From Candidatus Nanoarchaeia archaeon (lineage in GTDB: Archaea; Nanobdellota; Nanobdellia; Woesearchaeales; ARS49), in NCBI GenBank assembly GCA_041484255.1, contig JBGPHE010000001.1, forward strand, positions 6,240 through 70,239: a stretch of DNA of 64,000 nt, written 5' to 3'. The position numbers were made by a program, and so were the translations under genes. Under the pieces are notes generated by a model. It had not been told where the DNA came from. It saw only the letters and a program-made list of their open reading frames with translations, and ran no database searches. Positions within the stretch are counted from its first letter, which is position 1, and every line of letters starts with the position of its first letter. This document shows, piece after piece, positions 1-64,000 of this stretch.

Positions 1-482
1 CACTCATCTTTTTGATCCCTGTCGCGCTCGCGCTGGCGGTCGTGCTGGGCTACATTGTCGCTCCGGCGCTGTACAAGAAGATGTACAACGCGCAGCCGTT
101 GAAAGGAACGCGTTATCGTCAGCTTGCGCAGTACGCAGGTGTCGCGAATGCGCGTTTCTTCCTATTGGACACGGCAAAGCCGCTCGCGTTTTCCTTTGGC
201 CGCGATGTGTTGATGAGCGTCGGCATGTTTGAGGTCTTGAAGCAGAAGGAGCAGGACGCTGTTTTGTTCCACGAGCTGGGCCATGTCAAGCAGCAGTCGT
301 CTGTTTCCAAGTTCTCGCTGTGGCTTGCGCGCTTGTTTTCGCCGCTTGCATACTTTTCTTCGGTGAGCGCGGCGATTTCCGCGGAAGAGAAGTCCGCGGA
401 CGCGTTTGCCGCGCAGCTGCAGGGCACGATGAAGCACGTGCAGGCTGCGAAGCAGGCGATGCGCGCGTTTGCGCGCCTGTAA
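1..482 (+). CDS. M48-family zinc metallopeptidase (HtpX-like), C-terminal part; 5' end lies outside the window. The ORF track start at 12 is a TTG; the frame is open back to position 3.
   Basis: HExxH motif (FHELGHVKQ) in the translated frame, with no stop upstream in frame. Family assignment from motif only. Confidence 0.5.
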   Translation, partial: LIFLIPVALALAVVLGYIVAPALYKKMYNAQPLKGTRYRQLAQYAGVANARFFLLDTAKPLAFSFGRDVLMSVGMFEVLKQKEQDAVLFHELGHVKQQSSVSKFSLWLARLFSPLAYFSSVSAAISAEEKSADAFAAQLQGTMKHVQAAKQAMRAFARL

Positions 483-484
483 AC

Positions 485-492
485 TTTATATA
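485..492 (+). promoter_or_regulatory. Archaeal TATA box (TTTATATA) for gltX
   Basis: 23 bp upstream of the ATG at 515; implies a leaderless or short-leader transcript. Confidence 0.5.
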
Positions 493-514
493 GTACGCTC
501 CTTCTCGCACGTGT

Positions 515-2221
515 ATGGAAAAAGAGCTTGAGTCCCAGATTCGCAAGTGGGCATTGCAGAATGCGTTCCGCTACGAAGGAAAGGCGAATCCGGGAACGGT
601 TATTGGGAAATTGCTGGCTGAGAAGCCTGAGCTGCGCGACCAGCTGAAGACGATTGCAAAGGATGTTTCTGTCATTGTTGCCGCAGTAAACGGCATGACT
701 CCCGAAGACCAGAAGAAAGAGCTTGAGGCGACCGCTCCTGAATTGCTGATTGTGAAGCACGAGAAGCAGGAGCACGTGCTGAAAGAGCTTCCGAACGCCG
801 TGCAGGGCAAGGTTGTAATGCGCATGGCGCCTTCGCCGTCTGGTCCGCTGCACATCGGCCACGCGTTCGTGACGAATCTGAACTCCGAATACTGCCGCAA
901 GTACGACGGCGCGATGATCCTGCGCATCGAAGACACGAATCCTGAGAACATTTACGCTCCCGCATACAAGATGCTTGAGGATGACGCGCAGTGGCTGACC
1001 AAGAACAATGTCAAGAAGGTCGTCGTGCAGTCTGACCGGTTGCATTCCTATTATGATTACGGCGAAAAGCTGGTCGGCATGGGCAAGGCGTACATTTGCA
1101 CGTGCAATCCTGACATTTTCCGCGAATTGATGCAACGCAAGACCGCGTGCCCGTGCCGCGAACTGCCGCTCAAAGAGCACCAGTCGCGCTGGGACAAGAT
1201 GTTCAATGGCTTCGAGCCAGGACAGGCAGTAATGCGCATCAAGACCGATGTCGCTGACCCGAATCCTGCGATGCGCGATTGGCCTGCGATGCGCATCAAC
1301 CATCACACGCACCCGAAGACCGGCACGACCGAAAAAGTCTGGCCGCTGATGAACTTCTCTGTCGCGATTGACGACCACGAATTGGGCGTCACGCACACGA
1401 TCCGCGGTAAAGATCACAAGGACAACGAGAAGCGCCAAAGACACATCTTTGACGCGATGGGCTGGAAGACGCCCACGCACTTGTATGTCGGTCGCATTAA
1501 CTTCGAGGACTTTGAAGTCAGCACCACGCAGACGCGCTTGGCGATCGAGCAGGGCAAGTACTCAGGATGGGACGATATCCGGTTGCCGTTCCTGCTTGCG
1601 CTTCGCCGCCGCGGCTACCAGCCCGAGACGTTTATTCAATGGGCTTTGGATATGGGCCTCGGAGAGAACGACAAGACTGTTTCCCGTGAAGAGTTTTTCA
1701 AAAGCATTGATGCGCACAATCGCAAACTGCTTGAGCCTATCGCGAACAGGTACTTTTTCATCTGCAATCCGGTTGAAGTGCGTGTGATTGGCGCGCCGAA
1801 GCAGACGGTTGAGCTTGAATTGCACCCTGACCATCACGATCGCGGCAAACGAAAGCTGGAAGTTGGAGAAACGTTCTATTTCGCAAAGGACGACGTTGAA
1901 GCAATCAAGGACGGTATGGTGAATCGCCTCATGGAGTGCGGCAACTTTGTCAAGACAGGAAATGATTTCACGTTCCATTCGCGCGAAGTCGAGAAGTTCC
2001 GCGAGAAGCCGGGCGGAAGGATCATGCACTGGCTGCCGATCTCTGACGATTTGGTGAAAGTCGAAGTGCTGATGCCAGACAATTCCAAGAGATTGGGCTT
2101 CGGCGAGCCTGCGATGAAGCAATTGAAGGAAGGCGACATGGTTCAGCTCGAGCGCTTCGGCTTTGTCAGGCTTGACGCGAAGCGCGGCGACAAGCTGAGC
2201 TTCTGGTTTACGCACAAGTGA
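515..2221 (+). CDS. gltX: Glutamyl-tRNA synthetase, archaeal/eukaryal-type class I aaRS
   Basis: 568 aa with HIGH signature PSPSGPLHIGHA near residue 105 and a length typical of archaeal GluRS. TATA TTTATATA at 485-492, 23 bp upstream. Confidence 0.88.
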   Translation: MEKELESQIRKWALQNAFRYEGKANPGTVIGKLLAEKPELRDQLKTIAKDVSVIVAAVNGMTPEDQKKELEATAPELLIVKHEKQEHVLKELPNAVQGKVVMRMAPSPSGPLHIGHAFVTNLNSEYCRKYDGAMILRIEDTNPENIYAPAYKMLEDDAQWLTKNNVKKVVVQSDRLHSYYDYGEKLVGMGKAYICTCNPDIFRELMQRKTACPCRELPLKEHQSRWDKMFNGFEPGQAVMRIKTDVADPNPAMRDWPAMRINHHTHPKTGTTEKVWPLMNFSVAIDDHELGVTHTIRGKDHKDNEKRQRHIFDAMGWKTPTHLYVGRINFEDFEVSTTQTRLAIEQGKYSGWDDIRLPFLLALRRRGYQPETFIQWALDMGLGENDKTVSREEFFKSIDAHNRKLLEPIANRYFFICNPVEVRVIGAPKQTVELELHPDHHDRGKRKLEVGETFYFAKDDVEAIKDGMVNRLMECGNFVKTGNDFTFHSREVEKFREKPGGRIMHWLPISDDLVKVEVLMPDNSKRLGFGEPAMKQLKEGDMVQLERFGFVRLDAKRGDKLSFWFTHK

Positions 2222-2225
2222 TCTC

Positions 2226-3107
2226 ATGCAAAAGATAGTCCCGTATCTCTGGTTCGATAGAAATGCCGAAGAGGCTGTGAACTTTTACGTTTCTGTGTTC
2301 AAGAACTCGAAAGTCCTGAACACGAGTAGGTATGGCGACGCAGGACCGGGGCCGAAGGGCGAAATCATGGTCATGACGTTCTCGCTCAATGGCCAGGAGT
2401 TCGGCGCATTGAACGGCGGACCGATGTTCACGTTCTCGCCAGGAATCTCGTTCATGGTGCACTGCAAGACCGAGGGCGACCTTGATGCATTGTTCAAGAA
2501 GCTCTCGCCGGGCGGCAAAATCATGATGCCGCTGGACAAATACCCGTTCGCAGAACGCTACGCATTCTTCTCGGACAAGTTCGGCGTGTCGTGGCAGCTG
2601 ATGCTGTCGCCGCCGAAGGAGCACATCACTCCTTGTTTGCTCTTTGTCGGCAAGGATTTGGGCAAAGCCGAGGAAGCGGTGAAGTTTTACACGTCGGTGT
2701 TCAAGAACGCGAAGATCGACCACGTGCTCAAGTACGGGAAAGGCGAGCCGGGCAAGGAAGGAACGGTCAAGCACTCGTCGTTCTTCCTGGAAGGCCAGGA
2801 ATTCATGGCAATGGACGGCACCGGACCGCACAAGTTTGACTTCAAGCAGTCTATCTCGTTCCTCATCAACTGCGATACGCAGGAAGAAGTGGATTATTTC
2901 TGGGAAAATCTTTCGAAAGGCGGAAACACCTACCCGTGCGGCTGGCTTGGCGACAAGTTCGGCGTGCCGTGGCAGGTTGTTCCGACCGCGTTCAGCAAGA
3001 TGATGTCGGACAAGGACCCTGCGAAAGTAAAACGCGTCATGGAAGCCATGCTCAAAATGAAGAAGCTGGACATTCCGACATTCGAGCGCGCGTACAAAGG
3101 CGTCTAG
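2226..3107 (+). CDS. Tandem two-domain VOC-fold protein (PhnB/3-demethylubiquinone methyltransferase-like, glyoxalase/bleomycin-resistance superfamily)
   Basis: Two internal repeats of about 140 aa (VPYLWFD...FYVSVFKN and ITPCLLFVG...FYTSVFKN), each ending ...KFGVSWQ/KFGVPWQ. Start is 4 nt after the gltX stop, so probably co-transcribed. Confidence 0.65.
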   Translation: MQKIVPYLWFDRNAEEAVNFYVSVFKNSKVLNTSRYGDAGPGPKGEIMVMTFSLNGQEFGALNGGPMFTFSPGISFMVHCKTEGDLDALFKKLSPGGKIMMPLDKYPFAERYAFFSDKFGVSWQLMLSPPKEHITPCLLFVGKDLGKAEEAVKFYTSVFKNAKIDHVLKYGKGEPGKEGTVKHSSFFLEGQEFMAMDGTGPHKFDFKQSISFLINCDTQEEVDYFWENLSKGGNTYPCGWLGDKFGVPWQVVPTAFSKMMSDKDPAKVKRVMEAMLKMKKLDIPTFERAYKGV

Positions 3108-3114
3108 AAGTAAT

Positions 3115-3124
3115 CTTTATATAC
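3115..3124 (+). promoter_or_regulatory. TATA box CTTTATATAC for the small histone-fold-like gene
   Basis: 24 bp upstream of the ATG at 3147. Confidence 0.45.
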
Positions 3125-3146
3125 TCGGTGAACACATATTCTCTCT

Positions 3147-3311
3147 ATGTCTATCGTTGTGAAAGCGAAAATCAAGGAGATTGCGGGCACGTTTAACGTG
3201 TCCGGAGACTTCGCTGACGCGCTGGCCAAGAAGGTCGAGCAGATGGTCAAAGACGCTATCGAACGCGCGAAGTCGAACAATCGAAGAACGGTTATGCCGA
3301 AGGATATCTAG
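3147..3311 (+). CDS. Small (54 aa) histone-fold-like protein, DUF1931-like; not in the ORF track because it is under 60 aa
   Basis: ATG at 3147 is preceded by an in-frame stop at 3129. TATA CTTTATATAC at 3115-3124, 24 bp upstream. Translation MSIVVKAKIKEIAGTFNVSGDFADALAKKVEQMVKDAIERAKSNNRRTVMPKDI ends in an RRTV..DI motif resembling archaeal histone alpha3 (GRKTI..DI). Confidence 0.35.
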   Translation: MSIVVKAKIKEIAGTFNVSGDFADALAKKVEQMVKDAIERAKSNNRRTVMPKDI

Positions 3312-3838
3312 AGTTTCTTTTCCGCTTTCCTGACTTTTTCCTTGATCTTGTCGATGACTTTCTTGATTTTGGCGAGCTGCTTCTTCGGGTGCTTCTTGTT
3401 TTTCGCCAAACTCTTGTGGATGCGCTCGATTTTGTTCAAAGATTGGCGAATCGCGCCCAATTGCTCGGCCTTGCTTTCGGTTTCGGTCGTGAGCGCGGTT
3501 TCTAAGAGCTTGACGCGCTCGGCGCGGGCTTCGTGGATCGTCATGTAATGCGCGAGGCGCGCTTCAAGCTCCTGGATTTGCGCGCGGACGTCGCCGTGGA
3601 AGATGTCGTCCTTGGACTGGTGCTTGAGAATGCGCTGTTCTTTGTTGATGGCTTCGGTGATGGAATGCTCGAGCTTCTGCATGTAGCCCTTCATCGAGTG
3701 CGTGCTGATTTTCTTTAAGCGGGAGAGCTCGATCTTGAGTTTTTTTCTCGCGTGCTGGCGTTCTTCCCAGTGCTGCGTGGCTCTGCCAAGGAAAGAAAGC
3801 ATGGTCCTTGCGCTGCCGATGTCGTAGCCTTTGCTCAT
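3308..3838 (-). CDS. Hypothetical coiled-coil, Lys-rich protein (176 aa)
   Basis: Long ORF in genome-like composition with heptad-like charged repeats. Overlaps the upstream minus-strand gene by 4 nt. Confidence 0.45.
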   Translation of the reverse strand: MSKGYDIGSARTMLSFLGRATQHWEERQHARKKLKIELSRLKKISTHSMKGYMQKLEHSITEAINKEQRILKHQSKDDIFHGDVRAQIQELEARLAHYMTIHEARAERVKLLETALTTETESKAEQLGAIRQSLNKIERIHKSLAKNKKHPKKQLAKIKKVIDKIKEKVRKAEKKL

Positions 3839-4380
3839 GGTCCAAAGCGTCTGCGTCTTGCGGGCGGCGGAGGCGGCGGCATTCCGGGCATCGGGCGCAT
3901 GCCCTGCATGGGCTGCGGCATCGTGCGCTGCGGCATCATCGGCTGGCTGAATTGGCCAGCAGGATACGATGCAGGCGCAGGCGGCGCGATTTCCGACTCG
4001 CGGATGTTGACGCCCTTGCCGAGGTCTTCGCGCAAATCCTTGACGAGGTCAGCGACCGCGACAATGCCCTGCGCGATTTCCGAGTTTTGCTCGAGAATCT
4101 TGTTCATTTTCTCGGCGAGCGGCTTCATCTTGTCTTTGAAGCTGAGTCCGCCTTCTTCCATCTGCAACGCGGTCGTCGCTTCTTCGAAGATAGAGAGTAA
4201 CTTGTCGAGCTTGGTGTTCAATTCAACGAGCTGCACGCCCATTTTCTTGCTGGGCATGATCTCAAAGTCCTTGAGCTTCTGCAGTTCGCTCTTCAAATCC
4301 TGAATTTCGCGTTCAGGAAGAATTTCGTATTCGTCCCCCTCGTCCGAAGGAGAACTGGTCATCTTGTTAGCGTCTGGCAT
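3835..4380 (-). CDS. Hypothetical coiled-coil protein with Pro/Met/Gln-rich C-terminal tail (181 aa)
   Basis: Long ORF. C-terminus is PMMPQRTMPQPMQGMRPMPGMPPPPPPARRRRFGP. Overlaps the downstream partner by 4 nt. Confidence 0.45.
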   Translation of the reverse strand: MPDANKMTSSPSDEGDEYEILPEREIQDLKSELQKLKDFEIMPSKKMGVQLVELNTKLDKLLSIFEEATTALQMEEGGLSFKDKMKPLAEKMNKILEQNSEIAQGIVAVADLVKDLREDLGKGVNIRESEIAPPAPASYPAGQFSQPMMPQRTMPQPMQGMRPMPGMPPPPPPARRRRFGP

Positions 4381-4532
4381 AGTATCACCACTTTTTGGAG
4401 TCGTACGACTTCCACCCTTAAGACGACAAAGAGCAGAATGGGTATATAAACATTTCGTCCGAGGGCGGTGGTTACTTCACTAGACATACAGACGTAACGT
4501 TTAATAGCGAAATCAGCAAACTTGTAAACTAA

Positions 4533-5393
4533 ATGAGCAAAGACAAAAAAGAAGAAATGGAAGAGTTTAATGCAGAGAACCCAGTATGGCGTTACAGATT
4601 AATAGAACTATTGAACAAAAGCGGGTTTATTCTAGAACAAAGAGTGAAGACCATCCTTGAAAGAATTCTGCCATCGATGCAAGTCAGTCGTTGTCCATGG
4701 CAGTTAGAATTGAGGTTACCTAATGAACCAATAGTAAAAGTAGATATTGACGCGTATGCCGCAACCAAAAATATAGAGGCCGTAATTGAATGCAAACGGG
4801 CAAATAATTATTGGTTGTTTACTCGAAACATAGGAAACCCTAACATCTTGCATCTTCTTTATGAAAACGAAGGTTACAAACTTAGAACAATGAGTTCTGA
4901 CCTTGATTCAATCCCAATAAACTCATCAATTCACTCAATGGGGTTTGACGAAGACTTGTTATCAAATCCCAACACCGGCAAAAACAAAATAGAAGATTCT
5001 TCGCGATCACAAGAAAAAGGGATATACCAACTACTAAATCTAGAAATTGCAGCAGTCTTACAACAAAAGAATCCATTGCGCAAAAGAGTAGTGCTACCAG
5101 TTCTCGTAACAAATGCACCATTGTTCTTTGCAGAAATTGGAGATAACGCTATCGACGGCACTGGAAATTTATTAGAGTTTAAGTCTATCAAAAATGTTAA
5201 TTGGATCGCATTAAATTTTAACCAACAATTACGATGGGACAACTTAAGCAACCAAATCGTTAAGAATGTTAACGATCAAACTTGTAAAAGTGTGAGCGTT
5301 TTCGTTGTTAATATTGTGTACCTTGCAGAATTTCTAACAGCAATGGACGAATGGGTCGAGAAACATCAAGTGAAAATTGGAATTGAGAACTAG
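4533..5393 (+). CDS. Hypothetical PD-(D/E)xK-like nuclease-fold protein encoded in an AT-rich island
   Basis: Candidate nuclease motif VDIDAYAATKNIEAVIECKR (D...ExK). About 38% GC versus about 60% in flanks, estimated by eye. Possible TATA GTATATAAAC at 4441-4450. Confidence 0.4.
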   Translation: MSKDKKEEMEEFNAENPVWRYRLIELLNKSGFILEQRVKTILERILPSMQVSRCPWQLELRLPNEPIVKVDIDAYAATKNIEAVIECKRANNYWLFTRNIGNPNILHLLYENEGYKLRTMSSDLDSIPINSSIHSMGFDEDLLSNPNTGKNKIEDSSRSQEKGIYQLLNLEIAAVLQQKNPLRKRVVLPVLVTNAPLFFAEIGDNAIDGTGNLLEFKSIKNVNWIALNFNQQLRWDNLSNQIVKNVNDQTCKSVSVFVVNIVYLAEFLTAMDEWVEKHQVKIGIEN

Positions 5394-5395
5394 AA

Positions 5396-7024
5396 TCAAT
5401 CCATTCCGCCCATTCCGGGAGGCATTCCGCCGCCGCGTGAGGGTTTGCCGCCGGCGATGACGTCGTCGATGCGGAGAATCATCTGCGCGACTTCGGATGC
5501 CGACGAGATGGCTTGCGTCTTGATCTTGAGGGGCTCGAGCACGCCTGCTGCCCAGGCGTCCATGACTTTGCCCTTGAAGACGTCCACGCCTGCCCACTTC
5601 TGCTTCTTGTCGTGCGCGGCCTTCAATTCGGTGAGAATGTCGATCGGGTCGATGCCTGAGTTCTCGGCGAGCGTGCGCGGGATGACTTCGATGGCATCGG
5701 CGAACGCGAGAACTGCGAGCTGTTCGCGGCCGGAAAGCGAGTCTGCGTATTTGCGCAGACCCTTGGCGACTTCGATTTCAGGCGCTCCTGCGCCGGCAAC
5801 GATCTTGCCGTTCTTCAAAGCGGCTGCGACGTCGCCGATGGCGTCGGTCATCGACCGCTTCAGCTCGTCAACGACGTGATTCGTGCCGCCGCGGCACAGA
5901 ATGGTGACTGATTTCGGGTTTTTGCAGTTCGTGACAAAGGTCATTTCTTCGTCGCCGAGCTTCTTCTCGGCAACGTGGCCTGCCTTGCCGAGTTCTTTTG
6001 CGGACAATGAGTCCAAGTTCGTGATGATGGTCGCGCCGGTTGCGCGCGCCAATGCTTCCATATCGCTCTTCTTGACGCGTCGCGCGGCATAGATGCCCTT
6101 TTGCGCGAGGAAGTGCTGGGCGAGGTCGTCGATGCCCTTCTGGCAGAACACGACGTTCGCGCCGGAAGCGGCAATCTTGTCGACCATGTCGCGGATCATC
6201 TTTTCTTCCTGCTCGATGAATTCCTGCATTTGCAGCGGATTGGTAATTTGAATCTTGGCGTCGATTTCCGTGTCTTTAATCTCGATAGCGGAATCAATCA
6301 GCGCGATCTTTGCGTCGTGGACGTCGTGCGGCATGCCCGGGTGCACGGCTTCTTTCTCGAGCACGATGCCTTCGATGAGTTCGGTGTCTTCAACTGCGCC
6401 GCCAACGCGCTTTTCGAGCTTGATGTTTTCCTTGTCAAAGACTGCCTTGCCGTCCTGCTCGTCCATCACGCGCTTGACTGCCTTGACCGAGATGTCTGCG
6501 AGCTTTTCTTTCGCGATTTCGGCGTTCTTGCCCGTGACCGCGGTCATCGCGATCTTGCGGAGCAGGCCGTCGTCTTTGAACGTGATATCTTCTGCGATGC
6601 TGTTCAGGATTTCCATGGCTTTTTCTTCAGCCATGCGGTAGCCGCGCGCGACCATGGTCGGGTGCACTTGCTGGTCCAGGAGCGTTTCTGCCTGCTTGAG
6701 CAGTTCGCCGGCAATCACGACCGCGGTCGTGGTGCCGTCGCCGACTTCGGCTTCCTGCGTCTTGGCAACTTCGACAATCATCTTTGCCGCAGGGTGCTCG
6801 ATCTGCATTTCTTCGAGAATCGTGACGCCGTCGTTCGTGACTGTGATGTCGCCCATGGAGTCGACAATCATCTTGTCCATTCCTTTCGGGCCGAGCGTGG
6901 TGCGGACGGTTTCAGCAACCAGCTTGGCTGCCATGATGTTGTTGCGCTGGGCATTCTTGCCCGTGGTGCGCTGCGTGCCTTCCGGCAAGATGAAGATCGG
7001 TTGGATTTGGTTATTGTTACTCAT
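5396..7024 (-). CDS. ths: Thermosome subunit (group II chaperonin)
   Basis: 542 aa with ...[29 protein letters not shown]...[17 protein letters not shown]... and a C-terminal GGM repeat tail. Confidence 0.95.
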
Positions 7025-7061
7025 GAACTCACCCCACTATGAAGGAAAACCCTTGACGGCG

Positions 7062-7071
7062 CTTTATAAAG
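7062..7071. promoter_or_regulatory. Palindromic TATA element CTTTATAAAG in the thermosome upstream region (divergent intergenic 7025-7126)
   Basis: About 40 bp upstream of the ths start (minus strand), with GGGGTGAG SD-like sequence between. Reads identically on both strands. Confidence 0.4.
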
Positions 7072-7126
7072 ATTATGAACGTTCAACCGCTATGTCACAA
7101 GCTTAATAAAAAGCATCATTTCACCG

Positions 7127-7456
7127 TTGTTCATGAGTGAAGCGACCCAAGTGAAGACTCAGTCAATGCGCTTGCTGTACAAGCAGTTTGACGACGCGCT
7201 GGTTTCTTATTTCACGACGCAGGCAATGGCGCAGGGCCCTGCGGACGAGCGCGTGTTCGGTCTCGCGCAGCGCGTGATGGCCGCTGTCGACCGCCTGCCG
7301 CAGTCGCTGCAAAAGCAGTTCGAGCGCAGGCGCGACGTCGCTGATTCGTTTATGCGAGTATACGCGCGGCCCATCCGCTGCGTTGCTACCTCACCTGAAA
7401 CCGTGCAGCGCATTGCCGACCAGGTGTGCTGCGTCGGAGCATACGCTCCGTTTTAA
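7127..7456 (+). CDS. Hypothetical protein (109 aa)
   Basis: ORF only; no recognisable motif. Confidence 0.3.
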   Translation: MFMSEATQVKTQSMRLLYKQFDDALVSYFTTQAMAQGPADERVFGLAQRVMAAVDRLPQSLQKQFERRRDVADSFMRVYARPIRCVATSPETVQRIADQVCCVGAYAPF

Positions 7457-7466
7457 TGGTGTTCTC

Positions 7467-7958
7467 ATGGATTTGACGTTTACGTATCTCCGCGACCATG
7501 ACCGCACGGAGCCGTTCTATAAGGCGGCGACGAAAGGTTTGGAATGGCACCTCAATAATCCTGATCCTGGCTCGGAGTTTGAGACGACCGTGCAGAAGCT
7601 GGGGAATATTCCCGTGCAGCAGAAAATAACTCGCCTGCTCGCGCACGGCTATGACGTGCTGTTCAGCCTGGACGGCGCGACCATGGCTAATTTTCTCGCG
7701 CTCAGGCATCGCACCGAGCACAAGCCGACGAGCGTGTTCCGCGTGTATACACACGAGAACTACCGCGGCAATGGCATCGGCGCGCAGGCCGTGCAGAAGC
7801 TGATGCACGACTGCTTCGCGCAGGGCCACACGTCGTTGCGCGTGGGCGAAGGCAAGAGCGAAGGCGTTATCGGCGTGCTGAATCAGCTCAAGACGATGTA
7901 TCAGGGCCCGTACACGATTGACGTCACGCCTGACACCGGATGGATCAAGCGCATCTGA
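7467..7958 (+). CDS. GNAT-family N-acetyltransferase
   Basis: Motif A-like VYTHENYRGNGIGAQAVQKLM. The ATG at 7467 (MDLTF...) is taken as start rather than the 7383 start in the ORF track. Confidence 0.55.
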   Translation: MDLTFTYLRDHDRTEPFYKAATKGLEWHLNNPDPGSEFETTVQKLGNIPVQQKITRLLAHGYDVLFSLDGATMANFLALRHRTEHKPTSVFRVYTHENYRGNGIGAQAVQKLMHDCFAQGHTSLRVGEGKSEGVIGVLNQLKTMYQGPYTIDVTPDTGWIKRI

Positions 7959-7969
7959 CGCCGCTAGAT

Positions 7970-7977
7970 TTTTATAA
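7970..7977 (+). promoter_or_regulatory. TATA box TTTTATAA for cmk
   Basis: 22 bp upstream of the ATG at 7999. Confidence 0.45.
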
Positions 7978-7998
7978 CCGCACGACACTGTTCTCGGA

Positions 7999-8544
7999 AT
8001 GATTATCACGATTTCTGGCACGCCGGGCTCGGGCAAGAGCACGATCGCGAAGCTGCTCGCGCAAACGCTCGGCTTTCGGCATTATTCTGCGGGCGACTTT
8101 ATGCGCGCGATGGCAACCGAACGCAAGACCACGCTCGCCAAGCTGACGCAGGACGCACTGAAAGACCGCACGATTGACGAGGAAATCGACCGCAGGACGC
8201 AGGAGCTGGGCGTATTCGAGGACGATTTCGTCATCGATTCGCGGCTTGGCTGGAAGTTTATCCCGCGCGCGATCAAGATTTTGCTCACGATTTCGCCCGA
8301 TGTTGCCGCAAAGCGCATTTTCGCGAATCACCGACCGGACGAAAAGGAAAACACGACGCTCGCGAAGACGAAAAAGAACATCGCGACGCGCTTGGCCGCG
8401 GAAATCGAGCGCTACAAAACCATGTACGGCACGGATTACACGGACAGGAAGCACCACGACCTCGTCATCGACACCACAGACTTGACGGCAGAGAAGGTCG
8501 TGGACAAAATCGTGGATTTCCTGAAAGAGAAGAGAAAGCTTTAA
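7999..8544 (+). CDS. cmk: Cytidylate kinase, archaeal type
   Basis: P-loop MIITISGTPGSGKSTIAK...FRHYSAGDFMR, similar in organisation to archaeal CMP kinases. TATA TTTTATAA at 7970-7977. Confidence 0.72.
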   Translation: MIITISGTPGSGKSTIAKLLAQTLGFRHYSAGDFMRAMATERKTTLAKLTQDALKDRTIDEEIDRRTQELGVFEDDFVIDSRLGWKFIPRAIKILLTISPDVAAKRIFANHRPDEKENTTLAKTKKNIATRLAAEIERYKTMYGTDYTDRKHHDLVIDTTDLTAEKVVDKIVDFLKEKRKL

Positions 8545-8569
8545 GAATAATCACGATGGAAGTTCTTCT

Positions 8570-9283
8570 ATGCCTATCAAACTCAACGACTTCATCGAGA
8601 TTGAATATACCGGCAGGATCAAGGACGGCAATATCATTTTCGACACGACGGACGAAGCCATCGCCAAGGCAAACGACTTGCCCAAGGCGATGTACGGTCC
8701 GGTTGTCGTGGTTGTCGGCCAGGGCCAATTGCTGAAGGGCTTGGAAGAGAAGCTCGTCGGCAAGGAGCCGGGCAAGTACACTATTGACGTTCCCACGGAG
8801 CAGGCGTTCGGCAAGAAGAACGCCAAGCTCATTCAGATGATTCCGACGAAGAAGTTCCACGAGCAGAAAATCCAGCCCGTTCCCGGTTTGCAGTTGAACA
8901 TCGACGGAATGGTGTGCACGGTCCGCCAAGTCACGGGCGGCCGCGCGATGGTGGACTTCAACCACCCGCTCTCCGGCAAGGACGTTGTCTACGAAATCAA
9001 AATCATCAAGCTCGTCACGGACAAGAAAGAGCAGCTCAAGGCAGTGTTCGCGATGCTGCTGAACATCAGCGACGAAACCATCACGATTGACGGAACCAAG
9101 GCGAAGATTACGCTCAAGCAGCAGCTGCCTGAGCAGATTGTTCCCGAACTCCAGAAAAAAATCAAGGAGCTCACCGCGATTGACGCGGAAATAACTTTGC
9201 CTCTGAAGAAGGAAGGCGAAAAGGACGAGCACGCAGGCCACAATCACGGCCCGGGCGAGCACGCGCACGAGAAGAAAGCATAG
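8570..9283 (+). CDS. FKBP-type peptidyl-prolyl cis-trans isomerase (SlyD-like) with His-rich C-terminal tail
   Basis: FKBP core with insert-in-flap region; the C-terminus HAGHNHGPGEHAHEKKA is a typical metal-binding tail. Confidence 0.78.
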   Translation: MPIKLNDFIEIEYTGRIKDGNIIFDTTDEAIAKANDLPKAMYGPVVVVVGQGQLLKGLEEKLVGKEPGKYTIDVPTEQAFGKKNAKLIQMIPTKKFHEQKIQPVPGLQLNIDGMVCTVRQVTGGRAMVDFNHPLSGKDVVYEIKIIKLVTDKKEQLKAVFAMLLNISDETITIDGTKAKITLKQQLPEQIVPELQKKIKELTAIDAEITLPLKKEGEKDEHAGHNHGPGEHAHEKKA

Positions 9284-9314
9284 TTTTCCGACCACGTTCT
9301 CCAGCACAATAATA

Positions 9315-9322
9315 CTTATATA
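9315..9322 (+). promoter_or_regulatory. TATA box CTTATATA for ftsZ
   Basis: About 45 bp upstream of the ATG at 9368, with GGGTGA SD-like sequence at 9355-9360. Confidence 0.4.
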
Positions 9323-9367
9323 GTTCTTTCGACGATGAAGCGGTCATAGAGAAAAGGGTGACTACAC

Positions 9368-10483
9368 ATGGACTTTGCACGACCGAATGCTCCGACGAAC
9401 GATCCTAAGCTGATGCAGCGCAGGCCGCAGACGCAGCACAGCGCTGATGCTGAATTGGAAGAATTGCTTTCGAAGCAGCGCGCCACCATCAAGGTGGTGG
9501 GCTGCGGCGGCGGCGGTAACAACACGATCAACCGAATCACCGAAGTCGGCATTCAGGGCGCGGAAACCATCGCCGTGAACACGGACGCGCAGGACCTGCT
9601 GTACACGACGGCGGACAAGAAAATTCTCATCGGGCGCGAGGTCACGAAAGGGCTCGGCGCTGGCGCTGACCCCAAGGTCGGCGAGGAAGCCGCGCGCGAG
9701 AACGAGCACGATATCAAGACCGCGCTGCAGGGCGCGGACATGGTCTTTATCACCGCAGGCCTCGGCGGCGGCACGGGCACTGGCTCAGCGCCGGTCGTTG
9801 CCGATATCGCGAAGCGCATGGGCGCATTGACCGTCGGCGTCGTCACCATGCCGTTCGTGATGGAAGGAAACAGGCGTTATGATAACGCAGTCATCGGTCT
9901 GGAGAAATTGGAGCAGATCGTGGACACGCTCATCGTCATTCCGAACGACAAGTTGCTTGAATTGGCTCCTGATTTGCCGTTGCACACCGCGTTCAAGGTC
10001 GCGGACGAGATTCTGACGAATGCCGTCAAAGGCATCGCAGAGCTTGTCACGCGCGCAGGTCTCGTAAACCTGGACTTCGCAGACATCCGCGCAGTGATGC
10101 GCAATGGCGGCGTCGCATTGATCGGCGTCGGCGAAAGCGATTCTGAGAATCGCGCGACCGAAGCGGTCGAGAAAGCCATCAACAACCCGTTGCTCAATGT
10201 CGACATCACCGGAGCGTCTGGCGCGCTGATCAACATCGCAGGCTCCAAGGACTTGACGCTGAACGAAGCGCGCAAAGTCGTGGAAACCATCTCGTCGAAG
10301 CTCTCCGAGGATGCCAAAATCATCTGGGGCGCGCAAATCTACGAGGACCTCGGCAGCTCATTGCGTTGCATGCTCATCGTGACCGGCGTGAAGAGCCCGC
10401 AAATCTTCGGCCAGGGCAAGACGATTTCCAGCGCAGAGAAGAAGGAAATCGAAAACGAGCTCGGCATCGAGTTTGTGGATTAA
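9368..10483 (+). CDS. ftsZ: Cell division GTPase FtsZ
   Basis: Tubulin/FtsZ GTP-binding signatures GCGGGGNN and [23 protein letters not shown] at 9315-9322. Oligo-T run at 10484-10494 after the stop. Confidence 0.95.
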
Positions 10484-10494
10484 TTTTTTCTTTT
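10484..10494 (+). terminator. Oligo-T archaeal-type terminator after ftsZ (TTTTTTCTTTT)
   Basis: T-run immediately after the TAA. Confidence 0.4.
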
Positions 10495-10503
10495 ACTCGA
10501 AAT

Positions 10504-10512
10504 CTATATAAA
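10504..10512 (+). promoter_or_regulatory. TATA box CTATATAAA for the AT-rich island gene
   Basis: 22 bp upstream of the ATG at 10534. Confidence 0.45.
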
Positions 10513-10533
10513 GCCGCTTTTATTAAGAGCGTC

Positions 10534-11298
10534 ATGAAAAAGCAGTTATGCCTTATCTGGCTCGTTTTACTCTTGACCCCTTTAGTGCTTGCAGATGATT
10601 TTCCAGTAGACGTCAACGCAAACATTAGCACAAAGGAGATTAAAGATGCGTATGTTGTGGGCGACTTTTTCTATTACGACATCACGTTATCGTATAGAGG
10701 GGAGAAACCAGTAAACAACACATTCACAGTCAACATTCTCAAACCGAATAACGCAATAGTAAGCACAATCAACTACCCGTTTGAGCTTCAACCGAACACA
10801 AGCGTAGAAATAATCACGAAAGGTGCAACAAAAGGGAACGAAACAAACTGGTATTACCCATTTGACATTGAAGGAGACTACGAGATAGAAATAGTATCCG
10901 CAATTCCTGTCGACTTTTATCGATGGTTCCCAATAAGTAATGATGCCAACACCAAATCGGCAATTAGACAAACGAAGTTTACACAATTCTTTGATGTAAT
11001 GCCTCGCTGGCAATACACATTATGGAAGCGAACTGAAAAAACGAATGAAGATGCGCAAAAGGCGAATGACGAGATGCTTAAATTAAACAAAGACGCTAAT
11101 AAGACAAATTTGATTATGCTTGTCATTACGTTTTTTGCTTTGTTTATCTCAGGTGCAGATCTTATACGGCAAATTCGTAAAGATAATGAGAAAACCAAGC
11201 TTGGATGTTTCTTACAAGCCGTCGAGATTGCGTTTTGGCTTGTTGGTTTTTACTTTTTGATTCACGTGCTTCTAATTTTTATTAATAACGGAATTTAA
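10534..11298 (+). CDS. Secreted/membrane protein of unknown function encoded in an AT-rich island
   Basis: N-terminal signal peptide MKKQLCLIWLVLLLTPLVLA and C-terminal TM helices. TATA CTATATAAA at 10504-10512, 22 bp upstream. The ORF-track TTG start at 10366 would overlap ftsZ and is rejected. Confidence 0.5.
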   Translation: MKKQLCLIWLVLLLTPLVLADDFPVDVNANISTKEIKDAYVVGDFFYYDITLSYRGEKPVNNTFTVNILKPNNAIVSTINYPFELQPNTSVEIITKGATKGNETNWYYPFDIEGDYEIEIVSAIPVDFYRWFPISNDANTKSAIRQTKFTQFFDVMPRWQYTLWKRTEKTNEDAQKANDEMLKLNKDANKTNLIMLVITFFALFISGADLIRQIRKDNEKTKLGCFLQAVEIAFWLVGFYFLIHVLLIFINNGI

Positions 11299-11325
11299 AC
11301 TGACTAACACACAATTGCTCGAAAT

Positions 11326-11333
11326 CTATATAA
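11326..11333 (+). promoter_or_regulatory. TATA box CTATATAA for secE
   Basis: 24 bp upstream of the ATG at 11357. Confidence 0.45.
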
Positions 11334-11356
11334 ACTGACTATTAGTTTTGAACTCT

Positions 11357-11710
11357 ATGAGCAACGAAAAGAAGCTTCCTGAATCAGAAGCGCAGATTCC
11401 GACGGTTCCCGAGCCCAAGCTCGACCCGTCCGAAGTCTCTGCCGAGCTCGAGAACGAGCCTCAGGAAATCGCCAAGCCCACTTCGTCGCAAGTCTATGTC
11501 CCGAAGAGCGCTGGCGCAGTGGAAGTCAAGCCTTCCAAGATCCAGAAACTCAAGGACTTCTGGGTCGAGTGCGTCCGCGTCATCCGCGTGACCAAGAAGC
11601 CCGACAAAGGAGAATACAAGACCATCGTCAAGATCTCCGGCATCGGCATGGCTGTCATCGGCTTTATCGGGTTCTTCATCCACTTCCTCAAGGAACTCTT
11701 CTTCCACTGA
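11357..11710 (+). CDS. secE: Preprotein translocase subunit SecE (Sec61 gamma)
   Basis: C-terminal ...KLKDFWVECVRVIRVTKKPDKGEYKTIVKISGIGMAVIGFIGFFIHF matches the archaeal SecE amphipathic plus TM region. Sits just upstream of spt5-rpl11. TATA at 11326-11333. Confidence 0.7.
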   Translation: MSNEKKLPESEAQIPTVPEPKLDPSEVSAELENEPQEIAKPTSSQVYVPKSAGAVEVKPSKIQKLKDFWVECVRVIRVTKKPDKGEYKTIVKISGIGMAVIGFIGFFIHFLKELFFH

Positions 11711-11793
11711 GCCCGTACGAAAGCTTTTTAAACACCCCTTCGATTTCAAGAGTATTCTTCTGGCTTGAACGTTTCGAGCTAGGGTCCGGAAAC

Positions 11794-12366
11794 ATGGCTG
11801 ACGAACAACCTGCAAAGGCAATCGGAACGCTTATTTTTGCGCTGCGCACGACGGCAAACCGCGAAGACCAGGTCATGGACTTCGTGGCGAGCAATGTCAA
11901 GAAGCGCAACCTGGACGTTTTCGCAGTCATCAGGCCGCACGGCATGCGCGGCTATATCTTCCTCGAGGCTCTCGATCGCCAGGCCGCTGAGCAGGCGGCA
12001 TTCAACGTCCCGTACGCGCGCGGCATCCTGCCGAAGGAAATCGAATACAAGGAAATCGAGCACATGCTCGAGCAGGTCAAGCGCGAAGTCGACATCCGCG
12101 TCAATGACATCGTCGAAATCATCACCGGCCCGTTCAAGCGCGAACAGGCCAAGATCAAGCGCCTCGACAAGGCAAAGGAAGAAGTCGTCGTCGAGCTTCT
12201 CGGCGCGGCGGTTCCGATTCCGATCACCGTCAAGATGGACGCAGTCAAGGTCATCCGCCGCGACACCGCGGGCGGAGAGTCCAAGCCGGAAGAGACGTCC
12301 GAAGAGGACGAGATGCCCGAGGCGCCGTCGGGTGGCGGCGGACCCCTGGGCCCGCTCGGACCGTAA
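11794..12366 (+). CDS. spt5: Transcription elongation factor Spt5 (NusG homolog) with acidic Gly/Pro-rich C-terminal tail
   Basis: NGN domain (IFALRTTANREDQVMDFV...) followed by a KOW motif (DIVEIITGPFKREQAKIKRLD). Position between secE and rpl11 fits the conserved cluster. Confidence 0.85.
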   Translation: MADEQPAKAIGTLIFALRTTANREDQVMDFVASNVKKRNLDVFAVIRPHGMRGYIFLEALDRQAAEQAAFNVPYARGILPKEIEYKEIEHMLEQVKREVDIRVNDIVEIITGPFKREQAKIKRLDKAKEEVVVELLGAAVPIPITVKMDAVKVIRRDTAGGESKPEETSEEDEMPEAPSGGGGPLGPLGP

Positions 12367-12368
12367 GC

Positions 12369-12376
12369 TTTATAAC
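12369..12376 (+). promoter_or_regulatory. TATA box TTTATAAC for rpl11
   Basis: 23 bp upstream of the ATG at 12399, immediately after the spt5 stop. Confidence 0.4.
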
Positions 12377-12398
12377 ACGTTCATAGGTTTTCAAAAAC

Positions 12399-13187
12399 AT
12401 GGCCAAGCAAAGCATCGAGCAACTCGTGGAAGGCGGAAAAGCGTCAGCTGCGCCTCCGCTCGGTCCGGCGCTCGGCCCGATGGGCGTCAATATCGGCCAG
12501 GTTATCCAGGAAATCAACAAGAAGACCGCGGCATTCAAGGGAATGCAGGTTCCCGTCAAGATCACCGTCGACACCGATGACAAGTCGTTCACCATCGAAG
12601 TCGGCACTCCTCCTGTTTCTGCATTGATCAAGAAAGAAGCCAACATCGAGAAGGGCTCGGGCGCACCGAACGTCGACAAGGTCGCCGACCTCAAGATCGA
12701 GCAAATCATCAAGATCGCAAAGATGAAGGCCGACGCATTGCTCGGCAAGGACATGTTCGCAAAGGTCAAGGAAGTCATCGGCACGTGCACGTCCATGGGC
12801 GTGCTTGTCGAGGGCAAGGAGCCCCGCGCAATCATCGCCGAAATCAACGACGGCGGATTTTCCGTGGAAATCAAGTCCGAGAAGACCGAATTGTCGGCCG
12901 AAGAGCTCAAGCAGCTCGATGAAGAGCGCAAGAAGCTCCAGGAAGACATCACCAAGCGTCGCGCGGAATTGGAAGCGCTCGCCAAGAAGATCATCGCCGA
13001 GTTCACGGGCAAGCCGCGTGGAGAAATCAAGGCCAAGCTCATCGAAGCCAAGATCCCCACCCTTATCATCGACGAATTGCTGCCCGTGGAAAGCGCTGCT
13101 GCGCCTGGCGGAGCTGCTGCTGCAGGCGGCGCGAAGGGCGCTGCTCCGGCGGCTGGCGGCGAGAAGAAGGAAGCCGCGAAGAAGTAA
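12399..13187 (+). CDS. rpl11: Ribosomal protein L11 (uL11) with an unusual C-terminal extension of about 100 aa
   Basis: L11 signature [16 protein letters not shown]. At 262 aa it is far longer than the usual about 160 aa. TATA at 12369-12376. T-run 13188-13200 after the stop. Confidence 0.85.
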
Positions 13188-13200
13188 TTTTTGTTCTTTT
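13188..13200 (+). terminator. Oligo-T terminator after rpl11 (TTTTTGTTCTTTT)
   Basis: T-run immediately after the TAA. Confidence 0.4.
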
Positions 13201-13237
13201 CTCGGAAGTAAATGTTTAAATAGGAGAACATTCGTTC

Positions 13238-13801
13238 TTGCACGCTATGGCAGTCAACTGGAAGCGCATACTCACATGGGTTATCGCGCTCGCCGTTCTG
13301 ACCGCGATCATTTACGCGCTCATTATAGCATTCAGCACGCCTCCGTCTCCGACCGAGCTAATGCTGGACACGATCGTCCTGCACGAGACCAACGAAACGG
13401 TCCAGCGCGCCCAGCTCATCACCGAGATGGACGATATCGTCCGCGAGCTGAAGGACCCTGCGATCTCCGCGCAGTGGGCAGGGCTGACGAACTGCGTTTC
13501 GGGCAATGTCTGCACGCAGGACGACTACTTTGACTTCCTCCTGATGGTCGCCATCGAGAAGCAGAAGGAAGTGCCGCACGCGGAACTGATCGCGAATGCC
13601 ATCACTGTGAACCGCTACTGGGGCAATTCCGAGAAGATCATCGACTTCTCCAAGGCATTGAGCGACGCGAACACCGAAGTGGAGCAGCTCGGCCTGAAGA
13701 CGATCGCCAACAAGTGGCGCGACATCGTCGCCTGCGACGGCAAGTGCCCGCAATATCACGATTTGTTCTTTGACTTCAACCGGCTGTTGCTGTCAGTGTG
13801 A
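13238..13801 (+). CDS. Hypothetical membrane-anchored protein (N-terminal TM, Cys-containing ectodomain)
   Basis: ORF with one N-terminal hydrophobic helix (ILTWVIALAVLTAIIYALIIAF). TATA-like TTTAAATA at 13215-13222. Confidence 0.4.
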   Translation: MHAMAVNWKRILTWVIALAVLTAIIYALIIAFSTPPSPTELMLDTIVLHETNETVQRAQLITEMDDIVRELKDPAISAQWAGLTNCVSGNVCTQDDYFDFLLMVAIEKQKEVPHAELIANAITVNRYWGNSEKIIDFSKALSDANTEVEQLGLKTIANKWRDIVACDGKCPQYHDLFFDFNRLLLSV

Positions 13802-13839
13802 GCCGAAGCTTTTTATAGAGCGGAATGCTTCTCAGAACC

Positions 13840-14157
13840 ATGTCCAAGGAATTTTATAACGGCGAAGAAACTGGAATGTATGCGCGTTCTGAGTTTTCTA
13901 AAGTGATGCAATCATACAAAGCAGAATTGGTTGCGGAACAACAACCAATTGAGCCATACTTGCAATCAGCAAGTATTTGGCATCTCAAAGGCGTGACGCT
14001 CCACTACCGCGCAGGCTTCGGTTTTGACGCGCGTCAGCAAGTCGTACCCAACTGCGCAGAGCTCATCGCCCATGGCACGCCTGAAGGCATCGCAACAATC
14101 GAGGGCATCATTAAATCAGAAGAACAGAAGCACGCCCCGGTTGCCAAATCCTTATAA
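13840..14157 (+). CDS. Hypothetical protein (about 105 aa)
   Basis: ORF. Start moved to the ATG at 13840 because a TATA-like TTTTTATAG at 13810-13818 lies too close to the 13825 ATG. Confidence 0.3.
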   Translation: MSKEFYNGEETGMYARSEFSKVMQSYKAELVAEQQPIEPYLQSASIWHLKGVTLHYRAGFGFDARQQVVPNCAELIAHGTPEGIATIEGIIKSEEQKHAPVAKSL

Positions 14158-14180
14158 ACCGTTCTTTTCTTCTTGTAGTC

Positions 14181-15128
14181 ATGTTCGAGCTGAAGCCTAT
14201 TCCGAATACGGAAACCATCGAGTTCAAGCCCAAGTTCATTGAGCGCTATAGCAAGCTGACCAACTGGGACGAGTACAAGAAGTTCTCGCTGAGCTTTCTG
14301 AGGAAGAGTATCCGCATCAACACGCTCAAGAAGCCGGTGCAAGAAGTGATTGGCCGCCTGGAGAAGGACTGGAACTTTGAGCAGGTGCCGTGGTGCAAGG
14401 AAGGGTTCTGGATTGAGCACAAGCGCGGCCGTCTCGACGTGGGCAACACCGTGGAGCACACGCTCGGCTATTACTACGTGCAGGAAGCTGCCTCGATGAT
14501 TCCTCCGCTCGTGCTTGACCCGCAGCCCGGCGAACGTGTATTAGACATGGCTGCGGCTCCGGGAAGCAAAGCGTCGCAGATGGCGCAGATGATGAAGAAC
14601 GAAGGCATCCTGATCGCAAACGACGTCGCGGGAATCCGCCTGGCGGCGCTCGGCATCAACCTCCAGCGCTGCGGCGTGCTCAATGCAATCACGACGCAGA
14701 TGATGGGTGAGCAGATGAAGGACGCGCAGTATGACAAAATCCTGTTGGACGCGCCGTGCTCGGGCTCGGGCACCATCCGCAAGAGCCTCAAGACCATCAG
14801 AATGTGGAATCCTGAAATGATCAAGCGCATCGCGGCCATGCAGCGCAAGCTGATTCTGGTCGCGTACAAGCTCCTCGCGCCGGGCGGAACGCTCGTGTAC
14901 AGCACGTGCTCGACCGAGCCTGAGGAAGACGAGGCGATTGTCAGTTTCCTGCTGGACAACACGGACGCGCAGGCGGTTCCGATCGAGCTGAACCTCAAGC
15001 ACGGCCCTGCGGTCGCGGAATTCGAAGGCAATGTCTACCGAAAAGAAGTTAAACACTGCCTGCGTCTGTGGCCTCAGGATAATGACACCGAAGGGTTTTT
15101 CGTCGCAAAGATTGTGAAGCCACAATGA
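14181..15128 (+). CDS. RNA (cytosine-C5)-methyltransferase, NOL1/NOP2/Sun family (RsmB/Trm4-like)
   Basis: SAM-binding DMAAAPGSK, catalytic DAPCSGSG and TCS motifs. TATA CTTATAAA at 14151-14158. Confidence 0.85.
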   Translation: MFELKPIPNTETIEFKPKFIERYSKLTNWDEYKKFSLSFLRKSIRINTLKKPVQEVIGRLEKDWNFEQVPWCKEGFWIEHKRGRLDVGNTVEHTLGYYYVQEAASMIPPLVLDPQPGERVLDMAAAPGSKASQMAQMMKNEGILIANDVAGIRLAALGINLQRCGVLNAITTQMMGEQMKDAQYDKILLDAPCSGSGTIRKSLKTIRMWNPEMIKRIAAMQRKLILVAYKLLAPGGTLVYSTCSTEPEEDEAIVSFLLDNTDAQAVPIELNLKHGPAVAEFEGNVYRKEVKHCLRLWPQDNDTEGFFVAKIVKPQ

Positions 15129-15319
15129 AAACGATGCATCATTTGCTGACGCGGTACACGATTATGGTCGTGTTATTCGTCATTCTGTTCACGTTCGTCA
15201 TCTATTCGACCAATCCGAGCGCAGGAGAAGTGTTCAATATGGCATTGTCCATCGCGATGTTTGCGCTCATCCCGTTCGGATTGATTTATCTCATCTGGCG
15301 CCACCAGAAGCACCACTGA
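15125..15319 (+). CDS. Small hydrophobic membrane protein (64 aa)
   Basis: ATGA overlap with the upstream stop; two predicted TM helices. Weak support. Confidence 0.3.
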   Translation: MKTMHHLLTRYTIMVVLFVILFTFVIYSTNPSAGEVFNMALSIAMFALIPFGLIYLIWRHQKHH

Positions 15320-15393
15320 ATTCTGCAGTCTCCAGACGATAAAAGCTTATTAATCCGTCACTATTCGCGAATAGTACTAGTGGGGGTACACTG

Positions 15394-17175
15394 ATGACAA
15401 GCAATCCTATCATCGCGGCGCATTTGAAGAGAACCGGCGGCTATCAGGACGTCAATCCCGTCATTCTTACATCCGGCGAGATCGGCATCTATTACGTCAA
15501 CACCGAGAAGCTCATCGAAGACAATGGCGAGTTCATCGACTACGGCGACAATGCCGGCGATATGTACAAACACGCCATCAGCATGATGGACAAGAACAAG
15601 AACTTCCGCCAAATCATCGAGATTCTCGCAGACACGGCAAAGACCCTGCTGCCGCACGATAACGCGGCCATTTCCGGCGGCCAGCGCCGCGACTGGCTGT
15701 TTTCAGCGCCCGTGGCAAAGCTGCTCGGCGTGCCGCACATCTCACTCTACAAGCAGGAAGACGGAAAGGAAGACCGCATCGAGGTGCACGCGAACGGCGG
15801 AACCCGCCAGCACATCTCCATCAAGGACTTCCACGTGGTCCACGTCGCAGACCTCATCACTGAGGGCTCGAGCTACTACACTGGCAAGGACGGCAAAGTG
15901 AGCGGCTGGCTGCCGATGCTCGCGCAGGCAGGTGCGAAGGTCAAGGACTCGCTCATCGTCGCGACCCGCCTGCAGGGCGGCGAGGAAATGCTCCGCGAGC
16001 GCGGCGTTACCGCGCACACGTTTGTCTCGATCGATGACACGTTCTTGCAGGAGCACTCGAACAATCCTGAGCGCGCAGTCGCGTACTTCAAGGATCCGGA
16101 GAAGTGGAGCAAGGAATACTTGAGCACGAACGGCGCTCGCGCGCTGGCCAAGAACTTTGACCCGTGCGGCAAGAATGTTGACCGCGCCAGCAAGTTCATG
16201 TCGCGCTACATCGGTCACCTCCTGGACGTCGGCAAGCTGCACGAGCTCGATGACTTGGTCGCCGAGCACTACGGTATATCTGCGCGAAAGATTGCCACCG
16301 GCGTCACGCGCTACGCAAAGGGCGACACGTTCGCAGACAAGTGGGACCGCGCCGTGCAGGAAAAGAATTCCAATCTCTGCATCGGTTTGGACCCGGTTGA
16401 ATACTGGCAGCGCCAGGACAAGACGCTTCCGGAAGGCGCGAACAAGCTCGAATGGTGCCTCGCATACATTGACAAGGTCGCGGAGTTCGCTGCCGCAGTC
16501 AAGCCCAACCGCAAATTCATGGCAGACTTGTCGCGCGAGGACCGCAAGGTGCTGACAGACCACATCCGCGCGCGCGGCTTGGTCTCGATTGACGACGAAA
16601 AGCTCGCGGACATCGGCGACACGAACGATTCAGGCCTCTACCACACGTGGAACGAAGGCTATGACGCCGTGACGTACTCGCCGTTCCCGGGCAACGTGCA
16701 GGAAGCAGCAGTGCAGGCGCACAAGCGCGGCCTCGGCCTCATCGGCATGTGCATCATGAGCAATCCTGAGCACAAGCGGGAGAAGAACAAGTGGGTCGAG
16801 GTTGCTGCAGACGAAGAGAGCGAGTACAACTTCACCGACCTTCATCTGATGGAAGGCACCCAGCACGTCCGCCAGTATGTCCAGCTCGCGAAGGACGCGG
16901 CAAAGTACAACTGGGACGGCATCGTCATCGGCGCGCCGAGCAAGAAGAACCACATCACCGAGGACGAAGTGCGCAGGATCAACCGCTATGTCGGACCGCG
17001 GATGAAGGTCCTGATGCCCGGCATCGGCACCCAGCAGGGCGAAGCCCAGCTGATCGTGGACATTTTCGGCTGGAAGAACGTCATCGCGAACGTGGGCTCG
17101 GCAGTGATGTATGCCAAGGACCCGGTCAGCGAAGCCGCGAAGTACCGCGACATGCTGAACTCGCTGAGAAAATAG
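15394..17175 (+). CDS. pyrEF: Bifunctional orotate phosphoribosyltransferase / orotidine-5'-phosphate decarboxylase (PyrE-PyrF fusion, UMP-synthase-like)
   Basis: N-terminal half carries PRTase elements (ILTSGEIGIYYVN; PRPP loop VVHVADLITEGSS). C-terminal half carries OMP-decarboxylase signatures (NLCIGLDP; DEKLADIGDT). 593 aa in one frame. Confidence 0.7.
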   Translation: MTSNPIIAAHLKRTGGYQDVNPVILTSGEIGIYYVNTEKLIEDNGEFIDYGDNAGDMYKHAISMMDKNKNFRQIIEILADTAKTLLPHDNAAISGGQRRDWLFSAPVAKLLGVPHISLYKQEDGKEDRIEVHANGGTRQHISIKDFHVVHVADLITEGSSYYTGKDGKVSGWLPMLAQAGAKVKDSLIVATRLQGGEEMLRERGVTAHTFVSIDDTFLQEHSNNPERAVAYFKDPEKWSKEYLSTNGARALAKNFDPCGKNVDRASKFMSRYIGHLLDVGKLHELDDLVAEHYGISARKIATGVTRYAKGDTFADKWDRAVQEKNSNLCIGLDPVEYWQRQDKTLPEGANKLEWCLAYIDKVAEFAAAVKPNRKFMADLSREDRKVLTDHIRARGLVSIDDEKLADIGDTNDSGLYHTWNEGYDAVTYSPFPGNVQEAAVQAHKRGLGLIGMCIMSNPEHKREKNKWVEVAADEESEYNFTDLHLMEGTQHVRQYVQLAKDAAKYNWDGIVIGAPSKKNHITEDEVRRINRYVGPRMKVLMPGIGTQQGEAQLIVDIFGWKNVIANVGSAVMYAKDPVSEAAKYRDMLNSLRK

Positions 17176-17190
17176 TTTTTTCTTTTATTT
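17176..17190. terminator. T-rich run (TTTTTTCTTTTATTT) shared by convergent pyrEF and the 2-hydroxyacid dehydrogenase gene
   Basis: Lies between or over the two stop codons at 17173-17175 (plus) and 17185-17187 (minus). Confidence 0.4.
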
Positions 17191-18150
17191 GACCGTATTC
17201 GCCGGCTTGCCGGCGAGGAACGCGTTGATATTGTCGACCGTGGTGTCGAGGATGCGCTGCAGCGCTTCGCGGCTGTAGAACGCAGAGTGCGGCGTGATGT
17301 ACGCGCGCGGGTCGCTGAGCAGGATGGAGCACGTCTTGCTGGTCGTTCCTTCTTTGATGTCGCATTCTTCCTCGAGCACGTCGGTTCCGACGCCGCGCAG
17401 GATGCCTTTGTTCAGCCCTTCCACGAGCGCGGCGGTTTCCACGACCGCGCCGCGCGCGGTGTTGATGACGATTGCTCCTTTCTTGACCTTGGAAATGTTC
17501 TTGCGGTTGAGCATGTGGGTTGTTTCAGGCAGCAGCGGAACATGGAACGTGATGACGTCGGACTGCGCGAGCAGTTTTTCGAACGGAACGTACTCGATGC
17601 CGCATTCCTTGGCCCATTCTTTGTTCGGGAAGGCGTCGTACGCGAGGACTTTCATGCCGAAGCCTTCGCCGCCGATGTGCGCGACGTTTCTCCCGATCTT
17701 TCCTGTGCCGACCACACCGAGCGTCTTGCCGTGGATGTCGGTGCCGAGCAGGCCTTCGAAGTCAAAGCGGCCTTCGCGCGTGCGCTGCACGCTTTCCACG
17801 ATGCGGCGCGTGACCGAAAGCAGCAATGCGAACGTGTGCTCGGCGACCGTGTGCTCGCCGTAGCTGGGCACATTGCACACCGTGATCTTCTTTTTGGCGC
17901 AGAACGGCAGGTCGATGTGGTCAAAGCCCGTGCTCATCGTGGTGATGAGCTTGACCTTGGGCATTTTCGCGATGAGGTCTTTGCCGACTTTGGAATAGAT
18001 GAACGTGGCAAAGATGTCTGCGGCTTTCGCCTGAGAGACATTCTTGTCCGAGAGCGAGCCGTCGATGAAGACGAGCGTGTGCTTGGGCAGTTTTTTCTTG
18101 ACGTAGTCTTCCTGCCACGGCTCCAGCTGGTCGAACGCGATGGTTGCCAT
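17185..18150 (-). CDS. D-isomer-specific 2-hydroxyacid dehydrogenase (D-lactate/glycerate/phosphoglycerate dehydrogenase family)
   Basis: Rossmann motif GVVGTGKIGRNVA and the conserved catalytic region ...ARGAVVET..L. Convergent with pyrEF. Confidence 0.85.
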   Translation of the reverse strand: MATIAFDQLEPWQEDYVKKKLPKHTLVFIDGSLSDKNVSQAKAADIFATFIYSKVGKDLIAKMPKVKLITTMSTGFDHIDLPFCAKKKITVCNVPSYGEHTVAEHTFALLLSVTRRIVESVQRTREGRFDFEGLLGTDIHGKTLGVVGTGKIGRNVAHIGGEGFGMKVLAYDAFPNKEWAKECGIEYVPFEKLLAQSDVITFHVPLLPETTHMLNRKNISKVKKGAIVINTARGAVVETAALVEGLNKGILRGVGTDVLEEECDIKEGTTSKTCSILLSDPRAYITPHSAFYSREALQRILDTTVDNINAFLAGKPANTVK

Positions 18151-18186
18151 TGCTGCAACGGAAGAATGCGCGTATTTAAGCGTTTC

Positions 18187-18771
18187 TTACTTCTTCGGCC
18201 TGCCGAGAATGTCGTTCACGAGCTTCGTGCGGATGGAGGAGTAGTCCGCAATCTTCTGGTCGACGCGGTTCAGTTCTATATTGACCGGAATCGCGTAGCC
18301 CGAGTGCGCGGCAGTCAGGCTTACATAGCCCTTGAGCTGGATGTAGAATCCGCGCAGCGGGTGCAGTTCGTCAAGCGAGGAATCGACCAGATTGAGCCGG
18401 TCGGTCTTTGCCGTGAGCTGCGAGCGAAGCTGATCGTAATTGGCGACTTTCGCGAATATCCGGTCAGTCTTGTCCTTTGCGATAAAAGGCATGGAATTCT
18501 TGAGCATGCGGTCCATGTCGGTGTGGAACATCGGCTGGTAGGGCGGCGGATCGTAGTGCTCGATGTCGGCGAACAAGTCCTTGGGCGTGGGCTTTTCCGG
18601 CTCGGGCGGCACGATAATCGCGCGAGAAAGCATCAGGTTCGCGCGATCGCGGCTCATGCGCTCGGTCTCGCGCTGGAACGCGCCGATGAAGTCAAATCCC
18701 TCGGCAGAAACGCGGTCTTCGAGGCGCTTGCCATCCAACGGATTGCGCCAGTCGCTGTGTTTTTCACCCAT
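18187..18771 (-). CDS. Hypothetical protein
   Basis: ORF. The start at 18771 (MGEKHSDW...) is chosen over the longer ORF-track start. Confidence 0.35.
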   Translation of the reverse strand: MGEKHSDWRNPLDGKRLEDRVSAEGFDFIGAFQRETERMSRDRANLMLSRAIIVPPEPEKPTPKDLFADIEHYDPPPYQPMFHTDMDRMLKNSMPFIAKDKTDRIFAKVANYDQLRSQLTAKTDRLNLVDSSLDELHPLRGFYIQLKGYVSLTAAHSGYAIPVNIELNRVDQKIADYSSIRTKLVNDILGRPKK

Positions 18772-18962
18772 GTTGTCCCACTCACTCACCGTGCAGGCCC
18801 GCACGAATGGAAAAAGAGTGGGCAAAAATGGCTTTAAACATTATGACACATTATCCCATGAAGACTGCATTTACTCCTCATTTGTGTCAAATGTGACAAA
18901 TGACGAAAAGTATATATAGCACAATTCCTCACCGAATGCACAGCGATTGGGGGTGTACAGTG

Positions 18963-19607
18963 ATGCAGAAACCAAACATCAACCAGACCGTCTGGAAAAT
19001 CCTCGCGAGCGACCTCGCCGTGCAGAAAGGATTCAGCAAGAAAATCATCAACACGCGCGCGCTCGCCAAGCACATTCTGAAAACGTACGAGTTGCCGGCA
19101 TCGCTGGACTCGATCATCTCCGCAATCCGCAGATTCCAGGGAGCGGACCACTTCGAGGAGAACGAGAAAGACCTGCTCCACATTTTCCGCGACGCGGTCG
19201 TGAGCACCAAGAACAATGTCGCGTGCATCACGCTCGGCATCCGCTCGATGGACCTGTTCAACAAGATCTGCCGCGCAGGCGACCACCTCATCCCGTTCAA
19301 GGTCACGACCGGCAGCGAGGAAATCAAGGTCTTGGTGGAACAGCCGCACCTCGACGAAGTCAAGGCGTGGTTTGACAAGAAGGACGTCATCGATATCGAC
19401 AAAGACCTGAGCGAACTGCTCGTCGTGGTGTCGGACAAGTCCGTGCACACCAAGGGCGTGCTTTCGCGCATCGCGAACGAGCTGTCGCTCGCGAACATCA
19501 ACATCCACGAGCTCATCATGTGCCCGCCCGAGTTCGTCCTGTACGTCAAGGAGAAGGACATCGTCAAGGCGCACGAGGCCATCCTGAAGCTGTGCGAAGA
19601 GCGCTGA
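18963..19607 (+). CDS. ACT-domain-containing putative regulatory protein (COG2150-like)
   Basis: C-terminal ACT-like region (LLVVVSDKSVHTKGVLSRIANELSLANINIHEL). TATA TATATATA at 18911-18918. T-run after the stop. Confidence 0.45.
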   Translation: MQKPNINQTVWKILASDLAVQKGFSKKIINTRALAKHILKTYELPASLDSIISAIRRFQGADHFEENEKDLLHIFRDAVVSTKNNVACITLGIRSMDLFNKICRAGDHLIPFKVTTGSEEIKVLVEQPHLDEVKAWFDKKDVIDIDKDLSELLVVVSDKSVHTKGVLSRIANELSLANINIHELIMCPPEFVLYVKEKDIVKAHEAILKLCEER

Positions 19608-19618
19608 TTCTTTTCTTC
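19608..19618 (+). terminator. Oligo-T terminator after the ACT-domain gene (TTCTTTTCTTC)
   Basis: T-run after the TGA at 19605-19607. Confidence 0.3.
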
Positions 19619-19666
19619 AGGAGTAGTAACAAAGATTATTAGAGCGCAAGCGCTCGACGGAAGCAT

Positions 19667-20659
19667 ATGACCATCCGCGTCGCCATCAATGGCTTCGGCC
19701 GCATCGGCAGGCAGGTGCTTCAGGCAGGGCTGCACGACCCCAAGATCGAGTGGGTCGCGGTCAATGACCTCACCGACACCAAGACGCTCGCATACTTGCT
19801 CAAGCACGACTCGGTCTATGGCATGTCGCCGAACAAAATCGTCGCGAAAGATAAGAGCATCGTGATTGACGGCACCGAAGTCAAGGTCTTCGCGGAAAAA
19901 GATCCCGCTGCATTGCCGTGGGGCAAGCTCGACGTCGATGTCGTCGTGGAAAGCACTGGCTTTTTCACCAACAGAGAAGGCGCAGAATTGCACTTGAAGG
20001 CAGGCGCGGGCAAAGTGTTCATCTCTGCGCCGGCAAAGAATCCCGACATCACGGTCGTCAAGGGCGTGAACGAGCATATGTACAACAAGAAGAAGCACAA
20101 CATCATCAGCAATGGCAGTTGCACGACCAACTGCATCGCGTTGCTGTTCAAAGTCCTCAATGACAATTTCACGGTCGAGCGCGGATTTTTGCAGACCGTG
20201 CACGCGTACACGGCGACGCAGAAGCTTGTCGATACTCCTGATGCAAAAGACTGGAGACGCGGACGAGCGGCAGCGGTCAACATGGTTCCGACGTCGACAG
20301 GCGCGGCAACGACCGTAGAAGAAGTCATTCCTGAACTGAAAGGCAAGCTCAATGGCATCGCAGTCCGTGTTCCGGTCGTCTGCGGCAGCTTTGGCTCGGT
20401 ATTTGCCCAGCTCAAGAAGCCCGCGACCGTGGAAAAAATCAACTGGCTGTTCAAGGAAGTGAGCAAGTATCACTTGAAGGGCATCCTGGAATACAGCGAG
20501 GACGCATTGGTCAGCACAGACATTCTCAAGAACCCGCACTCGTGCGTCTTTGACTCGGCGATGACGCAGGTCATCGGCAACATGGTCACGGCAAGCGGCT
20601 GGTATGACAACGAGTGGGGCTTCTCGAACCGCATGATTGACATGCTCAAGCTGTTGTGA
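19667..20659 (+). CDS. gap: Glyceraldehyde-3-phosphate dehydrogenase, type I (bacterial/eukaryotic type)
   Basis: N-terminal NAD motif INGFGRIGR and active-site SNGSCTTNCIA (type I ASCTTNCLAP signature). Confidence 0.9.
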   Translation: MTIRVAINGFGRIGRQVLQAGLHDPKIEWVAVNDLTDTKTLAYLLKHDSVYGMSPNKIVAKDKSIVIDGTEVKVFAEKDPAALPWGKLDVDVVVESTGFFTNREGAELHLKAGAGKVFISAPAKNPDITVVKGVNEHMYNKKKHNIISNGSCTTNCIALLFKVLNDNFTVERGFLQTVHAYTATQKLVDTPDAKDWRRGRAAAVNMVPTSTGAATTVEEVIPELKGKLNGIAVRVPVVCGSFGSVFAQLKKPATVEKINWLFKEVSKYHLKGILEYSEDALVSTDILKNPHSCVFDSAMTQVIGNMVTASGWYDNEWGFSNRMIDMLKLL

Positions 20660-20669
20660 GTTCACAAAT

Positions 20670-20677
20670 CTTAAATA
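20670..20677 (+). promoter_or_regulatory. TATA-like CTTAAATA for pgk
   Basis: 23 bp upstream of the ATG at 20700. Confidence 0.35.
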
Positions 20678-20699
20678 GCCATAGTTCTCGTGCAAATGT

Positions 20700-21899
20700 A
20701 TGCCTGCCTTCGCGTCGCTGAAAGAGTTGCCGATTCGCGAAGGCAAGCGTGTTCTTGTGCGCGCTGATTTGAACGTTCCGCTGGACAAGCAGGGCAACAT
20801 CACAGACGACACGCGCATCCGCGAGTCCTTGCCGACGATTCAATTCCTTCTGAAAAAGAAAGCGATTGTGCTCCTCTTGTCGCATCTCGGCCGTCCGGAA
20901 GGCGTGGACGAGCATTTGCGCATGGACGCGGTCGCTGCGCGGCTGAGCAAGCTGCTGAAACAGCCGGTGCTGAAACTTGAGGACTGCATCGGCGCAGAAG
21001 TAGATGAAGAAATCGGCGAGATGCGCTCAGGCGAGGTCATGATGCTCGAAAACGTTCGCTTCCACCCTGAAGAAGAGGCGAACGACGACGCGTTTGCGCG
21101 CTCATTTGCAGAAATTGCGGATTTTTACGTTGATGATGCGTTCGGCAGCTGCCATCGCGCGCACGCGAGCGTTGTCGGCGTGCCGCAGTACCTGCCGAGC
21201 GCTGCGGGATTCCTGCTCGAGAAGGAAATCGCGATGCTGAGCAAGGCAGTGTCGCCGAAAAAACCGTTCGTGGTCGTGCTGGGCGGCGCGAAAGTGAGCG
21301 ACAAGATCGGCGTGATTGAGAATCTCGCCAAAAAGGCAGACCAAGTCTTGATCGGCGGCGCGATGATGTTCACGTTCCTGAAAGCGCAGGGCAAAAATGT
21401 CGGCAGCAGCAGGTTCGAGAGCGACAAAGTCGCGCTCGCGAAGAAATTGCTTGCGAAGTTCAAGGGCAAAATCATGCTTCCTGAGGACGTGGTCGTCGCA
21501 AAGAAGGCAGATGCCAAGTCAGCGACCAAGATTGTCGCGAGCAACAGCATTCCCGCGGGCTGGATGGGCTTGGACATCGGCCCGAAGACCGTCAAAAGCT
21601 ACACGATCTCGCTCAAGAAGGCAAAAACAGTGTTCTGGAACGGCCCGATGGGTATGTTTGAGCTCGCGCCGTTCGCAAAAGGCACAAAAGCCATCGCGCT
21701 CGCCGTCGGCAAGCTCAACGCAACAACAATCGTCGGTGGCGGCGACAGCGCGGCAGCCGTTCAGGAATGGAAGCTCGCGAACAAGTTTTCGCACGTCTCC
21801 ACTGGCGGCGGAGCATCGCTGGAATTCCTGGAAGGAAAGACATTGCCAGGCATTGCCGCGTTAGAAGCGAGCGCAAAGCGATTCGGTCTTAGAAAGTAA
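20700..21899 (+). CDS. pgk: Phosphoglycerate kinase (bacterial-like)
   Basis: [31 protein letters not shown]-terminal signature and hinge/ATP motifs. TATA-like at 20670-20677. Confidence 0.9.
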
Positions 21900-23145
21900 C
21901 CGTCACCGATGTTCCTGTCGCGCCTTTCAGTTTCTCTTCGAGCGCTTTCTTGAGCGATTCCACATTGATGCGCTCTATATCTTTCTTCAATTGCGCGCTG
22001 CGCTGCTCATTGAGCTGGGCATTGCGTCGCGTTTCCTCACGAAGCCGCTGGATGCGCGCAAGTGTCTTGGACGCTTCGCACGCTTCAACGGCAAGCTGGG
22101 CGTCTTTCTCTGCCTTTGCAACCTGGCCGTACTCGCGCATCCAGATGCCGAGATAGCTCTTGGTCAGAATCGCCATTGCCTCGTTCACCTGCGATTTCTT
22201 GTCGCCGAGCGCGAGGCGATCGAACGTGAGAAGCCGCTCGATGTCCGACAGCACTTCAAGCAAGTCGAGGTGCAGGTCTTCGGTGAGCGTCTTGACCGGG
22301 TCGCGGAGATACTTTTCGACGAGCGTGACGTGGCGCGTGGCCATGCGGTAGAATTTTCTGAGCGCGGGCTCGAGCAGGATGAACACATTGCGGACTTTTT
22401 GCTCGTGCGACTGGACGCGTTTCTGCGCTTCTGCGACTTTGCCGAGCGCTTCTTGTCGGAGAGCGTCTTTCAGCAGGCGTTCTTCTTCGGTGGCAAGGGC
22501 CTTGACCGAGTGCGCGGCTTCGGCGGTCTGTTTTTCCAGATCCGCGCGCTCGCGCTGCAGTCCGATGAACTGCTGCCGGCGGATGGCGATGAGCGCGATG
22601 TCGCGGCGTGCCGCTTCGTACACGACAGGGTTTGCTTGCGCGTGCAATGCCTTGAGCGCGATGATTTCCTGCTCCATTTGCGCGAGCAACGATGTTATTT
22701 CCTTGCTTTCGTGGGAAAAGAACTCTTGCAGAATCTGGAACGGGCGCAGGATGCCTTGGGTGAATTCCGCGGCGTCCTTGTGGTGCTGGTCAAAGAACGC
22801 GCCGAGCTGTTCGGTCGCGTTGGGAACAACGAGCTTGTCGAGATAGGTCGTGACCCTGCGCGAGTATTCCTCGCGGTTTCCCTGCATGAAGTCCTTGGCA
22901 CGCTCAGGAATGTCAGGATTGAGCAGCTGAGCGGACTGCAAGACTGAGACTTTCTCGCGCACGGTCGCGGCAAATTGGTCGATGCGCATGCGCGTCGCGG
23001 CCAATTGCTCGACGATGCGCGCGTTCAGCGGCGAACGGCTCTGCCGCAGCCAATCCTCAAGCTCGGCGAGCGGCACGGTCGCGACGCTCTGCGCTTCGGC
23101 GCGCGGCTTTCCGCCTCCGAACAGCGCCTTCAACAGCTTCAGCAT
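21889..23145 (-). CDS. Hypothetical coiled-coil protein (419 aa)
   Basis: Long ORF. Start chosen at MLKLLKALFGG (23145), with TATA-like (revcomp of GTTTTTATAG) at 23166-23175. Highly helical with charged repeats. Confidence 0.4.
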   Translation of the reverse strand: MLKLLKALFGGGKPRAEAQSVATVPLAELEDWLRQSRSPLNARIVEQLAATRMRIDQFAATVREKVSVLQSAQLLNPDIPERAKDFMQGNREEYSRRVTTYLDKLVVPNATEQLGAFFDQHHKDAAEFTQGILRPFQILQEFFSHESKEITSLLAQMEQEIIALKALHAQANPVVYEAARRDIALIAIRRQQFIGLQRERADLEKQTAEAAHSVKALATEEERLLKDALRQEALGKVAEAQKRVQSHEQKVRNVFILLEPALRKFYRMATRHVTLVEKYLRDPVKTLTEDLHLDLLEVLSDIERLLTFDRLALGDKKSQVNEAMAILTKSYLGIWMREYGQVAKAEKDAQLAVEACEASKTLARIQRLREETRRNAQLNEQRSAQLKKDIERINVESLKKALEEKLKGATGTSVTVTF

Positions 23146-23198
23146 ATGCACGGCAGAATGGCGAAAGGTTTTTATAGGTTCGTGACAGGCAGAAGGTA

Positions 23199-23513
23199 GT
23201 GAAAAAGGGGGAGTACGCAAAAGCGAAACAGCAGCAGCGCCAGAGCGCTCTCCAGCAAATTCACGTATTGTTCGACGCCGCGGCGCTGGCGTTCCCGTCC
23301 GATGCAGCAAAAGCAGACGCGATGGTGGCGAAAGCGCACAAATTGATGCAGCGGAGCAAGGTGAAGCTGCCTGTTCTGCTCAAAAAACGCTTTTGCAAGG
23401 AGTGCAAGGCGCTTTGGGTGCCCGGAAACACGGTGCGCGTGCGGCTGACCAAGGGAAGGCTCGTGTACACCTGCCTGAAATGCAAGCGTATCCAGCGCAT
23501 GCCACTCAGATAG
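23199..23513 (+). CDS. rnp4: Ribonuclease P protein component 4 (Rpp21/Rpr2 family)
   Basis: Rpr2 zinc ribbon RFCKECKALWVPGNTVRVRL...LVYTCLKCKRIQR (CxxC...CxxC) preceded by a basic helical region. Confidence 0.7.
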   Translation: MKKGEYAKAKQQQRQSALQQIHVLFDAAALAFPSDAAKADAMVAKAHKLMQRSKVKLPVLLKKRFCKECKALWVPGNTVRVRLTKGRLVYTCLKCKRIQRMPLR

Positions 23514-23570
23514 CCATTCTGTTAACCTATTTAACAAAAGAGCCTTTTCGTTCAAGGTAACACCACAAAC

Positions 23571-23578
23571 CTTATATA
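23571..23578 (+). promoter_or_regulatory. TATA box CTTATATA, candidate promoter of the giant-gene operon (small ORF 23627 plus genes 1-3)
   Basis: 49 bp upstream of the GTG at 23627. Followed by the inverted repeat 23584-23604. Confidence 0.45.
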
Positions 23579-23583
23579 CCTCT

Positions 23584-23604
23584 AATGTTAGTCTAACTAA
23601 CATT
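23584..23604. promoter_or_regulatory. Perfect 9-bp inverted repeat AATGTTAGT-cta-ACTAACATT at the predicted transcription start of the giant operon
   Basis: Seen directly in the sequence. Centred about 20 bp downstream of the TATA. Confidence 0.4.
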
Positions 23605-23626
23605 CGCATCGTCGGGGACAACAAGA

Positions 23627-23917
23627 GTGAAAAAAGAGGGTGTTGAGAGTAAAGAGTACGAGAAATTCATACCGAGAGTCATCTTCACCTACTCGACGGA
23701 GCATCTTCTCAAGAAAGACAAGGTCAGATTCTATTACGCGCTGAAGGGCCGCGACGGAAAAACCGGCATCGTCAAGCGCTGCGCCATCGAACAGCTCGGC
23801 CGCACCGTGCTTCTCGTCCCGACGAAACACGCGGCAGATGTCGATGAATTCCTGAAGTACTGGAAGTGCGAATTCCAGCAGCGCCGCGTGCTCGTCGAGC
23901 CGGGAGTGGGCAAATGA
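23627..23917 (+). CDS. Small basic protein (96 aa) heading the giant-gene operon; GTG start, no internal Met
   Basis: ORF with GTG start 49 bp after TATA 23571-23578. Its TGA overlaps the ATG of giant gene 1 (ATGA at 23914-23917). Confidence 0.4.
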   Translation: MKKEGVESKEYEKFIPRVIFTYSTEHLLKKDKVRFYYALKGRDGKTGIVKRCAIEQLGRTVLLVPTKHAADVDEFLKYWKCEFQQRRVLVEPGVGK

Positions 23918-26900
23918 CTCCTGAAAAGCGCGTCGCGTTCGCCGTGCTCCTCTGCGCGGCGATTATCGGCGCAGGCGTGATGCTGCGCGATGCGCACGTG
24001 ACCGGCGATGCGACGTTCGGCACAACAGACTTCACGACGCAGGCAGTCGTCGCGCCCAAGCAGGTCATCCTCATCATCGTCGACGGAATGCAGTACAACC
24101 ATTACGTCACCATGCTGGGCTTCGGCAACCTGTCGAACTTCACGCGGCTGCTGAGCCGCGGCGGCTTCAACACCACGCTGAACATCACAAAGCACACCAG
24201 CACGGTCACCGCGCCGGGCAACGCAGAAATCTACACCGGATTGGGCAGCAGCATCACCGGCGTGACCTCGGACAACTGCAGCACGCCGGTGCCGGTCAAC
24301 ACCACCATCTTTGAGCGGCTCAAACAGTTCAACGCAAGCATCGCGACCGGGACTGTCTACGGCAAGCAGACCTGCTACATTCCGAACGGCGTGCTCGGCA
24401 ATGCCATGTCCGCAATCGACTGGTTCCAGAACCGGTCGCTGTACACGAATACGAACTGGACCGACAACGGCGATATTTGCGCATACGCCCGCAATGCCTC
24501 CACCAAGGCACAGGAGTTCATCGTCAACAACACCAACCGGTCGTTCTTCCTGGTACCGTACTTCGGCAACCCCGACTGCTCAGGCCATGTCGGCACGGAC
24601 AACTCGGTCAATTACAATAACTCCTTCATCGAGGTTGACTACGCGCTCGGCATCCTGCTGGACACGCTGCGCGACCAGGGCATCGAGAACAACACGGCGA
24701 TCATCATCAGCACCGACCACGGCTGGAACGAGGGAACCACAGGCCACTCAACGTTCAATGCGGACACCGCAATCATCCCCCTCATCACCAACAACCGCAG
24801 TGTCATTGCGAACGCGACCATCCTGGGCGTGCGCCAGCAGTGCGACATCGCACCGACCGTGCTGAGCTATTTCGGCGTGCCCTCGGCGAATTACTCAGAC
24901 ATCATCGCCAATGGCTGCTACTCGATGTACGACTCGCTGTTTGACACGCTCACCGGCTGCGCGACTATCAACGCGAGCACGACGCTCGGCCAGAACATCC
25001 AGGCGCCGGGCTCGGGAAGCTGCATCATCGTGAACGCGGACAATATCACGCTCAGCTGCGCAGGGTTCAGCATCGGCGGCAATGCGGCCGGCACCGGCAT
25101 CAATGTCACGAACCGCGCGAATGTCACCATCAAGGACTGCGTTCTTGAGAATTTCACCAACAACATTGTCCTCAACAGCACCAATGCAAGCGTCATCGTC
25201 AACACCACCGCCCGAAAGTCGACGTCCACAAGCATTCTTGTCAGGCAGGGCTTGCGCAACCTCCTCGCAAACAACACAGTCTCCGGCGATTTCATCGGCA
25301 TTCTGCTCTTCAACGGATCCAATAACACCCTGCGCAGCAACAACGTCAGCGGAATCTCGACCGGAATCACGCTGTTTTTCACGCAGAACAACACACTGAT
25401 CAATGATACCGGCGCGAGCACGTCAGGCACCGGCATTTTCCTCACCGCGTCTATCAACAACACGCTGAACAGCGTGCTCGCAACAAGCGTCAGCGGCAAC
25501 GGCCTGATGTTTTCCAGCATGGGTTTGGGAAACAACGTCATCGCGAATACGACCGGCCGCAGCAGCAGCGGCATCGGTGTGTACCTTACGAGCGGCGCGA
25601 ATCTCAATACCCTGCTGAACGTCACTGCCGCAAGCGACAGCAATGCGGCGCTCGCGTTTGACTTTTCCAGCGGAAGCAACCTGTTCAATGACACCACGCT
25701 CCTCAGCAACAGCACGTGGCTGTCGGCAGACAGCGACAGCTACTTCAATACCCTCACCAATGCCAGCTTCGTGTCCCAGTTTGGCGGCATCGCCGTCCTG
25801 AGAAACTTCACCCTTCCGAACGCGACGACCGTCACCCTCGCATCACTGAACATCACGAGCAACCGCGCGTTCCTGAACAGCACGAACCTGTCGTTCCTGA
25901 ACCAGACCGCAGTCATCACGCTGAACGGCGTCACGTCCGTCGACCCGAAGCCGCAGGTGGCCTTGGTCGATGGCGGGGCGTTCTCGGACTGCCTGCCGAC
26001 CGCAGACCCGTTCTGCACCGAACTGAGCTTCAGCGGCGGCGTGTTTGTCTTCAATGTCTCGCATTTCACGACCTTTGCGTCGTTTGAGAGCGCGGACGTG
26101 AATGTGACGCTGACCAAGTCAGACTCGCCCGACCCGGTGAACGCGAGCGGCTATCTGACCTACACTATTACAGTCAATGTCTCAGTGGGCAACGCAAGCA
26201 ATGTAACGCTTACCGATGTCTACCCTGCGCAAGTCATCTTCAATGGCTCCCAGCCCGCGCCGCTTGCCGGAACGAACAACACGTTTGTCCTGGGCAACCT
26301 GTCGCTGAACACCAGCACCGTCGTCAATATCACTGTGCTCGTGCTGAACGTGAGCAACAACACCATCATCAACAATACCGCGAACATCTCGTTCCAGAAC
26401 TCGACCGGCGGCATCGGACGGCTGAACGTGACTGAGAACACTACGGTCATCAACCTCACGTTCCCCGCGCCCTCGCCTTCGCCGACAAGCAGCGGCGGAA
26501 CCAGTGGCGGAGGCGGCTACAGCGTCAGGCCCACACCGAACGCTCCGTCAGTCGCTGCGTCGCAGAACTGCTTCGAAGGCTGGGCGTGCGAAGGCTGGAG
26601 CAGGTGCGAGAATGGCGCGCAGGAGCGCGCGTGCGTTGACCTGAATCACTGCGGCACCGAATCGCTCAAGCCCGCGACGACGCAGTCGTGCGCGAGCCCG
26701 CACGTGCAGGAGCTGGTGCAGGAAGAAGTCGTGGAGCAGCCCGCCGAGCTGCCCCCGCAGCAACCGCAACAGCCTATCCAGTTGCAGATGCAGGGTACAG
26801 AAACGTCTGCCGTGAAGACCGCGTTCTTCACATCCGGAAGCGCGCTGCTCTGGCTGCTCTTGTTCATCATCCTCGGCGGAATCATCGTCACGATCGCATA

Positions 26901-27228
26901 CGCGAAGTTCATGCACCGCGCTCCCGAAGCGCCCGAACCCGACCTTCCGCCCGCGCCGGGACGCGAAGAGCCGCTGCCCGCGCCTGAGCTTGACAATGGC
27001 CTTGCGCAAGAGCACGAAACGCCCTTTACTGAGGAGCTTGAGCTGCAGCCCGCGATAAGCAAGCCCGAACCAGAAGTGCAACGCGCGCTTCCCAAGCCTC
27101 GCGTGGCACGCAGCCGCGAAGAATTGGAGCAGATTGAACGCAAGCTCGCAAGCATTGAGAGTTCATTATCACGCAGCCGGCGCGCCGCACCAAAGCGCAG
27201 CAGCGCACGCAGGAGGACGCGCAAATGA
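23914..27228 (+). CDS. Giant surface protein 1 (1104 aa): signal anchor, nucleotide pyrophosphatase/phosphodiesterase (AlkP-superfamily) domain, parallel beta-helix repeats, DUF11 domain, six-Cys stalk module, TM helix, basic tail
   Basis: Single open frame; domain motifs described in findings; N-x-S/T-rich; C-terminal TM about 26830-26905. Stop overlaps the gene 2 ATG. Confidence 0.8.
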   Translation: MTPEKRVAFAVLLCAAIIGAGVMLRDAHVTGDATFGTTDFTTQAVVAPKQVILIIVDGMQYNHYVTMLGFGNLSNFTRLLSRGGFNTTLNITKHTSTVTAPGNAEIYTGLGSSITGVTSDNCSTPVPVNTTIFERLKQFNASIATGTVYGKQTCYIPNGVLGNAMSAIDWFQNRSLYTNTNWTDNGDICAYARNASTKAQEFIVNNTNRSFFLVPYFGNPDCSGHVGTDNSVNYNNSFIEVDYALGILLDTLRDQGIENNTAIIISTDHGWNEGTTGHSTFNADTAIIPLITNNRSVIANATILGVRQQCDIAPTVLSYFGVPSANYSDIIANGCYSMYDSLFDTLTGCATINASTTLGQNIQAPGSGSCIIVNADNITLSCAGFSIGGNAAGTGINVTNRANVTIKDCVLENFTNNIVLNSTNASVIVNTTARKSTSTSILVRQGLRNLLANNTVSGDFIGILLFNGSNNTLRSNNVSGISTGITLFFTQNNTLINDTGASTSGTGIFLTASINNTLNSVLATSVSGNGLMFSSMGLGNNVIANTTGRSSSGIGVYLTSGANLNTLLNVTAASDSNAALAFDFSSGSNLFNDTTLLSNSTWLSADSDSYFNTLTNASFVSQFGGIAVLRNFTLPNATTVTLASLNITSNRAFLNSTNLSFLNQTAVITLNGVTSVDPKPQVALVDGGAFSDCLPTADPFCTELSFSGGVFVFNVSHFTTFASFESADVNVTLTKSDSPDPVNASGYLTYTITVNVSVGNASNVTLTDVYPAQVIFNGSQPAPLAGTNNTFVLGNLSLNTSTVVNITVLVLNVSNNTIINNTANISFQNSTGGIGRLNVTENTTVINLTFPAPSPSPTSSGGTSGGGGYSVRPTPNAPSVAASQNCFEGWACEGWSRCENGAQERACVDLNHCGTESLKPATTQSCASPHVQELVQEEVVEQPAELPPQQPQQPIQLQMQGTETSAVKTAFFTSGSALLWLLLFIILGGIIVTIAYAKFMHRAPEAPEPDLPPAPGREEPLPAPELDNGLAQEHETPFTEELELQPAISKPEPEVQRALPKPRVARSREELEQIERKLASIESSLSRSRRAAPKRSSARRRTRK
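24052..24900 (+). other. Nucleotide pyrophosphatase/phosphodiesterase (type I phosphodiesterase, AlkP-superfamily) domain of giant protein 1
   Basis: Motifs in NPP-like order: IIVDG (24079-24093), KHTSTVTAPG...YTG (Thr nucleophile context, about 24205-24240), PYFGNPDCSGHVG (24571-24594), STDHGW (24707-24724). Confidence 0.6.
26569..26691 (+). other. Six-Cys membrane-proximal module, copy in gene 1 (CFEGWACEGWSRCENGAQERACVDLNHCGTESLKPATTQSC)
   Basis: Conserved pattern shared with 35943-36065 and 52951-53073. Confidence 0.7.
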
Positions 27229-30200
27229 GCGGCAACGCACAGAAGCGGACCGTGATGCTGCTCGTGCTTGCCTTGGGCCTGCTCGGCGTAGGTACTATGA
27301 TATTCGGCTCGACGCACAGCCCTGCCGCGCTGACCGGACTTGTTACTGACAATGCAAGCGTTCAGCCGGAAGCGCCTGCTGAGCAGCAGCCGATTCCCGA
27401 ATTGCAGGCAGAAGCGACGCCAGAACCGTCATTCTCCACCGAAGCGGCCGCTCCGCGGCTCGTCGATCCTGCGGTGGAACGAGCGCTTGCGGAGAACGGC
27501 ACCGCAGACATCATCATCATCCTCAAAGAAGACGCCGCGTCGCTGTTCGAAACCGAAACGAGCCAAGCAGATGCGCTCGCGCAGCGAAAGGCGTCTGTCG
27601 CGGCCGTGCGCACGGCGTTCGCCGCGGAAATGGGCGGCGGATTCGGAACTGCGAGCAACGCGTTCGAAGTCACGCGCGAGTATGATACGCTCAATGCCAT
27701 CGCGGCAACCATCACCAGCGTCGGCCTGGAAATCTTGAAGACGCGCCAGTCGGTCGAACAGATCGTGCTGGACCGCAGGCTCACGGTCGACCTTACCGTG
27801 AGCGTGCCGCTCATCGATGCGGACGACGTCTGGAACCTCACCGTCAACGGAAGCAACCTCACCGGCAAGGGCGAGGTCATCTGCATCATCGACACAGGCA
27901 TCGACGCCACGCACGTCGCGTTCACCAACAAGATTTTGCCCGGCCAGGACTATGTCAATGAAGACAGCAATCCCGCCGACGACGCGGGCCACGGCACGCA
28001 CGTCTCGGGCATCGCCGCGGGCAACAGCAGCCCGGTGCTCGGCGTCGCAAAGGACGCGAAGATCCTGCCCGTCAAGGTGTGCGACAGCGGCGGCACGTGC
28101 CAGGACACGGATATCCTTGCAGGCATCGACTTCTGCAACAACAACTCGGCGACCTACAACATCAGCGCGATTTCCGGCTCGCTCGGCGACAACAGCCAGT
28201 ACAACTCGACGACCTGCCCGACCACGTACGACAGCATCTTCGCGACGTCGAACTCCTTGGGGCTTATTCCGGTCTTCGCGTCGGGCAACAATGCGTTCAC
28301 GAACGGCATCAGCCACCCTGCCTGCTCGCCGTACGCCATCAGCGTGGGCTCCACGACCAAGGCAGACGCGATGAGCTCGTTCACAAACAGAGGGGGCGAC
28401 CGCCTGGACGTTCTCGCGCCCGGCAGCAGCATTGTTTCCGCGCTCATCACTGGCGGAACCGTCTCCGCATCGGGAACATCGATGGCCACGCCGCACGTCT
28501 CGGGAGCGATCGCGCTCATCCAGCAGAACCAGCGCGCGCTGAACCGCGCCATTGTCAACATCACCGACATGCGCACATTGCTCCAGCAGACCGGCGTGAA
28601 TGTCACGAGCTGGCAGCGCATCGACGTGTACAACGCGATCGCCAAGCTCAACCAGAACTACACCATCAACATCACGGACAACTCTATCGCGAACGGAACG
28701 ACACGCGGCGCAAAGGTGCGGTTCAGCAACTTCACCGATATGAGCAGGTTCGTGGATTGCGGCGTAGTCAGACCCAACTTTGTAGGCATCGACTCCGCAG
28801 CATGCCCGCAGCTGAACAAGAGCGCGCACATCACGTTCGCGAACATCACTGGCATCGGCGCCAGGCCGCTGCGCAACGGCGTGCCCTGCCCGCCCAGCAT
28901 CTGCCAGAACTTCACGTTCGGCAACGGCACGGTCGACTTCGACGTCACGGAGTTTTCAAACTACAGCAGCTTCAACCTGACGAACCTCACCGGCTGCGCG
29001 AACGTGAACGTCAGCTCGGTGCTGACGCAGAACGTCTCCAGCACGAGCAACTGCATCAACATTACTGGAAACAATGTCATCCTGTTCTGCAACGGATTCA
29101 CAATTGCGTTCGACACGGCAGGCGGCGGGCTTGACAACGGCATCAGGGCCAACCAGCGCCGCAATATCACGGTCGACAGCTGCATCATCAGAGATACCAA
29201 TGCAGGAGGCGCGGGCGCTGTGGGAATCGTCGTCAATGGGACGAACAACAGCATCTTCATCAACAACTTTATCCAAGTCAACGGAACGGCGAACAACAAC
29301 GGCTTCATCCTGGACTTGTTTGCGAATAATGTCACCATCGCCAACAACACCGTCAACTCGCGCGGAACGCTCGCGTTCGATTTCCCCATCCAAGTCAGGA
29401 ACCCCGTCAGCAATATCACCATCGCCAACAACACGCTCGTGACGGTGGGCTTGGGCAACAGCGAATGGGGCATTGACGACAGCGGGCTCCAGGACACAGT
29501 CGTCACCAATAATATAATCATTGCACTTTCGGACGGCGGCCTCAACTTCGGCTTTCGCGTGAATGCAGTGCCCCTCAATCTTCAGGTAAGCGACAACAAC
29601 ATCAGCGTGAACGGGAGCGGAAGCTATGCGCTCGTGTTCCCCGACTCTTTAGGGAGCACGCCCAATACCACATTCTCCAACAACGTACTGGGCACGACCA
29701 GCGGCTGGATTACCGTGGGCGCCTTCGCGCGAGTCAACATCACCAACACCACGTTCCGCATGCCGAACGGCAGCATCACCATCCCCGGAACGGTGCAGCT
29801 CAACGAATCGACGGACGTGCTGATTTCCAAGCTGAACATTTCTGCAAATCAGGCGTACCTGAACAGCACAAACCTGACCGCGCTCAACACGACCGCGATC
29901 ATCGCGCTGAACAGTGTCGGCTTCAATGATCCCAAGCCGCAGTTCAGGTTCGGCGAGACCGGCGCGTTCACCGACTGCACACCCACCGTCAACCCGTTCT
30001 GCACCGAGCTGGGCTTCAGCGGCGGCGTCTTCACGTTCAATGTCTCGCACTTCACCGGCTACATCAGCGCGGAAGGCGGCAGCGTCAACCTCACCGGCTG
30101 CGCGACCGTCAACGCGAGCACGGTGCTGACGCAGAACATCGCGTCCAATGACACGTGCCTCTTCACGAACGCGAGCAATATCGTCATCTCCTGCGCAGGG

Positions 30201-33200
30201 CACACCATCACGTACAATGCCAACGGAAGCGGCGCCCTGAGCGATTTCGGAATCAATGTCACGCGCTCATCCAACCTGACCATCACTGACTGCATCGTCC
30301 GCAACGGCAACCTGTCGAGCACCATCGGCGACGCGATGAGCGTGTTCTTCACGAATTACAGCACCTTCAACAACATCTCGCTTGCGGACAACGGCTCCAA
30401 CATCGGGCTGTTCATCATGACGTCGCACAATAACACGTTCGGAAACGATACTGTCCTGACAGGATCTGTTGAGCTGAACGCCATCGCGGAGAACAACTTC
30501 ACCGGCAATGCGTTCAATGGCTCCATTGACAATAGCAACAGCAGGCGGGACATCTTCACGTTCAACACGATGAACGCATCCGTCTCCCTCCAGTCAGGCG
30601 ACGCACGCCTGCGCTTCAACAACATCACCGTCTCCGGCGCGGGTCCGGGCATCAACACCGATCCCGCCGGACCGTTCGAGTTCACCGGCAACCGCGTCGA
30701 GGTGAACGGCGTGAACCCGACCGCGTTCCGCCTTGCCGCGAGCAACGGCAACTTCACCAACAACACGTTCCTTGCGAACGCGTCCGGCACGTCTGTCGCA
30801 ATCAGCATCGAGGCGAGCTCGTCAGGGAACTTCACCGGCAACAATTTCACCGCGCGCGGGACCGCCTCGACCGCGATCCGCTGGCAGTTCTCAGTCCCCA
30901 ACACGACGAGCTTCAGGGACACCGTCATCTCTTCAGACGCAAGCTGGATTGACATGAATCCGAGCGGCGCGGTCACGCCGTCCATCAATTACACGAACAC
31001 GACGTTCGTTTCGGGCAACGGCAGCATTAACATCATCGGCTTCGCGCAGCTGAACAACACCCAGAACGTCACGCTTGCCCGGCTCAATATCTCATCCAAC
31101 CGCGCGTTCCTGAACACTACGAACATCTCCGCATTCAACCAGACCGCAGTCATCGCGCTGACCGGCATCGGCTTCACTGACCCGAAGCCACAGGTCGCCT
31201 TTGTGGATGGCGGCGCGTTCTCGGACTGCTCGCCGACCGCGAACCCATTCTGCACTGAGATAAGTTATACGGGCGGCGTGTTCACGTTCAACACGTCGCA
31301 CTTTACCAGCTTTGACAGCGCGGAAAGCACCGTGACAAACTGCACGCTCGGACCTGTGCTGGTCAACAGCAGCCTCACGCTCGCGCAGGACCTTACCGGC
31401 AACGGCACCTGCCTCATCGCGAACACGAACAACATCGCCATTGACTGCGCAGGATTCGCCATCAACTTCGACCGCGGCGGAGGATTCGGCCCCATATTCG
31501 GCATCGCCGCGCAGAGAAAGACGAACATCAGCATCACCAGCTGCATCATCAGAAGCATCAACGCTTCGGGCCAGAACGGATACTCCATCAACTTCTCGAA
31601 CGTAACACAGTCGGTCATCACCAACAACACGCTCATCGCGAACGGGTCGAACTCGATCGGCATCTACATCGGGGTGAGCTCAGTCGGCGTCAATGTCACC
31701 AACAACACCATCGGCGCATCGCCTATCGGGTTCGTGGTCGGCGTCTCTATCGACAACTCGTCGTTCATCAACGTCAGGAACAGCATACTTATCGCCAACA
31801 GCAGCACCGGCCCTGCCGAGGGCATCCAAGCGACCTCCAACGCGCAATTCATCGCGGTGAGCAACAACAGCATCCGCGTGCTGCAGACTTCAGGCTCCCA
31901 GCCGACAGGATTTGTCATCAATGGCGGCAACGCCACATTCGCAGGCAATACTGTTGTAGTAAATCTGTCCGACACGAGCGACGCGACGGGAATCAGCGTG
32001 GGCGGCGGCGCGGACTTCGTGGTCGAGAACAACACCATTATCCTCGCAATCAACACGACAGACACCATCAACACCAAGCGGGCGTTCCAGCTCGCGTCGC
32101 TGAGCAACGCGGTCGTACGCAACAACACAATCGTCCTGCTTGGCTCTGCCAAGTTCTTCATGGGCATGCTGCTCTCCATCCTGAGCAACGTGACCATCGC
32201 GAATACGAACATCACGTCATTGGCAGAGACGAACACTTCGCTGATAGTCATCGACGGCGTCTTTGGCACAACAACCGTGACGCTGACGAACACAACCCTT
32301 TCCGCGCTCAATGACCCTTGGATCCAGCAAGAAGGAACCGCCGCAACCTCCTCGAACTTCACCAACACAACATTCATCGCGCAGAACGGCTCGGTCCAGT
32401 TCCCTGGATTGGTCCAGATAAACGGCACCAACAACGTGAGCGCGCAGCGGCTCAATATCACCGCGAACCTCGCCTTCCTCAACAGCACCAACCTGACGTT
32501 CCTCAACCAGACTGCAATCATCGCGCTGAAAGGCATCGTATCGGTCAGCCCGAAAGCGCAGGTCGCGTTCGTTGACGGCGGCGCATTCAGCGACTGCATC
32601 AGCACGGCGAACCCGTTCTGCACCAACCTCAGCTACGCAGGGGGCGTCTTCACGTTCAACACGTCGCACTTCACCAGCTACCAGAGCGCGGAGAGCGGGA
32701 CGAACATCACCGGATGCCCCATCACCATTAATGTGAGCACGACGCTGACGCAGAACTTGCAAAGCAACAGCAGCTGCATCACGTTCGGCAATGACAGCAT
32801 CGCGCTCGACTGCGGCGGATTCGCCCTCAACGGCACGCAGAACGGCACCGGCATCAATGCGACCGCAAGGAACAACATCTCCATCGTCAACTGCTTCGTC
32901 AATAACTTCACGCAGGATATCGTGCTCGACCGCGTCAACAACAGCGTGATGCGCAATGACACCGCGCGCAGCGCGGCGCAGGAAGGCGTCCTGCTCTACT
33001 CGGCCGTCAACGACCTCCTCGTGAACGTCTCGGGCGAGGGCGCGGTCAACCGGGACGGAATCCAGCTGGTCAATTCCACCACTGCAGGCACCAACAACAC
33101 GCTCATCGGCGTGAACGGCACGAGCAACAGCTCGTCAGGCGTGGGGCTGAATATCCAAATTGACAATACGACCGTCAATGACAGCAGGGGCGTAAGCCTC

Positions 33201-36200
33201 AACCACCGCGGCATCCAAATCCTCAGTTCGGGCAACCGCGCGACCAACCTCACCGGCATCGGCGTAGACGTCGGAATGCTGGTCACCACCGGCAGCTTCA
33301 ACAACGTGACGGGAAGCACCGGCATCGGCGTCCCCGGCCTCTCATTCAGCAGCGCAAGGAGCACGTACGCCAACAACCTCGGCATCAGCACGAATGGCAT
33401 CGCAATCAGCGTCGCGGGCGGCAACCTCACGCTCGTCAATAACACTGGCAGGAGCAATGCGACCTCAGGCATCAGAATCGACGGGGCAGACTTTAACCTG
33501 ACCGGCAACACCGGCGTCAGCAACACATCGGTCGGCATCCACTCGCCATTGAGTTTCGTCAACAGCATCGTTGTGGGCAACAACGGAACCGGTCCCGCCG
33601 GCATCTCCATCGGCGCAGGCGGCGGCGCGTTCAATGACACGTTCCTCAATAACGTCGGAACGGGCGTTGCAAGCGTGGGATTCGCGATCGGCGGCGACAA
33701 TCAGACTGCCATCAACAACACCGGAACAAGCAACGGCTCGTTCGGCATGCAATTCCTTACCGGCGGCGATAACCTTGCAGTGAACAACACAGGAATCAGT
33801 ACGGCAAGCAGCGGTATCGACGTGCGCGTCTACAGCAGGTCGCGGTTCCTGAATAATACCGCCAGCAGCGGGAGCGCCACGGCACTGGCAATCCTGGTCT
33901 TAAGCACTAATAACACCTTTGCCAACACCACACTCTTCACCAATGCGACTTGGATTATTACCGACGGGACAAGCCCCGACAACAACATCACGAACACGCT
34001 CTTCCAGGGCAGCGCAGGCAGCATCCGCGTCTTCGGCCTCGCGAACATCCCGGGAAGCGCCAACGTGAGCATTGCGCGGCTGAACACGAGCGCGAACCGC
34101 GCGTTCCTGAACAGCACGAACCTGACGTTCCTCAACCAGACCGGACAAGTCACGTTCACCGGCGCGACGAGCAACCAGGTGCTGGTGGACTTTGACGACG
34201 ACAACTCGTTCTCGTTCTGCGACGCGAGCATCTGTTCAGTCGTCAGCTTCGCGGGCGGCACGCTGGTTGTCAATGTCACGCACTTCACGACGTTCTCGTC
34301 GACCACCGGCAACTCGAACATCACGCTGACCAAGACCGACTCGCCCGACCCGGTCAATGCCAGCAGTAATCTGAGCTACCAGATTTCGGTCAATGTCACG
34401 TCCGACAGCCCGAGTAATATTACGCTGACCGACCAATACCCTGCGCAAGTCATCTTCCTCACGGCGCAGCCGTCGCCCATCGGCGGAACGAACAATACGT
34501 TCATTGTCGGCAATCTGACCGCGAATATGTCGTTCACGGTAAACGTCACCGTGCTCGTGCTGAACATCACCAACGGCACCGTCATCAACAACACTGCAAA
34601 CATCTCGTTCCAGAACAGCACGGGCAGCGTCATCGCGCTGAGCGTGACCGAGAACACCACCGTCAGCAATCCGCCGCAGATTAACGACAGCACGATCAGC
34701 GTGACCAAGACCGACACCCCCGACCCGGTCGAGAACGGCACGCAGCTCAACTATACTATCACGGTGACGGTCATCAGCGGCGTTTCCGCGTTCAATGTCA
34801 CGGTCAATGACACGTATCCGTCGCAGGTCATCTTCAACAGCGGCCAGCCGTCTCCGGTGCCGGGAACGAACACCACGTTCATCCTCGGCAACCTGTCTGC
34901 GGGCGCGGTCGTCGTGCTCAATATCACTGTGAATGTCTCGGCAGGCGTCATCAACGGCACCGTCATCAACAACACCGTCAATGTCACATTCCAGAACACG
35001 ACCGGCGGCCTGCTGAGCGCGCTCGCGAACGCGAGTACGACTGTGCAGAACGTGACGGTCAATGTCACAACGTTGTTCAACCTGAGCAACATCAGTGTCA
35101 TCAAGACCGACACGCCCGACCCGGTGACTGCAGGCGACATACTGACCTACCAAATCAATGTCACGAGTAACGGCAACGGCACCGCGTTCAACGTGATTGT
35201 CAATGACACGTACCCTGCGGAAGTTATCGCGTTCATGTCCTCCCCTCCGCTCGTTCCGGGAACGAACAACACGTACACGCTCGGCAACCTGACGCCCGGC
35301 ACGCTCTTCACCATCAACTTCAGCGTCGCGGTCAGGAACATCACGAACGGCACGGTCATCAACAACACCGTCAATGTCACGTTCCAGAACGAGACCGGTG
35401 GATTGTTCAGCAGAGTCACCACGCAGAACACCACCGTCCTGAACCCGCCAGTCTTCAACCTCAGCAATGTCAGCGTGACGAAGAGCGACACGCCCGACCC
35501 GGTCGAGAACGGCACGCAGCTCAACTATACTATTACGGTCACGAGCACGGGCAACGGCACGGCGTTCAATACAACCGTCATCGACACGTACCCTGCTGAA
35601 GTCGTCTTTAACACCGCCCAGCCGACGCCGAGTTCGGGCAATAACACGTTCATCATCGGCAACTTGACCGCGGGAACGGTTGTCGTGCTGAACATCACGG
35701 TCAATGTGACGCAGGTCGCAAACGGAACCGTCATCAACAACACCGTCAATGTCACGTTCCAGAACGAGTCGAGTGACTTGCTGAGCGCGCTTGCGAACAC
35801 GAGCACGCTGGTGCAGAACGTCACGCCGACGCCCACGCCTCCGACGCCGCAAGGCAGCAGCGGCGGAAGCGGTGGCGGCGGAGGATTCAGCATCAGACGC
35901 AATGAGACTGTCGCGGCAGGAGTTCCCGCCCCGTCAGGACCGTGCGTCGAAAGCTGGGCGTGCGAGCAGTGGGGCCAGTGCCAGGACGCCAGCCAGGCAA
36001 GAATCTGCGTCGACTTGAGCCAGTGCGGCACGGCGACATTGAAGCCGGCGACCGAGCAGCGCTGCGCGATTACGCCGCTGCGCGAGCAGCCGATACCTGT
36101 GGAGCCTGAACAGCCTGCGCCCGTGCAAGTGAGCGCGCCCGTTCCGGTTGTTGTGCAGGAGAAATCAAAGAGCTGGACGCTTGTAGGCATCCTGCCGGTC

Positions 36201-36731
36201 GCGATTGACGTATTGCTCATCCTCTTCGCGCTTATCGCAATGACGCACATGCTGCGTTACCGCAGCGATCGCGCGAGCGGGCACTGGCTGGCGGCAGTGG
36301 ACATCATCGGAGGAATCACACTCATCGCGCTTGTCGCACACTACATCATCAGCAGGGCATTCCTGCCGGTCGAGTACATCACCTTTGTCGTATTGCTGCT
36401 GTTTGTCGCAGTGCTGCGGCTTGCCGAGCGCGGCAGGGACTTCGGAGGAGCGCCGCGCGTTCCGCGCATCCCTGCATTGCCTGATGCGCCTGAGGAAATA
36501 GTCCTTGAAGACGAGCCCGCGCCGAAGAAAGCAGCAATCAAGGCTCCGAAGGCAGAGCACAAGCACGCGGGCCCGAAGAAGCCCTTGTTCAGCTTCTTCC
36601 AGCCCAAACCGAAGGTCGAGGACGACATGAAGGACGTCTTTGACTCGCTCGACCGCATCAGCACGCTGCTGGAGAGGAACAAAGTCACGATCAGAGCTCC
36701 GAAAAAGAAGAGCCGGGTGAGAAAAAAGTAA
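27225..36731 (+). CDS. Giant surface protein 2 (3168 aa): signal anchor, I9 propeptide, subtilisin S8 protease, four beta-helix blocks separated by two-Cys junction modules, 4 DUF11 units, six-Cys stalk module, 3 C-terminal TM helices, basic tail
   Basis: Single open frame of 9.5 kb. Catalytic triad motifs IIDTGID / HGTHVSG / GTSMATPHVSG. Confidence 0.8.
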   Translation: MSGNAQKRTVMLLVLALGLLGVGTMIFGSTHSPAALTGLVTDNASVQPEAPAEQQPIPELQAEATPEPSFSTEAAAPRLVDPAVERALAENGTADIIIILKEDAASLFETETSQADALAQRKASVAAVRTAFAAEMGGGFGTASNAFEVTREYDTLNAIAATITSVGLEILKTRQSVEQIVLDRRLTVDLTVSVPLIDADDVWNLTVNGSNLTGKGEVICIIDTGIDATHVAFTNKILPGQDYVNEDSNPADDAGHGTHVSGIAAGNSSPVLGVAKDAKILPVKVCDSGGTCQDTDILAGIDFCNNNSATYNISAISGSLGDNSQYNSTTCPTTYDSIFATSNSLGLIPVFASGNNAFTNGISHPACSPYAISVGSTTKADAMSSFTNRGGDRLDVLAPGSSIVSALITGGTVSASGTSMATPHVSGAIALIQQNQRALNRAIVNITDMRTLLQQTGVNVTSWQRIDVYNAIAKLNQNYTINITDNSIANGTTRGAKVRFSNFTDMSRFVDCGVVRPNFVGIDSAACPQLNKSAHITFANITGIGARPLRNGVPCPPSICQNFTFGNGTVDFDVTEFSNYSSFNLTNLTGCANVNVSSVLTQNVSSTSNCINITGNNVILFCNGFTIAFDTAGGGLDNGIRANQRRNITVDSCIIRDTNAGGAGAVGIVVNGTNNSIFINNFIQVNGTANNNGFILDLFANNVTIANNTVNSRGTLAFDFPIQVRNPVSNITIANNTLVTVGLGNSEWGIDDSGLQDTVVTNNIIIALSDGGLNFGFRVNAVPLNLQVSDNNISVNGSGSYALVFPDSLGSTPNTTFSNNVLGTTSGWITVGAFARVNITNTTFRMPNGSITIPGTVQLNESTDVLISKLNISANQAYLNSTNLTALNTTAIIALNSVGFNDPKPQFRFGETGAFTDCTPTVNPFCTELGFSGGVFTFNVSHFTGYISAEGGSVNLTGCATVNASTVLTQNIASNDTCLFTNASNIVISCAGHTITYNANGSGALSDFGINVTRSSNLTITDCIVRNGNLSSTIGDAMSVFFTNYSTFNNISLADNGSNIGLFIMTSHNNTFGNDTVLTGSVELNAIAENNFTGNAFNGSIDNSNSRRDIFTFNTMNASVSLQSGDARLRFNNITVSGAGPGINTDPAGPFEFTGNRVEVNGVNPTAFRLAASNGNFTNNTFLANASGTSVAISIEASSSGNFTGNNFTARGTASTAIRWQFSVPNTTSFRDTVISSDASWIDMNPSGAVTPSINYTNTTFVSGNGSINIIGFAQLNNTQNVTLARLNISSNRAFLNTTNISAFNQTAVIALTGIGFTDPKPQVAFVDGGAFSDCSPTANPFCTEISYTGGVFTFNTSHFTSFDSAESTVTNCTLGPVLVNSSLTLAQDLTGNGTCLIANTNNIAIDCAGFAINFDRGGGFGPIFGIAAQRKTNISITSCIIRSINASGQNGYSINFSNVTQSVITNNTLIANGSNSIGIYIGVSSVGVNVTNNTIGASPIGFVVGVSIDNSSFINVRNSILIANSSTGPAEGIQATSNAQFIAVSNNSIRVLQTSGSQPTGFVINGGNATFAGNTVVVNLSDTSDATGISVGGGADFVVENNTIILAINTTDTINTKRAFQLASLSNAVVRNNTIVLLGSAKFFMGMLLSILSNVTIANTNITSLAETNTSLIVIDGVFGTTTVTLTNTTLSALNDPWIQQEGTAATSSNFTNTTFIAQNGSVQFPGLVQINGTNNVSAQRLNITANLAFLNSTNLTFLNQTAIIALKGIVSVSPKAQVAFVDGGAFSDCISTANPFCTNLSYAGGVFTFNTSHFTSYQSAESGTNITGCPITINVSTTLTQNLQSNSSCITFGNDSIALDCGGFALNGTQNGTGINATARNNISIVNCFVNNFTQDIVLDRVNNSVMRNDTARSAAQEGVLLYSAVNDLLVNVSGEGAVNRDGIQLVNSTTAGTNNTLIGVNGTSNSSSGVGLNIQIDNTTVNDSRGVSLNHRGIQILSSGNRATNLTGIGVDVGMLVTTGSFNNVTGSTGIGVPGLSFSSARSTYANNLGISTNGIAISVAGGNLTLVNNTGRSNATSGIRIDGADFNLTGNTGVSNTSVGIHSPLSFVNSIVVGNNGTGPAGISIGAGGGAFNDTFLNNVGTGVASVGFAIGGDNQTAINNTGTSNGSFGMQFLTGGDNLAVNNTGISTASSGIDVRVYSRSRFLNNTASSGSATALAILVLSTNNTFANTTLFTNATWIITDGTSPDNNITNTLFQGSAGSIRVFGLANIPGSANVSIARLNTSANRAFLNSTNLTFLNQTGQVTFTGATSNQVLVDFDDDNSFSFCDASICSVVSFAGGTLVVNVTHFTTFSSTTGNSNITLTKTDSPDPVNASSNLSYQISVNVTSDSPSNITLTDQYPAQVIFLTAQPSPIGGTNNTFIVGNLTANMSFTVNVTVLVLNITNGTVINNTANISFQNSTGSVIALSVTENTTVSNPPQINDSTISVTKTDTPDPVENGTQLNYTITVTVISGVSAFNVTVNDTYPSQVIFNSGQPSPVPGTNTTFILGNLSAGAVVVLNITVNVSAGVINGTVINNTVNVTFQNTTGGLLSALANASTTVQNVTVNVTTLFNLSNISVIKTDTPDPVTAGDILTYQINVTSNGNGTAFNVIVNDTYPAEVIAFMSSPPLVPGTNNTYTLGNLTPGTLFTINFSVAVRNITNGTVINNTVNVTFQNETGGLFSRVTTQNTTVLNPPVFNLSNVSVTKSDTPDPVENGTQLNYTITVTSTGNGTAFNTTVIDTYPAEVVFNTAQPTPSSGNNTFIIGNLTAGTVVVLNITVNVTQVANGTVINNTVNVTFQNESSDLLSALANTSTLVQNVTPTPTPPTPQGSSGGSGGGGGFSIRRNETVAAGVPAPSGPCVESWACEQWGQCQDASQARICVDLSQCGTATLKPATEQRCAITPLREQPIPVEPEQPAPVQVSAPVPVVVQEKSKSWTLVGILPVAIDVLLILFALIAMTHMLRYRSDRASGHWLAAVDIIGGITLIALVAHYIISRAFLPVEYITFVVLLLFVAVLRLAERGRDFGGAPRVPRIPALPDAPEEIVLEDEPAPKKAAIKAPKAEHKHAGPKKPLFSFFQPKPKVEDDMKDVFDSLDRISTLLERNKVTIRAPKKKSRVRKK
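27462..27798 (+). other. Subtilase propeptide (inhibitor I9-like) of giant protein 2
   Basis: IIIILKEDAASLFE...FEVTREYDTLNAIAATITSVGLEILKTRQSVEQIVLDRRL precedes the catalytic domain. Confidence 0.55.
27850..28630 (+). other. Subtilisin-like serine protease (S8) catalytic domain of giant protein 2
   Basis: Asp at about 27888-27906 (IIDTGID), His at 27990-28010 (HGTHVSG), Asn at about 28279-28296 (ASGNN), Ser at 28471-28498 (GTSMATPHVSG). Confidence 0.8.
34310..35830 (+). repeat. Array of 4 DUF11-type (TIGR01451 conserved repeat domain) units in gene 2, about 380 nt each
   Basis: Each unit: [IV]T[KL]TD.PDPV......L.Y.I.V.......NVT..D.YP..V.F...QP.P..GTNNTFI.GNLT.....V.NITV.V.N.....VINNT.N..FQN. 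Confidence 0.65.
35943..36065 (+). other. Six-Cys membrane-proximal module, copy in gene 2 (CVESWACEQWGQCQDASQARICVDLSQCGTATLKPATEQRC)
   Basis: Same Cys/Trp spacing as the gene 1 and gene 3 copies. Confidence 0.7.
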
Positions 36732-36738
36732 TCAATTG

Positions 36739-39700
36739 ATGGGGGACATGGGCAGAAACAGACGAGGGGTGGTGTCTGAACGGACGCTTATTGGCATTGT
36801 GCTACTTGCAGGGCTGCTCGGCATCGGCGTGATGCTCTGGGCGACGGGAATCGTCTCCTTTGCGCAGCAGCACGGCGTCACCGGCAGCGCGGTCGCGTCC
36901 ATCACCGGCCTCGCAGCGGATGATCTCGAAACGCAGCCGTCATTCACGGCCACGCCCGCTCCGAACACGGCGCCTATCTATAGAGGCCCTGCCAGCTTCA
37001 GCACGCCGCAGGACACAGCACTCACGATTGACTTGTCGCAGTACTTCTCCGATGCGGAAAACGACGAACTCACCTTCATCGCGTCGTCCGAAGACGTCAT
37101 CGCAGTCGCCATCGACGGCAACGCGCTCACGCTGACGCCTGCGGCAGGCTTCGCGGGCGAGCGTTCGCTGACCGTCATCGCGTCAGACGGCGTCAACCTC
37201 GCGCGCACGCCGGTCAAGATTGTCGTGGAAGGCACGCAGGCCACGCCGCCTGCACCGCAGCAGGAAGCTCCTGCGCCTGTGGAGCAGCCGCCCGCGACCA
37301 ACGAGTCCGCAGCGAACGAGACGCCGTTCAATACGCAGGAAGAAGAATTCACCAATCCTGTATTCAACACGCAAGTCACGAGCATCAGCGCCTGCACGAA
37401 CATCAGCACGCCGGGCGAGTACGCGCTCAGCACCGACCTCTCGCGGAACATCACCTGCATCGTCATCCAGACAGACAACGTGAGCTTCAGCTGCGCAGGC
37501 CACACTATCACCTGGGACACGCAAGGTCTGCGAAACATCTCAGGCTTCACGAGCTTCATCTCCGCGATCAACATCAACAAATCAGGCAGGACGCTCTTCA
37601 ATGTCACAGTCAGGGACTGCCGCCTGATCGACGGCACTGTCGGCGGATTCAACGACCACGCGATCGTGCTGCAGGACACGAACGATTCGCTCATTTTCAA
37701 CAACACCCTCGTTGCATCCGGCGAGACGTCGCTGGGAATTGAGATTGTTCGGACGGGAAACATCAACATCTCAAGCAACCGCATCAATGCGTCGTCGTTC
37801 GGAGGCGCTCAGGCGATCGCCAACGCGATCCAGTTCAATCTTTTCAGCAATAATGTCAGCATCTCCGACAATGACATCCGCGGATTCCTTTCCGGCAGCG
37901 GAATCAGGACGGTCGGCGTGATGGTTGACGCGACCTCGAATCCCCACGATGTGGAAGTCGTCGGGAACAGTATCACCGTCAACTCGACCGGTGGAAGCGC
38001 AACCTCAACAGGGATGAACGGCGTCACCGGCTTCGGCACATTCCTCAACGCGACCAACAATGACGTGCAGGCGTTCGGCTCAGGACCGAGCGGCGTGCTG
38101 GCAAATGGGGCGTTCTTCAACCGCATCCTCGCGCGGGGTTCCACCGCAGAGGGTCTGCGTGTCGGAGAGCTTGCAGACTCCAATAATATCACTGTGAATG
38201 GCAGCACCACTGGCGCGCTCGTGGGGTTTAACGGCAACTCGACATACAGCAACAACCGGCTCATCGCGACCGGCAGCTGGATATATACTTCCTTGAACGG
38301 GAACACTACTTTCATCAACACCACGTTTGTCAACGCAAATGGCACCCTCCTGTTCTACAATTTCTACATTGATGATGTCGTCATTGTCCAGCAGAGCGAC
38401 CTCAATACCACCATCAACCACGCCTATGTGAACAGCGTCGACTTCCCGTTCCTGAACACGAGCGCGGAGATCTTCCTGCAAGGATTCAATCTCACGAACA
38501 ACAAGCCCGTGGTCGACTACACGGACACCAACCACTTCCAGGGCTGCCCGGACACCTGCACGCTGCTCGAGACGGGCGACAACTTCATCCGCTTCACCGT
38601 CACGCACTTCACGACCTACTCGTCTTCGGACCTGGTCCTGCTGCTCGAAAAGTCCGACAGCACCGACCCGGTGCGCATCGGCTCGCTGTTCAATTACAGC
38701 GTCGCCGTGAGCGTGCTGAACGGCAACGCGAACAATGTCACGCTCACCGACCTGTACCCGCTTGAAGTTGTCTTCAATTCCTCGCAGCCTGACCCGATCG
38801 ACGGCACGAACGACACGTTCATCCTGGGCAACCTGACCGAGAACACGACGTTCATAGTGAACATCACGGTGCAGTCGCTGACGAACGATTCAGGCATCGT
38901 CAACGTCACCAACGGCACCGTCATCAACAACACCGTGAACATCACGTTCCAGAACGACACGAGCGACGTGTTCACGCTGAACGACACCGAGGAGACGACG
39001 CTCGTTGAGGCGACCGAGAACTTCGAGCCGCTCTCGGACTGCGCAGTCATCAATACCAGCTCGTTCCTGACGACGAGCGTTTCGGGCACGGGCACGTGCA
39101 TCACCATCGGCAATAACAGCATCACGCTGGAATGCGCAGGGAACACGATAACGTATGCGACAACAGGCCCGGGAAGCGCTATTTTCGCGGAAGACAAGTA
39201 TAATTTCACGGTGCGGAACTGCACGCTCGTGCTCGGCGACCTCAACAGGCTCTCCCTGTATGACTCGCCAGCCATCAACGCGACGAACACCACGAGCGGA
39301 GTCAACAACCGTATCGACGGCTCCTCGTTCCGCCTGCTCAATTACTTCTACCAGGACGGTTTGCCGCAGCAGAACTGCGGCGACCTCTCATTGAATGACT
39401 CAGCCTTCACCGGCAACGCCACGTGCACGAACATCACCTTTGTTGCGCGGGCGCGTATCAGGGTGAACTCGACCGCGGTCTCCAACAACTCAATCGCGTT
39501 TATCACGGACAACTTCCTGCTCGGGGTGCGCGCGTTCATCAACGCGAACGGCACCGGATACCCTGGAGGCGCGGATGGTAATGCGAACGGCTCCGGCCCC
39601 GGAGGCGGCATCGACCCGGTCAGTATCAATCGCGGCGGCGGCGGCGCAGGACACGGCGGAATCGGCGGCCAGAGCAATGTGCCGCAGGGCGCAGGCGGAA

Positions 39701-42700
39701 GGCCGTACGGCAGCTCCCTGAGCCCGATGACGCCCGGCAGCGGCGGCGCAACCGGTGACGGCGGCACCCACACCGGCGGAAACGGCGGCGGCGCGGTCTC
39801 CATCTTCGGCCAGAACGTCGTGCTGAACGGTGTCATCAGTGCGAGCGCAGGCAATGGGTCTGACGGCACCAATTCCGGCGGCGGCGGCTCGGGAGGAAGC
39901 ATCCTCGTGGTCGCAAATACGCTCTTCGGAAACGGCAGCTTCACTGCGCGCGGCGGCTTCGGCGGCAATGACCAAAGCACAGGAATCCAGTCCGGCGGCT
40001 CGGGCTCGGGTGGCCACATCGCAGTGAAGTTCAACACGAGCACGATGAATATCACGAGCGCGCACGCGCCCGGAGCGGAGAACGTGACCGCATTGGTCAA
40101 TCTCGGACAGCCGGGAACGGTCGGTTTCCTGGACATGGACGACAGCATCCTGTCCATCACTGAAGGCTGGAGATGGTCCAGCGAGGACGCGGCAGTCTGG
40201 AACTACACCGTCATCAACCTCACGAACGCGTACACGCACACGAACGAGAGCACGGTGAACATCACCGCAGTCCTGATTGTCCTGCACAACGCGAGCATCA
40301 GCAAAGAGAACGTGACCACCGGCATCGACGTCAATGTCTCCCTCACCATAAGCGCGGAGAATTTCGTGATGGACCCCTCGGAGATTGACGGAGCAGTCAT
40401 CAATATCACCGCAGGGAACTTCACGCTGGGCGCAGACTCGCTCATCAATGCGACCGGCACGGGCTTTGAAGGCGGTTTCAATGGCAATTCGAATGGTTCC
40501 GGTCCCGGAGGCGGCATCGATCCGGTCAACTTCAACCGCGGCGGCGGTGGAGCGGGCCACGGCGGCATCGGCGGCCAGAGCAATGTCGTCCAGGGCGCGG
40601 GCGGCAGGCCGTACGGCAGCGCGCTCAACCCGTTCACCTTTGGAAGCGGCGGGGGAACCGGCGAAAGCGGCAACCACCCAGGCGGAAACGGAGGCGGCAT
40701 CGTCATTATCAGCGCGAGCCACATCATTCTCAATGGCACCATTAATGCAGACGGCGGCAATGGGTCTGACGGCACCAATTCCGGCGGAGGCGGCTCGGGC
40801 GGCTCCATCAATATCATCACCGATGCGCTTGAGGGCAGCGGCAACCTGAGCGCGCGCGGCGGCTATGGCGGATGGGACCAGAGCACAGGCATCCAAGCCG
40901 GCGGCTCGGGAGCGGGCGGCCACATCATCGCGCGGTTCAATGCCAGTACGTTCCCGGTGACCAACGCGCACGTCGAACAAACAGAGAACGTCTCCGGGCT
41001 GGGCTTCTTCAGCCAGCCGGGAACGCTCGGCTTCATCGACATCGACGACGACATCCTCACGATTGTAGAAGGCTGGCGATGGACAAGCGAGGACACGGAC
41101 GTCTGGAACTTCACCGTCATCAACCTGAGCAATGCGTACACGCGCACGAACGAAAGCGCCGTGAGCGTCGATGCGCTGCGGTTCACGCTGGAGAACTCGT
41201 CGATCACCCAGGAAAACCTGACCTTCGGCATCCACGTGAACACGACATTCAGCGTCAATGCGAGCGTGGTGCTGATGAACCGCTCGCTCATCGTCAACCT
41301 GACGGTTGTGAACATCACCGCGGCGGACGTCACCATCCTCGAAGACGCAGCCATCAACCTGACCGGCACGGGCTTTGAGGGTGGCTTCAACGGCAACTCC
41401 AACGGCTCAGGTCCCGGTGGAGGCATCGACCCGGTTAACTTCAACCGCGGCGGCGGTGGAGCGGGCCACGGAGGCATCGGCGGCCGGAGCAATGTCGTCC
41501 AGGGCGCAGGCGGCAGGCCGTATGGAAGCTCGCTCAACCCGCTCACCTTGGGCAGCGGCGGGGGAACCGGCGAAAACGGCAACCACCCTGCAGGAAACGG
41601 CGGCGGCCTCGCCATCATCAGCGGCACACGCGTGAATATCAGCGGAACGGTAAGCGTGGACGGCGGCAATGGAACTGACGGCACCGATTCCGGCGGCGGC
41701 GGCTCAGGAGGAAGCATTTTCATCACCGCAGACTCCTTTGACGGCACCGGCGGATTGCTCTCGAGCGGCGGCTTCGGCGGCTGGGACCAGAGCACAGGCA
41801 TCCAGTCCGGCGGTTCGGGCGCGGGCGGACACATCATCGCGCAGTTCAACACCAGCACGTTCCCCATCGCCAACGCGCACGTCACCGGAACGGAAAACGT
41901 CAGCGCGCTGGTCTTTTACAGCCAGCCCGGAACGCTCGGATTCATTGATATCGATGACGATACGCTCACGATTTCAGAAGGCTGGCGCTGGACAAGCGAG
42001 GACACAGACGTCTGGAACTTCACCGTCATCAATGTGACCGACGCGTTCACCCGTTCGAATGACAGCAGCGTGACTATCTCCTCAGGCACGCTCACGTTCA
42101 CCAATGCGTCGTTCACGCAGGAGAACCTGACGGTCGACTACCAGCTCAACCTGACGCTCAGCGCCGCCGCAGACACCATCGCGCTGAACAATTCGCTCAT
42201 CACCAACCTCACACAGGTGAACCTCAGCGCAGGCAACCTGAGCGTGCAGGATGATGCAGTCATCGCCGTCGTCGGGACAGGATTTGCCGGCGGCGCAATC
42301 AGCCAGAACGGTTCCGGACCGGGCGGTGGCGTCATCAATGACGGCTTCACGCGCGGCACCGGCGCAGCACACGGCGGCAAGGGAGGACAGCCGGCAGGAG
42401 GAATCATCACGGTCGCGCGCGGCCCGTACGGAAGCACACTGAATCCTGACACGCTCGGTTCGGGAGGCTCGGGAAGCGCGCAGACGCCCGGCGGCTCAGG
42501 CGGCGGCGTCATCTTCATCAGCGCGGCGCGCGCAAGCATCAACGGCACGCTCAACGCGGACGGCGCGAACGGCACGGACGGATCAAGCGTCAACACCGGC
42601 GGAGGAGGCTCGGGAGGCAGCATCGCCATCGTCGCAGGAATCTTTGAAGGCACCGGCACCATCACTGCCCGCGGAGGAAACGCAGGAACGTCGTTCTTCG

Positions 42701-45700
42701 CGGACGCGTCAAGCGGCGGAGCAGGTGGAGGACGCATCATCGTGCGGTTCAATACCAGCACGTTCCCCGTCGCGCAGGCGTCCGTGGCCGGCGGCCAGAA
42801 CGGAAGCGGATCATCGTCAACGGGCGAGCCCGGAACGCTCGGCTTCCTCGACATCGACAACGACATCCTCACCGTTGTGGAAGGCTGGCGCTGGCAGAGC
42901 GACGACAAGAGCATTTGGAACTTTACCATCATCAATATCACCGACGCGCTCACGCGCGCAAATGACACCACGCTGAACTTCTCCGTGGGAACGCTCGTGA
43001 TGAGCAACGCCACCCTGCGCGCGGACAACGCGAGCGGCAACATCACACTCTTCATCAACATCTCCGCGGCCAATGTCTCGCTCCTGGATGGCGCGTTCAT
43101 CCTGCTGAACGGCTCGGGCTTTATGGGCGGCGCAATCAGCCAGAACGGTTCCGGACCGGGCGGCGGCGTCATCAATGACGGCTTCACGCGCGGCACGGGC
43201 GCATCCCATGCAGGCAAGGGAGGACAGGCGGCAGCAGGAATCATCTCGGTCGTGCGCGGCCCGTACGGCAGCTCATTGAATCCTGACACGCTCGGAAGCG
43301 GAGGCTCGGGAAGCGCGCAGACGCCCGGCGGCTCGGGCGGCGGAACGATCGCAATCAGCGCCGCGCGCGTGAGCGTCAACGGATCCATCATTGCCGATGG
43401 CGTGAACGGCACATCTGGCTCGAGCGTCAACACCGGCGGAGGAGGCTCGGGCGGCTCCATCAACATCATCACCGGCATCTTCGAGGGCAATGGCACGCTC
43501 AGCGCGCGCGGAGGCGATGCGGGAGTGTCGTTCTTCGCGGACGCGTCCAGCGGCGGAGCAGGCGGCGGACGCATCATCGTGCGCTTCAACACCAGCGCAT
43601 ATTTCCTTTCGCGCGCGGCAGTGACCGGCGGGGAGAACGGAAGCGGGAGCTCCTACCGGGGCCAGCCGGGAACGCTCGGATTCTATGACGTTGACGATAA
43701 CGTGCTCACCCTGCAGGAGGGCTGGAGATGGGAGCAGGAGGACGAGCCGATGAGCTTCGGCAATGTCACGACAAACCACACGCTCATCTTCAGCAACGCG
43801 ACCGTGCTCGTGACGGACACGTTCCGCGCAAACCGCATCAACTGGAGCGCGGACGAGAACCAGACGACGGTGTTCAACACGTCGCGCCTCATCATCGGCA
43901 ACTCGAGCGTGAACGCAACGGGAAGGCTCGTGTTCATTTACAGCAGCCAATTCAACGACAGCAACACGCTGTATCTCCAGGGCGCAAACTTCTCGCTGGA
44001 AAACCAGACCGTCGCGCGCGTCTCGTGGACCGAGTTCAGCGCGAACGTCGGCAACATCAGCGCGCGGACGCGGCTGCAGACGCGCAGGGCCTTCGTGAAC
44101 GCGACCGGCATGCAAGGCATGAACACGACGGCGAACATCACGTTCTTCGGTGTGAACTTCGGCACGCCCAAGGCGCAGGTCGACCTCGCGGACACCGGAA
44201 CGTTCGTGAACTGCGTGCCGTTCATCAACCCGTTCTGCACCACGCAGAGCTATGCGGACAATGTCTTCACGTTCAACACCTCGCACTTCACCACCTATAC
44301 TGTCGTGGAAGGAGGCGTTTCGCTTGCCCTGACCAAGACCGATACCCCTGACCCTGTGTTTGCAGGCAACACGCTGAGCTATGCAATACTGCTCAACCTC
44401 ACCGCGCAGGACGCGTTCAATGTCACGCTCACCGACATCTATCCCAACCAGACTATTTTCGTGAGCGCAGAGCCGTCGCCCATCAGCGGAACGAACAACA
44501 CATTCATCGTGGGCAACCTGACTGAGAACGATACGTTCATCATCAACATCACCGTCATGGTGCGTTCGGATACGTCGAACGGCATCGACATCAACAACAC
44601 GGCAAACATCAGCTTCCAGAACAGCACCGGCGCGATGTTCACGGCAAATGTCACGGAAAGCACGCACGTGGTGACGTCCAACAGGCCCGTCATCGCGCAG
44701 GTCATCCTGAACACGACAGATGTCACGCTGAACGACACCAACCAGAACCTGACCCTGTTCATCATCAACGCGACCGACGCGGACGATAACACCGTCTGGA
44801 ACATCACCGACTTCCGCAGGAACAACATCAGCATCGCGGTCGTGAACTACGCGTTCGAGACCAATATCAGCACGGTCTCGGCAAGCGTCCGCGACTACAG
44901 CACGTACAGCGCGAACGGCACGCTGGGCACTGCAGGCCAGAATCCCACGTGGAACCTCTCGGGACCGCTGGGCGGCGCGTACTACTTTGACGGCAATGAC
45001 TTCATCACCGCACCTGCGACCGCGCCGACCCTCCCGCTGACGTTCGAATTCTGGGTGAAGCCAGCGACGAGCAGCCCTGTCGGCATCTTCGACACTGCGC
45101 CTGGCTCGGGCGGCGTGCTGCGCAACTTCCCCGGTGGAGTGATTGAATGGCACGGCGGCGACCCCACGCTCGCCCTTGACGTGGTCGGCGGCAACTGGTA
45201 CCACATCGTGCTTATCTTCAGCTTTGACGGCGCACGGCACATCACGTATTACCGCAACGGCACGTTCATCGCGACCGCCAATGGCAGCGCGAGCAGCGGC
45301 TTCGCGTGGACGACGATGCGGCTGGGCGACATCAACAACGGCGGCGCAGGAACGTATACTGGCGAGATGAGCGAATTCCGCGTCTACAACCGCTCGCTCA
45401 CCGCATCAGAGATCGAACAGCTGTACATCGAGGGCGTCGCAGGAAGGCACCCGCAGATCATCACCCGCGGCAACACCGTCGCAGGCGATGTCTGGCAGGC
45501 CTGCGCCACGCCGAACGACAACAACCTCACCGGAAGCAGCGGCGATGGCACGACTGTCTGCAGCAACAACGTCACCATCAACAGCGTGCAGACGGTCGCG
45601 CCGGTCATCGCGCAGGTCATCCTCAACTCGACCGACCCGAGCAAGAACGACACCAGCCAGAATCTCACCTTGTTCGTCATCAACGCGACCAGCGCCAGCA

Positions 45701-48700
45701 ATGCTGCGGTGCGGAACATCACCGACTTCCGCAGGAACAACGTGAGCATCGCAGTCGTGAACATGCCGTTCGAGACCAATGTCACCAGCGTCGCGACCGG
45801 ACTCATTCGCGACTACGGGACCTGGGGCAACAACGGCACGCTGGGCGGCGGCACCGCGGCGAACGCCCCGCTCTGGAACAACTCCGGCAAGGTCGGCGGA
45901 GACTATGTCTTTGACGGAAGCAACGACTTCATCTCACTCACCGAGCCGCCTGCGGGCTCCACCAACCTCGCCAACGGCAGCGTCTTTGCGTGGATACGCA
46001 CGGCAAACGCGGGCGCGAGCTACCGCGGCATCGTGATCAAGCAGGACGCCTATGGTATGTTCCTGCTGGACAATGTGTTCATCATCCACGACTGGAACGC
46101 CGCGGCCGACCGCACCACGGGCATCAATGTCGCGGACGGCGAATGGCACCTGGTCGGCTTCACGTTCCAAAGCGGGGTCGCGGGCGGCACCAAGCTGTCC
46201 ATCGACGGCCAGATCAACCTGACCACAACACTCACCATCAACTCGCAGAGCGAGGGAATCGTCATCGGCGCAGGAGACAACCCCGGCACCCTCCAGTTCT
46301 TCGGCGGCCAGATTGACGAAGTGATGGTCTTCAATGGCACGCTCACCCCGACGCAGATAAGCCAGCTCTACCAGGACGGCATCCAGAACAAGAGCCTGGA
46401 CGTGATCACCGCGGACGAGCTCGCGGCAGGCGATGTCTGGCAGGGCTGCGCAACTCCGAACGACAACATCAGCGACGGCAACACCACCTGTAGCAACAAC
46501 GTGACCATCCTTGCGGTACAGAACGGCACGAATGTCGCGCCAACCATTGCGCAAGTCATCCTGAACACGACGAACCCGTTGCTGAATGACACGAACCAGA
46601 ACCTGACCGTCTTCATCATCAACGCGACGGACGCGAATGGCGATGCAGTGCAAAACATCACGGACTTCCGCACGAACAACTTCAGCATTGCCTTGCTGAA
46701 CATGCCGTTCGAGACGAACGTCAGCTCCGTGAGCGCGCGCGCGATCAGGGACTACTCCACCGATGAGGCAAATGGAACGCTCGGCAATGGCGCCGCAGGA
46801 CAAGCGCCCGTCTGGGACACGCAGTGCAAGGTTGGCGGATGCTACCAGTTCGACGGAACCGACGACTATATTGATGTCGGCAACGAAAGCCTCTTCGACA
46901 TCGAATTCAATCAGCCATTCACGCTTTCCTCCTGGATAAACACCACGAACAGCGCGAACGACGACTTCATCATCGCAAAGGAAGAGAACAGCGGAAACTT
47001 CAGGGGATACTACTATTTGATTGACAACGGAGCGGGCGGTGTTATCAACTGCCTCATTGAGAGCAGTGCCGCCAATCTCATTCAAGTGCGAGGCTCCACC
47101 GTCGTGCGCGACGGCAGCTGGCACAATGTCGTCTGCGCATATAACGGCTCAGGGACCGCGGCAGGAGTGACTCTCTACGTTGACGGCAACCTCGAGTCGA
47201 TGACGACCGTGAGCGACAACCTTGCAGGCAACACCATTCTGAACAATGTCGATGTCACCATCGGCTCACGGGCTTCGGCAGGAGTGCCGCTCCAGGGACG
47301 CGTCGACGAGGCATACATCTTCAACCATTCGCTCTCTGCCGCGCAGGTCAAGCAGCTCTACCTCGACGGCAACGCGAGCAAGCACGTGATGACGATCGTG
47401 CAGCCGGAAACGCAGGCAGGCGACATCTGGCAGGCCTGCGCCACACCTAATGACAACCTCACGGACGGCAACACGACGTGCAGCAACAACGTGACCATCT
47501 TCGCGCAGCAGAACTCGACCTACAGCCCGCCGACCATCGCGCAGGTCATCCTCAACACCACGAATGTCTCCCTCAATGACACCAACCAGAACCTGACCGT
47601 CTTCATCATCAACGCGACCAGCGCCCAGAATTACTCCGTGCAGAACATCACGGACTTCCGCCGCAATGCGACAAGCATCGCAGTCATCAACCTGCCGTTC
47701 GAGACGAACGTCACGAACGCGACGCTGGGGAACGGCATCCGCGACTACAGCTCGTTCAACAACAGCGGCACGCTTGGCGGCGGAACGCAGGCGAACGCGC
47801 CGGTCTGGAACGCGACAGGCCAGATTGGCGGCTACTATGACTTTGACGGCACGAACGATTTCATCCAGTTCAACGACTCGCCCTCGCTGAGCATCGCAGG
47901 AAGCGCGCTGACCATGGAAGCATGGGTGCAGACGCCGGAATCGGCGCCGGCATTGTTCGACAGGATCGTGGTGAAAGAGGTCAACACAAACGCAGATCCG
48001 TTCATCAGGTATGCACTGTATCGCACCGGCGGCACAAACACAGTGAAATTCGGCGTTTCCACCGGCGGCGCAGGAACGATAGGCCAAGTCACAAGCAACT
48101 TCAGCATCCCGCTGAACACGTGGTTCCATATGGTGGGAACGTACGATGGCGCGAACCTGCGGCTGTACCTCAACGGCGAGCTGAACAACACCGTGGCAAA
48201 TACCGGCGCAATCGCCACGAGCACGACGCCGCTCGTCATCGGCGGCAACACGGAAATCAGCGACGAGTTCTTCAACGGCTTCATCGACGAAGTGCGCGTC
48301 TACAACCGCACGCTGACGCCCGACCAGATCAGGCAGGACTACCAGGCAGGCGTCGCGCACCACCAGCCGCTCATCATCGCGAGCAACGAGACCATTGCAG
48401 GAGATATCTGGTCTGCGTGCGCCACGCCGAACGACAACATCAGCGACGGCAACACGACGTGCAGCAACAACGTGACCATCACTGCGGTGCAGAACAACAC
48501 CGTGTTCAACCTGAGCAATGTCACGCTCACGAAGCTGGACAGCCCTGACCCGGTGAACGCGAGCAGCAACCTCAGCTATACTATTATTATCAACGCGACC
48601 GCTGACTCGCCGGCGAACATCACGCTGACCGACACTTACCCTGCGCAAGTCATCTTCCTGGACTCGCAGCCCAGCCCGCTGGCAGGAACCAACAACACGT

Positions 48701-51700
48701 TCATAGTGGGCAATCTGACCGAGAACAACACATTCATTGTCAATATCACTGTGTTGGTGCTGAATGTGACGAACGGCACCGTCATCAACAACACGGCGAA
48801 CATCAGCTTCCACAACCAGACCGGCTCACAGGTCGCCGTGACTGCGACACAGAGCACGACCGTGCTCGCTGCCCCGAACGCCACGTTCAACTCGAGCAAT
48901 ATCAGCGTCGTCAAGACCGACTTCCCCGATCCGGTCGAAAACGGCTCGCAATTGAGCTACACGATCGCGGTCGCGAGCAATGGCAACGGCACGGCGTACA
49001 ATGTGACCGTGAACGACACGTATCCGCCGCAGGTCGTCTTTGATAGTGCCCAGCCAAGCCCGCTCGCAGGAACGAACAACACATTCATCCTGGGCAACCT
49101 CACCGCGGGAACGAACATCCTCATCAATATCACGGTAAACGTCTCCGGCAGCGTGCCGAACAACACACTCATCAATAACACGGTGAATGTGACGTTCCAG
49201 AACGAGACCAGCGACGTCCTGAGCCGCATTTCGACGGCAAGCACGCAAGTCATCGTAATCATCAGCACGCTGACCGGCTGCCCCGTGACCATCAATGAGA
49301 CCACGACACTGACGCAAAGACTGCAGAGCAATAGCTCGTGCATCACGTTCGGCACGGACAACATCTCGCTGGACTGCTCGGGCTTCAGCATCGGCGGCAA
49401 TTACTCCGGCAACGGCATCTCCGCAACGAACCGGCTGAACATCAGCATCAGGAACTGCTTCATCGAGAACTTCACGACCAACATCATCCTCCAGGGAACG
49501 AACCGGAGCACGGTCGCCAGCAACATCGCGCGCAACTCCAGCCAGCAGAGCATGGAAATCCAAACCAGCGCGCACGACTCCATCGAAAATAACACTGCAC
49601 AGAGCAGGACGAACGTCGGCATCAATGTCACGACGGGAATAAACGTCACGCTGGCGAACAACAACGGGACGTCTGTCTCGGGCGTGGGCATCAGCATCGA
49701 CACGGGAAGCGTCAACAATACGCTCACCAACAACAACGGAACCAGCACGTCAGGACAGGGCATCTTCCTGTCGTCAGCGTTCAACAACACGCTCAGGAAC
49801 AACAAGGCAACCACTGCAGGCGCGCCTTCTGCGCTCCAGCTGTCAAGCAGCAACGGCAATCTGCTGGTGAACAACAGCGGAATCCATACGGGCTCAGGCG
49901 CGGGAATCGCAATCTCTGTCAGCGACTACAACGTGCTGGTGAACAACACCGGAATCGGCAACCAAGGCATTGCGCTTGGGGACATAAACTCAGACTGGAA
50001 CAATTTCACGAACAACATCGGCCAAGGAACGAGCTTGGGCGCGAGTGTCAGCGCGAGCCAGAACAACACGTTCGTCAATAACACGTTCGCGACAAACACG
50101 GGAACAAGCATTACGCTGGCAGGCCTTGCAGGCACTGCCGCACTCAACAACACGTTTACGAATACGACGCTGTTGACTAATGGGACGTGGTTCTCTACGA
50201 ACGGCGACGGCCTGAACAATTCGTTCACCAACACTGTGTTTGTCAGCTTCAACGGCACCATCCGCATCCTGCCGACCGTGCAGCTGCCCAACGCGACCAC
50301 GGTGGACGTCCGACAGCTGAATGTCTCGTTCAACCGTGCGCACCTGAACTCGAGCAACCTGTCCTTCCTCAATACGACCGGCCAGATCACGCTCACGGGC
50401 GCCGTGAGCAACCAGCCGCTCGTTGACTTCGAGGACGACAACACGTTCACGCTCTGCGACGCAAGCATCTGCACCGTGCAAAGCTTCGCAGGCGGCGCGC
50501 TCATCTTCAACGTGACGCACTTCACGACGTACTCGTCGACCGCGGGCAACTCCAACTTGACGCTCACGAAGACTGACTCGCCAGACCCGGTCAATGCGAG
50601 TAGCAACCTGAGCTACCAGATTTCGGTCAATGTCACGTCCGACAGTCCGAGCAACATCACGCTGACTGACCAGTATCCTGCGCAGGTGATCTTCCTGACC
50701 GCGCAGCCGTCGCCCATCACGGGAACGAACGACACGTTCATCATCGGTAACCTGACGAACGGAAGCTCGTTCAGCGTCAACATCACTGTGCTCGTGCTGA
50801 ACGTGACGAACGGCACCGTCATCAATAACACGGCGAACATCAGCTTCCAGAACGCGTCCGGAGTCACGTTCTTCGCGACCGTGACCGAGAACACAACGGT
50901 GCGCGCACAGGTAATCCAATTCAACCTCACGAATGTCACGCTGACCAAGACCGACTCGCCCGACCCGGTCAACGCGAGCGGCATCCTGAACTATACTGTA
51001 ACGGTGAATGCGACCGCGGACTCGCCTGCGAACATCACGCTGACTGACCAGTACCCTGCACAAGTCATCTTCTTGAGCGCCCAGCCTTCACCGCTTGCAG
51101 GAACGAACAACACGTTCATTGTGGGCAACTTGACCGCGGGCCAGGCGTTCATCGTGAACATCAGCGTGCTCGTGCTGAACGTGACCAATGGCACGATTAT
51201 CAATAACACTGCCAATATCACCTTCACCAACCAGACCGGAAGCGTGCTGACGCTCAACGCGACACAGTCGACGACTGTGCTTGCGGCCGGCAACGCCACG
51301 TTCAACAACAGCAACATCTCGGTCACGAAGATTGACGCTCCTGACCCGGTGAACACGAGCGCGCAGCTGAACTACACCATCAACGTGACGAGCAATGGCA
51401 ACGGAACCTCGTACAATGTGACTGCGAACGACACATACCCTGCGCAAGTCATCTTCTTGAGCGCCCAGCCGACGCCGCTGGCAGGAACCAACAACACCTT
51501 CATCCTAGGCAACCTGACCGCAGGCCAGAGTGTCCTGATTAACGTGACCGTGCTGGTGCTCAACATCAGCAACGGCACGCTCATCAACAACACCGTGAAC
51601 GTGACATTCCAGAACGAGACCAGCGCAGTGCTCAGCAGGATTGCGAGCACGAGCACGCTGGTCATCAACCTCACCTTCACGCCGCTCTTCAACGCGAGCA

Positions 51701-53535
51701 ATGTCTCAATCACGAAGACGGACACGCCTGACCCCGTCAACACCAGCCAAAACCTGACGTATCAAATTAACGTGACGAGCACGGGCAACGGCACGGCGTT
51801 CAATGTGACCGTGAACGACACGTATCCGAATGAAGTCATCTTCCTGACTGCCCAGCCGTCGCCGAGCGTTGGCAACAACACGTTCACCCTGGGCAATTTG
51901 ACGCCGGGAACGGTCCGCAGCATCAACATCACCCTGCTGGTGCTCAACATCAGCAACAGCACGCTCATCAACAACACTGCGAATGTGACCTTCCAGAACG
52001 AATCCAGCGGATTGTTCAGCAGAATCGCGAACACCAGCACGACAGTGCAGAACATCACCATCATCCCGCTGTTCAACCTGAGCAATGTCAGCATTACGAA
52101 GACTGACTCACCAGACCCTGTGAACACGAGCCAGAACCTCACTTACCAGATCAACATCACGACCTCAGGCAATGGCACGTCGTTCAATATCACTGTCAAT
52201 GACACCTACCCCAACGAAGTCATTTTTGTGAGCGCACAGCCGTCGCCGACCGTCGGCAACAACACATTCCTGCTCGGCAACCTGACTGCGGGAATCACAC
52301 GCAGCATCAACATCACTGTGATGGTGCTGAATATCAGCAACAGCACCGTCATCAACAACACCGCAAATGTGACCTTCCAGAACGAGACGAGCGGATTGTT
52401 CAGCAGAATCGCGACCGCGAGCACGACGGTGCAGAACTTCAGCATCTTCCAGCTCTTCAACACAAGCAACATCAACATCACCAAGACCGACACACCCGAC
52501 CCGGTTGAGAACGGCACGCAACTGAACTACACCATTGTCGTCAATGTCACGGGCAATGGCACGTCGTTCAATACGACAGTGGTAGACACCTATCCTAATG
52601 AAATTGTCTTCACCAGCGCTCAGCCCACGCCGAGTTCAGGTAATAACACGTTCATCCTGGGCAATTTGACGCCAGGAACAGTCATCCGCATCAACATCAC
52701 GGTGAATGTGATGCAAGTAGTCAACGGAACAGTCATCAACAACACTGCGAATGTCACATTCCAGAACGAATCCAGCGGACTGTTCAGCAGGATTGCGAAC
52801 ACGAGCACAACCGTGCAGAACGTAAGCCCTGCGCCAGTGCAGAACATCCAGGTCGGAGGCGGCGGCTACCGCACGCCTACAATTGGCGGAGTGATCCCTG
52901 CGCAGCCAGTACCACCCGCAGTACCTCCTGCAGTTCAGTCGCCGCAGGCCTGCATTGAGAACTGGGTGTGCGAAGGCTGGGGACCGTGCACGGACGGCAA
53001 GCAGACGCGCCTGTGCGAAGACCAGAGCTCCTGCGGAACCGTAGCGCGCAAGCCTTCAACAGAGTTTGACTGCGGTGAAACGCCGCAGCCGGCTTCAGTT
53101 GCTGTAGAAACGCCAGCAGAAGTGCCTGCTTCCGAGCAGCCGATCTCGCTGCCGACAGTCGCAGGCACAAGTCAGGCAATAACGCAGCGTTTGCAGTCAG
53201 TCAGCGCGCTGCCGTGGACGTGGATACTCATCGGTTTCATTGTCCTAGGCGTGCTTGTCACGCTGGGCTTCTCCTATCCGCGCGGACGAAGCGACGAGCC
53301 GCCGCAAATGCCCAAGCCAGTGATGGAAGTGCGCGCTCCGCCGCGTCGGGAAGCGCCAAAAGCGCAGCCAAAGCCTGTTGAAAAGCCCTTGCCGAAGCTT
53401 CCCGTCATCGCGCCTGCCAAGATGGACCACGAACAGCTCCACGAGACTGACGTGCAGGCCAAGCAGCGCATGAAGGAGCTCGACGAGCGCCTGAAGAAGC
53501 TCGAACGCACGCTCAGCAGGCACAGAAAGCGCTGA
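36739..53535 (+). CDS. Giant surface protein 3 (5598 aa): signal anchor, He_PIG/cadherin-like Ig domain, beta-helix, DUF11, 5 Gly-rich 300-aa repeats, 4 LamG-like repeat units, 8 more DUF11 units, six-Cys stalk module, TM, coiled basic tail
   Basis: Single 16.8 kb open frame. First ATG at 36739, 7 nt after the gene 2 stop (the ORF-track start at 36736 is a TTG). Confidence 0.8.
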   Translation: MGDMGRNRRGVVSERTLIGIVLLAGLLGIGVMLWATGIVSFAQQHGVTGSAVASITGLAADDLETQPSFTATPAPNTAPIYRGPASFSTPQDTALTIDLSQYFSDAENDELTFIASSEDVIAVAIDGNALTLTPAAGFAGERSLTVIASDGVNLARTPVKIVVEGTQATPPAPQQEAPAPVEQPPATNESAANETPFNTQEEEFTNPVFNTQVTSISACTNISTPGEYALSTDLSRNITCIVIQTDNVSFSCAGHTITWDTQGLRNISGFTSFISAININKSGRTLFNVTVRDCRLIDGTVGGFNDHAIVLQDTNDSLIFNNTLVASGETSLGIEIVRTGNINISSNRINASSFGGAQAIANAIQFNLFSNNVSISDNDIRGFLSGSGIRTVGVMVDATSNPHDVEVVGNSITVNSTGGSATSTGMNGVTGFGTFLNATNNDVQAFGSGPSGVLANGAFFNRILARGSTAEGLRVGELADSNNITVNGSTTGALVGFNGNSTYSNNRLIATGSWIYTSLNGNTTFINTTFVNANGTLLFYNFYIDDVVIVQQSDLNTTINHAYVNSVDFPFLNTSAEIFLQGFNLTNNKPVVDYTDTNHFQGCPDTCTLLETGDNFIRFTVTHFTTYSSSDLVLLLEKSDSTDPVRIGSLFNYSVAVSVLNGNANNVTLTDLYPLEVVFNSSQPDPIDGTNDTFILGNLTENTTFIVNITVQSLTNDSGIVNVTNGTVINNTVNITFQNDTSDVFTLNDTEETTLVEATENFEPLSDCAVINTSSFLTTSVSGTGTCITIGNNSITLECAGNTITYATTGPGSAIFAEDKYNFTVRNCTLVLGDLNRLSLYDSPAINATNTTSGVNNRIDGSSFRLLNYFYQDGLPQQNCGDLSLNDSAFTGNATCTNITFVARARIRVNSTAVSNNSIAFITDNFLLGVRAFINANGTGYPGGADGNANGSGPGGGIDPVSINRGGGGAGHGGIGGQSNVPQGAGGRPYGSSLSPMTPGSGGATGDGGTHTGGNGGGAVSIFGQNVVLNGVISASAGNGSDGTNSGGGGSGGSILVVANTLFGNGSFTARGGFGGNDQSTGIQSGGSGSGGHIAVKFNTSTMNITSAHAPGAENVTALVNLGQPGTVGFLDMDDSILSITEGWRWSSEDAAVWNYTVINLTNAYTHTNESTVNITAVLIVLHNASISKENVTTGIDVNVSLTISAENFVMDPSEIDGAVINITAGNFTLGADSLINATGTGFEGGFNGNSNGSGPGGGIDPVNFNRGGGGAGHGGIGGQSNVVQGAGGRPYGSALNPFTFGSGGGTGESGNHPGGNGGGIVIISASHIILNGTINADGGNGSDGTNSGGGGSGGSINIITDALEGSGNLSARGGYGGWDQSTGIQAGGSGAGGHIIARFNASTFPVTNAHVEQTENVSGLGFFSQPGTLGFIDIDDDILTIVEGWRWTSEDTDVWNFTVINLSNAYTRTNESAVSVDALRFTLENSSITQENLTFGIHVNTTFSVNASVVLMNRSLIVNLTVVNITAADVTILEDAAINLTGTGFEGGFNGNSNGSGPGGGIDPVNFNRGGGGAGHGGIGGRSNVVQGAGGRPYGSSLNPLTLGSGGGTGENGNHPAGNGGGLAIISGTRVNISGTVSVDGGNGTDGTDSGGGGSGGSIFITADSFDGTGGLLSSGGFGGWDQSTGIQSGGSGAGGHIIAQFNTSTFPIANAHVTGTENVSALVFYSQPGTLGFIDIDDDTLTISEGWRWTSEDTDVWNFTVINVTDAFTRSNDSSVTISSGTLTFTNASFTQENLTVDYQLNLTLSAAADTIALNNSLITNLTQVNLSAGNLSVQDDAVIAVVGTGFAGGAISQNGSGPGGGVINDGFTRGTGAAHGGKGGQPAGGIITVARGPYGSTLNPDTLGSGGSGSAQTPGGSGGGVIFISAARASINGTLNADGANGTDGSSVNTGGGGSGGSIAIVAGIFEGTGTITARGGNAGTSFFADASSGGAGGGRIIVRFNTSTFPVAQASVAGGQNGSGSSSTGEPGTLGFLDIDNDILTVVEGWRWQSDDKSIWNFTIINITDALTRANDTTLNFSVGTLVMSNATLRADNASGNITLFINISAANVSLLDGAFILLNGSGFMGGAISQNGSGPGGGVINDGFTRGTGASHAGKGGQAAAGIISVVRGPYGSSLNPDTLGSGGSGSAQTPGGSGGGTIAISAARVSVNGSIIADGVNGTSGSSVNTGGGGSGGSINIITGIFEGNGTLSARGGDAGVSFFADASSGGAGGGRIIVRFNTSAYFLSRAAVTGGENGSGSSYRGQPGTLGFYDVDDNVLTLQEGWRWEQEDEPMSFGNVTTNHTLIFSNATVLVTDTFRANRINWSADENQTTVFNTSRLIIGNSSVNATGRLVFIYSSQFNDSNTLYLQGANFSLENQTVARVSWTEFSANVGNISARTRLQTRRAFVNATGMQGMNTTANITFFGVNFGTPKAQVDLADTGTFVNCVPFINPFCTTQSYADNVFTFNTSHFTTYTVVEGGVSLALTKTDTPDPVFAGNTLSYAILLNLTAQDAFNVTLTDIYPNQTIFVSAEPSPISGTNNTFIVGNLTENDTFIINITVMVRSDTSNGIDINNTANISFQNSTGAMFTANVTESTHVVTSNRPVIAQVILNTTDVTLNDTNQNLTLFIINATDADDNTVWNITDFRRNNISIAVVNYAFETNISTVSASVRDYSTYSANGTLGTAGQNPTWNLSGPLGGAYYFDGNDFITAPATAPTLPLTFEFWVKPATSSPVGIFDTAPGSGGVLRNFPGGVIEWHGGDPTLALDVVGGNWYHIVLIFSFDGARHITYYRNGTFIATANGSASSGFAWTTMRLGDINNGGAGTYTGEMSEFRVYNRSLTASEIEQLYIEGVAGRHPQIITRGNTVAGDVWQACATPNDNNLTGSSGDGTTVCSNNVTINSVQTVAPVIAQVILNSTDPSKNDTSQNLTLFVINATSASNAAVRNITDFRRNNVSIAVVNMPFETNVTSVATGLIRDYGTWGNNGTLGGGTAANAPLWNNSGKVGGDYVFDGSNDFISLTEPPAGSTNLANGSVFAWIRTANAGASYRGIVIKQDAYGMFLLDNVFIIHDWNAAADRTTGINVADGEWHLVGFTFQSGVAGGTKLSIDGQINLTTTLTINSQSEGIVIGAGDNPGTLQFFGGQIDEVMVFNGTLTPTQISQLYQDGIQNKSLDVITADELAAGDVWQGCATPNDNISDGNTTCSNNVTILAVQNGTNVAPTIAQVILNTTNPLLNDTNQNLTVFIINATDANGDAVQNITDFRTNNFSIALLNMPFETNVSSVSARAIRDYSTDEANGTLGNGAAGQAPVWDTQCKVGGCYQFDGTDDYIDVGNESLFDIEFNQPFTLSSWINTTNSANDDFIIAKEENSGNFRGYYYLIDNGAGGVINCLIESSAANLIQVRGSTVVRDGSWHNVVCAYNGSGTAAGVTLYVDGNLESMTTVSDNLAGNTILNNVDVTIGSRASAGVPLQGRVDEAYIFNHSLSAAQVKQLYLDGNASKHVMTIVQPETQAGDIWQACATPNDNLTDGNTTCSNNVTIFAQQNSTYSPPTIAQVILNTTNVSLNDTNQNLTVFIINATSAQNYSVQNITDFRRNATSIAVINLPFETNVTNATLGNGIRDYSSFNNSGTLGGGTQANAPVWNATGQIGGYYDFDGTNDFIQFNDSPSLSIAGSALTMEAWVQTPESAPALFDRIVVKEVNTNADPFIRYALYRTGGTNTVKFGVSTGGAGTIGQVTSNFSIPLNTWFHMVGTYDGANLRLYLNGELNNTVANTGAIATSTTPLVIGGNTEISDEFFNGFIDEVRVYNRTLTPDQIRQDYQAGVAHHQPLIIASNETIAGDIWSACATPNDNISDGNTTCSNNVTITAVQNNTVFNLSNVTLTKLDSPDPVNASSNLSYTIIINATADSPANITLTDTYPAQVIFLDSQPSPLAGTNNTFIVGNLTENNTFIVNITVLVLNVTNGTVINNTANISFHNQTGSQVAVTATQSTTVLAAPNATFNSSNISVVKTDFPDPVENGSQLSYTIAVASNGNGTAYNVTVNDTYPPQVVFDSAQPSPLAGTNNTFILGNLTAGTNILINITVNVSGSVPNNTLINNTVNVTFQNETSDVLSRISTASTQVIVIISTLTGCPVTINETTTLTQRLQSNSSCITFGTDNISLDCSGFSIGGNYSGNGISATNRLNISIRNCFIENFTTNIILQGTNRSTVASNIARNSSQQSMEIQTSAHDSIENNTAQSRTNVGINVTTGINVTLANNNGTSVSGVGISIDTGSVNNTLTNNNGTSTSGQGIFLSSAFNNTLRNNKATTAGAPSALQLSSSNGNLLVNNSGIHTGSGAGIAISVSDYNVLVNNTGIGNQGIALGDINSDWNNFTNNIGQGTSLGASVSASQNNTFVNNTFATNTGTSITLAGLAGTAALNNTFTNTTLLTNGTWFSTNGDGLNNSFTNTVFVSFNGTIRILPTVQLPNATTVDVRQLNVSFNRAHLNSSNLSFLNTTGQITLTGAVSNQPLVDFEDDNTFTLCDASICTVQSFAGGALIFNVTHFTTYSSTAGNSNLTLTKTDSPDPVNASSNLSYQISVNVTSDSPSNITLTDQYPAQVIFLTAQPSPITGTNDTFIIGNLTNGSSFSVNITVLVLNVTNGTVINNTANISFQNASGVTFFATVTENTTVRAQVIQFNLTNVTLTKTDSPDPVNASGILNYTVTVNATADSPANITLTDQYPAQVIFLSAQPSPLAGTNNTFIVGNLTAGQAFIVNISVLVLNVTNGTIINNTANITFTNQTGSVLTLNATQSTTVLAAGNATFNNSNISVTKIDAPDPVNTSAQLNYTINVTSNGNGTSYNVTANDTYPAQVIFLSAQPTPLAGTNNTFILGNLTAGQSVLINVTVLVLNISNGTLINNTVNVTFQNETSAVLSRIASTSTLVINLTFTPLFNASNVSITKTDTPDPVNTSQNLTYQINVTSTGNGTAFNVTVNDTYPNEVIFLTAQPSPSVGNNTFTLGNLTPGTVRSINITLLVLNISNSTLINNTANVTFQNESSGLFSRIANTSTTVQNITIIPLFNLSNVSITKTDSPDPVNTSQNLTYQINITTSGNGTSFNITVNDTYPNEVIFVSAQPSPTVGNNTFLLGNLTAGITRSINITVMVLNISNSTVINNTANVTFQNETSGLFSRIATASTTVQNFSIFQLFNTSNINITKTDTPDPVENGTQLNYTIVVNVTGNGTSFNTTVVDTYPNEIVFTSAQPTPSSGNNTFILGNLTPGTVIRINITVNVMQVVNGTVINNTANVTFQNESSGLFSRIANTSTTVQNVSPAPVQNIQVGGGGYRTPTIGGVIPAQPVPPAVPPAVQSPQACIENWVCEGWGPCTDGKQTRLCEDQSSCGTVARKPSTEFDCGETPQPASVAVETPAEVPASEQPISLPTVAGTSQAITQRLQSVSALPWTWILIGFIVLGVLVTLGFSYPRGRSDEPPQMPKPVMEVRAPPRREAPKAQPKPVEKPLPKLPVIAPAKMDHEQLHETDVQAKQRMKELDERLKKLERTLSRHRKR
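36967..37235 (+). other. He_PIG/cadherin-like Ig domain at the N-terminus of giant protein 3
   Basis: PIYRGPASFSTPQDTALTIDLSQYFSDAENDELTF...LTLTPAAGFAGERSLTVIASDG; paralogous to 54166-54435 in gene 4. Confidence 0.55.
39540..43700 (+). repeat. Five tandem Gly-rich repeats of about 300 aa in gene 3 (periods 906, 909, 906, 837 nt)
   Basis: The anchor NGSGPGGG recurs at 39586, 40492, 41401, 42307, 43144. Each unit is a Gly-rich half (GGGGAGHGGIGGQSNV...GGGGSGGSI...) plus an FNTSTFP...WRWTSEDTDVWNFTVINL half. Confidence 0.75.
44690..48490 (+). repeat. Four LamG-like (Laminin_G_3 / concanavalin-A-like jellyroll) repeat units of about 300 aa in gene 3
   Basis: Unit starts (IAQVILNTT...) at about 44691, 45603, 46546, 47533. 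Core ...YYFDGNDFI....FEFWVKP.......G.WYH......G....YRNG......G.......FRVYNRSLTA.EI.QLY. Confidence 0.65.
50545..52850 (+). repeat. Array of 6 consecutive DUF11-type units in gene 3 (8 after 48.5 kb counting two at about 48510-49260)
   Basis: Same unit consensus as gene 2. Unit starts at about 50560, 50935, 51310, 51700, 52090, 52475. Confidence 0.65.
52951..53073 (+). other. Six-Cys membrane-proximal module, copy in gene 3 (CIENWVCEGWGPCTDGKQTRLCEDQSSCGTVARKPSTEFDC)
   Basis: Same Cys/Trp spacing; followed by a Pro-rich stalk, a TM helix (about 53207-53272) and a coiled basic tail. Confidence 0.7.
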
Positions 53536-53570
53536 TTCTGCCCGTATTCCCCCTATTATATAGTGCGGGC

Positions 53571-53728
53571 ATTCATGAACAATCGTTCATATGAATAGCC
53601 AGATGGAAAAATTCTTAAACTAAACTCCACCTACGACGCGCGGGGTGAGTAAATTGAAGGGGATAGACCACTGTCTACGCTTTACTTCTTTTTGCTCCAC
53701 GATACGTTCATATGAATTTTCATATGAA
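53571..53728. promoter_or_regulatory. Cluster of palindromic motifs in the AT-rich region upstream of the AbrB-like gene and giant gene 4
   Basis: CGTTCATATGAA at 53584-53595 and 53705-53716, TTCATATGAA at 53719-53728, TTCATGAA at 53573-53580. TATA-like TATTATATA at 53555-53563 and TTTATCAAAA at 53759-53768. Confidence 0.45.
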
Positions 53729-53785
53729 AAATCATATTGATTATGTAGGAAATCAGTCGTTTATCAAAAAAGGGGAGAATTAGGG

Positions 53786-53965
53786 GTGGGTTTAACCAGA
53801 AAGCTTCAGCGGACGAAGAAAGATCAGTATACGCTGACGATTCCAAAAGCATTAGTGGAACTGCTCAACCTCAAGGAGCAGGACGAGATCGAGTTTAACC
53901 TTGTTGACGGCAATATCACGCTGAAGAAGTCGGCGCGCAAGCGGGGTGAGAAGGATGCGAAGTAA
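53786..53965 (+). CDS. AbrB/MazE (SpoVT-AbrB, swapped-hairpin) family small DNA-binding protein (59 aa), GTG start
   Basis: Translation VGLTRKLQRTKKDQYTLTIPKALVELLNLKEQDEIEFNLVDGNITLKK... matches the AbrB-type pattern (..tiPk.l.e.l.l..gd.v....dg..i.L.k). GGGGAG lies 8 nt upstream. Under 60 aa, so absent from the ORF track. Overlaps the giant gene 4 start by 11 nt. Confidence 0.5.
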   Translation: MGLTRKLQRTKKDQYTLTIPKALVELLNLKEQDEIEFNLVDGNITLKKSARKRGEKDAK

Positions 53966-56900
53966 GCGCGCAGCCCTCTCGGACAGGCTTCTTATCGGGC
54001 TTGTCCTCCTTGCAGGCGTTTTCGGCATCGCAGTGATGCTCTGGGGCACGGGAATCATTACCGCTCCGCAGTTCGGCAGCGGCGCAGTCACGGGAAGCGT
54101 CGTTGCAACGCCTGCAGCGTCGCCTATCACTGGAATGGACGCAGCAGCAGTCGTCAATGAAGCGCCAATCTATACAGGACCTGCAAGCTTCAGCACGCCG
54201 CAAGATACGGCGCTCACCATTGATTTGTCGCAGTACTTCTCTGACCCCGAGCACGATGAGCTTTCGTTCAGCGCGGCAGAGGAAGACCAGATTGCGGCCG
54301 CGGTTGACGGCAGCCTGCTCACGCTCACGCCCGCAGCAGGCTTCGCAGGCGAACGCACGCTCACTATTGTTGCGTCTGACGGCGTCAATGTCCTGCGCGC
54401 GCCGGTCAAGATTGTCGTGGAAGGCACGGCAGCGCCTGAACAGCCGCCCGCGCCTGCACCGAGCGCGCCGCAGCCAGAACCGCAGCCGCCTGCGCCAGTG
54501 ACGCAAAACGCGACACAGCCGCCTGAAATCACCACAAGCGACTTCACCAATCCAGGATTCACCTCGCAGGACGTCATCACGTCCTGCCCGGCGACGATGA
54601 ACACCAGCACGGTGCTGACGCAGAGCATTACGTCGACGACCACGTGCATCACGTTCGGCGCGGACAACATCGCGCTGGACTGCGCGGGATTCAATATCAC
54701 GTTCGGCACCGGCGGCGGCTCGGCAAACGGCATTGTCGCGCGCAATCGCACCAATGTCACAATCACCGGCTGCACCATCCGCGACACGAACGCGGCAGGA
54801 ACGTTCGGCATCGGCATCAACTTCACGAACGTCAACAACAGCCTTATCGTCAACACCAGCGTATTCACCAACGGCACCAACGACGACTACGGCATCTACT
54901 TTGTCTCGAACGACAGCAACAACACCGTCACCAATGTGAGCGTCTTCGCGCGCGGCACCTCCATCAACAACATCGGCATCTACTTCATCACCAACGCGAA
55001 CAACAATACCGTCGACAACAGCACCATCAGCGGGTTAAGCACGGCGAACGTCAACAACCACGGCGTCAGGATTGAGGCTGCCTCGTCCAACAACCTTTTC
55101 ACGAACAACACGGTCAGGACAAACGGAAGCAGCAGCGACTTCGGCTTCTACCTCTTCAACAACGTCACGCTGAACACTATCGCGAACAACAATATCACCG
55201 CGGACGGCACGAGCGGCACGAATATCGGCATCCGCCTGGAGGGCTCGGGCAACGGCGGCGTCAACAGCAATTTCATCGCGAACAACACGATCCAGACCTT
55301 CCCGCCCGGCGCGAGCAACAACTACGGCATCTACCTCTTCACGTCGGTCTCGAACAACATTGTCACGAACAATACCGTCCGGACGAACGGCACGTCGACG
55401 AATGTCGGCATCCGGCTCGAGAGCACGGCCAGCAACAACACGGTCGCGAACAACAACATCACGGTGCGCGGCACGGGCTCCAACAATAATGGCGTCCTCC
55501 TGACCACCACTGCGAACAACAACACCGTCGCCAACAACACGATTGACATGAGGGCGGGAACCACCACGAACGACGGCATCCTGCTGCAGACCACTGCCAA
55601 CAACAACACCATCAGCAATAACAGCATCATGATTGCGCAGATGTCGTCAACCGACAACCGCGGAATCGTATTGTTTAGCACCGCGTTCAACAACATCCTC
55701 GTCAACAACACCATCAACACGACGGGAACAATCAATAATTACGGCATCGTCCTGAGCACGAACGTCGGCAACACGACCATCGCGAACAACAGCATCCAGA
55801 CGAACGGCAGCAGCATCAATTACGGCATCTGGCTGACGGCGGTTTCAGACAATACCACCATCGCAAACAACCTCATCACGACCGCGGGAGCCGACAGCTA
55901 CGGCATCCGCCTGGACAACAGCCGCGGAAACAACATCACAGGCAACAACATCACCAGCGCGCAGTATGACGGCTTGTTCATCGAAGGAACCGACATCACG
56001 CACTTCACGAACAACACGATCACCAGCTCAAACACCATCAACGGCTCGCCCATCTTCTACTATGGCGGCGCGTACGACTCGCCGGCCTGCCCGAACAACC
56101 AGCTGCTGCCGGTTAACGGAACGGCATCGCACATTGACTTCCTGGGCTGCAACAACGTGACGCTGACCAATTACACTAGTATCGAGGTGCTCACGCTGGT
56201 GAACACCAGCAACATGACCATCACCCAAATCCAGCAGCGCAGCAGCAAGTACGGCATCCGCGTGTTCTTCACGACCGGCCCGAACAACATTTCATTCAGC
56301 AACATCACTGCGTCGAACACGACGGTCTCGGACAATTACGGAGTGTACCTGCTGGTCGCGGGCAACACGACCATCGCAAACAACAACGTCACGACCATAA
56401 GCGCTCTGGCGAACAACCACGGCATCTACCTGCTCACGAACGCGACCAACAATACGGTTGCGAACAACATCGTGAACACGACCGGCACGAGCAACAACAA
56501 CGGCATCCGCGTCGAAGGCAATGGCAACAACAACACCATCGTAAACAATACAGTCAGCACCAAGGGCTCGAGCACGAACAACTACGGCATCGTCCTGTTC
56601 AATACCGCGTCCGGCAACCTGGTGCTGAACAACACGGTCAGGGCGAACGGAAGCAGCAGCGATTACGGCATCTATGTCATCACTGCTGCGAGCAACAACA
56701 CGGTCGCGAACAACAGCATCACCACGGACGGCACGAGCGGCACGAACATCGGCATCCGCATTGAGGGCGCGAACAACGTTCCGGTCGTCAACAACCTCGT
56801 GGCGAACAACCTGATCCAGACCTTCCCACCGGGCGCGAACAGCAACTACGGAATCCAGCTGGTTACGGTCGTATCGAACAATATCATCACGAACAACACC

Positions 56901-59900
56901 ATCCGCACGAACGGCACATCCATAACCCAAGGCATCCGGCTGGAAAGCGTCGTCGGCAACAACACGGTCGCGAACAATAATATCACGGTGAGGGCTTCGG
57001 GAACGCTCAACCACGGCATCTATATGCTCTCCACGGCGAACAACAACACCATCGCCAACAACACGATCGACATCAGGGGCGGCACGACCACCAACAACGG
57101 CATCCGCGTGGAGGCAATCGCCAACAACAACACGCTCAACAACAATACCATCACCATCGCGATGATGTCCGGCAGCGACAACTACGGCATCTATTTGTTT
57201 AACGCCGCGTTCAACAACATCGTCATCAACAATACGGTGAATACCAGCGGAACCACCAGCAACATCGGCATCTTCCTCTTCACCAATGTCGGCAACGCGA
57301 TCATCGCGAACAACAGCATCCAGACCAATGGCAGCAGCATCAATTACGGCATCTATATGGTCACGCAGGCGGACAACACCACCATCGACAACAACATCAT
57401 CACGACTGCGGGCGCCGACAGCTACGGCATCAGGATGGACAACAGCCGCGGCAACAACATCACGCGCAACAATATCACCGGCGCGCAGTATGACGGCTTG
57501 TTCATCGAAGGAACCGACATCACGCACTTCACGAACAACACGATCACCAGCTCAAACACCATCAACGGCTCGCCCATCTTCTATTACGGCGGCGCATACG
57601 ACTCGCCCGCGTGCCCGAACAACCAGCAATTGCTCGTCAACAACACCGCGTCGCACATCGACTTCCTGCGATGCAACAACGTCACGCTGACAAACTACAC
57701 CAGCATGGAGGTCTTGTCGCTCATCAACACGAGCAACATGACGATTACCCAAATCCAGCAGCGCAGCAGCAAGTACGGCATCCGCGTGTTCTTCACGACC
57801 GGCCCGAACACTATCAGCAACAGCAACATCACCGCGTCGAACACGACGGTCACGGACAACTACGGCATCTTCGTGTCGGTCGCAGGCAACACGACCATCA
57901 TCGGCAACAACGTCACCACGATGAGCGCACTGGCGAACAACCACGGCATCTACCTCGTCACCAATGTCACCAACAACACGGTCGCGAACAACATCGTGAA
58001 CACGACCGGCACGAGCAACAACAACGGCATCCGCGTGGAAGGCAATGGCAACAACAACACGATTGTGAATAACTCAGTCAACACGAAGGGCTCGGGCGCG
58101 AGCAACTACGGCATCGTCCTGTTCAACACCGCGTCCGGCAACATGGTGCTGAACAACACCGTCAGGGTGAACGGAAGCAGCAGCAACTTCGCAGTCTATG
58201 TCATCACCCAAGCGAGCAACAACACCATCGCCAACAACAACATCACCGCCGACGGCCCGAGCGGCAGCAACATAGGCATCCGCCTCGAGGGCGCGGGTGG
58301 CAACGTGCCGCCGATCACGAACAACCTCATCGCGAACAACACGATTGCGGTGCTTCCGCAGAGTGCCAGCACCAACTTCGGCATCTATCTTATTACGGTT
58401 GTCTCGAATAATGTTATCACCAACAACACTATCCGCATAAACGGCACGAGCAACGACAGGGGCGTTCAGCTGGATAACACCGTCAGCAACAACACCATCG
58501 CAAACAACAATATCACCATGCGCACGACCGGCAGCGGCAACATCGCAGTCTATATCGTCACCGCCTCGCACAACAACACCGTCGCGAACAACAGCATCAC
58601 GATGTCGGGCTACGCGAACAGCAATCAGGGCATCCGCCTCGAGAGCACAGTCACCAACACCACCATCGCGAACAACACCATCTTCATGAACCAGTCGACG
58701 TCGAGCGACAACTACGGCATCCACTTCTTCAACACCGTCTTCAACAACAGCGTCACCGGCAACACCATCTTTGTCAACGCGACGACGAACGTGTACGGCA
58801 TCCTGCTCCAAAACACTGTCGGCAGCAGCTTCTTCGACAACAACAACCTCGCCACGCAAGGCACGACGCCCGGCTACGGCGTCTTCCTCTTAACCACGTC
58901 CACGGGGTCGTTCTTCAACCGCACAGTCCTGAACAACCCGACAGACTGGCTTGACGCAGACTCCACGTCGGCAGGAAACTTCACCAACACGACATTCCAG
59001 CAGCCGAACGGCAGCATCGCCATCCCCGGCAGGTTCCAATTCAACAACTCGGTGCTCCTGAAGAACAAGCTCAACATCAGCGCGAACAAGGCGTTCCTCA
59101 ACAGCACTGCCTTCGCCATCCTGAACCAGACGGGCATCATCACGCTGAACGGCGTGAACTCCAGCCAGCCGCGGCCCACCGCGGACTTCGATACCGGAAC
59201 GTTCGTCGACTGCCCCGCGACGCAGTGCACCGTCCTGAACTTCGCCAATAACGTCCTCACGTACAACACGACCGGCTTCACGACCTATTCCTGGGCGGAG
59301 AACGGGCTCAATATCTCGTTCACGAAGACCGACAATCCCGACCCCGTGAGCCCGGGCACGACGCTGAATTACACCATCACGTTCATGGTCAACACGGGCA
59401 ACGCGAGCAATGTCACGGTGACCGACCAGTATCCTGCACAAGTTATCTTCCTCAGCGCGCAGCCGTCGCCGCTCGCGGGAACGAACGACACGTTCATCGT
59501 CGGCAACCTCACGAACGGGACGAGCTTCAGCGTCAACATCAGCACGCAGGTGCTCGGCAATGCCGCGGGCCTGCGCCTCAACAACACCGCGAATGCCTCA
59601 TTCCAGAACGAGACCGGCGCGGCGCGCACGGTGAACGTGACCGAGGCCACCACCGTCCTCTCCATACCGACCATTGCGCAGGTCATCCTGAACACCACCA
59701 ACCCGCTCACGAACGACACCAACCAGAACCTGACCCTGTTCATCATCAACTCCTCCGATCCGGATAATGACATCACCAGGAACATCACCGACTGGCGCAG
59801 GAACGGCACGAGCATCGCGGTGACGAACTTCCCGTTCGAGACCAACACGAGCAGCACCGCCTCGAGCGCCATCCGCGACTACAGCACGTACCGGGCGAAC

Positions 59901-62900
59901 GCCACGCTGGGCTCGGGCGCGCAGACGCCGACCTGGAACCTCTCCGGACCGCTGGGCGGCGCGTACAGCTTTGACGGCAATGACTTCCTGACCTCTCCGA
60001 CTCCCACGCCCACCCTGCCGCTGACGTTCGAGTTCTGGGTGAAGCCCGCCACGAGCACGCCGGTCGGCATCTTCGACACCGCGCCGAACGTGGCTGCCGT
60101 GCTCCGCAACTTCCCCGGCGGCTCGGTCGAATGGCACAGCGGCGACCCGTCGGTCAGCCTCGGCCTGACCGCAGGCGCGTGGCAGCACTTGGTCCTGATT
60201 TTCAGCTTCGACACCAACCGCCACATCACGTACTACCGCAACGGCGTGCTGAACCTGACCGCGAACGGCAGCGCGAGCAGCGGCTTTGCGTGGAGCAACC
60301 CCATCCGCTTCGGCGACATCAACAACGGCGGCGCGGGAACGTACACCGGCGAAATAAGCGAGATCCGCATCTACAACCGCTCGCTCACGGCGTCGGAAGT
60401 GCAGAAACTCTACGTGGAAGGCAATGCGAGCATCTACCCGCTCACGATAACGGGCGGCAACACCATCGCCGGCGACAACTGGAGCGCGTGCGCGACGCCG
60501 AACGACAACAACCTCACCGGCTCATTCGGCGATGGCACGACCGTGTGCAGCGGCACCGTGACCATCAATGCCGTGCAGAACGCGAGCTACAGCTCGCCGG
60601 TCATCGCGCAGGTCATCCTGAACACGACCACTGTCGCGCTGAACGACACCAACCAGAACCTGACGCTGTTCATCATCAATGAGACCAGCGCGACCAACCT
60701 CGCGGTGCAGAACATCACGGACTGGCGGCTGTTCAACAGCAGCGTTTATACAAACAATGGCAGCATCGCATTCCTGAACCTGCCCTTTGAGACCAACCAG
60801 AGCGGCAACGTGACCGCAGGAGCCATCCGCGACTACAGCACGTTCGGCAGCAACGCGACGCTGGGCGACGGAAGCGCAGCCGCGGCCCCTGTCTGGAACA
60901 ACACCGACCGCATTGGCGGCGCGTACCGCTTTGACGGCAGCAACGACTTCATCACCGTTCCGGACAGCCCGCTCTGGGCATACGGCACGAGGAACTTCAC
61001 CATTGACCTGTGGGTGAACTTCAACGCGGTCAACGGCGGCGGCTTCTCGAGCATCCCGAACGTGTTTATCGCGCAGGATGACGGCGGCGGAGCCACCAAC
61101 AAGTGGATTTTCTCGCTCGGCGGCGGCGTGCTCAACCTACACATCAACAACCCAGGCCAAGGCGTGAGCGTCTTCCTCGCGCAGGCGCCGTTCTCGCCCG
61201 TGCTCAACCAATGGTACCACATCGCAATCCGCAGGGACGCGACGAATTTCACCACGTTCATCAACGGCACGGCTGCCGCGTCGGAAGTGAACACCGTCGC
61301 AGTACCTGACGCGAGCGCCAAGGTCACCATCGGCGAGTCCGAGGGCACCGGCTTCATCAACGCCGAGCTGGACGAAGTCCACATCTGGAACCGCTCGCTC
61401 ACCGACGCCCAGATCGCGGACATTTTCCGCGAGGGCAATGCCACGAACAAGCACCGCATCCAGACATTCATCAGCAACGAGACGCGCGCCGGCGACATAT
61501 GGCAGTCCTGCGTGACGCCGAATGACAACATCACGGACGGCAACACGACGTGCAGCAACAACGTGACCGTCAACGCAGTACAGAACGCGAGCAATGTCGC
61601 CCCTGCTATCGCGCAGGTCATCCTGAACACGACAAATGTCACGCTGAACGACACCAATCAGAACCTGACCTTATTCATCATCAACGAGACTGCGGGAAGC
61701 AACCCTGCAATTACGAACATCACTGCATGGAGCGTCAACAATAGGTCGTACTTCCTGCTGAACACGCCGTTCGAGGCGACTATCAGCAACAGCACGTTCA
61801 TCAAGGACTACGCGCTGGGCAACAACGGAACGAACTACAGCGGCACGACGCCCACGCTCAACGCAACCACTGGCCCGGACGGCTTTGGCGCGGTCAACTT
61901 CAGCGGCACGACCAACCAGTTCTACAACTTCGGAAGCAATGACGCGTTCCGCCCGCCCGCCAAGATTTCGCTCGAGGCGTGGGTAAATGTCACCACGTTT
62001 GTCGAATTCGCAGGCATCGTGAGCACGGTCTTTGACAGCGGCGCGGTCGAGAGCGGCTACGGCCTGCTGACGCACAGCGGCGGTTCCATTTACTTTGTGC
62101 TCGCTCCCGAAGGCTCAGGCATCGTCTACCTCACCGCACCTGCATCGTCGCTGACCGCGAACCGATGGGCGCACGTGGTCGGCACGTATGACGGCCTCAC
62201 GATGCGTCTCTATGTGGACGGCGTGCAGGTTGCGACCCAGGCGACGAACACGAAGATCGACTACAATCCGCTCAACAACCTGACCATCGGCGCGTACAAG
62301 GACGACGACGAGTTCTACGGATTCAATGGCGTCATCGCGCAGGTGCGCGTCTGGAACGCCACGCTGAACGATTCGCAGGTCGCGCTGCTTAACAACACGC
62401 GGCTGGATAACGCGCGTGTCGACACGCTGGTGGGTGCACAGCTCCTGCAGGGACAGGTCTGGCAGTCGTGCGTCACGCCCAATGACCGCAGCGCGGACGG
62501 CAACGCGACGTGCAGCAACAACCTGACCGTCGCGACGCACACGCTGAACTACACGCAAGTCATCCTCAACACGACCAATGTCGCGACGAACGACACCAAT
62601 CAGAACCTGACGCTCTTCGTCATCAACGCGAGCGATTCCAGCGCGAGCCCCATCCAGAACATCTCGGACTTCCGCCGCAATGGCACGAGCATCGCGTTCG
62701 TGAACCTGCCGTTCGAGACCAACACCAACCTGACGCAGGGCGGCAATATCCGCGACTACAGCTCGTTCAACAACCCCATCTCGCTGGGCAATAGCTCAGT
62801 CTTCGCGACGCCGTTCTGGAACAGCACCGCGAAAGTCGGCGGCGGCTACCGGTTTGACGGAGCGAACGATTTCCTCGAGACAGACAACCTCGACATCGGC

Positions 62901-64000
62901 AACAACTTCACGGTCGAACTGTGGATCTTGCCGCAGAGTGCGGGCGCGTTCCAGCACCTCGTGTCCAATGCGTTCGGCGCATCAAATTACGGCGCGCTCT
63001 ATTTCAATGCAGACCACTTAGATTACTACCAAGGCAGCTCCTCACGAGTGACCACTGCAGGAGGAACCATCGGCCAGAACGCCTGGACGCACGTCGCGCT
63101 TGTGTACAACGGAAGCATAGCAACTCTTTATCTGAACGGAACAACAGCCGGAACGAGCGCGGCGTTCACCACGACGTTCAACAACTCCGTGCGCATCGGC
63201 CAGGCAATCCCCTTCGAGTCCGCATACTTCACCGGCTTCATGGACGAGGTGAAGATCTACAACCGCGCATTGAGCGTCGAGCAGATCCGTCAGGACTTCG
63301 TGCTCGGCAACGCGAGCCTGCGCTCGACCGTCATCGCGCGCAATGAGACCATCGCAGGGGACATCTGGACTGCGTGCGCGACGCCGAACGACAACTTTAC
63401 CGATGGCGGCACGTTCTGCAGCAATAACGTGACCATCAATCCAGTGCAGAACGTGACCGTGAACAATAGCGCCCCATCCATCGCGCAGGTCATCCTGAAC
63501 ACGACGAACGTCTCAAGCAATGACACCAACCAGAACCTGACTGTCTTCATCATCAACGCGACCGATGTGGACAATGACGTCGTGCAGAATATCACGGACT
63601 TCCGCAGGAACAACCTCAGCATCGCCATCATCAACTTCCCGTTCGAGACCAACACGAGCAACATAACCAATGCGTCGCTCCGCGACTACAGCACGTTCAA
63701 CAACAACGGCACGCTCGGCGGAGGAGCTGCGGCGTTCGTGCCGCGCTGGAACAACTCCGGCAGGCCGGGCGGCGCGTACGTCTTCGACGGCGTGGACGAT
63801 TATATCAACGTCTCCGACAGCACGTCGCTGGACAGCCTGCAGAACTTCACGCTTGAGTTCTGGCTGAGCCCGTCGCCGACCCAAGCTGCGTCCGCAAACA
63901 TCCTCAGAAAAGAAAGCAGCCCGTTCACGAACGGCTTCGGCATCGAGATGGACGGAACGCCGAACAGCAATACGTACATCGCGGGCTGGAAGGACGGCTC
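53955..64000 (+). CDS. Giant surface protein 4 (more than 3348 aa, 3' end outside window): signal anchor, He_PIG-like domain, about 1400 aa of PbH1 beta-helix coils including a 508-aa tandem duplication, junction module, DUF11, at least 5 LamG-like units
   Basis: Open frame from the ATG at 53955 to the window end with no stop. Absent from the ORF track, presumably because it lacks a stop. N-terminus paralogous to gene 3. Confidence 0.75.
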   Translation, partial: MRSKRAALSDRLLIGLVLLAGVFGIAVMLWGTGIITAPQFGSGAVTGSVVATPAASPITGMDAAAVVNEAPIYTGPASFSTPQDTALTIDLSQYFSDPEHDELSFSAAEEDQIAAAVDGSLLTLTPAAGFAGERTLTIVASDGVNVLRAPVKIVVEGTAAPEQPPAPAPSAPQPEPQPPAPVTQNATQPPEITTSDFTNPGFTSQDVITSCPATMNTSTVLTQSITSTTTCITFGADNIALDCAGFNITFGTGGGSANGIVARNRTNVTITGCTIRDTNAAGTFGIGINFTNVNNSLIVNTSVFTNGTNDDYGIYFVSNDSNNTVTNVSVFARGTSINNIGIYFITNANNNTVDNSTISGLSTANVNNHGVRIEAASSNNLFTNNTVRTNGSSSDFGFYLFNNVTLNTIANNNITADGTSGTNIGIRLEGSGNGGVNSNFIANNTIQTFPPGASNNYGIYLFTSVSNNIVTNNTVRTNGTSTNVGIRLESTASNNTVANNNITVRGTGSNNNGVLLTTTANNNTVANNTIDMRAGTTTNDGILLQTTANNNTISNNSIMIAQMSSTDNRGIVLFSTAFNNILVNNTINTTGTINNYGIVLSTNVGNTTIANNSIQTNGSSINYGIWLTAVSDNTTIANNLITTAGADSYGIRLDNSRGNNITGNNITSAQYDGLFIEGTDITHFTNNTITSSNTINGSPIFYYGGAYDSPACPNNQLLPVNGTASHIDFLGCNNVTLTNYTSIEVLTLVNTSNMTITQIQQRSSKYGIRVFFTTGPNNISFSNITASNTTVSDNYGVYLLVAGNTTIANNNVTTISALANNHGIYLLTNATNNTVANNIVNTTGTSNNNGIRVEGNGNNNTIVNNTVSTKGSSTNNYGIVLFNTASGNLVLNNTVRANGSSSDYGIYVITAASNNTVANNSITTDGTSGTNIGIRIEGANNVPVVNNLVANNLIQTFPPGANSNYGIQLVTVVSNNIITNNTIRTNGTSITQGIRLESVVGNNTVANNNITVRASGTLNHGIYMLSTANNNTIANNTIDIRGGTTTNNGIRVEAIANNNTLNNNTITIAMMSGSDNYGIYLFNAAFNNIVINNTVNTSGTTSNIGIFLFTNVGNAIIANNSIQTNGSSINYGIYMVTQADNTTIDNNIITTAGADSYGIRMDNSRGNNITRNNITGAQYDGLFIEGTDITHFTNNTITSSNTINGSPIFYYGGAYDSPACPNNQQLLVNNTASHIDFLRCNNVTLTNYTSMEVLSLINTSNMTITQIQQRSSKYGIRVFFTTGPNTISNSNITASNTTVTDNYGIFVSVAGNTTIIGNNVTTMSALANNHGIYLVTNVTNNTVANNIVNTTGTSNNNGIRVEGNGNNNTIVNNSVNTKGSGASNYGIVLFNTASGNMVLNNTVRVNGSSSNFAVYVITQASNNTIANNNITADGPSGSNIGIRLEGAGGNVPPITNNLIANNTIAVLPQSASTNFGIYLITVVSNNVITNNTIRINGTSNDRGVQLDNTVSNNTIANNNITMRTTGSGNIAVYIVTASHNNTVANNSITMSGYANSNQGIRLESTVTNTTIANNTIFMNQSTSSDNYGIHFFNTVFNNSVTGNTIFVNATTNVYGILLQNTVGSSFFDNNNLATQGTTPGYGVFLLTTSTGSFFNRTVLNNPTDWLDADSTSAGNFTNTTFQQPNGSIAIPGRFQFNNSVLLKNKLNISANKAFLNSTAFAILNQTGIITLNGVNSSQPRPTADFDTGTFVDCPATQCTVLNFANNVLTYNTTGFTTYSWAENGLNISFTKTDNPDPVSPGTTLNYTITFMVNTGNASNVTVTDQYPAQVIFLSAQPSPLAGTNDTFIVGNLTNGTSFSVNISTQVLGNAAGLRLNNTANASFQNETGAARTVNVTEATTVLSIPTIAQVILNTTNPLTNDTNQNLTLFIINSSDPDNDITRNITDWRRNGTSIAVTNFPFETNTSSTASSAIRDYSTYRANATLGSGAQTPTWNLSGPLGGAYSFDGNDFLTSPTPTPTLPLTFEFWVKPATSTPVGIFDTAPNVAAVLRNFPGGSVEWHSGDPSVSLGLTAGAWQHLVLIFSFDTNRHITYYRNGVLNLTANGSASSGFAWSNPIRFGDINNGGAGTYTGEISEIRIYNRSLTASEVQKLYVEGNASIYPLTITGGNTIAGDNWSACATPNDNNLTGSFGDGTTVCSGTVTINAVQNASYSSPVIAQVILNTTTVALNDTNQNLTLFIINETSATNLAVQNITDWRLFNSSVYTNNGSIAFLNLPFETNQSGNVTAGAIRDYSTFGSNATLGDGSAAAAPVWNNTDRIGGAYRFDGSNDFITVPDSPLWAYGTRNFTIDLWVNFNAVNGGGFSSIPNVFIAQDDGGGATNKWIFSLGGGVLNLHINNPGQGVSVFLAQAPFSPVLNQWYHIAIRRDATNFTTFINGTAAASEVNTVAVPDASAKVTIGESEGTGFINAELDEVHIWNRSLTDAQIADIFREGNATNKHRIQTFISNETRAGDIWQSCVTPNDNITDGNTTCSNNVTVNAVQNASNVAPAIAQVILNTTNVTLNDTNQNLTLFIINETAGSNPAITNITAWSVNNRSYFLLNTPFEATISNSTFIKDYALGNNGTNYSGTTPTLNATTGPDGFGAVNFSGTTNQFYNFGSNDAFRPPAKISLEAWVNVTTFVEFAGIVSTVFDSGAVESGYGLLTHSGGSIYFVLAPEGSGIVYLTAPASSLTANRWAHVVGTYDGLTMRLYVDGVQVATQATNTKIDYNPLNNLTIGAYKDDDEFYGFNGVIAQVRVWNATLNDSQVALLNNTRLDNARVDTLVGAQLLQGQVWQSCVTPNDRSADGNATCSNNLTVATHTLNYTQVILNTTNVATNDTNQNLTLFVINASDSSASPIQNISDFRRNGTSIAFVNLPFETNTNLTQGGNIRDYSSFNNPISLGNSSVFATPFWNSTAKVGGGYRFDGANDFLETDNLDIGNNFTVELWILPQSAGAFQHLVSNAFGASNYGALYFNADHLDYYQGSSSRVTTAGGTIGQNAWTHVALVYNGSIATLYLNGTTAGTSAAFTTTFNNSVRIGQAIPFESAYFTGFMDEVKIYNRALSVEQIRQDFVLGNASLRSTVIARNETIAGDIWTACATPNDNFTDGGTFCSNNVTINPVQNVTVNNSAPSIAQVILNTTNVSSNDTNQNLTVFIINATDVDNDVVQNITDFRRNNLSIAIINFPFETNTSNITNASLRDYSTFNNNGTLGGGAAAFVPRWNNSGRPGGAYVFDGVDDYINVSDSTSLDSLQNFTLEFWLSPSPTQAASANILRKESSPFTNGFGIEMDGTPNSNTYIAGWKDG
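54166..54435 (+). other. He_PIG/cadherin-like Ig domain at the N-terminus of giant protein 4
   Basis: PIYTGPASFSTPQDTALTIDLSQYFSDPEHDELSF...LTLTPAAGFAGERTLTIVASDG. Confidence 0.55.
55115..58830 (+). repeat. Tandem duplication of a 1524-nt (508-aa) PbH1 beta-helix unit in gene 4: two full copies (55115-56638, 56639-58162) and a diverged third (58163 to about 58830)
   Basis: Near-identical stretch GCGCAGTATGACGGCTTGTTCATCGAAGGAACCGACATCACGCACTTCACGAACAACACG... at 55959 and 57483 (period 1524 nt, in frame), about 95% nt identity over about 680 nt by eye. Unit starts RTNGSSSDFG / RANGSSSDYG / RVNGSSSNFA. Confidence 0.8.
59672..64000 (+). repeat. At least five LamG-like repeat units in gene 4, continuing past the window end
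   Basis: Unit starts at about 59683, 60601, 61607, 62563, 63480, with the same VILNTT...NDTNQNLT.FIIN leader and W..C.TPNDN..DG.T.CSNNVT linker. Confidence 0.65.

Follow-up and report, generated by a model that had tools for sequence, protein, structure and literature searches.

Four consecutive giant genes lie on one strand of a 64,000-nt stretch of archaeal DNA (the window), and the question that they raise is what such proteins do for the cell and how their expression is controlled. The locus is native chromosomal DNA of a Woesearchaeota/Nanoarchaeia (DPANN) archaeon; genes for thermosome, Spt5, Rpr2, and FtsZ are located upstream, and the relatives of the locus, all uncultured MAGs, carry Woesearchaeota or Nanoarchaeia labels. 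The genes are as follows.

23627..23917, + strand: g0, 96 aa, GTG start, first cistron
23914..27228, + strand: g1, 1104 aa counted from the ATG
27225..36731, + strand: g2, 3168 aa
36739..53535, + strand: g3, 5598 aa, 581 kDa
53786..53965, + strand: AbrB/SpoVT-type small ORF, 59 aa, pI 9.75
53955..64000, + strand: g4, >3348 aa, partial, open at the window end

This layout was re-derived and matches the initial annotation, which described four consecutive same-strand giant coding sequences (1104, 3168, 5598, and >3348 aa; 23914-64000) and an occupancy of 63% of the window; the four giants together comprise 13,218 codons. The coupling of g1-g3 to one another and to g0, also claimed there, is seen as ATGA overlaps at the g0/g1 and g1/g2 junctions and as a g3 start 7 nt past the g2 stop. 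The 59-aa AbrB-like ORF, which shares 11 nt with the beginning of g4, had been overlooked. On the NCBI contig g4 extends to 3472 aa and is still open, and its C-terminus was not recovered. In the relative contig JBBILB010000006.1 the gene order is Rpr2, g0, a coupled secreted protein, AbrB, and a coupled giant.

The giant genes are very repetitive, and breakpoints fall inside g3 or g4 in every available contig, as might be expected if the long ORFs were the product of a collapsed or chimeric assembly. The internal DNA repeats of the locus, however, are all 60-87% identical and never exceed 87%, and several near-identical assemblies are colinear with it, so that collapse is unlikely. Relative to the window, the JGI contig has 2 differences in 29,507 nt, and the NCBI contig has 10 in 29,507 nt and 20 in 20,180 nt with zero indels. 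Two Logan assemblies are identical to the window at the g3-AbrB-g4 junction. Across JGI, NCBI, and both Logan runs, all of them colinear with the window and free of indels, the substitutions number 0-20. The frames are uninterrupted for up to 16.8 kb, and other species encode orthologous giants. The probability of an assembly artefact is considered close to negligible.

The proteins were compared with one another using BLASTP and with Pfam profiles, for which the calls given are above gathering thresholds unless stated. The principal domains were located as follows.

24019-24948 (aa 36-345), + strand: g1 AlkP/NPP head, PF01663/PF00884
26569-26691, + strand: g1 six-Cys module
26818-26916, + strand: g1 TM helix
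27864-28595 (aa 214-457), + strand: g2 S8 subtilase, PF00082, E 2e-42
35943-36065, + strand: g2 six-Cys module
36168-36434, + strand: g2 three TM helices
39226-44058, + strand: g3 five Gly-rich modules of ~300 aa
~44986-48438, + strand: g3 LamG array
52951-53073, + strand: g3 six-Cys module
53197-53283, + strand: g3 TM helix
~54567-58874, + strand: g4 PbH1 beta-helix
~59952-63998, + strand: g4 LamG array

Paralogy of the four giants had been proposed, and the BLASTP comparison bears this out with long matches at 30-55% identity across shared modules, including 47% over 1546 aa for g3/g4 and 54% over 859 aa for g2/g3. DUF11 (PF01345) is present in all four proteins, beta-helix repeats (PF13229/PF05048) in g1 and g4 (nine stretches in g4), and LamG (PF13385) in five stretches each of g3 and g4. 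Of the families named for checking, PF01663, PF00082, PF13229, PF01345, and PF13385 were thus recovered; the I9 propeptide (PF05922) is sub-threshold at 17.9 bits versus 21.2, and PF05345 was not found in the giants by the profile search. The profiles also agree with the head types named earlier (phosphodiesterase, subtilase, and Ig-like) and give AlkP/NPP for g1, S8 subtilase for g2, and cadherin/Ig-like (Cadherin_5/Big_9) for g3 and g4.

Each protein begins with a signal-like N-terminus. In g1 this is followed by the AlkP/NPP head, beta-helix, DUF11 Ig-like domain, six-Cys module, Pro-rich linker, TM helix, and basic tail. In g2 a weak I9-like propeptide and the S8 subtilase precede four Cys-capped beta-helix modules of ~400 aa each, four DUF11 domains, the six-Cys module, three TM helices, and a basic tail. 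The cadherin/Big_9 head of g3 leads into a beta-helix-like region, the five Gly-rich modules, the LamG array, eight DUF11 domains, the six-Cys module, a TM helix, and a basic tail. The recovered portion of g4 contains a cadherin/Big_9 head, a long PbH1 beta-helix, DUF11, and the LamG array.

The metal ligands and Thr nucleophile of the g1 head are invariant across 15 homologues (D22/G23, T62/T64, D186/H190, D233/H234, and H243 in the family), and the head is apparently an active AlkP/NPP-type phosphoesterase, judging from these residues. It is 40-56% identical to secreted AlkP-family enzymes of 285-499 aa annotated in Nanoarchaeota, and it keeps the invariant metal and nucleophile residues of the stand-alone DPANN "alkaline phosphatase family proteins". 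The nearest solved structure to the g2 head is Tk-SP from Thermococcus kodakarensis (PDB 3afg), which aligns over ~250 residues (E 9e-32) with the Asp, His, and Ser motifs kept; g2 apparently carries an active subtilase with an intact triad. Unlike Tk-SP and the stand-alone AlkP proteins, the enzymes of this locus are N-terminal heads on a stalk of 750-2700 aa with a membrane anchor. All of the g1-head homologues detected are stand-alone enzymes of 237-542 aa, and neither the database matches (maximum 542 aa) nor the 80 related loci yielded a second stalked AlkP head. In two related loci, L016 and L017, the gene after g0 encodes an S8-headed giant of 3027-3034 aa (40% identity over ~1100 aa), and in two others, L014 and L020, it encodes a g4-like giant. 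The NPP head on a stalk is therefore unusual, whereas S8- and cadherin-headed giants recur among relatives.

The initial annotation described a six-Cys module, Pro-rich stalk, TM segment, and RK-rich tail in g1-g3, and this holds in detail. The spacing C-x5-C-x5-C-x8-C-x5-C-x12-C is the same in all three, and the module is followed by the Pro-rich linker, by one TM helix in g1 and g3 or three in g2, and by a basic tail of 83-103 aa with a pI of 8.4-10.2. The six-Cys module is a widespread tandem-repeat domain found in 5640 representative proteins and is not an invention of this locus. Saturation with N-x-S/T sequons was likewise substantiated for all four giants; 62, 216, 375, and 215 are observed in g1-g4, versus 22, 75, 127, and 106 expected by composition, a 2-3 fold enrichment.

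These features suggest that the four giants are heavily N-glycosylated, type-I membrane-anchored fibres assembled from shuffled modules. Export would proceed via the N-terminal signal-like segment, which consists of a hydrophobic helix with an [ILP]TG[LFYM]-type motif after it. The C-terminal TM helix would hold g1-g3 in the membrane with a short basic tail in the cytoplasm, and the Pro-rich linker and six-Cys module would be placed beside the membrane. The DUF11 Ig-like, beta-helix, LamG, and Gly-rich modules would form a long shaft, and the combination of C-terminal anchor and shaft would display the N-terminal head at the distal tip. The N-terminal segment could instead be an uncleaved anchor, in which case both ends would be membrane-bound and the distal-head picture fails. 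The cadherin/Ig-like heads of g3 and g4 would serve as binding domains, and the fibres may extend to the surface of a partner or host cell or to nearby polymers, attach there, and digest or harvest the material locally. Topology, glycosylation, and host interaction are inferred here. Some Woesearchaeota may be free-living.

Archaeal envelope glycoproteins typically show the same sequon enrichment, membrane anchor, and repetitive Ig/beta-helix bodies, and the giants might accordingly be a glycoprotein coat, an S-layer substitute, or a matrix that shapes and protects the cell rather than contact devices. The enzymatic heads would then serve self-maturation or general nutrient scavenging. The position of the locus among housekeeping genes with conserved synteny and the ordinary secreted nature of the stand-alone AlkP homologues are in keeping with such a role. 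It is nevertheless thought unlikely; the gene that follows g0 turns over fast (337 to 1104 to >3348 aa), a pattern more usual for interaction proteins than for structural ones, binding modules of the LamG and cadherin-like types predominate, and there are four divergent paralogues and not a single abundant lattice protein. A joint reading, in which the giants are paralogous glycosylated, anchored surface fibres for partner contact and g0 is an autoregulator, is considered rather probable.

Giant surface proteins, including multi-protein clusters, are already an established feature of DPANN archaea and other reduced symbionts, and the kind of protein is therefore not new. The combination of parts had been called undescribed, and this stands to the extent that no near-identical characterised operon was found in the literature by accession and motif. 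In the bacterial RTX adhesins LapA, SiiE, and MpIBP and in the giant proteins of Omnitrophota/CPR symbionts, an Ig-like or beta-solenoid shaft similarly holds domains for ligand binding or lysis at a long distance from the cell, and organisms with a lifestyle of attachment to other cells are enriched in such proteins. The proteins of this locus differ in being archaeal, with Sec-type export, predicted N-glycosylation, and a C-terminal TM helix as anchor, whereas the bacterial adhesins use T1SS/RTX secretion with outer-membrane retention. The Pfam profile search of the giants found no RTX repeats.

Giant surface proteins have been proposed as DPANN host-contact mediators in the case of the SPEARE proteins (PMC6642349, PMC10266531), and Ca. 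Nanopetramus SG9 devotes 4% of its genome to four of them (PMC6642349; PMC10266531). The most conserved feature of SPEARE is a cytoplasmic C-terminal domain, which was termed type III restriction-like (PMC6642349) and later reinterpreted as a VirB4/TraG-like ATPase that forms the conserved core of the family (PMC10266531). The resemblance to SPEARE noted previously was retained for the architecture. Both systems occur in DPANN archaea with small genomes, several percent of which is spent on a few giants, and both combine an N-terminal signal, extracellular LamG and Ig-like adhesion modules, a serine-protease-like region, a C-terminal TM anchor, a cytoplasmic C-terminus, and a proposed role in host contact. 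If the giants were SPEARE homologues, they could be channels driven by a cytoplasmic ATPase, and the shared giant size, signal, modules, protease, TM anchor, and occurrence as paralogues (PMC6642349) would fit. However, the g1-g3 tails are basic and of low complexity without a Pfam match, so that the core ATPase domain is absent from these three; no VirB4/TraG gene follows g3, and no adjoining secretion ATPase gene was seen. At 6-7% D+E the composition is not halophile-acidic. This locus also differs in its PbH1 beta-helix, DUF11, six-Cys, and Gly-rich modules, in a bona fide S8 domain with intact triad and an AlkP/NPP head, and in operons led by small basic proteins. Identification of the giants as SPEARE proteins was rejected, and a secretion channel of this type is very improbable.

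The second part of the question concerns expression. The initial annotation treated g0 as a 96-aa leader ORF. It is indeed a coupled first cistron; it is not a mere leader, since it belongs to a strongly conserved family of >500 homologues (60-90% identity) associated with a promoter palindrome. No Pfam match was found for any of these homologues in the local Pfam copy. The protein is basic (pI 9.6) and is predicted to be cytoplasmic with a ferredoxin fold; the AF2 model (pLDDT 89) has beta-alpha-beta-beta-alpha-beta topology. The invariant residues K30, D31, K32, R34, F35, Y36, Y37, A38, and K40 fall within its helix 29-40, which is directly followed by invariant G41-R42-D43-G44. Tandem-duplicated forms of 165 aa exist, consistent with a g0 dimer. 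In 80 species g0 lies directly upstream of a secreted-protein gene, which starts at -4 nt or close by. This next gene encodes at least 1000 aa in 42 of 68 informative loci, versus no more than 5% of the ORF-genes in these loci overall; in the other 26 it is shorter than 1000 aa, and some of these proteins lack a hydrophobic N-terminus. Among close relatives, products of 337, 1104, or >3348 aa follow the same signal peptide. The elements found upstream of each unit are listed below.

23520..23536, + strand: TGTTAACCTATTTAACA, distal operator-like palindrome upstream of the TATA box
23571..23579, + strand: CTTATATAC, archaeal TATA-like box, aligned and kept in loci L010, L011, and L014
23586..23602, + strand: TGTTAGTCTAACTAACA, proximal operator-like palindrome between the TATA box and the g0 start
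53586, 53707, and 53719 (span 53586..53728), + strand: three TTCATATGAA palindromes in the g3-AbrB intergenic region

The palindrome TGTTAR-N5-YTAACA has two matches in the window versus 0.11 expected, and 55 of 80 species loci carry it ahead of their g0 homologue. Of the exact copies, 76 lie in the 24 kb immediately ahead of g0 and 20 in the remaining 1.05 Mb, and most loci without an exact copy have one-mismatch copies, often 40 nt apart. Since the palindromes flank the TATA box, which presumably acts as a promoter element, action at the DNA level is suggested. Ahead of g4, TTCATATGAA has three matches, all within a 143-nt stretch, versus 0.87 expected window-wide; these are candidate operators of a second transcription unit. 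The g4 regulatory region proposed earlier would comprise these three palindromes and the AbrB-like ORF, which matches PF04014 (33 bits, gathering threshold 24.7) and TIGR01439, as do small AbrB/SpoVT regulators. Three short palindromes ahead of this ORF are what an autoregulated DNA-binding protein would be expected to have. The AbrB-plus-giant gene pair recurs in the relative L010/L006. The AbrB-led g4 unit with its own palindromes is a parallel to the g0 unit.

Two expression units are therefore proposed, g0-g1-g2-g3 and AbrB-like-g4, in each of which the gene for a small basic protein would come first and be translationally coupled to the giant genes. Most likely, g0 would act as a dimeric autoregulator that binds the palindrome and meters how strongly the very costly giants are expressed, with DNA binding inferred. 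Translational coupling of a regulator to its own target genes is an unusual arrangement. The position of g0 is equivalent to that of the AbrB-like ORF, but its ferredoxin-like fold is unrelated and without family assignment. A toxin partner is lacking for both small genes, and hence they do not form toxin-antitoxin pairs.

The palindrome could be bound by a factor other than g0. In that case g0 might serve the synthesis and export of very long secreted proteins, either in the cytoplasm as their chaperone or targeting factor or as a processivity or translation factor that binds RNA. Tight ATGA coupling to a secreted-protein gene in most of the 80 loci would suit such a factor, as would the hydrophobic helix and [ILP]TG[LFYM] N-terminus in 30 of 56 downstream proteins, a signature that only 5 of 150 and 0 of 34 further secreted proteins of CPR/DPANN share. 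However, ordinary signal peptides without an ITG motif are found in half of these downstream products, and the palindromes lie upstream of and across the predicted TSS, outside the mRNA. The g0 protein and the palindrome are co-conserved lineage-wide, and the comparable g4 unit is led by the bona fide DNA-binding fold of AbrB. A role of g0 outside transcription is thus regarded as doubtful, and autoregulation by g0 is preferred.

The g0 family with its promoter palindrome is the most novel element of the locus, and this cassette marks giant genes across the whole lineage. This tiny archaeon of symbiont type devotes 40 kb to four related giant surface proteins, two of them enzyme-headed, and the digestion or harvesting of material by such fibres would fit an organism with a reduced genome.

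The locus consists of four giant surface-protein genes (g1 to g4), a small ORF that precedes g1 (g0) and an AbrB-like ORF directly before g4. The coding regions were assigned using a six-frame ORF list and the corresponding translations.

23627-23917, + strand, g0: 96 aa, GTG start
23914-27228, + strand, g1: 1104 aa from the ATG, ATGA overlap with the stop of g0
27225-36731, + strand, g2: 3168 aa, ATGA overlap with g1
36739-53535, + strand, g3: 5598 aa, start 7 nt past the stop of g2
53786-53965, + strand, AbrB-like ORF: 59 aa, 11-nt overlap with the ATG of g4
53955 to the end of the window, + strand, g4: more than 3348 aa, open

The intergenic region between g3 and the AbrB-like ORF is 250 nt long. 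The four giant genes comprise 13,218 codons, or 63% of the window, in agreement with the initial annotation, from which the AbrB-like ORF was absent. The four-gene giant locus described there was thus reproduced, and its interpretation is supported in part only.

The assembly is sound. The initial annotation had raised the prospect of mis-assembly; the locus was recovered in several assemblies of different origin. Between the window and a JGI metagenome contig, 2 of 29,507 positions differ. For the NCBI contig JBGPZU010000001.1 (GCA_041493925.1), 10 differences in 29,507 positions and 20 in 20,180 were counted, with 0 indels, and two Logan assemblies are identical to the window over the junction of g3, the AbrB-like ORF and g4. 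The exact sequence of g3 is also listed for an NCBI contig of 70,609 bp. The direct DNA repeats within 23.5-64 kb are at most 87% identical (mostly 60-78%) and therefore offer no substrate for assembly collapse. Contig ends tend to fall within g3 or g4; on the NCBI contig g4 extends to 3472 aa and is still open. A metagenome scan for the C-terminus of g4 using its last 199 aa returned only relatives of 46-57% identity. Some substitutions between the window and the NCBI contig are clustered, with 4 in 36 nt in the LamG region of g3 (45936-45971) and 6 in 213 nt where the beta-helix of g4 begins (54582-54794). Microdiversity in the population or gene conversion among repeats may account for these clusters.

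The 23 kb upstream of g0 encode GluRS, a thermosome subunit, FtsZ, Spt5, L11, an RsmB-like methyltransferase, GAPDH, PGK and the RNase P protein Rpr2, a gene content that identifies the chromosome as archaeal. For g0, as for the neighbourhood as a whole, the closest relatives come from MAGs labelled Candidatus Woesearchaeota, Nanoarchaeia or Nanoarchaeota. In one of these relatives, contig JBBILB010000006.1, the order FtsZ ... L11 ... GAPDH, PGK, a 417-aa gene on the minus strand, Rpr2 and g0 is kept, followed by a coupled secreted protein, an AbrB-like gene and a coupled giant. Because of this conserved gene order the locus is considered native. A mobile island was rejected, given the syntenic housekeeping flank and the lack of an integrase or tRNA; the window contains no tRNA genes and no Rfam families.

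Within the upstream region, two low-GC patches (4001-6000 and 10001-12000) have a GC content of 47-48%, compared with 55-60% elsewhere. They carry ORFs with no family match at 4533-5393 (286 aa) and 10366-11298 (310 aa), the latter with an internal signal-like segment. The ORF at 15394-17175 (593 aa) contains an OMP-decarboxylase domain in its C-terminal half only (aa 326-584) and may encode a fused pyrimidine-synthesis enzyme.

The head domains of the giants were identified using Pfam, and those proposed from the sequence alone were all recovered. The head of g1 matches the AlkP/NPP family PF01663 (52 bits against a gathering score of 23) and also PF00884. It retains all of the invariant family residues (VDG, T-x-TAPG, PD..GH, DHG and GH), and D22/G23, T62/T64, D186/H190, D233/H234 and H243 are invariant across 15 homologues. 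As is established for NPP and alkaline phosphatases, these residues make up the two-metal site and include the nucleophilic Thr. Stand-alone Nanoarchaeota "alkaline phosphatase family proteins" of 285-499 aa share 40-56% identity with the g1 head, and no other stalked AlkP/NPP head was found among the database matches or the related loci.

The head of g2 is an S8 subtilase domain (PF00082, 145.9 bits against a gathering score of 21.8, E 2e-42). It aligns with the Thermococcus protease Tk-SP (3afg) with the IIDTGID, GHGTHV and GTSMATPHV motifs in place and Asp, His and Ser in order. The I9 propeptide profile PF05922 reached 17.9 bits (E 0.005), below its gathering score of 21.2, in a match at the expected location that spans profile positions 3-80 of 82. 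The heads of g3 and g4 are Ig-like (Cadherin_5/Big_9). Two of the heads are hydrolase domains with intact catalytic residues, and the other two are predicted cadherin/Ig-like binders.

The composition of the shafts was also largely as proposed. Pfam detected right-handed beta-helix/NosD repeats, of which g4 has nine stretches, Ig-like DUF11/CLIPPER domains, present in each of the four giants, and LamG_3 (PF13385) arrays of five stretches each in g3 and g4; He_PIG, which had also been suggested, was not found in the Pfam search of the giants. N-x-S/T sequons occur at 2-3 times the composition-based expectation. In BLASTP comparisons all four proteins proved to be mosaics of common module families with 30-55% identity, and g1 to g4 are old paralogues derived from module shuffling, not recent duplicates. 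Part of g3 is built from Gly-rich modules, for which a profile search on the ~300-aa unit gave no match. An AF2 model from a 5-row paralogue alignment reached a pLDDT of 55, with the Gly-rich core left unmodelled.

39226-44058, Gly-rich modules of g3 (aa 830-2440): five units of ~300 aa, ~1600 aa in total, with sequences such as GGGGAGHGGIGG... and GGGGSGGSI...

The N-terminal hydrophobic segments and the C-terminal TM helices were located by a hydropathy scan. The C-termini of g1, g2 and g3 share, as described earlier, a 6-Cys module (C-x5-C-x5-C-x8-C-x5-C-x12-C) of identical spacing, a Pro-rich linker, a TM region and a basic tail. There is one TM helix in g1 and in g3, and there are three in g2. 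The tails past the last TM helix (103, 98 and 83 aa, respectively) are rich in Pro and Lys/Arg, contain a short stretch with a heptad-like pattern, end in an Arg/Lys cluster and gave no Pfam match.

26569-26691, + strand, 6-Cys module of g1
35943-36065, + strand, 6-Cys module of g2
52951-53073, + strand, 6-Cys module of g3

The 6-Cys module is not specific to this locus. In an exhaustive profile search, 5640 representative proteins matched at E <=1e-3, among them 1217 at E <=1e-10, and many of the matched proteins contain 3-15 tandem copies of a ~44-aa repeat, C-x-E-x-W-x-C-x-x-W-x-x-C...Q-x-R-x-C-x-D...CGT...KP. Some members bear peptidoglycan-binding domains, and the unit is therefore present in bacteria as well. 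The isolated module has no Pfam family match up to E 10. Its W-x-C-x-x-W...C...Q-x-R-x-C appearance resembles the thrombospondin type-1 repeat, an assignment that was rejected in the absence of a TSP1 profile match. PGF-CTERM proteins end in an extreme C-terminal PGF motif, a TM helix and a few basic residues. Sorting by an archaeosortase was rejected for g1 to g3, since the C-termini that were read contain no PGF motif and the TM region is followed by a tail of 83-103 aa.

More than 500 homologues of g0 were found at 60-90% identity, nearly all of 85-97 aa. Some are tandem duplications of 157-167 aa, which bear the precomputed labels PF26973 and PF26932. None of the homologues matched a family in the local libraries. 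For g0 itself no match was obtained in the local Pfam copy, NCBIfam or PADLOC, and a sequence search of the PDB gave chance-level matches only (E >=0.78).

The neighbourhood of g0 was surveyed in 80 species-representative genomes, with 68 loci informative, contig permitting, on the length of the downstream gene. The start of the gene after g0 is mostly at -4 nt (ATGA) or no more than a few tens of nt away, and its product usually has an N-terminal hydrophobic segment. It is at least 1000 aa long in 42 of the 68 informative loci, a length reached by at most 5% of all ORFs there. In genomes with two copies of g0 (L014/L017 and L016/L020), each copy is followed by a giant gene. The giants after g0 in relatives include S8-headed orthologues of g2, of 3027 and 3034 aa, as well as giants that resemble g4. 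Among close relatives the signal peptide is kept in front of bodies of different length (337 aa, 1104 aa and more than 3348 aa). Many TPA MAGs titled 'uncultured Methanosarcinales archaeon' (L014, L015, L017-L019, L023 and many other loci) contain g0 cassettes of the Woesearchaeota type, and these taxon labels look like placeholders or errors.

The promoter of g0 contains a TATA-like sequence, CTTATATAC, with one palindrome on either side. These are the only two copies of TGTTAR-N5-YTAACA in the window, where 0.11 are expected. Three further palindromes of another sequence precede the AbrB-like ORF.

23520-23536, TGTTAR-N5-YTAACA palindrome
23586-23602, TGTTAR-N5-YTAACA palindrome
53586-53728, three TTCATATGAA palindromes upstream of the AbrB-like ORF

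In 55 of the 80 loci, the g0 homologue has an exact TGTTAR-N5-YTAACA palindrome no more than 300 nt upstream. In total, 76 exact sites appear in the 24 kb upstream of g0. The rest of the sequence, 1.05 Mb, has 20, most of them simply farther upstream of g0. The loci that lack an exact palindrome mostly have versions with one mismatch, often 40 nt apart, and the palindrome copies in general often occur as pairs with this spacing.

The AbrB-like ORF matches PF04014 at 33 bits (gathering score 24.7) and TIGR01439 at 26.8 bits, slightly below the cut-off of 28.3. This is a true DNA-binding fold, and the ORF occupies the position in the g4 unit that g0 occupies in the first. The pair of an AbrB-like gene and a giant is kept in the relative JBBILB010000006.1 (L006/L010). 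A toxin-antitoxin function for this AbrB/MazE-like ORF was rejected: there is no toxin gene, the sole downstream gene is g4, which it overlaps, and no PADLOC matches were obtained.

The most economical reading of g0 is that of a dimeric, palindrome-binding autoregulator. This reading is based on a pI of 9.6, the invariant residues K30, D31, K32, R34, F35, Y36, Y37, A38 and K40 in helix 29-40 of the AF2 model, the tandem forms and the AbrB-like ORF at the equivalent position of the g4 unit. The helix is followed by an invariant G41-R42-D43-G44. Alternatively, g0 could be a chaperone, a targeting factor or an RNA factor for giant secreted proteins, a role supported by an N-terminal motif. This motif, of the type [ILP]TG[LFYM], is located 5-10 residues past the N-terminal hydrophobic helix in all of g1 to g4 and in about half of the g0-linked proteins.

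23914-24030, + strand, N-terminus of g1 with the [ILP]TG[LFYM] motif
27225-27350, + strand, the same of g2
36739-36930, + strand, the same of g3
53955-54140, + strand, the same of g4

Of 56 g0-linked secreted proteins, 30 carry the motif, with an expectation of 0.13 per window; among other secreted CPR/DPANN proteins it is rare (5/150 and 0/34). The motif itself may be a processing or sorting signal. The palindromes flank the TATA-like box and would for this reason act at the DNA level, and the autoregulator is the reading of g0 that is preferred here. It is possible, if on balance doubtful, that g0 founds a new family of ferredoxin-fold, dimeric, palindrome-binding regulators. Together with TGTTAA-N5-TTAACA operators, these would form a lineage-wide cassette for giant surface-protein expression in Woesearchaeota/Nanoarchaeia, behind which fast-evolving, module-shuffled host-interaction fibres are plugged in, including enzyme-tipped ones with the only known stalked AlkP/NPP. 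In literature searches, neither the motif of g0 nor the palindrome or the accession was found.

The locus was compared with known giant-protein systems. In Ca. Nanopetramus SG9, four SPEARE genes account for 4% of the genome, and the most conserved part of these proteins is a cytoplasmic C-terminal ATPase/helicase-like domain, originally called type III restriction (PMC6642349) and later re-read as VirB4/TraG-like (PMC10266531). The giants described here are similar in length (more than 3000 aa for g2 to g4), in having an N-terminal signal and a C-terminal TM anchor (as judged from g1 to g3, the C-terminus of g4 being outside the contig) and in their extracellular LamG (five PF13385 matches each in g3 and g4), DUF11 and Cadherin_5/Big_9 domains. 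They differ in that g1 to g3 have no cytoplasmic ATPase domain and that g3 is followed not by a VirB4/TraG-family gene but by the AbrB-like ORF and g4; for these two reasons they are not assigned to the SPEAREs. The giants are also not acidic like those of halophiles (D+E of 6-7%), and membership in the halophile family was rejected. The SPEARE resemblance noted in the initial annotation thus holds for overall design and genomic investment and fails for family membership. Bacterial RTX adhesins and the giants of Omnitrophota and CPR follow the same logic with unrelated secretion and anchoring; no RTX/HemolysinCabind profile was matched in any of g1 to g4, and the surrounding genes are archaeal. 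Other ultra-reduced archaea are also reported to have giant membrane proteins encoded side by side in clusters (bioRxiv 10.1101/2025.05.02.651781). In view of these precedents this kind of locus is already known. What is new is the module set, the stalked AlkP/NPP head and, above all, the g0/palindrome cassette.

The proteins of the locus likely work as giant DPANN host-contact proteins. Each giant would be exported via the Sec pathway, and the C-terminal TM helix would anchor g1 to g3 as type-I membrane proteins whose basic tail lies in the cytoplasm. Next to the membrane would come the 6-Cys module and the Pro-rich linker, followed by a shaft on the order of ~100 nm of Ig-like, beta-helix, LamG and Gly-rich modules with an N-glycan coat, and the head would be shown at the distal tip. 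Plausibly, the fibres of a DPANN cell with a reduced genome bind a partner cell or polymer, and the heads cut envelope proteins and phosphoester-linked material locally so that the cell can take up the products. With a small basic protein first in each, the two translationally coupled operons would provide tight feedback on the output of ~1.4 MDa of protein.

DPANN archaea are mostly uncultured and are thought to live attached to other cells. To our knowledge, little is known of how partners are recognized and exploited except in Nanohaloarchaeota and Nanobdellota. The present locus shows that Woesearchaeota likewise spend ~40 kb on giant surface proteins, with an architecture unlike that of the SPEAREs and with intact protease and phosphoesterase heads on long stalks predicted to be glycosylated. 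By themselves the giants are of moderate interest, to which the small-protein/operator cassette found across the lineage and two large domain families that lack annotation add weight. The unannotated 6-Cys repeat, present in thousands of proteins, may represent a new domain family, as may the 300-aa Gly-rich module. The g0 gene and the promoter palindrome are considered more useful than the giants themselves. In dozens of species the two are markers of genes for large secreted proteins and thus allow metagenomes to be mined for candidate interaction loci, and they constitute a directly testable candidate regulator-operator pair in a lineage without a genetic system. If the cassette reading of g0 is true, it would provide a sequence handle with which to find and switch the host-interaction genes of an uncultivated archaeal order.

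Follow-up and report, generated by a model that had tools for sequence, protein, structure and literature searches.

The locus described here raises the question of whether a large surface protein of a DPANN archaeon carries a competent enzyme at its N-terminal end, and of what kind that enzyme would be. The window, by which we mean the whole stretch of DNA analysed (64,000 nt), contains a tandem array of four giant genes (G1-G4), and the enzyme-like head lies on G1, which with 1,104 aa is the smallest of the four.

The G1 gene and its product

The G1 gene starts at ATG 23914, which overlaps the stop codon of an upstream 96-aa ORF (ATGA), and a product identical over its 1,104 aa was found in an independent JGI gene call. 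A GTG at 23866 was considered as the start and rejected, since it merely extends the frame upstream and the stop overlap and the JGI call favour the ATG. With ATG 23914 as the true start, the residue numbers of an earlier sequence-only reading of this DNA are therefore 16 higher than those used here. The upstream 96-aa ORF, which is translationally coupled to G1, had no Pfam match, and Rfam and tRNA scans over the 64,000-nt window returned no matches. In one database source G1 is named 'parallel beta-helix repeat protein'. From the N-terminus, the product consists of a signal/anchor, an AlkP-type head, a beta-helix, a beta-sandwich, a DUF11 domain, a Cys-rich module, a transmembrane (TM) helix and a cytoplasmic tail:

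23914..27228, (+), gene G1, 1,104-aa surface protein (ORF, ATG overlap with upstream stop, JGI gene call)
23929..23988, (+), N-terminal hydrophobic segment, aa 6-25 (hydropathy)
24058..24933, (+), compact AlkP-superfamily (NPP-like) catalytic domain, aa 49-340
24946..25788, (+), right-handed parallel beta-helix, about aa 345-625 (Pfam Beta_helix, NosD)
25831..26088, (+), connecting beta-sandwich module, about aa 640-725, found after each beta-helix in G1-G4
26107..26394, (+), single DUF11 (PF01345) domain, aa 732-827 (E=1.2e-7, 32.4 bits, cut-off 24.6)
26569..26691, (+), six-Cys module (C-x-E-x-W-x-C-x2-W-x2-C...C), common to G2, G3 and DPANN homologues
26836..26907, (+), C-terminal transmembrane helix, aa 975-998 (hydropathy peak 2.8)
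26908..27225, (+), 106-aa cytoplasmic tail rich in Pro and Glu, basic at its end and free of sequons

Family assignment of the head domain

The sequence-only reading had proposed an NPP/AlkP-type head for G1 and a comparison with Pfam PF01663 (NPP). When the search was run, PF01663 matched the whole of G1 at E=1e-13 (about 52 bits, cut-off 23) and the head alone at 7e-15 (55.8 bits, cut-off 23), and it was well above threshold in 26 of 26 relatives as well as in G1. The family-profile search reached Xac NPP at 2e-16, with Xac NPP and the ENPPs ranked at the top and the NPPs ahead of PafA by about seven orders of magnitude. This is no chance match, and the proposed head type is borne out. As to its extent, all the motifs named earlier fall within the proposed 24052-24900, but the domain continues to about aa 340 (nt 24933).

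The alpha/beta core fold common to AP, NPP, sulfatases and iPGM is present in the head, and in the structure comparison PafA and sulfatases were as near as the NPPs. Sequence comparison thus supports assignment of the head to the AlkP superfamily with the NPP family as the best match, and in sequence and motif spacing together the head appears closest to the NPPs. It is not a canonical NPP, however: PF01663 covers only model positions 1-233 of 342, and the insertion of about 105 residues between the DHG motif and the final His is missing. An enzyme of this type is already picked up by standard annotation, and the evidence shows no unusual chemistry for the head. The phosphodiesterase and phosphomonoesterase readings are weighed below.

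Predicted active-site residues

The residues and motifs that make up the predicted active site are as follows:

24073-24087, (+), IIVDG motif, aa 54-58
24082..24084, (+), D57, predicted metal ligand, aligned with Xac NPP D54 and PafA D38 (Asp in 175/180 domains)
24193-24228, (+), nucleophile motif HTSTVTAPGNAE, aa 94-105
24208..24210, (+), T99, predicted nucleophile, aligned with Xac NPP T90 and PafA T79
24271..24276, (+), D120-N121, column 120 aligned with NPP N111 and PafA N100
24364..24366, (+), K151, family-conserved Lys directly after the central beta-strand (Lys in 163/179 domains)
24574..24588, (+), D221-x3-H225 (D221-C-S-G-H225), predicted metal-ligand pair, aligned with Xac NPP D210/H214
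24715..24720, (+), D268-H269, predicted metal-ligand pair, aligned with Xac NPP D257/H258
24745..24747, (+), H278, predicted last metal ligand, 9 residues after H269 (His in 162/179 domains)

All four motifs of the sequence-only reading (IIVDG, the Thr nucleophile, the D..H pair and the D-H pair) are present and align with the catalytic residues of Xac NPP and PafA. D57, T99, D221, H225, D268 and H269 align with positions 15, 51, 171, 175, 218 and 219 of the 2GSN chain, and position 72 (N111) aligns with column 120, which is Asp in G1; a constant offset of 39 converts these chain positions to D54, T90, D210, H214, D257, H258 and N111. T99 also aligns with the PafA residue that is changed in the T79S crystal chain (5TOO). 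Thus, the Thr, Asp and His residues map to NPP catalytic positions, and the mapping is conserved family-wide. D57, T99, D221, H225, D268, H269 and H278 are invariant in alignment A1, and across about 180 related domain copies the catalytic set is conserved at 91-100%: the T99 column is Thr in 176 and Ser in 4 of 181 domains, D221 is found in 184/184, H225 in 182/184, D268 in 176/182 and H269 in 180/182.

The spacing of the motifs in G1 and Xac NPP is also much alike, with 21 vs 21 residues from the Thr to the Asn column, 101 vs 99 from the Asn column to the Asp, 4 vs 4 from that Asp to the His, and 43 vs 43 from the His to the next Asp. For the last metal ligand of Xac NPP, which we take to be H363, the counterpart in G1 is predicted to be H278 from the topology of the model and by analogy. 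This sixth Asp/His ligand was not among the motifs listed in the sequence-only reading. The nucleoside-binding aromatic 'slot' of Xac NPP is presumably formed by F91, directly after the nucleophile, and Y205, five residues before the Asp of the D-x3-H pair. In G1 the nucleophile is followed by A100, a non-aromatic residue at a position that is Lys or Ala in the wider family, and Y216, five residues ahead of D221, is kept in 56 of 57 close relatives.

The conserved Asn of the NPP family contacts a phosphoryl oxygen. Column 120 is Asn in 167 of 180 domains, and G1 belongs to the minority (13/180, 7%) that has another residue there. In G1 the column is Asp and the Asn is the next residue, within the sequon N121-C-S; between the flanking anchors the register is ungapped, so that S-D-N-C in G1 stands against D-N-T-C of equal length in the family, as in homologue P0002 or the stand-alone CPR protein. 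K151, which follows a central beta-strand formed by aa 144-149 in the predicted model, is a candidate phosphoryl-oxygen contact. A conserved Lys at this place could favour monoesters, which runs counter to a diesterase reading.

Location of the head and architecture of the stalk

G1 has 62 N-x-S/T sequons, against 21.8 +/- 4.0 expected, and every one of them lies between the two hydrophobic segments. Three cysteine pairs in the head domain are gained or lost together across the homologues, as expected of disulfides, and all three are kept in G1. Because of the sequon excess and the three co-varying pairs, the head is very probably outside the cell, in agreement with the surface location proposed earlier. 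By hydropathy, G1 has a single hydrophobic segment at either terminus. After the N-terminal one comes H-V-T-G (aa 28-31), where a signal peptidase might cut, and [VLI]-T-G stands behind the corresponding segment of each of the four giants and of the Woesearchaeota homologues. Cleavage at V-T-G31 is thus plausible from the sequence pattern. If the segment is cut there, the enzyme would sit at the distal tip of G1; whether the head could reach a partner cell depends on this cleavage.

The beta-helix is modelled by AF2 with pLDDT >90 and a triplet-strand periodicity, and its Foldseek matches (tailspikes, polysaccharide lyases and NosD) are generic, with TM-scores of 0.2-0.4. The beta-sandwich module was recognised from the paralogue alignment A2, BLAST against G2-G4 and a low-confidence model; neither this module nor the six-Cys module had a match in Pfam. 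The sequence-only reading had described about 800 aa of beta-helix/DUF11 stalk with a TM anchor. The TM helix is there, but the stalk is shorter: beta-helix, beta-sandwich and a single DUF11 domain together take up about 500 aa, and the Cys-rich module, the TM helix and the 106-aa cytoplasmic tail come after them.

Neighbours and relatives of the head module

The gene directly downstream of G1 encodes a protein with a different enzyme head:

27225..36731, (+), adjacent gene G2, 3,168 aa, stalk and anchor modules as in G1
27864-28595, (+), subtilase (S8) head of G2 (Pfam Peptidase_S8, E=3e-43)

The start of G2 overlaps the stop of G1 (ATGA), G1 and G2 are paralogous by sequence, and the stalk modules of G1 are paralogous to those of G2-G4. 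Other DPANN proteins carry the AlkP-type module in fusions with S8 or C1 proteases and with lectin-like, Ig-like and DUF11 domains. The module has at least 308 cluster representatives. The close subfamily of the head is nearly confined to DPANN and CPR genomes: the loci nearest to the G1 head are from Woese-, Nano- and Pacearchaeota, and the CPR homologues are stand-alone proteins of 315 aa. The best named matches of PGK are also from Woesearchaeota. Gene neighbourhoods of the stand-alone homologues (CPR and Nanoarchaeota loci L010, L011 and L013) gave no functional hint, and the database names of 10 more distant relatives were generic only. Literature searches on DPANN giant surface proteins, Woesearchaeota alkaline phosphatase and DPANN nucleotide pyrophosphatase turned up no paper that describes or characterises the module. 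Taken together, the module is recurrent in DPANN archaea and CPR bacteria and is frequently fused to subtilases.

Proposed activity and its alternatives

We propose, as the reading that is probably though by no means certainly correct, that G1, in a Woesearchaeota-like (DPANN) archaeon, is a surface protein that is anchored in the membrane and heavily N-glycosylated, and that its head is a compact two-metal phosphoesterase hydrolysing extracellular phosphodiester or pyrophosphate bonds. By homology, a first Zn2+ would be bound by D57, D268, H269 and the side chain of T99 and would activate T99, which would then attack the phosphorus of a phosphate ester or anhydride to form a covalent phospho-threonine intermediate. 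A second Zn2+, bound by D221, H225 and H278, would stabilise the leaving group and next activate a water, upon which phosphate would be released. The Asn loop (D120/N121) and K151 may contact the non-bridging oxygens. The head would be carried on the tailspike-like beta-helix, the beta-sandwich and the DUF11 domain, with the C-terminal TM helix as the anchor. Substrates could be, for example, nucleotides, nucleic-acid fragments, phospho-linked lipid head groups or phospho-linked glycans, and the role may be nutrient scavenging or host-surface processing, together with the subtilase on the paralogue G2. The Asp at column 120, A100 in place of an aromatic residue, the missing insertion and the restriction of the PF01663 match to positions 1-233 are points that weigh against this proposal.

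The head could instead be a PafA/PhoK-like phosphomonoesterase (alkaline phosphatase) that acts on organic phosphate outside the cell and frees inorganic phosphate to be taken up, which we consider unlikely. PafA is the top NCBIfam match of G1, but the match is partial and scores 43.5 bits vs a cut-off of 650; in a phmmer search against the PDB the N-terminal half matches PafA only, whereas the profile search favours the NPPs by the seven orders of magnitude given above. According to the HT-MEK paper, PafA owes its preference for monoesters to a Lys and an Arg in contact with the O2 oxygen, the region of the monoesterase residues K162/R164 is short in diesterases, and ADs 2 and 4 are found in AP-superfamily mono- and diesterases alike; we infer that the NPP insertion between the DHG motif and the last His is AD4. 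The conserved K151 after the central strand would fit such a Lys, but it has no Arg partner, position 153 being variable across the family. Moreover, the Asn-to-Asp spacing of 101 residues in G1 is NPP-like, vs about 205 in PafA. The region carrying K162/R164 is therefore short in G1, as in diesterases, and the extended auxiliary domain and the 'monoesterase helix' cannot be present. The extended auxiliary domain 3, which bears this Lys and Arg in enzymes of the PafA/PhoK type, has no room in G1.

A second alternative, which we regard as quite improbable, concerns the target rather than the fold: the head may be a phospholipase C/D-like or a phospho-glycan/teichoic-type phosphodiesterase that, together with a protease and a glycan-binding beta-helix, opens or harvests the host surface. 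The recurrent fusions that join the module to S8 and C1 proteases and to lectin-like domains in DPANN proteins, its near-exclusive occurrence in DPANN and CPR genomes, and the position of G1 beside the S8-headed G2, with the same stalk and overlapping start and stop codons, are consistent with such a tool; so are the lipid phosphodiesterases ENPP2, ENPP6 and ENPP7 among the matches of the head and the similarity of the stalk to phage tailspikes and polysaccharide lyases. On the other hand, that similarity is of the generic kind noted above, the CPR homologues stand alone in uninformative neighbourhoods, and distal display hinges on the presumed signal cleavage.

It is very unlikely, in our view, that in G1 the head has lost some or all of its catalytic activity and works chiefly as a binding module for phosphorylated ligands. 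The minority Asp at column 120 could be read in this way, since the nearest relative of G1 (80% identical) retains D-N-T-C, some of the copies with Asp come second in proteins that have more than one copy, and N121, being in a sequon, could carry a glycan. However, G1 keeps all six Asp/His metal ligands as well as the Thr nucleophile and K151, an Asn remains one residue off in the same loop, and the three disulfide pairs are all retained. Finally, although PF00884 (Sulfatase) is also above threshold in the head (43-47 bits, matched through the model end), sulfatases and LtaP/LtaS are ranked first by Foldseek, and the 'IIPLI' strand and the short distance from DHG to the His resemble the PF00884 branch, a sulfatase or an LtaS/EptA-type phospho-group transferase is hardly credible and both memberships were rejected, because the nucleophile sequence is T-A-P-G-N and not the C/S-x-P-x-R needed for formylglycine, the D-x3-H pair of the second metal site is of the NPP/AP type, and the polytopic N-terminal lipid-donor membrane domain is absent from a protein with a single hydrophobic segment per end.

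Significance

With their tiny genomes, DPANN archaea and CPR bacteria obtain nucleotides, lipids and often phosphate from other cells; these ultra-small episymbionts cannot make their own lipids or nucleotides. To our knowledge, the means by which nucleotides, lipids and phosphate are acquired at the cell-cell interface are largely unknown. Because the module is conserved, apparently active, very probably extracellular, small and repeatedly found in large surface proteins beside proteases, it is a concrete candidate for part of this uptake process. With about 290 residues and three predicted disulfides, it is small enough for expression and assay. We also consider, as a doubtful extension, that the compact AlkP-type module may be a dedicated ectoenzyme family of the ultra-small episymbionts (DPANN and CPR), which, acting as a unit with a protease at the surface and a glycan-binding beta-helix of the tailspike-like kind, would cut phospho-linked constituents of the host envelope, for example the head groups of phospholipids or phosphodiester-linked glycans. 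If so, the module would be part of the long-sought machinery that harvests host lipids and nucleotides. As a naturally minimal NPP-like core that lacks the insertion of the studied NPPs and PafA, it could further interest enzymologists concerned with how auxiliary domains tune mono- vs diesterase specificity.

Comparison with known systems

Among known enzymes, the NPPs (PF01663; Xac NPP 2GSN, ENPP1-7) are the best sequence match of the G1 head and have the same Thr nucleophile in T-x-P, the same six Asp/His metal ligands and near-identical motif spacing up to the DHG motif; the ENPPs are likewise extracellular, glycosylated and membrane-tethered. Unlike the NPPs, G1 has only 9 residues from the DHG motif to the last His in place of the long insertion, an Ala after the nucleophile, an Asp at the Asn column and the conserved Lys151, and its head is joined to a beta-helix/DUF11 stalk, whereas the domains fused in NPPs are somatomedin-B or nuclease-like. 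PafA and PhoK (PDB 5TJ3, 5XWI) share the two-metal core and N-terminal motifs that align with G1, T79 and N100 included, but G1 lacks their large auxiliary domains bearing K162/R164 and is far under the NCBIfam PafA cut-off. With type I sulfatases and LtaS/EptA (PF00884), the head shares a compact C-terminal third (DHG, short loop, His, beta-strand, helix); unlike them, it has no formylglycine motif and no polytopic membrane domain, and it has the D-x3-H second metal site.

As a whole protein, G1 is best compared with the DPANN giant surface proteins such as the nanohaloarchaeal 'SPEARE' proteins (PMC10266531), which have a very long ectodomain, are encoded in DPANN genomes and have a proposed host-contact role. 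An AlkP-type enzyme head is absent from that paper, in which the words 'phosphatase' and 'phosphodiesterase' do not occur. G1 differs from SPEARE in its size of only 1,104 aa, in that no VirB4/TraG-like ATPase domain is seen, and in a stalk of beta-helix and DUF11 modules vs Ig/fibronectin arrays. Although small for the class, G1 shares its plan: an N-terminal signal, a C-terminal anchor and, between them, a long ectodomain built from adhesin-like repeats, encoded in a DPANN genome.

The predicted phosphoesterase head of G1

The best-supported reading of the sequence is that the head of the giant surface protein G1 (aa 49-340) would be an active two-metal phosphoesterase displayed outside the cell, in which T99 would act as the covalent nucleophile and an NPP-type diester or pyrophosphate is the most likely class of substrate. 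G1 is encoded by a 3.3-kb gene on the + strand. The ORF listing puts its start at a GTG (23866), but the 96-aa ORF before it has a stop codon that overlaps a later ATG, at 23914 (ATGA). When JGI called genes independently on this metagenome contig, ATG 23914 gave the identical 1,104-aa product. Residues are counted here from this ATG (numbers in the sequence-only reading are 16 higher), and the interval 24052-24900 corresponds to aa 47-329. All four NPP/AlkP motifs that had been claimed in this interval were found in G1:

24073-24087, + strand, IIVDG motif
24193-24228, + strand, HTSTVTAPGNAE motif
24574-24588, + strand, DCSGH motif
24715-24720, + strand, DH motif

The preceding ORF (23627-23917, + strand) had no family match in a Pfam comparison, and its overlap with the G1 start suggests translational coupling to the giant-gene array.

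The assignment to Pfam PF01663 (type I phosphodiesterase/nucleotide pyrophosphatase) was above chance: the cut-off is 23 bits, and G1 scored 52 bits over its whole length and 55.8 when the head was searched by itself. PF00884 (Sulfatase) came second at 43-47 bits. A word-indexed search found 34 relatives, most of them proteins of 300-330 aa named 'alkaline phosphatase family protein' or 'predicted AlkP superfamily pyrophosphatase or phosphodiesterase'. A profile of 26 of these relatives, run against 1.84 billion proteins, matched 308 cluster representatives with E<1e-30; with E<1e-10 the number was 2,101. Among PDB sequences, the same profile ranked the Xanthomonas NPP (Xac NPP) at the top (2e-16) and ENPP3/4/5/7/1 next, with the NPP-like alkaline phosphatases PhoK (7e-12) and PafA (3e-9) lower and sulfatases and iPGM last. 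G1 belongs to the AlkP superfamily and is NPP-like, a known enzyme type that pipelines had already flagged: JGI annotation lists PF01663 for G1 itself, although one source names the product only 'parallel beta-helix repeat protein'. In the literature we found no description or characterisation of this compact branch or of its place in DPANN surface proteins; its minimal architecture is uncharacterised, and its ecological distribution is of interest.

Probable extracellular location of the head

Hydrophobic segments occur at two places in G1, aa 6-25 and aa 975-998. Its N-x-S/T sequons number 62, whereas its composition predicts 21.8 +/- 4.0 and none of 1,000 shuffles had more than 36. Every sequon lies within aa 72-847, and 16 of them are in the head. 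The head also contains six cysteines:

24277-24279, + strand, Cys 122
24373-24375, + strand, Cys 154
24478-24480, + strand, Cys 189
24577-24579, + strand, Cys 222
24841-24843, + strand, Cys 310
24916-24918, + strand, Cys 335

Across homologues they vary as three pairs, 122/154, 189/222 and 310/335 (patterns CCCCCC 21, ....CC 16, CC..CC 7, ..CCCC 7), and half-pairs are almost absent. This co-variation implies three disulfides, all present in G1; two of these putative bonds would staple active-site loops, as C122 adjoins the Asn loop and C222 adjoins the metal ligand D221. The sequon excess between the hydrophobic segments, together with the paired cysteines, makes the proposed location outside the cell very probable.

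Comparison of the N-termini revealed a short motif after the hydrophobic segment in G1, in the tandem giant genes G2-G4 downstream and in Woesearchaeota homologues (loci L003, L004, L014):

23995-24006, + strand, [VLI]-T-G motif of G1 (aa 28-31)

It occurs, for example, as HVTG, ALTG, GVTG, AVTG or SLTG; in G1 it stands a few residues beyond the segment, in the others as many as about 15. The motif fits the -3/-1 rule of signal peptidase I, and could be something else. If it is cleaved, mature G1 would begin at D32, held by its C-terminal anchor and with the enzyme at its outermost end.

Stalk, neighbouring genes and distribution

The head is followed by a right-handed beta-helix, recognised by Pfam Beta_helix/NosD and modelled by AF2 at pLDDT >90 with strands in a triplet periodicity. 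Behind it lie a beta-sandwich linker module and a single DUF11 domain (E=1.2e-7). Foldseek matched the beta-helix to phage tailspikes, polysaccharide lyases, the PfbA adhesin and NosD. Past DUF11 come a Pro/Ser/Gly linker and a six-Cys module; the TM helix after them leads into a tail of 106 aa that is Pro/Glu-rich and ends in a basic stretch. The six-Cys module (C-x-E-x-W-x-C-x2-W-x2-C-x6-7-R-x-C-x-D-x3-C-G-T-x3-K-P-x-T-x3-C) had no match in Pfam; it is conserved at equivalent near-C-terminal positions of G2 and G3, and also occurs in homologue loci L005 and L016. The module and the downstream genes are:

26569-26691, + strand, six-Cys module of G1 (aa 886-926), directly outside the C-terminal membrane anchor
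27225-36731, + strand, G2, 3,168 aa, S8 subtilase head
36736-53535, + strand, G3, 5,599 aa, Ig/cadherin-like head
about 53955 to the window end (64000) and beyond, + strand, G4, >3,340 aa, Ig/cadherin-like head

G1 and G2 overlap by ATGA. G2-G4 share their building units (beta-helix, sandwich, DUF11) with G1 and together occupy ~40 kb of the 64-kb window; the stalk unit (G1 aa 336-850) is repeated in them many times at 30-65% identity, and the G1 head has no counterpart in any of the three. Upstream of G1 are housekeeping genes for an RsmB-like methyltransferase, GAPDH, PGK and RNase P Rpr2. The PGK (20700-21899, + strand) has its best named matches in Woesearchaeota (60-69% identity). With an identity of about 59% to PGKs of Firmicutes (Desulfofundulus, Caldicoprobacter), it is nevertheless of bacterial type, although the genome is archaeal.

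Scanning one genome for each species gave 17 loci, a distribution that holds for the close subfamily to which the scan patterns are specific. Twelve come from archaeal MAGs that are unclassified or carry a DPANN label (Woese-, Pace-, Nanoarchaeota; 45-63% identity), two in CPR bacteria (Patescibacteria, Saccharibacteria) as stand-alone 312-316-aa proteins, and two are distant Bacteroidota matches. The remaining locus, L006, is labelled 'uncultured Methanosarcinales archaeon', and the first 70 residues of its protein are those at the Nanoarchaeia MAG locus L002, which may mean that one of these public MAGs was wrongly binned or labelled. The open frames of L006 and L002 have equal coordinates within their loci. 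Methanocellales are among the archaea that have remoter relatives.

DPANN copies usually belong to anchored proteins of large size. The head-plus-beta-helix layout of G1 is also that of L004 and L014 (Woesearchaeota), P0035 has three module copies with lectin-like domains, and P0039 combines the module with DUF11, lectin-like and CARDB domains. In other DPANN genomes the module is joined in single anchored proteins of about 950-1,600 aa to an S8 subtilase (L007, L012, P0036, P0038, P0040, P0051) or a papain-type (C1) protease (P0050), including:

4522-7809 of L007, protease-module fusion
275-3586 of L012, protease-module fusion

In the window, the protease and the AlkP-type module head adjacent genes instead. 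Because such fusions recur in DPANN, G1/G2 looks like a split form of a protease-plus-phosphoesterase pairing. These protease associations, and the tailspike-like ones, favour a phosphodiesterase directed at a host envelope or at lipids; this alternative, which we regard as unlikely, is a specialisation of the phosphoesterase reading.

Predicted catalytic residues

In the profile alignment, D57, T99, column 120, D221, H225, D268 and H269 fall on positions 15, 51, 72, 171, 175, 218 and 219 of the Xac NPP chain (2GSN). A single offset of 39 turns all seven into D54, T90, N111, D210, H214, D257 and H258, which we take to be the published Xac NPP catalytic set, and its constancy supports this numbering. 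Independently of the profile, phmmer with the N-terminal half of the head paired T99 with PafA T79, and with the Ser in the T79S mutant chain 5TOO. The Asp, Thr and His residues named in the sequence-only reading therefore map to NPP catalytic positions.

Among 203 domain copies gathered from all retrieved proteins, conservation was high at D57 (175/180), T99 (176/181, plus 4 Ser), K151 (163/179), D221 (184/184), H225 (182/184), D268 (176/182) and H269 (180/182), and column 120 was Asn in 167/180. H278, absent from the motifs listed earlier, is kept in 162/179 and is the sole conserved His after DHG. In the predicted model it belongs to the loop that joins the DHG strand (E261-266) to the strand after it (E287-292) and, by topology and analogy, is predicted to be the sixth metal ligand.

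G1 itself has Asp at the Asn column (S119-D120-N121-C122), unlike its nearest relatives, one of them 80% identical, which read D-N-T-C and so keep the Asn. Since the flanks are in ungapped register, the D-N dipeptide is shifted by one residue, and the shifted N121 falls within a sequon, N-C-S. Asn is missing at this column in only 13/180 domains, 8 of which have Asp. In addition, NPPs carry an aromatic residue with a functional role after the nucleophile, whereas G1 has Ala. Neither deviation disrupts the metal site, although both may bear on the level of activity and on the substrate. The earlier view of an apparently intact, competent enzyme is supported by the metal-site residues and the nucleophile Thr, and is qualified by the Asp at column 120. 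D120 is also what a weakened binding module would rest on, and with the metal site unbroken and the Thr present we consider that very improbable. A sulfatase or LtaS/EptA-type enzyme was rejected, as G1 has a D-x3-H site and neither a C/S-x-P-x-R motif nor a polytopic membrane domain.

Comparison with Xac NPP and PafA

Spacing between catalytic positions, in residues (PafA Asn to D from chain indices 89 and about 294)
T to Asn column: G1 21; Xac NPP 21; PafA 21
Asn column to D: G1 101; Xac NPP 99; PafA about 205
D to H: G1 4; Xac NPP 4; PafA n/a
H to D: G1 43; Xac NPP 43; PafA n/a

The HT-MEK paper on PafA places K162 and R164, which set monoester preference, in an auxiliary domain; taken together with the spacing, this indicates that the first such region of G1 is of diesterase size. 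NPPs also have a ~105-residue insertion between DHG and the last His, which we take to be auxiliary domain AD4, whereas in G1 only 9 residues separate H269 from H278. Because this insertion is absent, the head covers the Pfam NPP model over positions 1-233 of 342 only and the Sulfatase model to its end. The G1 head is thus an NPP-like core of minimal size, whose short C-terminal third resembles that of sulfatases.

Follow-up and report, generated by a model that had tools for sequence, protein, structure and literature searches.

A 41-residue six-cysteine module at the membrane-proximal end of three giant archaeal proteins belongs to a very large, uncurated repeat family

The six-cysteine module encoded three times in the analyzed window (the whole stretch of DNA, 64,000 nt) is a member of a very large repeat family, so far uncurated, whose carriers belong mainly to the ultra-small DPANN archaea and CPR/Patescibacteria. 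It is an optional foot domain with a structural or docking role and does not act as a signal for sorting or processing. We consider it reasonably probable that each copy is an independent extracellular mini-domain of ~41 residues, probably held by three disulfides, that serves the giant proteins as a structural foot or spacer.

An earlier note on this DNA had proposed the module to be specific to the giant proteins of the window. Instead, an exhaustive HMMER profile search with the module retrieved a large family of carriers, comprising 5,519 representative proteins (E ≤ 1e-3), of which 1,196 reach E ≤ 1e-10, with whole-protein E-values down to 3e-96 and a profile built from the three window copies only. 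Word-indexed protein searches with the 3-copy or 103-copy alignment gave no matches, the queries being too short. The consensus of 355 copies of 41 aa is CtEnWsCxxWSxCxNgxQTRTCTDxNnCGTtxnKPxesQsC, and the corresponding skeleton (C-x3-W-x-C-x2-W-x2-C-x8/9-C-x-D-x3-C-x12-C with Q-x-R and K-P) is satisfied by all three window copies. The 150 best-scoring carriers contain 3-13 module copies each, and some of them may exceed 13; the gap between neighboring copies is 5 residues or fewer in 412 of 552 cases (median 1). The N-terminus is complete in 146 of these 150 carriers, and 124 of the 146 have an N-terminal hydrophobic segment. Partner domains, surveyed with Pfam in the window proteins and a sample of carriers that includes a set of nine, are phosphodiesterase/sulfatase, S8 protease, LamG, DUF11, beta-helix, CARDB, PG_binding_1, and Kre9/KNH Ig-like domains. 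When species genomes were scanned with a degenerate DNA pattern encoding the Cys, Trp, Asp, and CG positions of the skeleton, most matches were labelled DPANN archaea and CPR/Patescibacteria; MAGs titled 'uncultured Gammaproteobacteria' and 'Methanosarcinales' were also among them.

No model covering the module was found in the Pfam-A and NCBIfam libraries searched. Neither EGF nor PKD, which the earlier note had considered as possible identities, nor any other Pfam family matched the module; weak single-copy Pfam matches (e.g., Brr6_like_C_C, 7/103, and Nodulin_late, 4/103) were rejected as scattered Cys-rich noise. The sole match of the module profile to PDB sequences, a 24-residue toxin (E 0.47), was dismissed. 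The literature search yielded no description of the module, its absence being unproven since most subscription journals fall outside that search. With carriers in no fewer than 5,519 protein clusters and no entry in Pfam-A, NCBIfam, or the PDB, the module marks a clear annotation gap. Many DPANN and CPR organisms live attached to other cells; their surface proteins are likely tools of host attachment, and most of the sequence of these proteins is unannotated. A definition of the module would give thousands of hypothetical proteins a partial annotation and mark them as extracellular, and in archaea it would also flag a recurrent juxtamembrane anchoring cassette. The occurrence in one archaeal and one bacterial radiation prompts the question whether genes have passed from one to the other.

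All features of the window described here lie on the + strand. The module copies are located at positions 26569-26691 (residues 902-942 of protein 1; translation, regular-expression scan), 35943-36065 (residues 2907-2947 of protein 2; translation), and 52951-53073 (residues 5406-5446 of protein 3; translation, regular-expression scan), and their respective translations are CFEGWACEGWSRCENGAQERACVDLNHCGTESLKPATTQSC, CVESWACEQWGQCQDASQARICVDLSQCGTATLKPATEQRC, and CIENWVCEGWGPCTDGKQTRLCEDQSSCGTVARKPSTEFDC. Copy 1 has six Cys and two Trp in 41 aa, and the Cys spacing C-x5-C-x5-C-x8-C-x5-C-x12-C is common to all three. A regular-expression scan of the six-frame translation of the window with the skeleton C-x3-W-x-C-x2-W-x2-C-x8-C-x5-CG-x11-C detected exactly three copies, compared with none in 100 codon shuffles of the window, which confirms the reported occurrence of one module in each giant protein. 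The module was also correctly described as lying close before a stalk and a transmembrane helix: the C-terminal hydrophobic helix begins 38-49 residues after the module in each of the three proteins (hydropathy), and the distance from the module to the C-terminus is 178, 221, and 153 residues in proteins 1, 2, and 3, respectively. No copy was found by the six-frame scan in the 3348 visible residues of gene 4 (ORF from 53955 to the window end). Pairwise protein identity among the three modules is only 49-59%, and recent duplication or gene conversion of the copies was therefore rejected. The module is not the sole conserved island of these proteins, as had been suggested, since the DUF11-type domain just upstream is conserved as well (48-75% pairwise identity in proteins 1-3). 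NxS/T sequons are absent from the three modules, whereas their host proteins 1, 2, and 3 contain 62, 216, and 375, respectively.

The host genes were delineated from the ORF list, Pfam, and hydropathy. Gene 1 (23866-27228, 1120 aa) has an uncertain start codon, either GTG at 23866 or an alternative ATG 16 codons downstream; the first 4 nt of gene 2 (27225-36731, 3168 aa) are shared with the end of gene 1, stop codon included; gene 3 occupies 36736-53535 (5599 aa). An N-terminal hydrophobic segment was found by hydropathy in proteins 1-4. In protein 1, this anchor is followed by a phosphodiesterase/sulfatase-type domain, a beta-helix, and a DUF11-like domain; in protein 2, by an S8 subtilase and four DUF11 stretches; in protein 3, by four LamG_3 and seven DUF11 stretches. 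All three then continue with poly-Gly, the module, a stalk, membrane helix or helices (three in protein 2, one in the others), and a tail. The last DUF11 domains lie directly upstream of the linker and module in protein 2 (35469-35765; PF01345, E 1.2e-10, residues 23-121 of the translated window positions 35403-36731) and in protein 3 (52471-52764; PF01345, E 2.7e-8, residues 20-117 of the translated window positions 52414-53535). These two domains are 75% identical, and the DUF11-like region of protein 1 is 50% identical to its counterpart in protein 2. The poly-Gly run before the first module (26506-26517; GGGG, then YSVRP) is a linker with counterparts at 35871-35885 in protein 2 and 52855-52866 in protein 3, and the same Gly run is present in homologues. 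The sequence between the module and the membrane helix forms a Pro/Glu/Gln-rich stalk (26692-26838 in protein 1, 36066-36179 in protein 2, and 53074-53217 in protein 3). Hydropathy places the C-terminal membrane helix of protein 1 at 26839-26895 (2.68 over 19 residues), that of protein 3 at 53218-53274 (2.24), and the three consecutive helices of protein 2 at 36180-36440, the latter corresponding to AF2 helices at model residues 135-160, 166-188, and 194-217.

A similar placement was observed in other genomes. A hydrophobic helix follows the last module within 150 residues, with a median linker of 31 residues, in 63 (71%) of the 89 archaeal carrier frames whose C-terminus is complete. Close homologues with the same cassette (DUF11, poly-Gly, module, Pro/Glu stalk, membrane helix, and tail) occur in MAGs labelled Ca. 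Woesearchaeota. The module is thus found in most homologous proteins, whereas three of them (P0157, P0158, and P0163) retain the linker, stalk, and membrane helix and lack the module; its function is therefore dispensable for anchoring. On these grounds, with some close homologues stalked and anchored in its absence, the module is classified as an optional foot domain. Lying between the N-terminal anchor and the C-terminal membrane helix, it would be extracellular.

The AF2 model of copy 1, built on a 103-sequence module alignment that this copy heads, is a small beta-rich domain with a pLDDT of 92.3 and four short strands. The same four strands were predicted in the cassette of protein 2, modelled together with its transmembrane region as the earlier note had proposed; there the module (model residues 52-92) is confident (pLDDT about 88-92) and flanked on both sides by low-confidence sequence, namely the poly-Gly linker (pLDDT below 50) and the stalk. 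Being small and confidently modelled, the module lends itself readily to structure determination and binding tests. The module is covered in full by 666 of 708 aligned copies, 582 of which retain all six Cys. Cys2 and Cys4 are jointly missing in 69 of the 666 copies (22 proteins), the other four Cys being kept, whereas Cys2 alone is lost once and Cys4 alone never. This paired loss argues for a Cys2-Cys4 bond and underlies the assignment of disulfides to the module. Joint absence of Cys3 and Cys6 in two natural variants only, both with alignments that stop before Cys6, hints at a Cys3-Cys6 pairing, and hence Cys1 may pair with Cys5. Many of the carrier organisms live in the absence of oxygen, where disulfides are not certain to form outside the cell. 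Conserved polar residues (Glu3, Gln18, Arg20, Asp24, and Lys34-Pro35 in module numbering) would also fit a binding surface; in the numbering of the 103-copy alignment, Arg23 and Asp27 are conserved at 90% or more and Pro38 is invariant.

Judged by its model and sequence, the module may resemble thrombospondin type-1 repeats (TSR; TSP_1; 1LSL, 2BBX, 8J64_B). Both are small and extracellular, with six Cys, conserved Trp and Arg, and head-to-tail arrays, and TSR was the best, although non-significant, fold match in both libraries searched (PDB and BFVD). The stretch W-S-x-C ... G-x-Q-x-R-x-C of the module resembles WSxC...GxQxRxRxC of TSR, and hhalign aligns just that stretch. However, TSR comprise ~50-60 residues vs. 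41, the model has four short strands in place of three long ones, and only one Arg is conserved. The alternating Arg (or Gln) layer residues on strand B of TSR (RxRxR) may have a counterpart in the conserved Q-x-R (Gln18, Arg20), with one Arg and one Gln. The rippled strand A of TSP-1 carries the motif WxxWxxW (PMC2173040), whereas in the module the two invariant Trp stand five residues apart and enclose a Cys (W-x-C-x-x-W). The disulfides of TSP-1 are Cys1-Cys5, Cys2-Cys6, and Cys3-Cys4, a pattern that does not include the putative Cys2-Cys4 bond of the module (PMC2173040). TSP_1 of Pfam matched neither the three copies (E ≤ 1), nor carriers with 3-10 copies, nor the 103 copies (E ≤ 10), and hhalign gave probabilities of 5% against seven verified TSP-1/properdin repeats and 2.6% against two verified TRAP repeats.

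EGF-like domains likewise have about 40 residues and six Cys, are extracellular, and form beads-on-a-string arrays, and Cys2-Cys4 is an EGF bond too. Nonetheless, the C-x-C spacing of EGF is missing from the module, which has Cys4-x5-Cys5, and EGF domains have neither the K-P motif nor the two invariant Trp; the two variants without Cys3 and Cys6 weakly disagree with EGF pairing. None of the 103 copies matched EGF models even at E ≤ 10, and no EGF entry was named among the PDB fold matches. PKD and Ig-like domains are beta-sandwiches of about 80-90 residues, in contrast to the 41 residues and four short strands of the module, and no PKD or Ig match in Pfam fell on the module in the three copies or the 103-copy set. 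The DUF11/TIGR01451 repeat, which co-occurs with the module in window proteins and homologues, is distinct from it: the repeat spans ~100 residues, lacks the Cys skeleton, and does not include the module within its boundaries.

The earlier note had read the module as a disulfide-knotted stalk base or, alternatively, as a family-specific anchoring or processing signal; the latter would imply a sorting or cleavage machine that recognizes the module and fixes the giant proteins to the envelope. The former part stands insofar as the module is a compact, cysteine-stabilized unit at the base of the ectodomain, whereas the latter is already largely refuted, and we regard it as extremely unlikely. The constant position just before the stalk and helix in the window, repeated in most archaeal carrier frames examined, agrees with a signal. 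Archaeal C-terminal sorting signals (PGF-CTERM and relatives, archaeosortase substrates) are likewise C-terminal in surface glycoproteins and adjoin a membrane helix. However, such signals occupy the extreme C-terminus and combine a short motif with a helix and a short basic tail, whereas the module is a folded Cys-rich domain upstream of the helix, and the tails past the helix in proteins 1-3 are 87-110 residues or more. Moreover, the module occurs in thousands of carriers, in multicopy arrays in the best-scoring ones, and among bacterial-labelled frames whose C-terminus is complete, a membrane helix follows the module within 150 residues in just 2 of 16; the three homologues without the module are anchored nevertheless, and NCBIfam C-terminal sorting-signal models gave no match to module proteins at E ≤ 1. 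Very unlikely, too, is a metal-binding cluster in which the six Cys would hold zinc or iron without disulfides. Six invariant Cys within 41 residues could suit such a site, and the habitats are often anoxic; but the module lies between the N-terminal anchor and the C-terminal membrane helix, presumably outside the cell, the clean pairwise loss of Cys2 and Cys4 is the behavior of a disulfide rather than of a four- or six-ligand site, and the 103 copies matched no metal-binding family in Pfam (E ≤ 10).

An adhesion or docking module, with a glycan or protein of the host cell or another subunit of the same surface complex as its partner, is possible but doubtful. Thrombospondin type-1 repeats bind partners, and in the apicomplexan TRAP/MIC2 adhesins the repeat adjoins a stalk, a membrane helix, and a cytoplasmic tail. 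The top PDB fold matches of the module are thrombospondin-repeat proteins, i.e., complement chains and the 49-residue MIC2 chain 8j64_B (TM 0.54/0.52), and the top BFVD match is a phage protein named 'Thrombospondin type-1 (TSP1) repeat' (probability 0.72), yet every one of these matches is non-significant (E 0.46-3.9), and the hhalign probabilities are low. The (nearly) invariant polar positions, the labelling of most carriers as DPANN and CPR, lineages that often live attached to other cells, and the conserved helix of a putatively cytoplasmic tail, which suggests a link across the membrane, point toward adhesion; the homologues without the module speak against it, and head-to-tail arrays with 1-residue linkers are equally typical of spacers and binders.

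Under the preferred reading, a structural foot domain, the module would close the folded part of the ectodomain in each of the three giant proteins. The poly-Gly run would provide a flexible hinge to the sequon-rich DUF11/beta-helix body, and the Pro/Glu-rich stalk would lead to the C-terminal membrane helix or helices and the cytoplasmic tail. The module would act as a rigid foot or spacer that resists proteases, perhaps also as a docking point, where a surface-displayed enzyme or adhesin comes closest to the membrane, whereas elsewhere the same module, arranged head-to-tail, would build rod-like arrays. The spacer role is argued from this architecture.

A more far-reaching possibility, in our opinion rather unlikely, is that the module is a TSR-like adhesion or docking domain common to DPANN and CPR, the archaeal and the bacterial radiation of ultra-small cells that attach to others, and that in DPANN it forms part of a trans-membrane cassette coupling surface proteins inward. 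Such a cassette would consist of the module, the Pro-rich stalk, the membrane helix, and a conserved cytoplasmic coiled-coil helix, and it would couple giant surface enzymes or adhesins to something inside the cell as a functional analogue of the apicomplexan TRAP/MIC2 adhesins. The tail, which is probably cytoplasmic, carries a conserved amphipathic helix near the end of protein 2 (36615-36692; AF2 helix at model residues 276-301, pLDDT about 87), with counterparts at about 27112-27183 in protein 1 and about 53449-53523 in protein 3. The heptad-like motif of this helix is common to the window proteins and to homologues from other genomes.

The 41-residue module is present in three copies in the window (26569-26691, 35943-36065, and 52951-53073, + strand), all with the same spacing of Cys and Trp residues. 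A regular-expression scan of the six frames found exactly these copies, as reported in the earlier note, and none further, including within the 3348 visible residues of the fourth large ORF, which starts at 53955 and continues past the window end; the module skeleton (C-x3-W-x-C-x2-W-x2-C-x8-C-x5-CG-x11-C) occurred 0 times in 100 codon shuffles of the window. The host ORFs are consecutive on the + strand and encode giant proteins of 1120, 3168, and 5599 residues (proteins 1-3), and all four giant proteins have an N-terminal hydrophobic segment. The membrane-proximal position noted from the sequence holds, with hydrophobic helices beginning 38-49 residues downstream of the module. The conserved Cys/Trp spacing likewise stands, whereas the accompanying claim that the rest of the proteins is divergent does not: pairwise identity among proteins 1-3 is 48-75% in the upstream DUF11-type domain and 49-59% in the module, which is therefore not a lone conserved island. 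The four giant proteins are extremely rich in NxS/T sequons, with counts of 62, 216, 375, and 215, respectively (23866-64000, + strand), and none of these falls within the three module copies.

An exhaustive HMMER search of representative proteins, using a query profile of the three window copies alone, identified 5,519 carriers at E<=1e-3 (1,196 at E<=1e-10 and 132 at E<=1e-30), so the module is not specific to the giant-protein family, contrary to what had been proposed. In the best 150 of these 5,519 carriers the profile matches 699 domains, each protein having 3-13. From 355 copies that are 41 aa long, the consensus reads CtEnWsCxxWSxCxNgxQTRTCTDxNnCGTtxnKPxesQsC; aligning 103 diverse copies shows no variation at the six Cys, the two Trp, or the Pro, whereas the Arg and Asp are kept in 90% or more. 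The module is covered by no Pfam-A or NCBIfam model in the window proteins, in proteins with 3-10 copies, or in the 103 copies scanned separately at E<=10; EGF, PKD, and archaeal sorting signals failed these tests as its identity, and the possibility raised earlier that it is a known domain such as EGF-like or PKD thus found no match. The module is undescribed in the curated libraries and literature searched. It is real and common, and in kind it groups with the small disulfide-rich extracellular repeats such as thrombospondin type-1 and EGF. What makes it of interest is that the family is large and unannotated, that it is concentrated in DPANN and CPR, and that a conserved anchoring cassette surrounds the module in archaea.

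In multi-copy carriers, adjacent copies (best hits) are arranged head to tail with gaps of 5 or fewer residues in 412/552 cases (median 1), and of the 146 such carriers whose sequence begins with Met, 124 show a hydrophobic segment at the N-terminus. By these features the module appears to behave as an extracellular beads-on-a-string unit. Its partner domains in the window are phosphodiesterase/sulfatase, S8 subtilase, LamG, DUF11, and beta-helix, and in other carriers CARDB, PG_binding_1, Kre9/KNH Ig-like, beta-helix/NosD, or none recognisable.

The AlphaFold2 model of the module, built on the 103-copy alignment, has four short strands and a mean pLDDT of 92.3. The proposed modeling of module plus membrane segment, done on a 313-residue protein 2 cassette, also gave a confident module (pLDDT about 88-92); here the poly-Gly linker has pLDDT <50, the stalk is of low confidence (block means about 46-73), and three membrane helices after the stalk are followed by a confident helix near the C-terminus. 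Disulfide connectivity was approached through natural Cys variants in 708 aligned copies, 666 of which span the whole module. All six Cys are kept in 582/666 copies, whereas Cys2 and Cys4 are jointly absent in 69/666 (22 proteins), being replaced by Thr or Pro and by Val or Tyr, respectively; Cys2 alone is lost once and Cys4 alone never (0 copies). This paired loss, taken from sequence variation, is strong evidence for a Cys2-Cys4 disulfide and counters the reading of the six Cys as a metal cluster. Joint absence of Cys3 and Cys6 in two copies, the alignments of which both stop before Cys6, weakly hints at a Cys3-Cys6 pairing, and hence at Cys1-Cys5. The four-Cys subfamily lacking Cys2 and Cys4 (C-T-P-x-W-Q-T-G-x-W...R-T-V-T-D; carriers P0001, P0013, P0027, P0036, and 18 others, all outside the window) builds entire arrays by itself, and thus the module fold tolerates the loss of one bond.

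Foldseek found no significant match of the module model in PDB. The four best matches are complement-complex chains and the 49-residue MIC2 chain 8j64_B (E 0.6-3.9, TM 0.41-0.54); the complement C6, C7, C8-alpha, and C8-beta components match thrombospondin repeats, these chains being multi-domain and the aligned part unspecified in the Foldseek match. In BFVD, a phage protein that bears the name 'Thrombospondin type-1 (TSP1) repeat' ranks first (E 0.46, probability 0.72, TM 0.56). The W-S-x-C...G-x-Q-x-R-x-C of the module resembles the WSxC...GxQxRxRxC of the thrombospondin repeat, and hhalign aligns that stretch only, with a probability of only 5% against verified TSP-1/properdin repeats and only 2.6% against verified TRAP repeats. 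Moreover, the module is 10-20 residues shorter, lacks the defining WxxWxxW motif and, with a probable Cys2-Cys4 bond, would not follow the TSP-1 disulfide pattern (PMC2173040). For these reasons, 'thrombospondin-repeat-like' is a lead on its fold and not a family membership.

Placement was surveyed in 102 archaeal-labelled reading frames with the module at the species-genome loci listed, 89 of them with a complete C-terminus. Among these matches, a hydrophobic helix follows the last module within 150 residues in 63/89 frames (71%), of which 56 also terminate within 150 residues of the helix; linkers have a median length of 31 residues and tails one of 27.5. The corresponding helix was found in 2/16 bacterial-labelled frames listed. 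The juxtamembrane position seen in the window is therefore general among the archaeal carriers sampled. The entire cassette (DUF11, poly-Gly, module, Pro/Glu stalk, membrane helix, and a tail that terminates in a heptad-like basic helix) recurs in close homologues of the window proteins, whereas homologues P0157, P0158, and P0163 keep the linker, stalk, and helix and lack the module, so its absence from homologous loci, named earlier as a potential refutation, applies to only some of them. Together with the arrays without a C-terminal anchor, these module-less proteins rule the module out as an obligatory signal of the suggested kind, for anchoring or processing. The reading with the most support is that of a compact foot or spacer domain, locked by disulfides, at the membrane-proximal end of surface-displayed enzymes and adhesins; the flexible Gly run would hinge this domain to the glycosylated protein body. 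Its main rival is a binding or docking domain: in MIC2, a membrane-proximal repeat binds the partner protein M2AP, and PDB entry 8j64 is titled 'MIC2-M2AP complex'.

The Gly run with an aromatic-Ser/Arg motif (GGGGYSVRP at 26506-26532, GGGGGFSIRR at 35871-35900, and GGGGYRTP at 52855-52875, + strand) lies about 15-30 residues upstream of each module and may act as a hinge or be a cleavage site; homologues have such a run too, e.g., GGGGGGGGYSVRPRN in P0156. In protein 2 the stalk leads into three membrane helices in a row (36180-36440, + strand), compared with one each in proteins 1 and 3, and this odd number keeps the conserved tail helix on the same membrane side, which we infer to be cytoplasmic. 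The tail helix, amphipathic and heptad-like, is followed by a basic terminus (27112-27183, 36615-36692, and 53449-53523, + strand; e.g., LEQIERKLASIESSLSRSRR and MKELDERLKKLERTLSRHRKR) and is a confident AF2 helix; its role may lie in clustering or in contacting a partner in the cytoplasm. Homologues P0152, P0155, P0156, P0160, and P0162 from other genomes terminate in this motif as well. Other short Cys-rich units occupy the spacer between module and membrane helix at species-genome loci L001 (about 2347-3291, - strand; unit CHDGSCEEGIDCGGPC, repeated twice), L050, and L058, which suggests that the membrane-proximal end of some archaeal carriers draws on more than one kind of small disulfide-type module.

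A degenerate DNA pattern for the skeleton, run against a single genome from each prokaryotic species, matched at least 120 stretches. Among the 120 listed, 103 are archaeal by record title, mostly Woese-, Pace-, Nano-, Aenigmat-, Iain-, Micr-, and Nanohal-archaeota and Diapherotrites, and 17 are bacterial (Paceibacterota, Patescibacteria group, Kerfeldbacteria, Saccharibacteria, Parcubacteria, and unclassified 'bacterium'); labels are as recorded, and include 'uncultured Gammaproteobacteria' (counted as bacterial) and 'uncultured Methanosarcinales'. Nearly all carriers examined by cluster look-up are unnamed metagenome proteins, and for the protein 2 C-terminus the nearest relatives belong to MAGs labelled Candidatus Woesearchaeota.

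The neighbourhood of the giant genes appears archaeal by reading of the translated ORFs, from which we take 5396-7024 (- strand) to be thermosome-like, 9368-10483 FtsZ-like, and a further pair Spt5/L11-like. Two stretches of lower G+C content (4533-5393 and 10531-11298, + strand; about 0.47-0.48 vs 0.55-0.60 around) contain ORFs with no Pfam match, one for a protein of 286 residues and the other for a membrane-type protein of 255 residues. The giant gene cluster is tightly packed, with a 4-nt overlap between genes 1 and 2 and a 4-nt gap between genes 2 and 3; along its whole length (23866-64000, + strand) the GC skew is strongly negative and the AT skew positive. The window has three occurrences of the palindrome TTCATATGAA (chance expectation 0.03), always in the intergenic stretch 53586-53728, inside the 143 nt that lie upstream of a MazE/AbrB-type ORF of 59 residues (53786-53965, + strand; Pfam MazE_antitoxin, E 5.9e-8). 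The 3' end of this ORF shares 11 nt with the start of giant gene 4, and the ORF and palindromes resemble a small DNA-binding regulator and its operators, placed ahead of gene 4.
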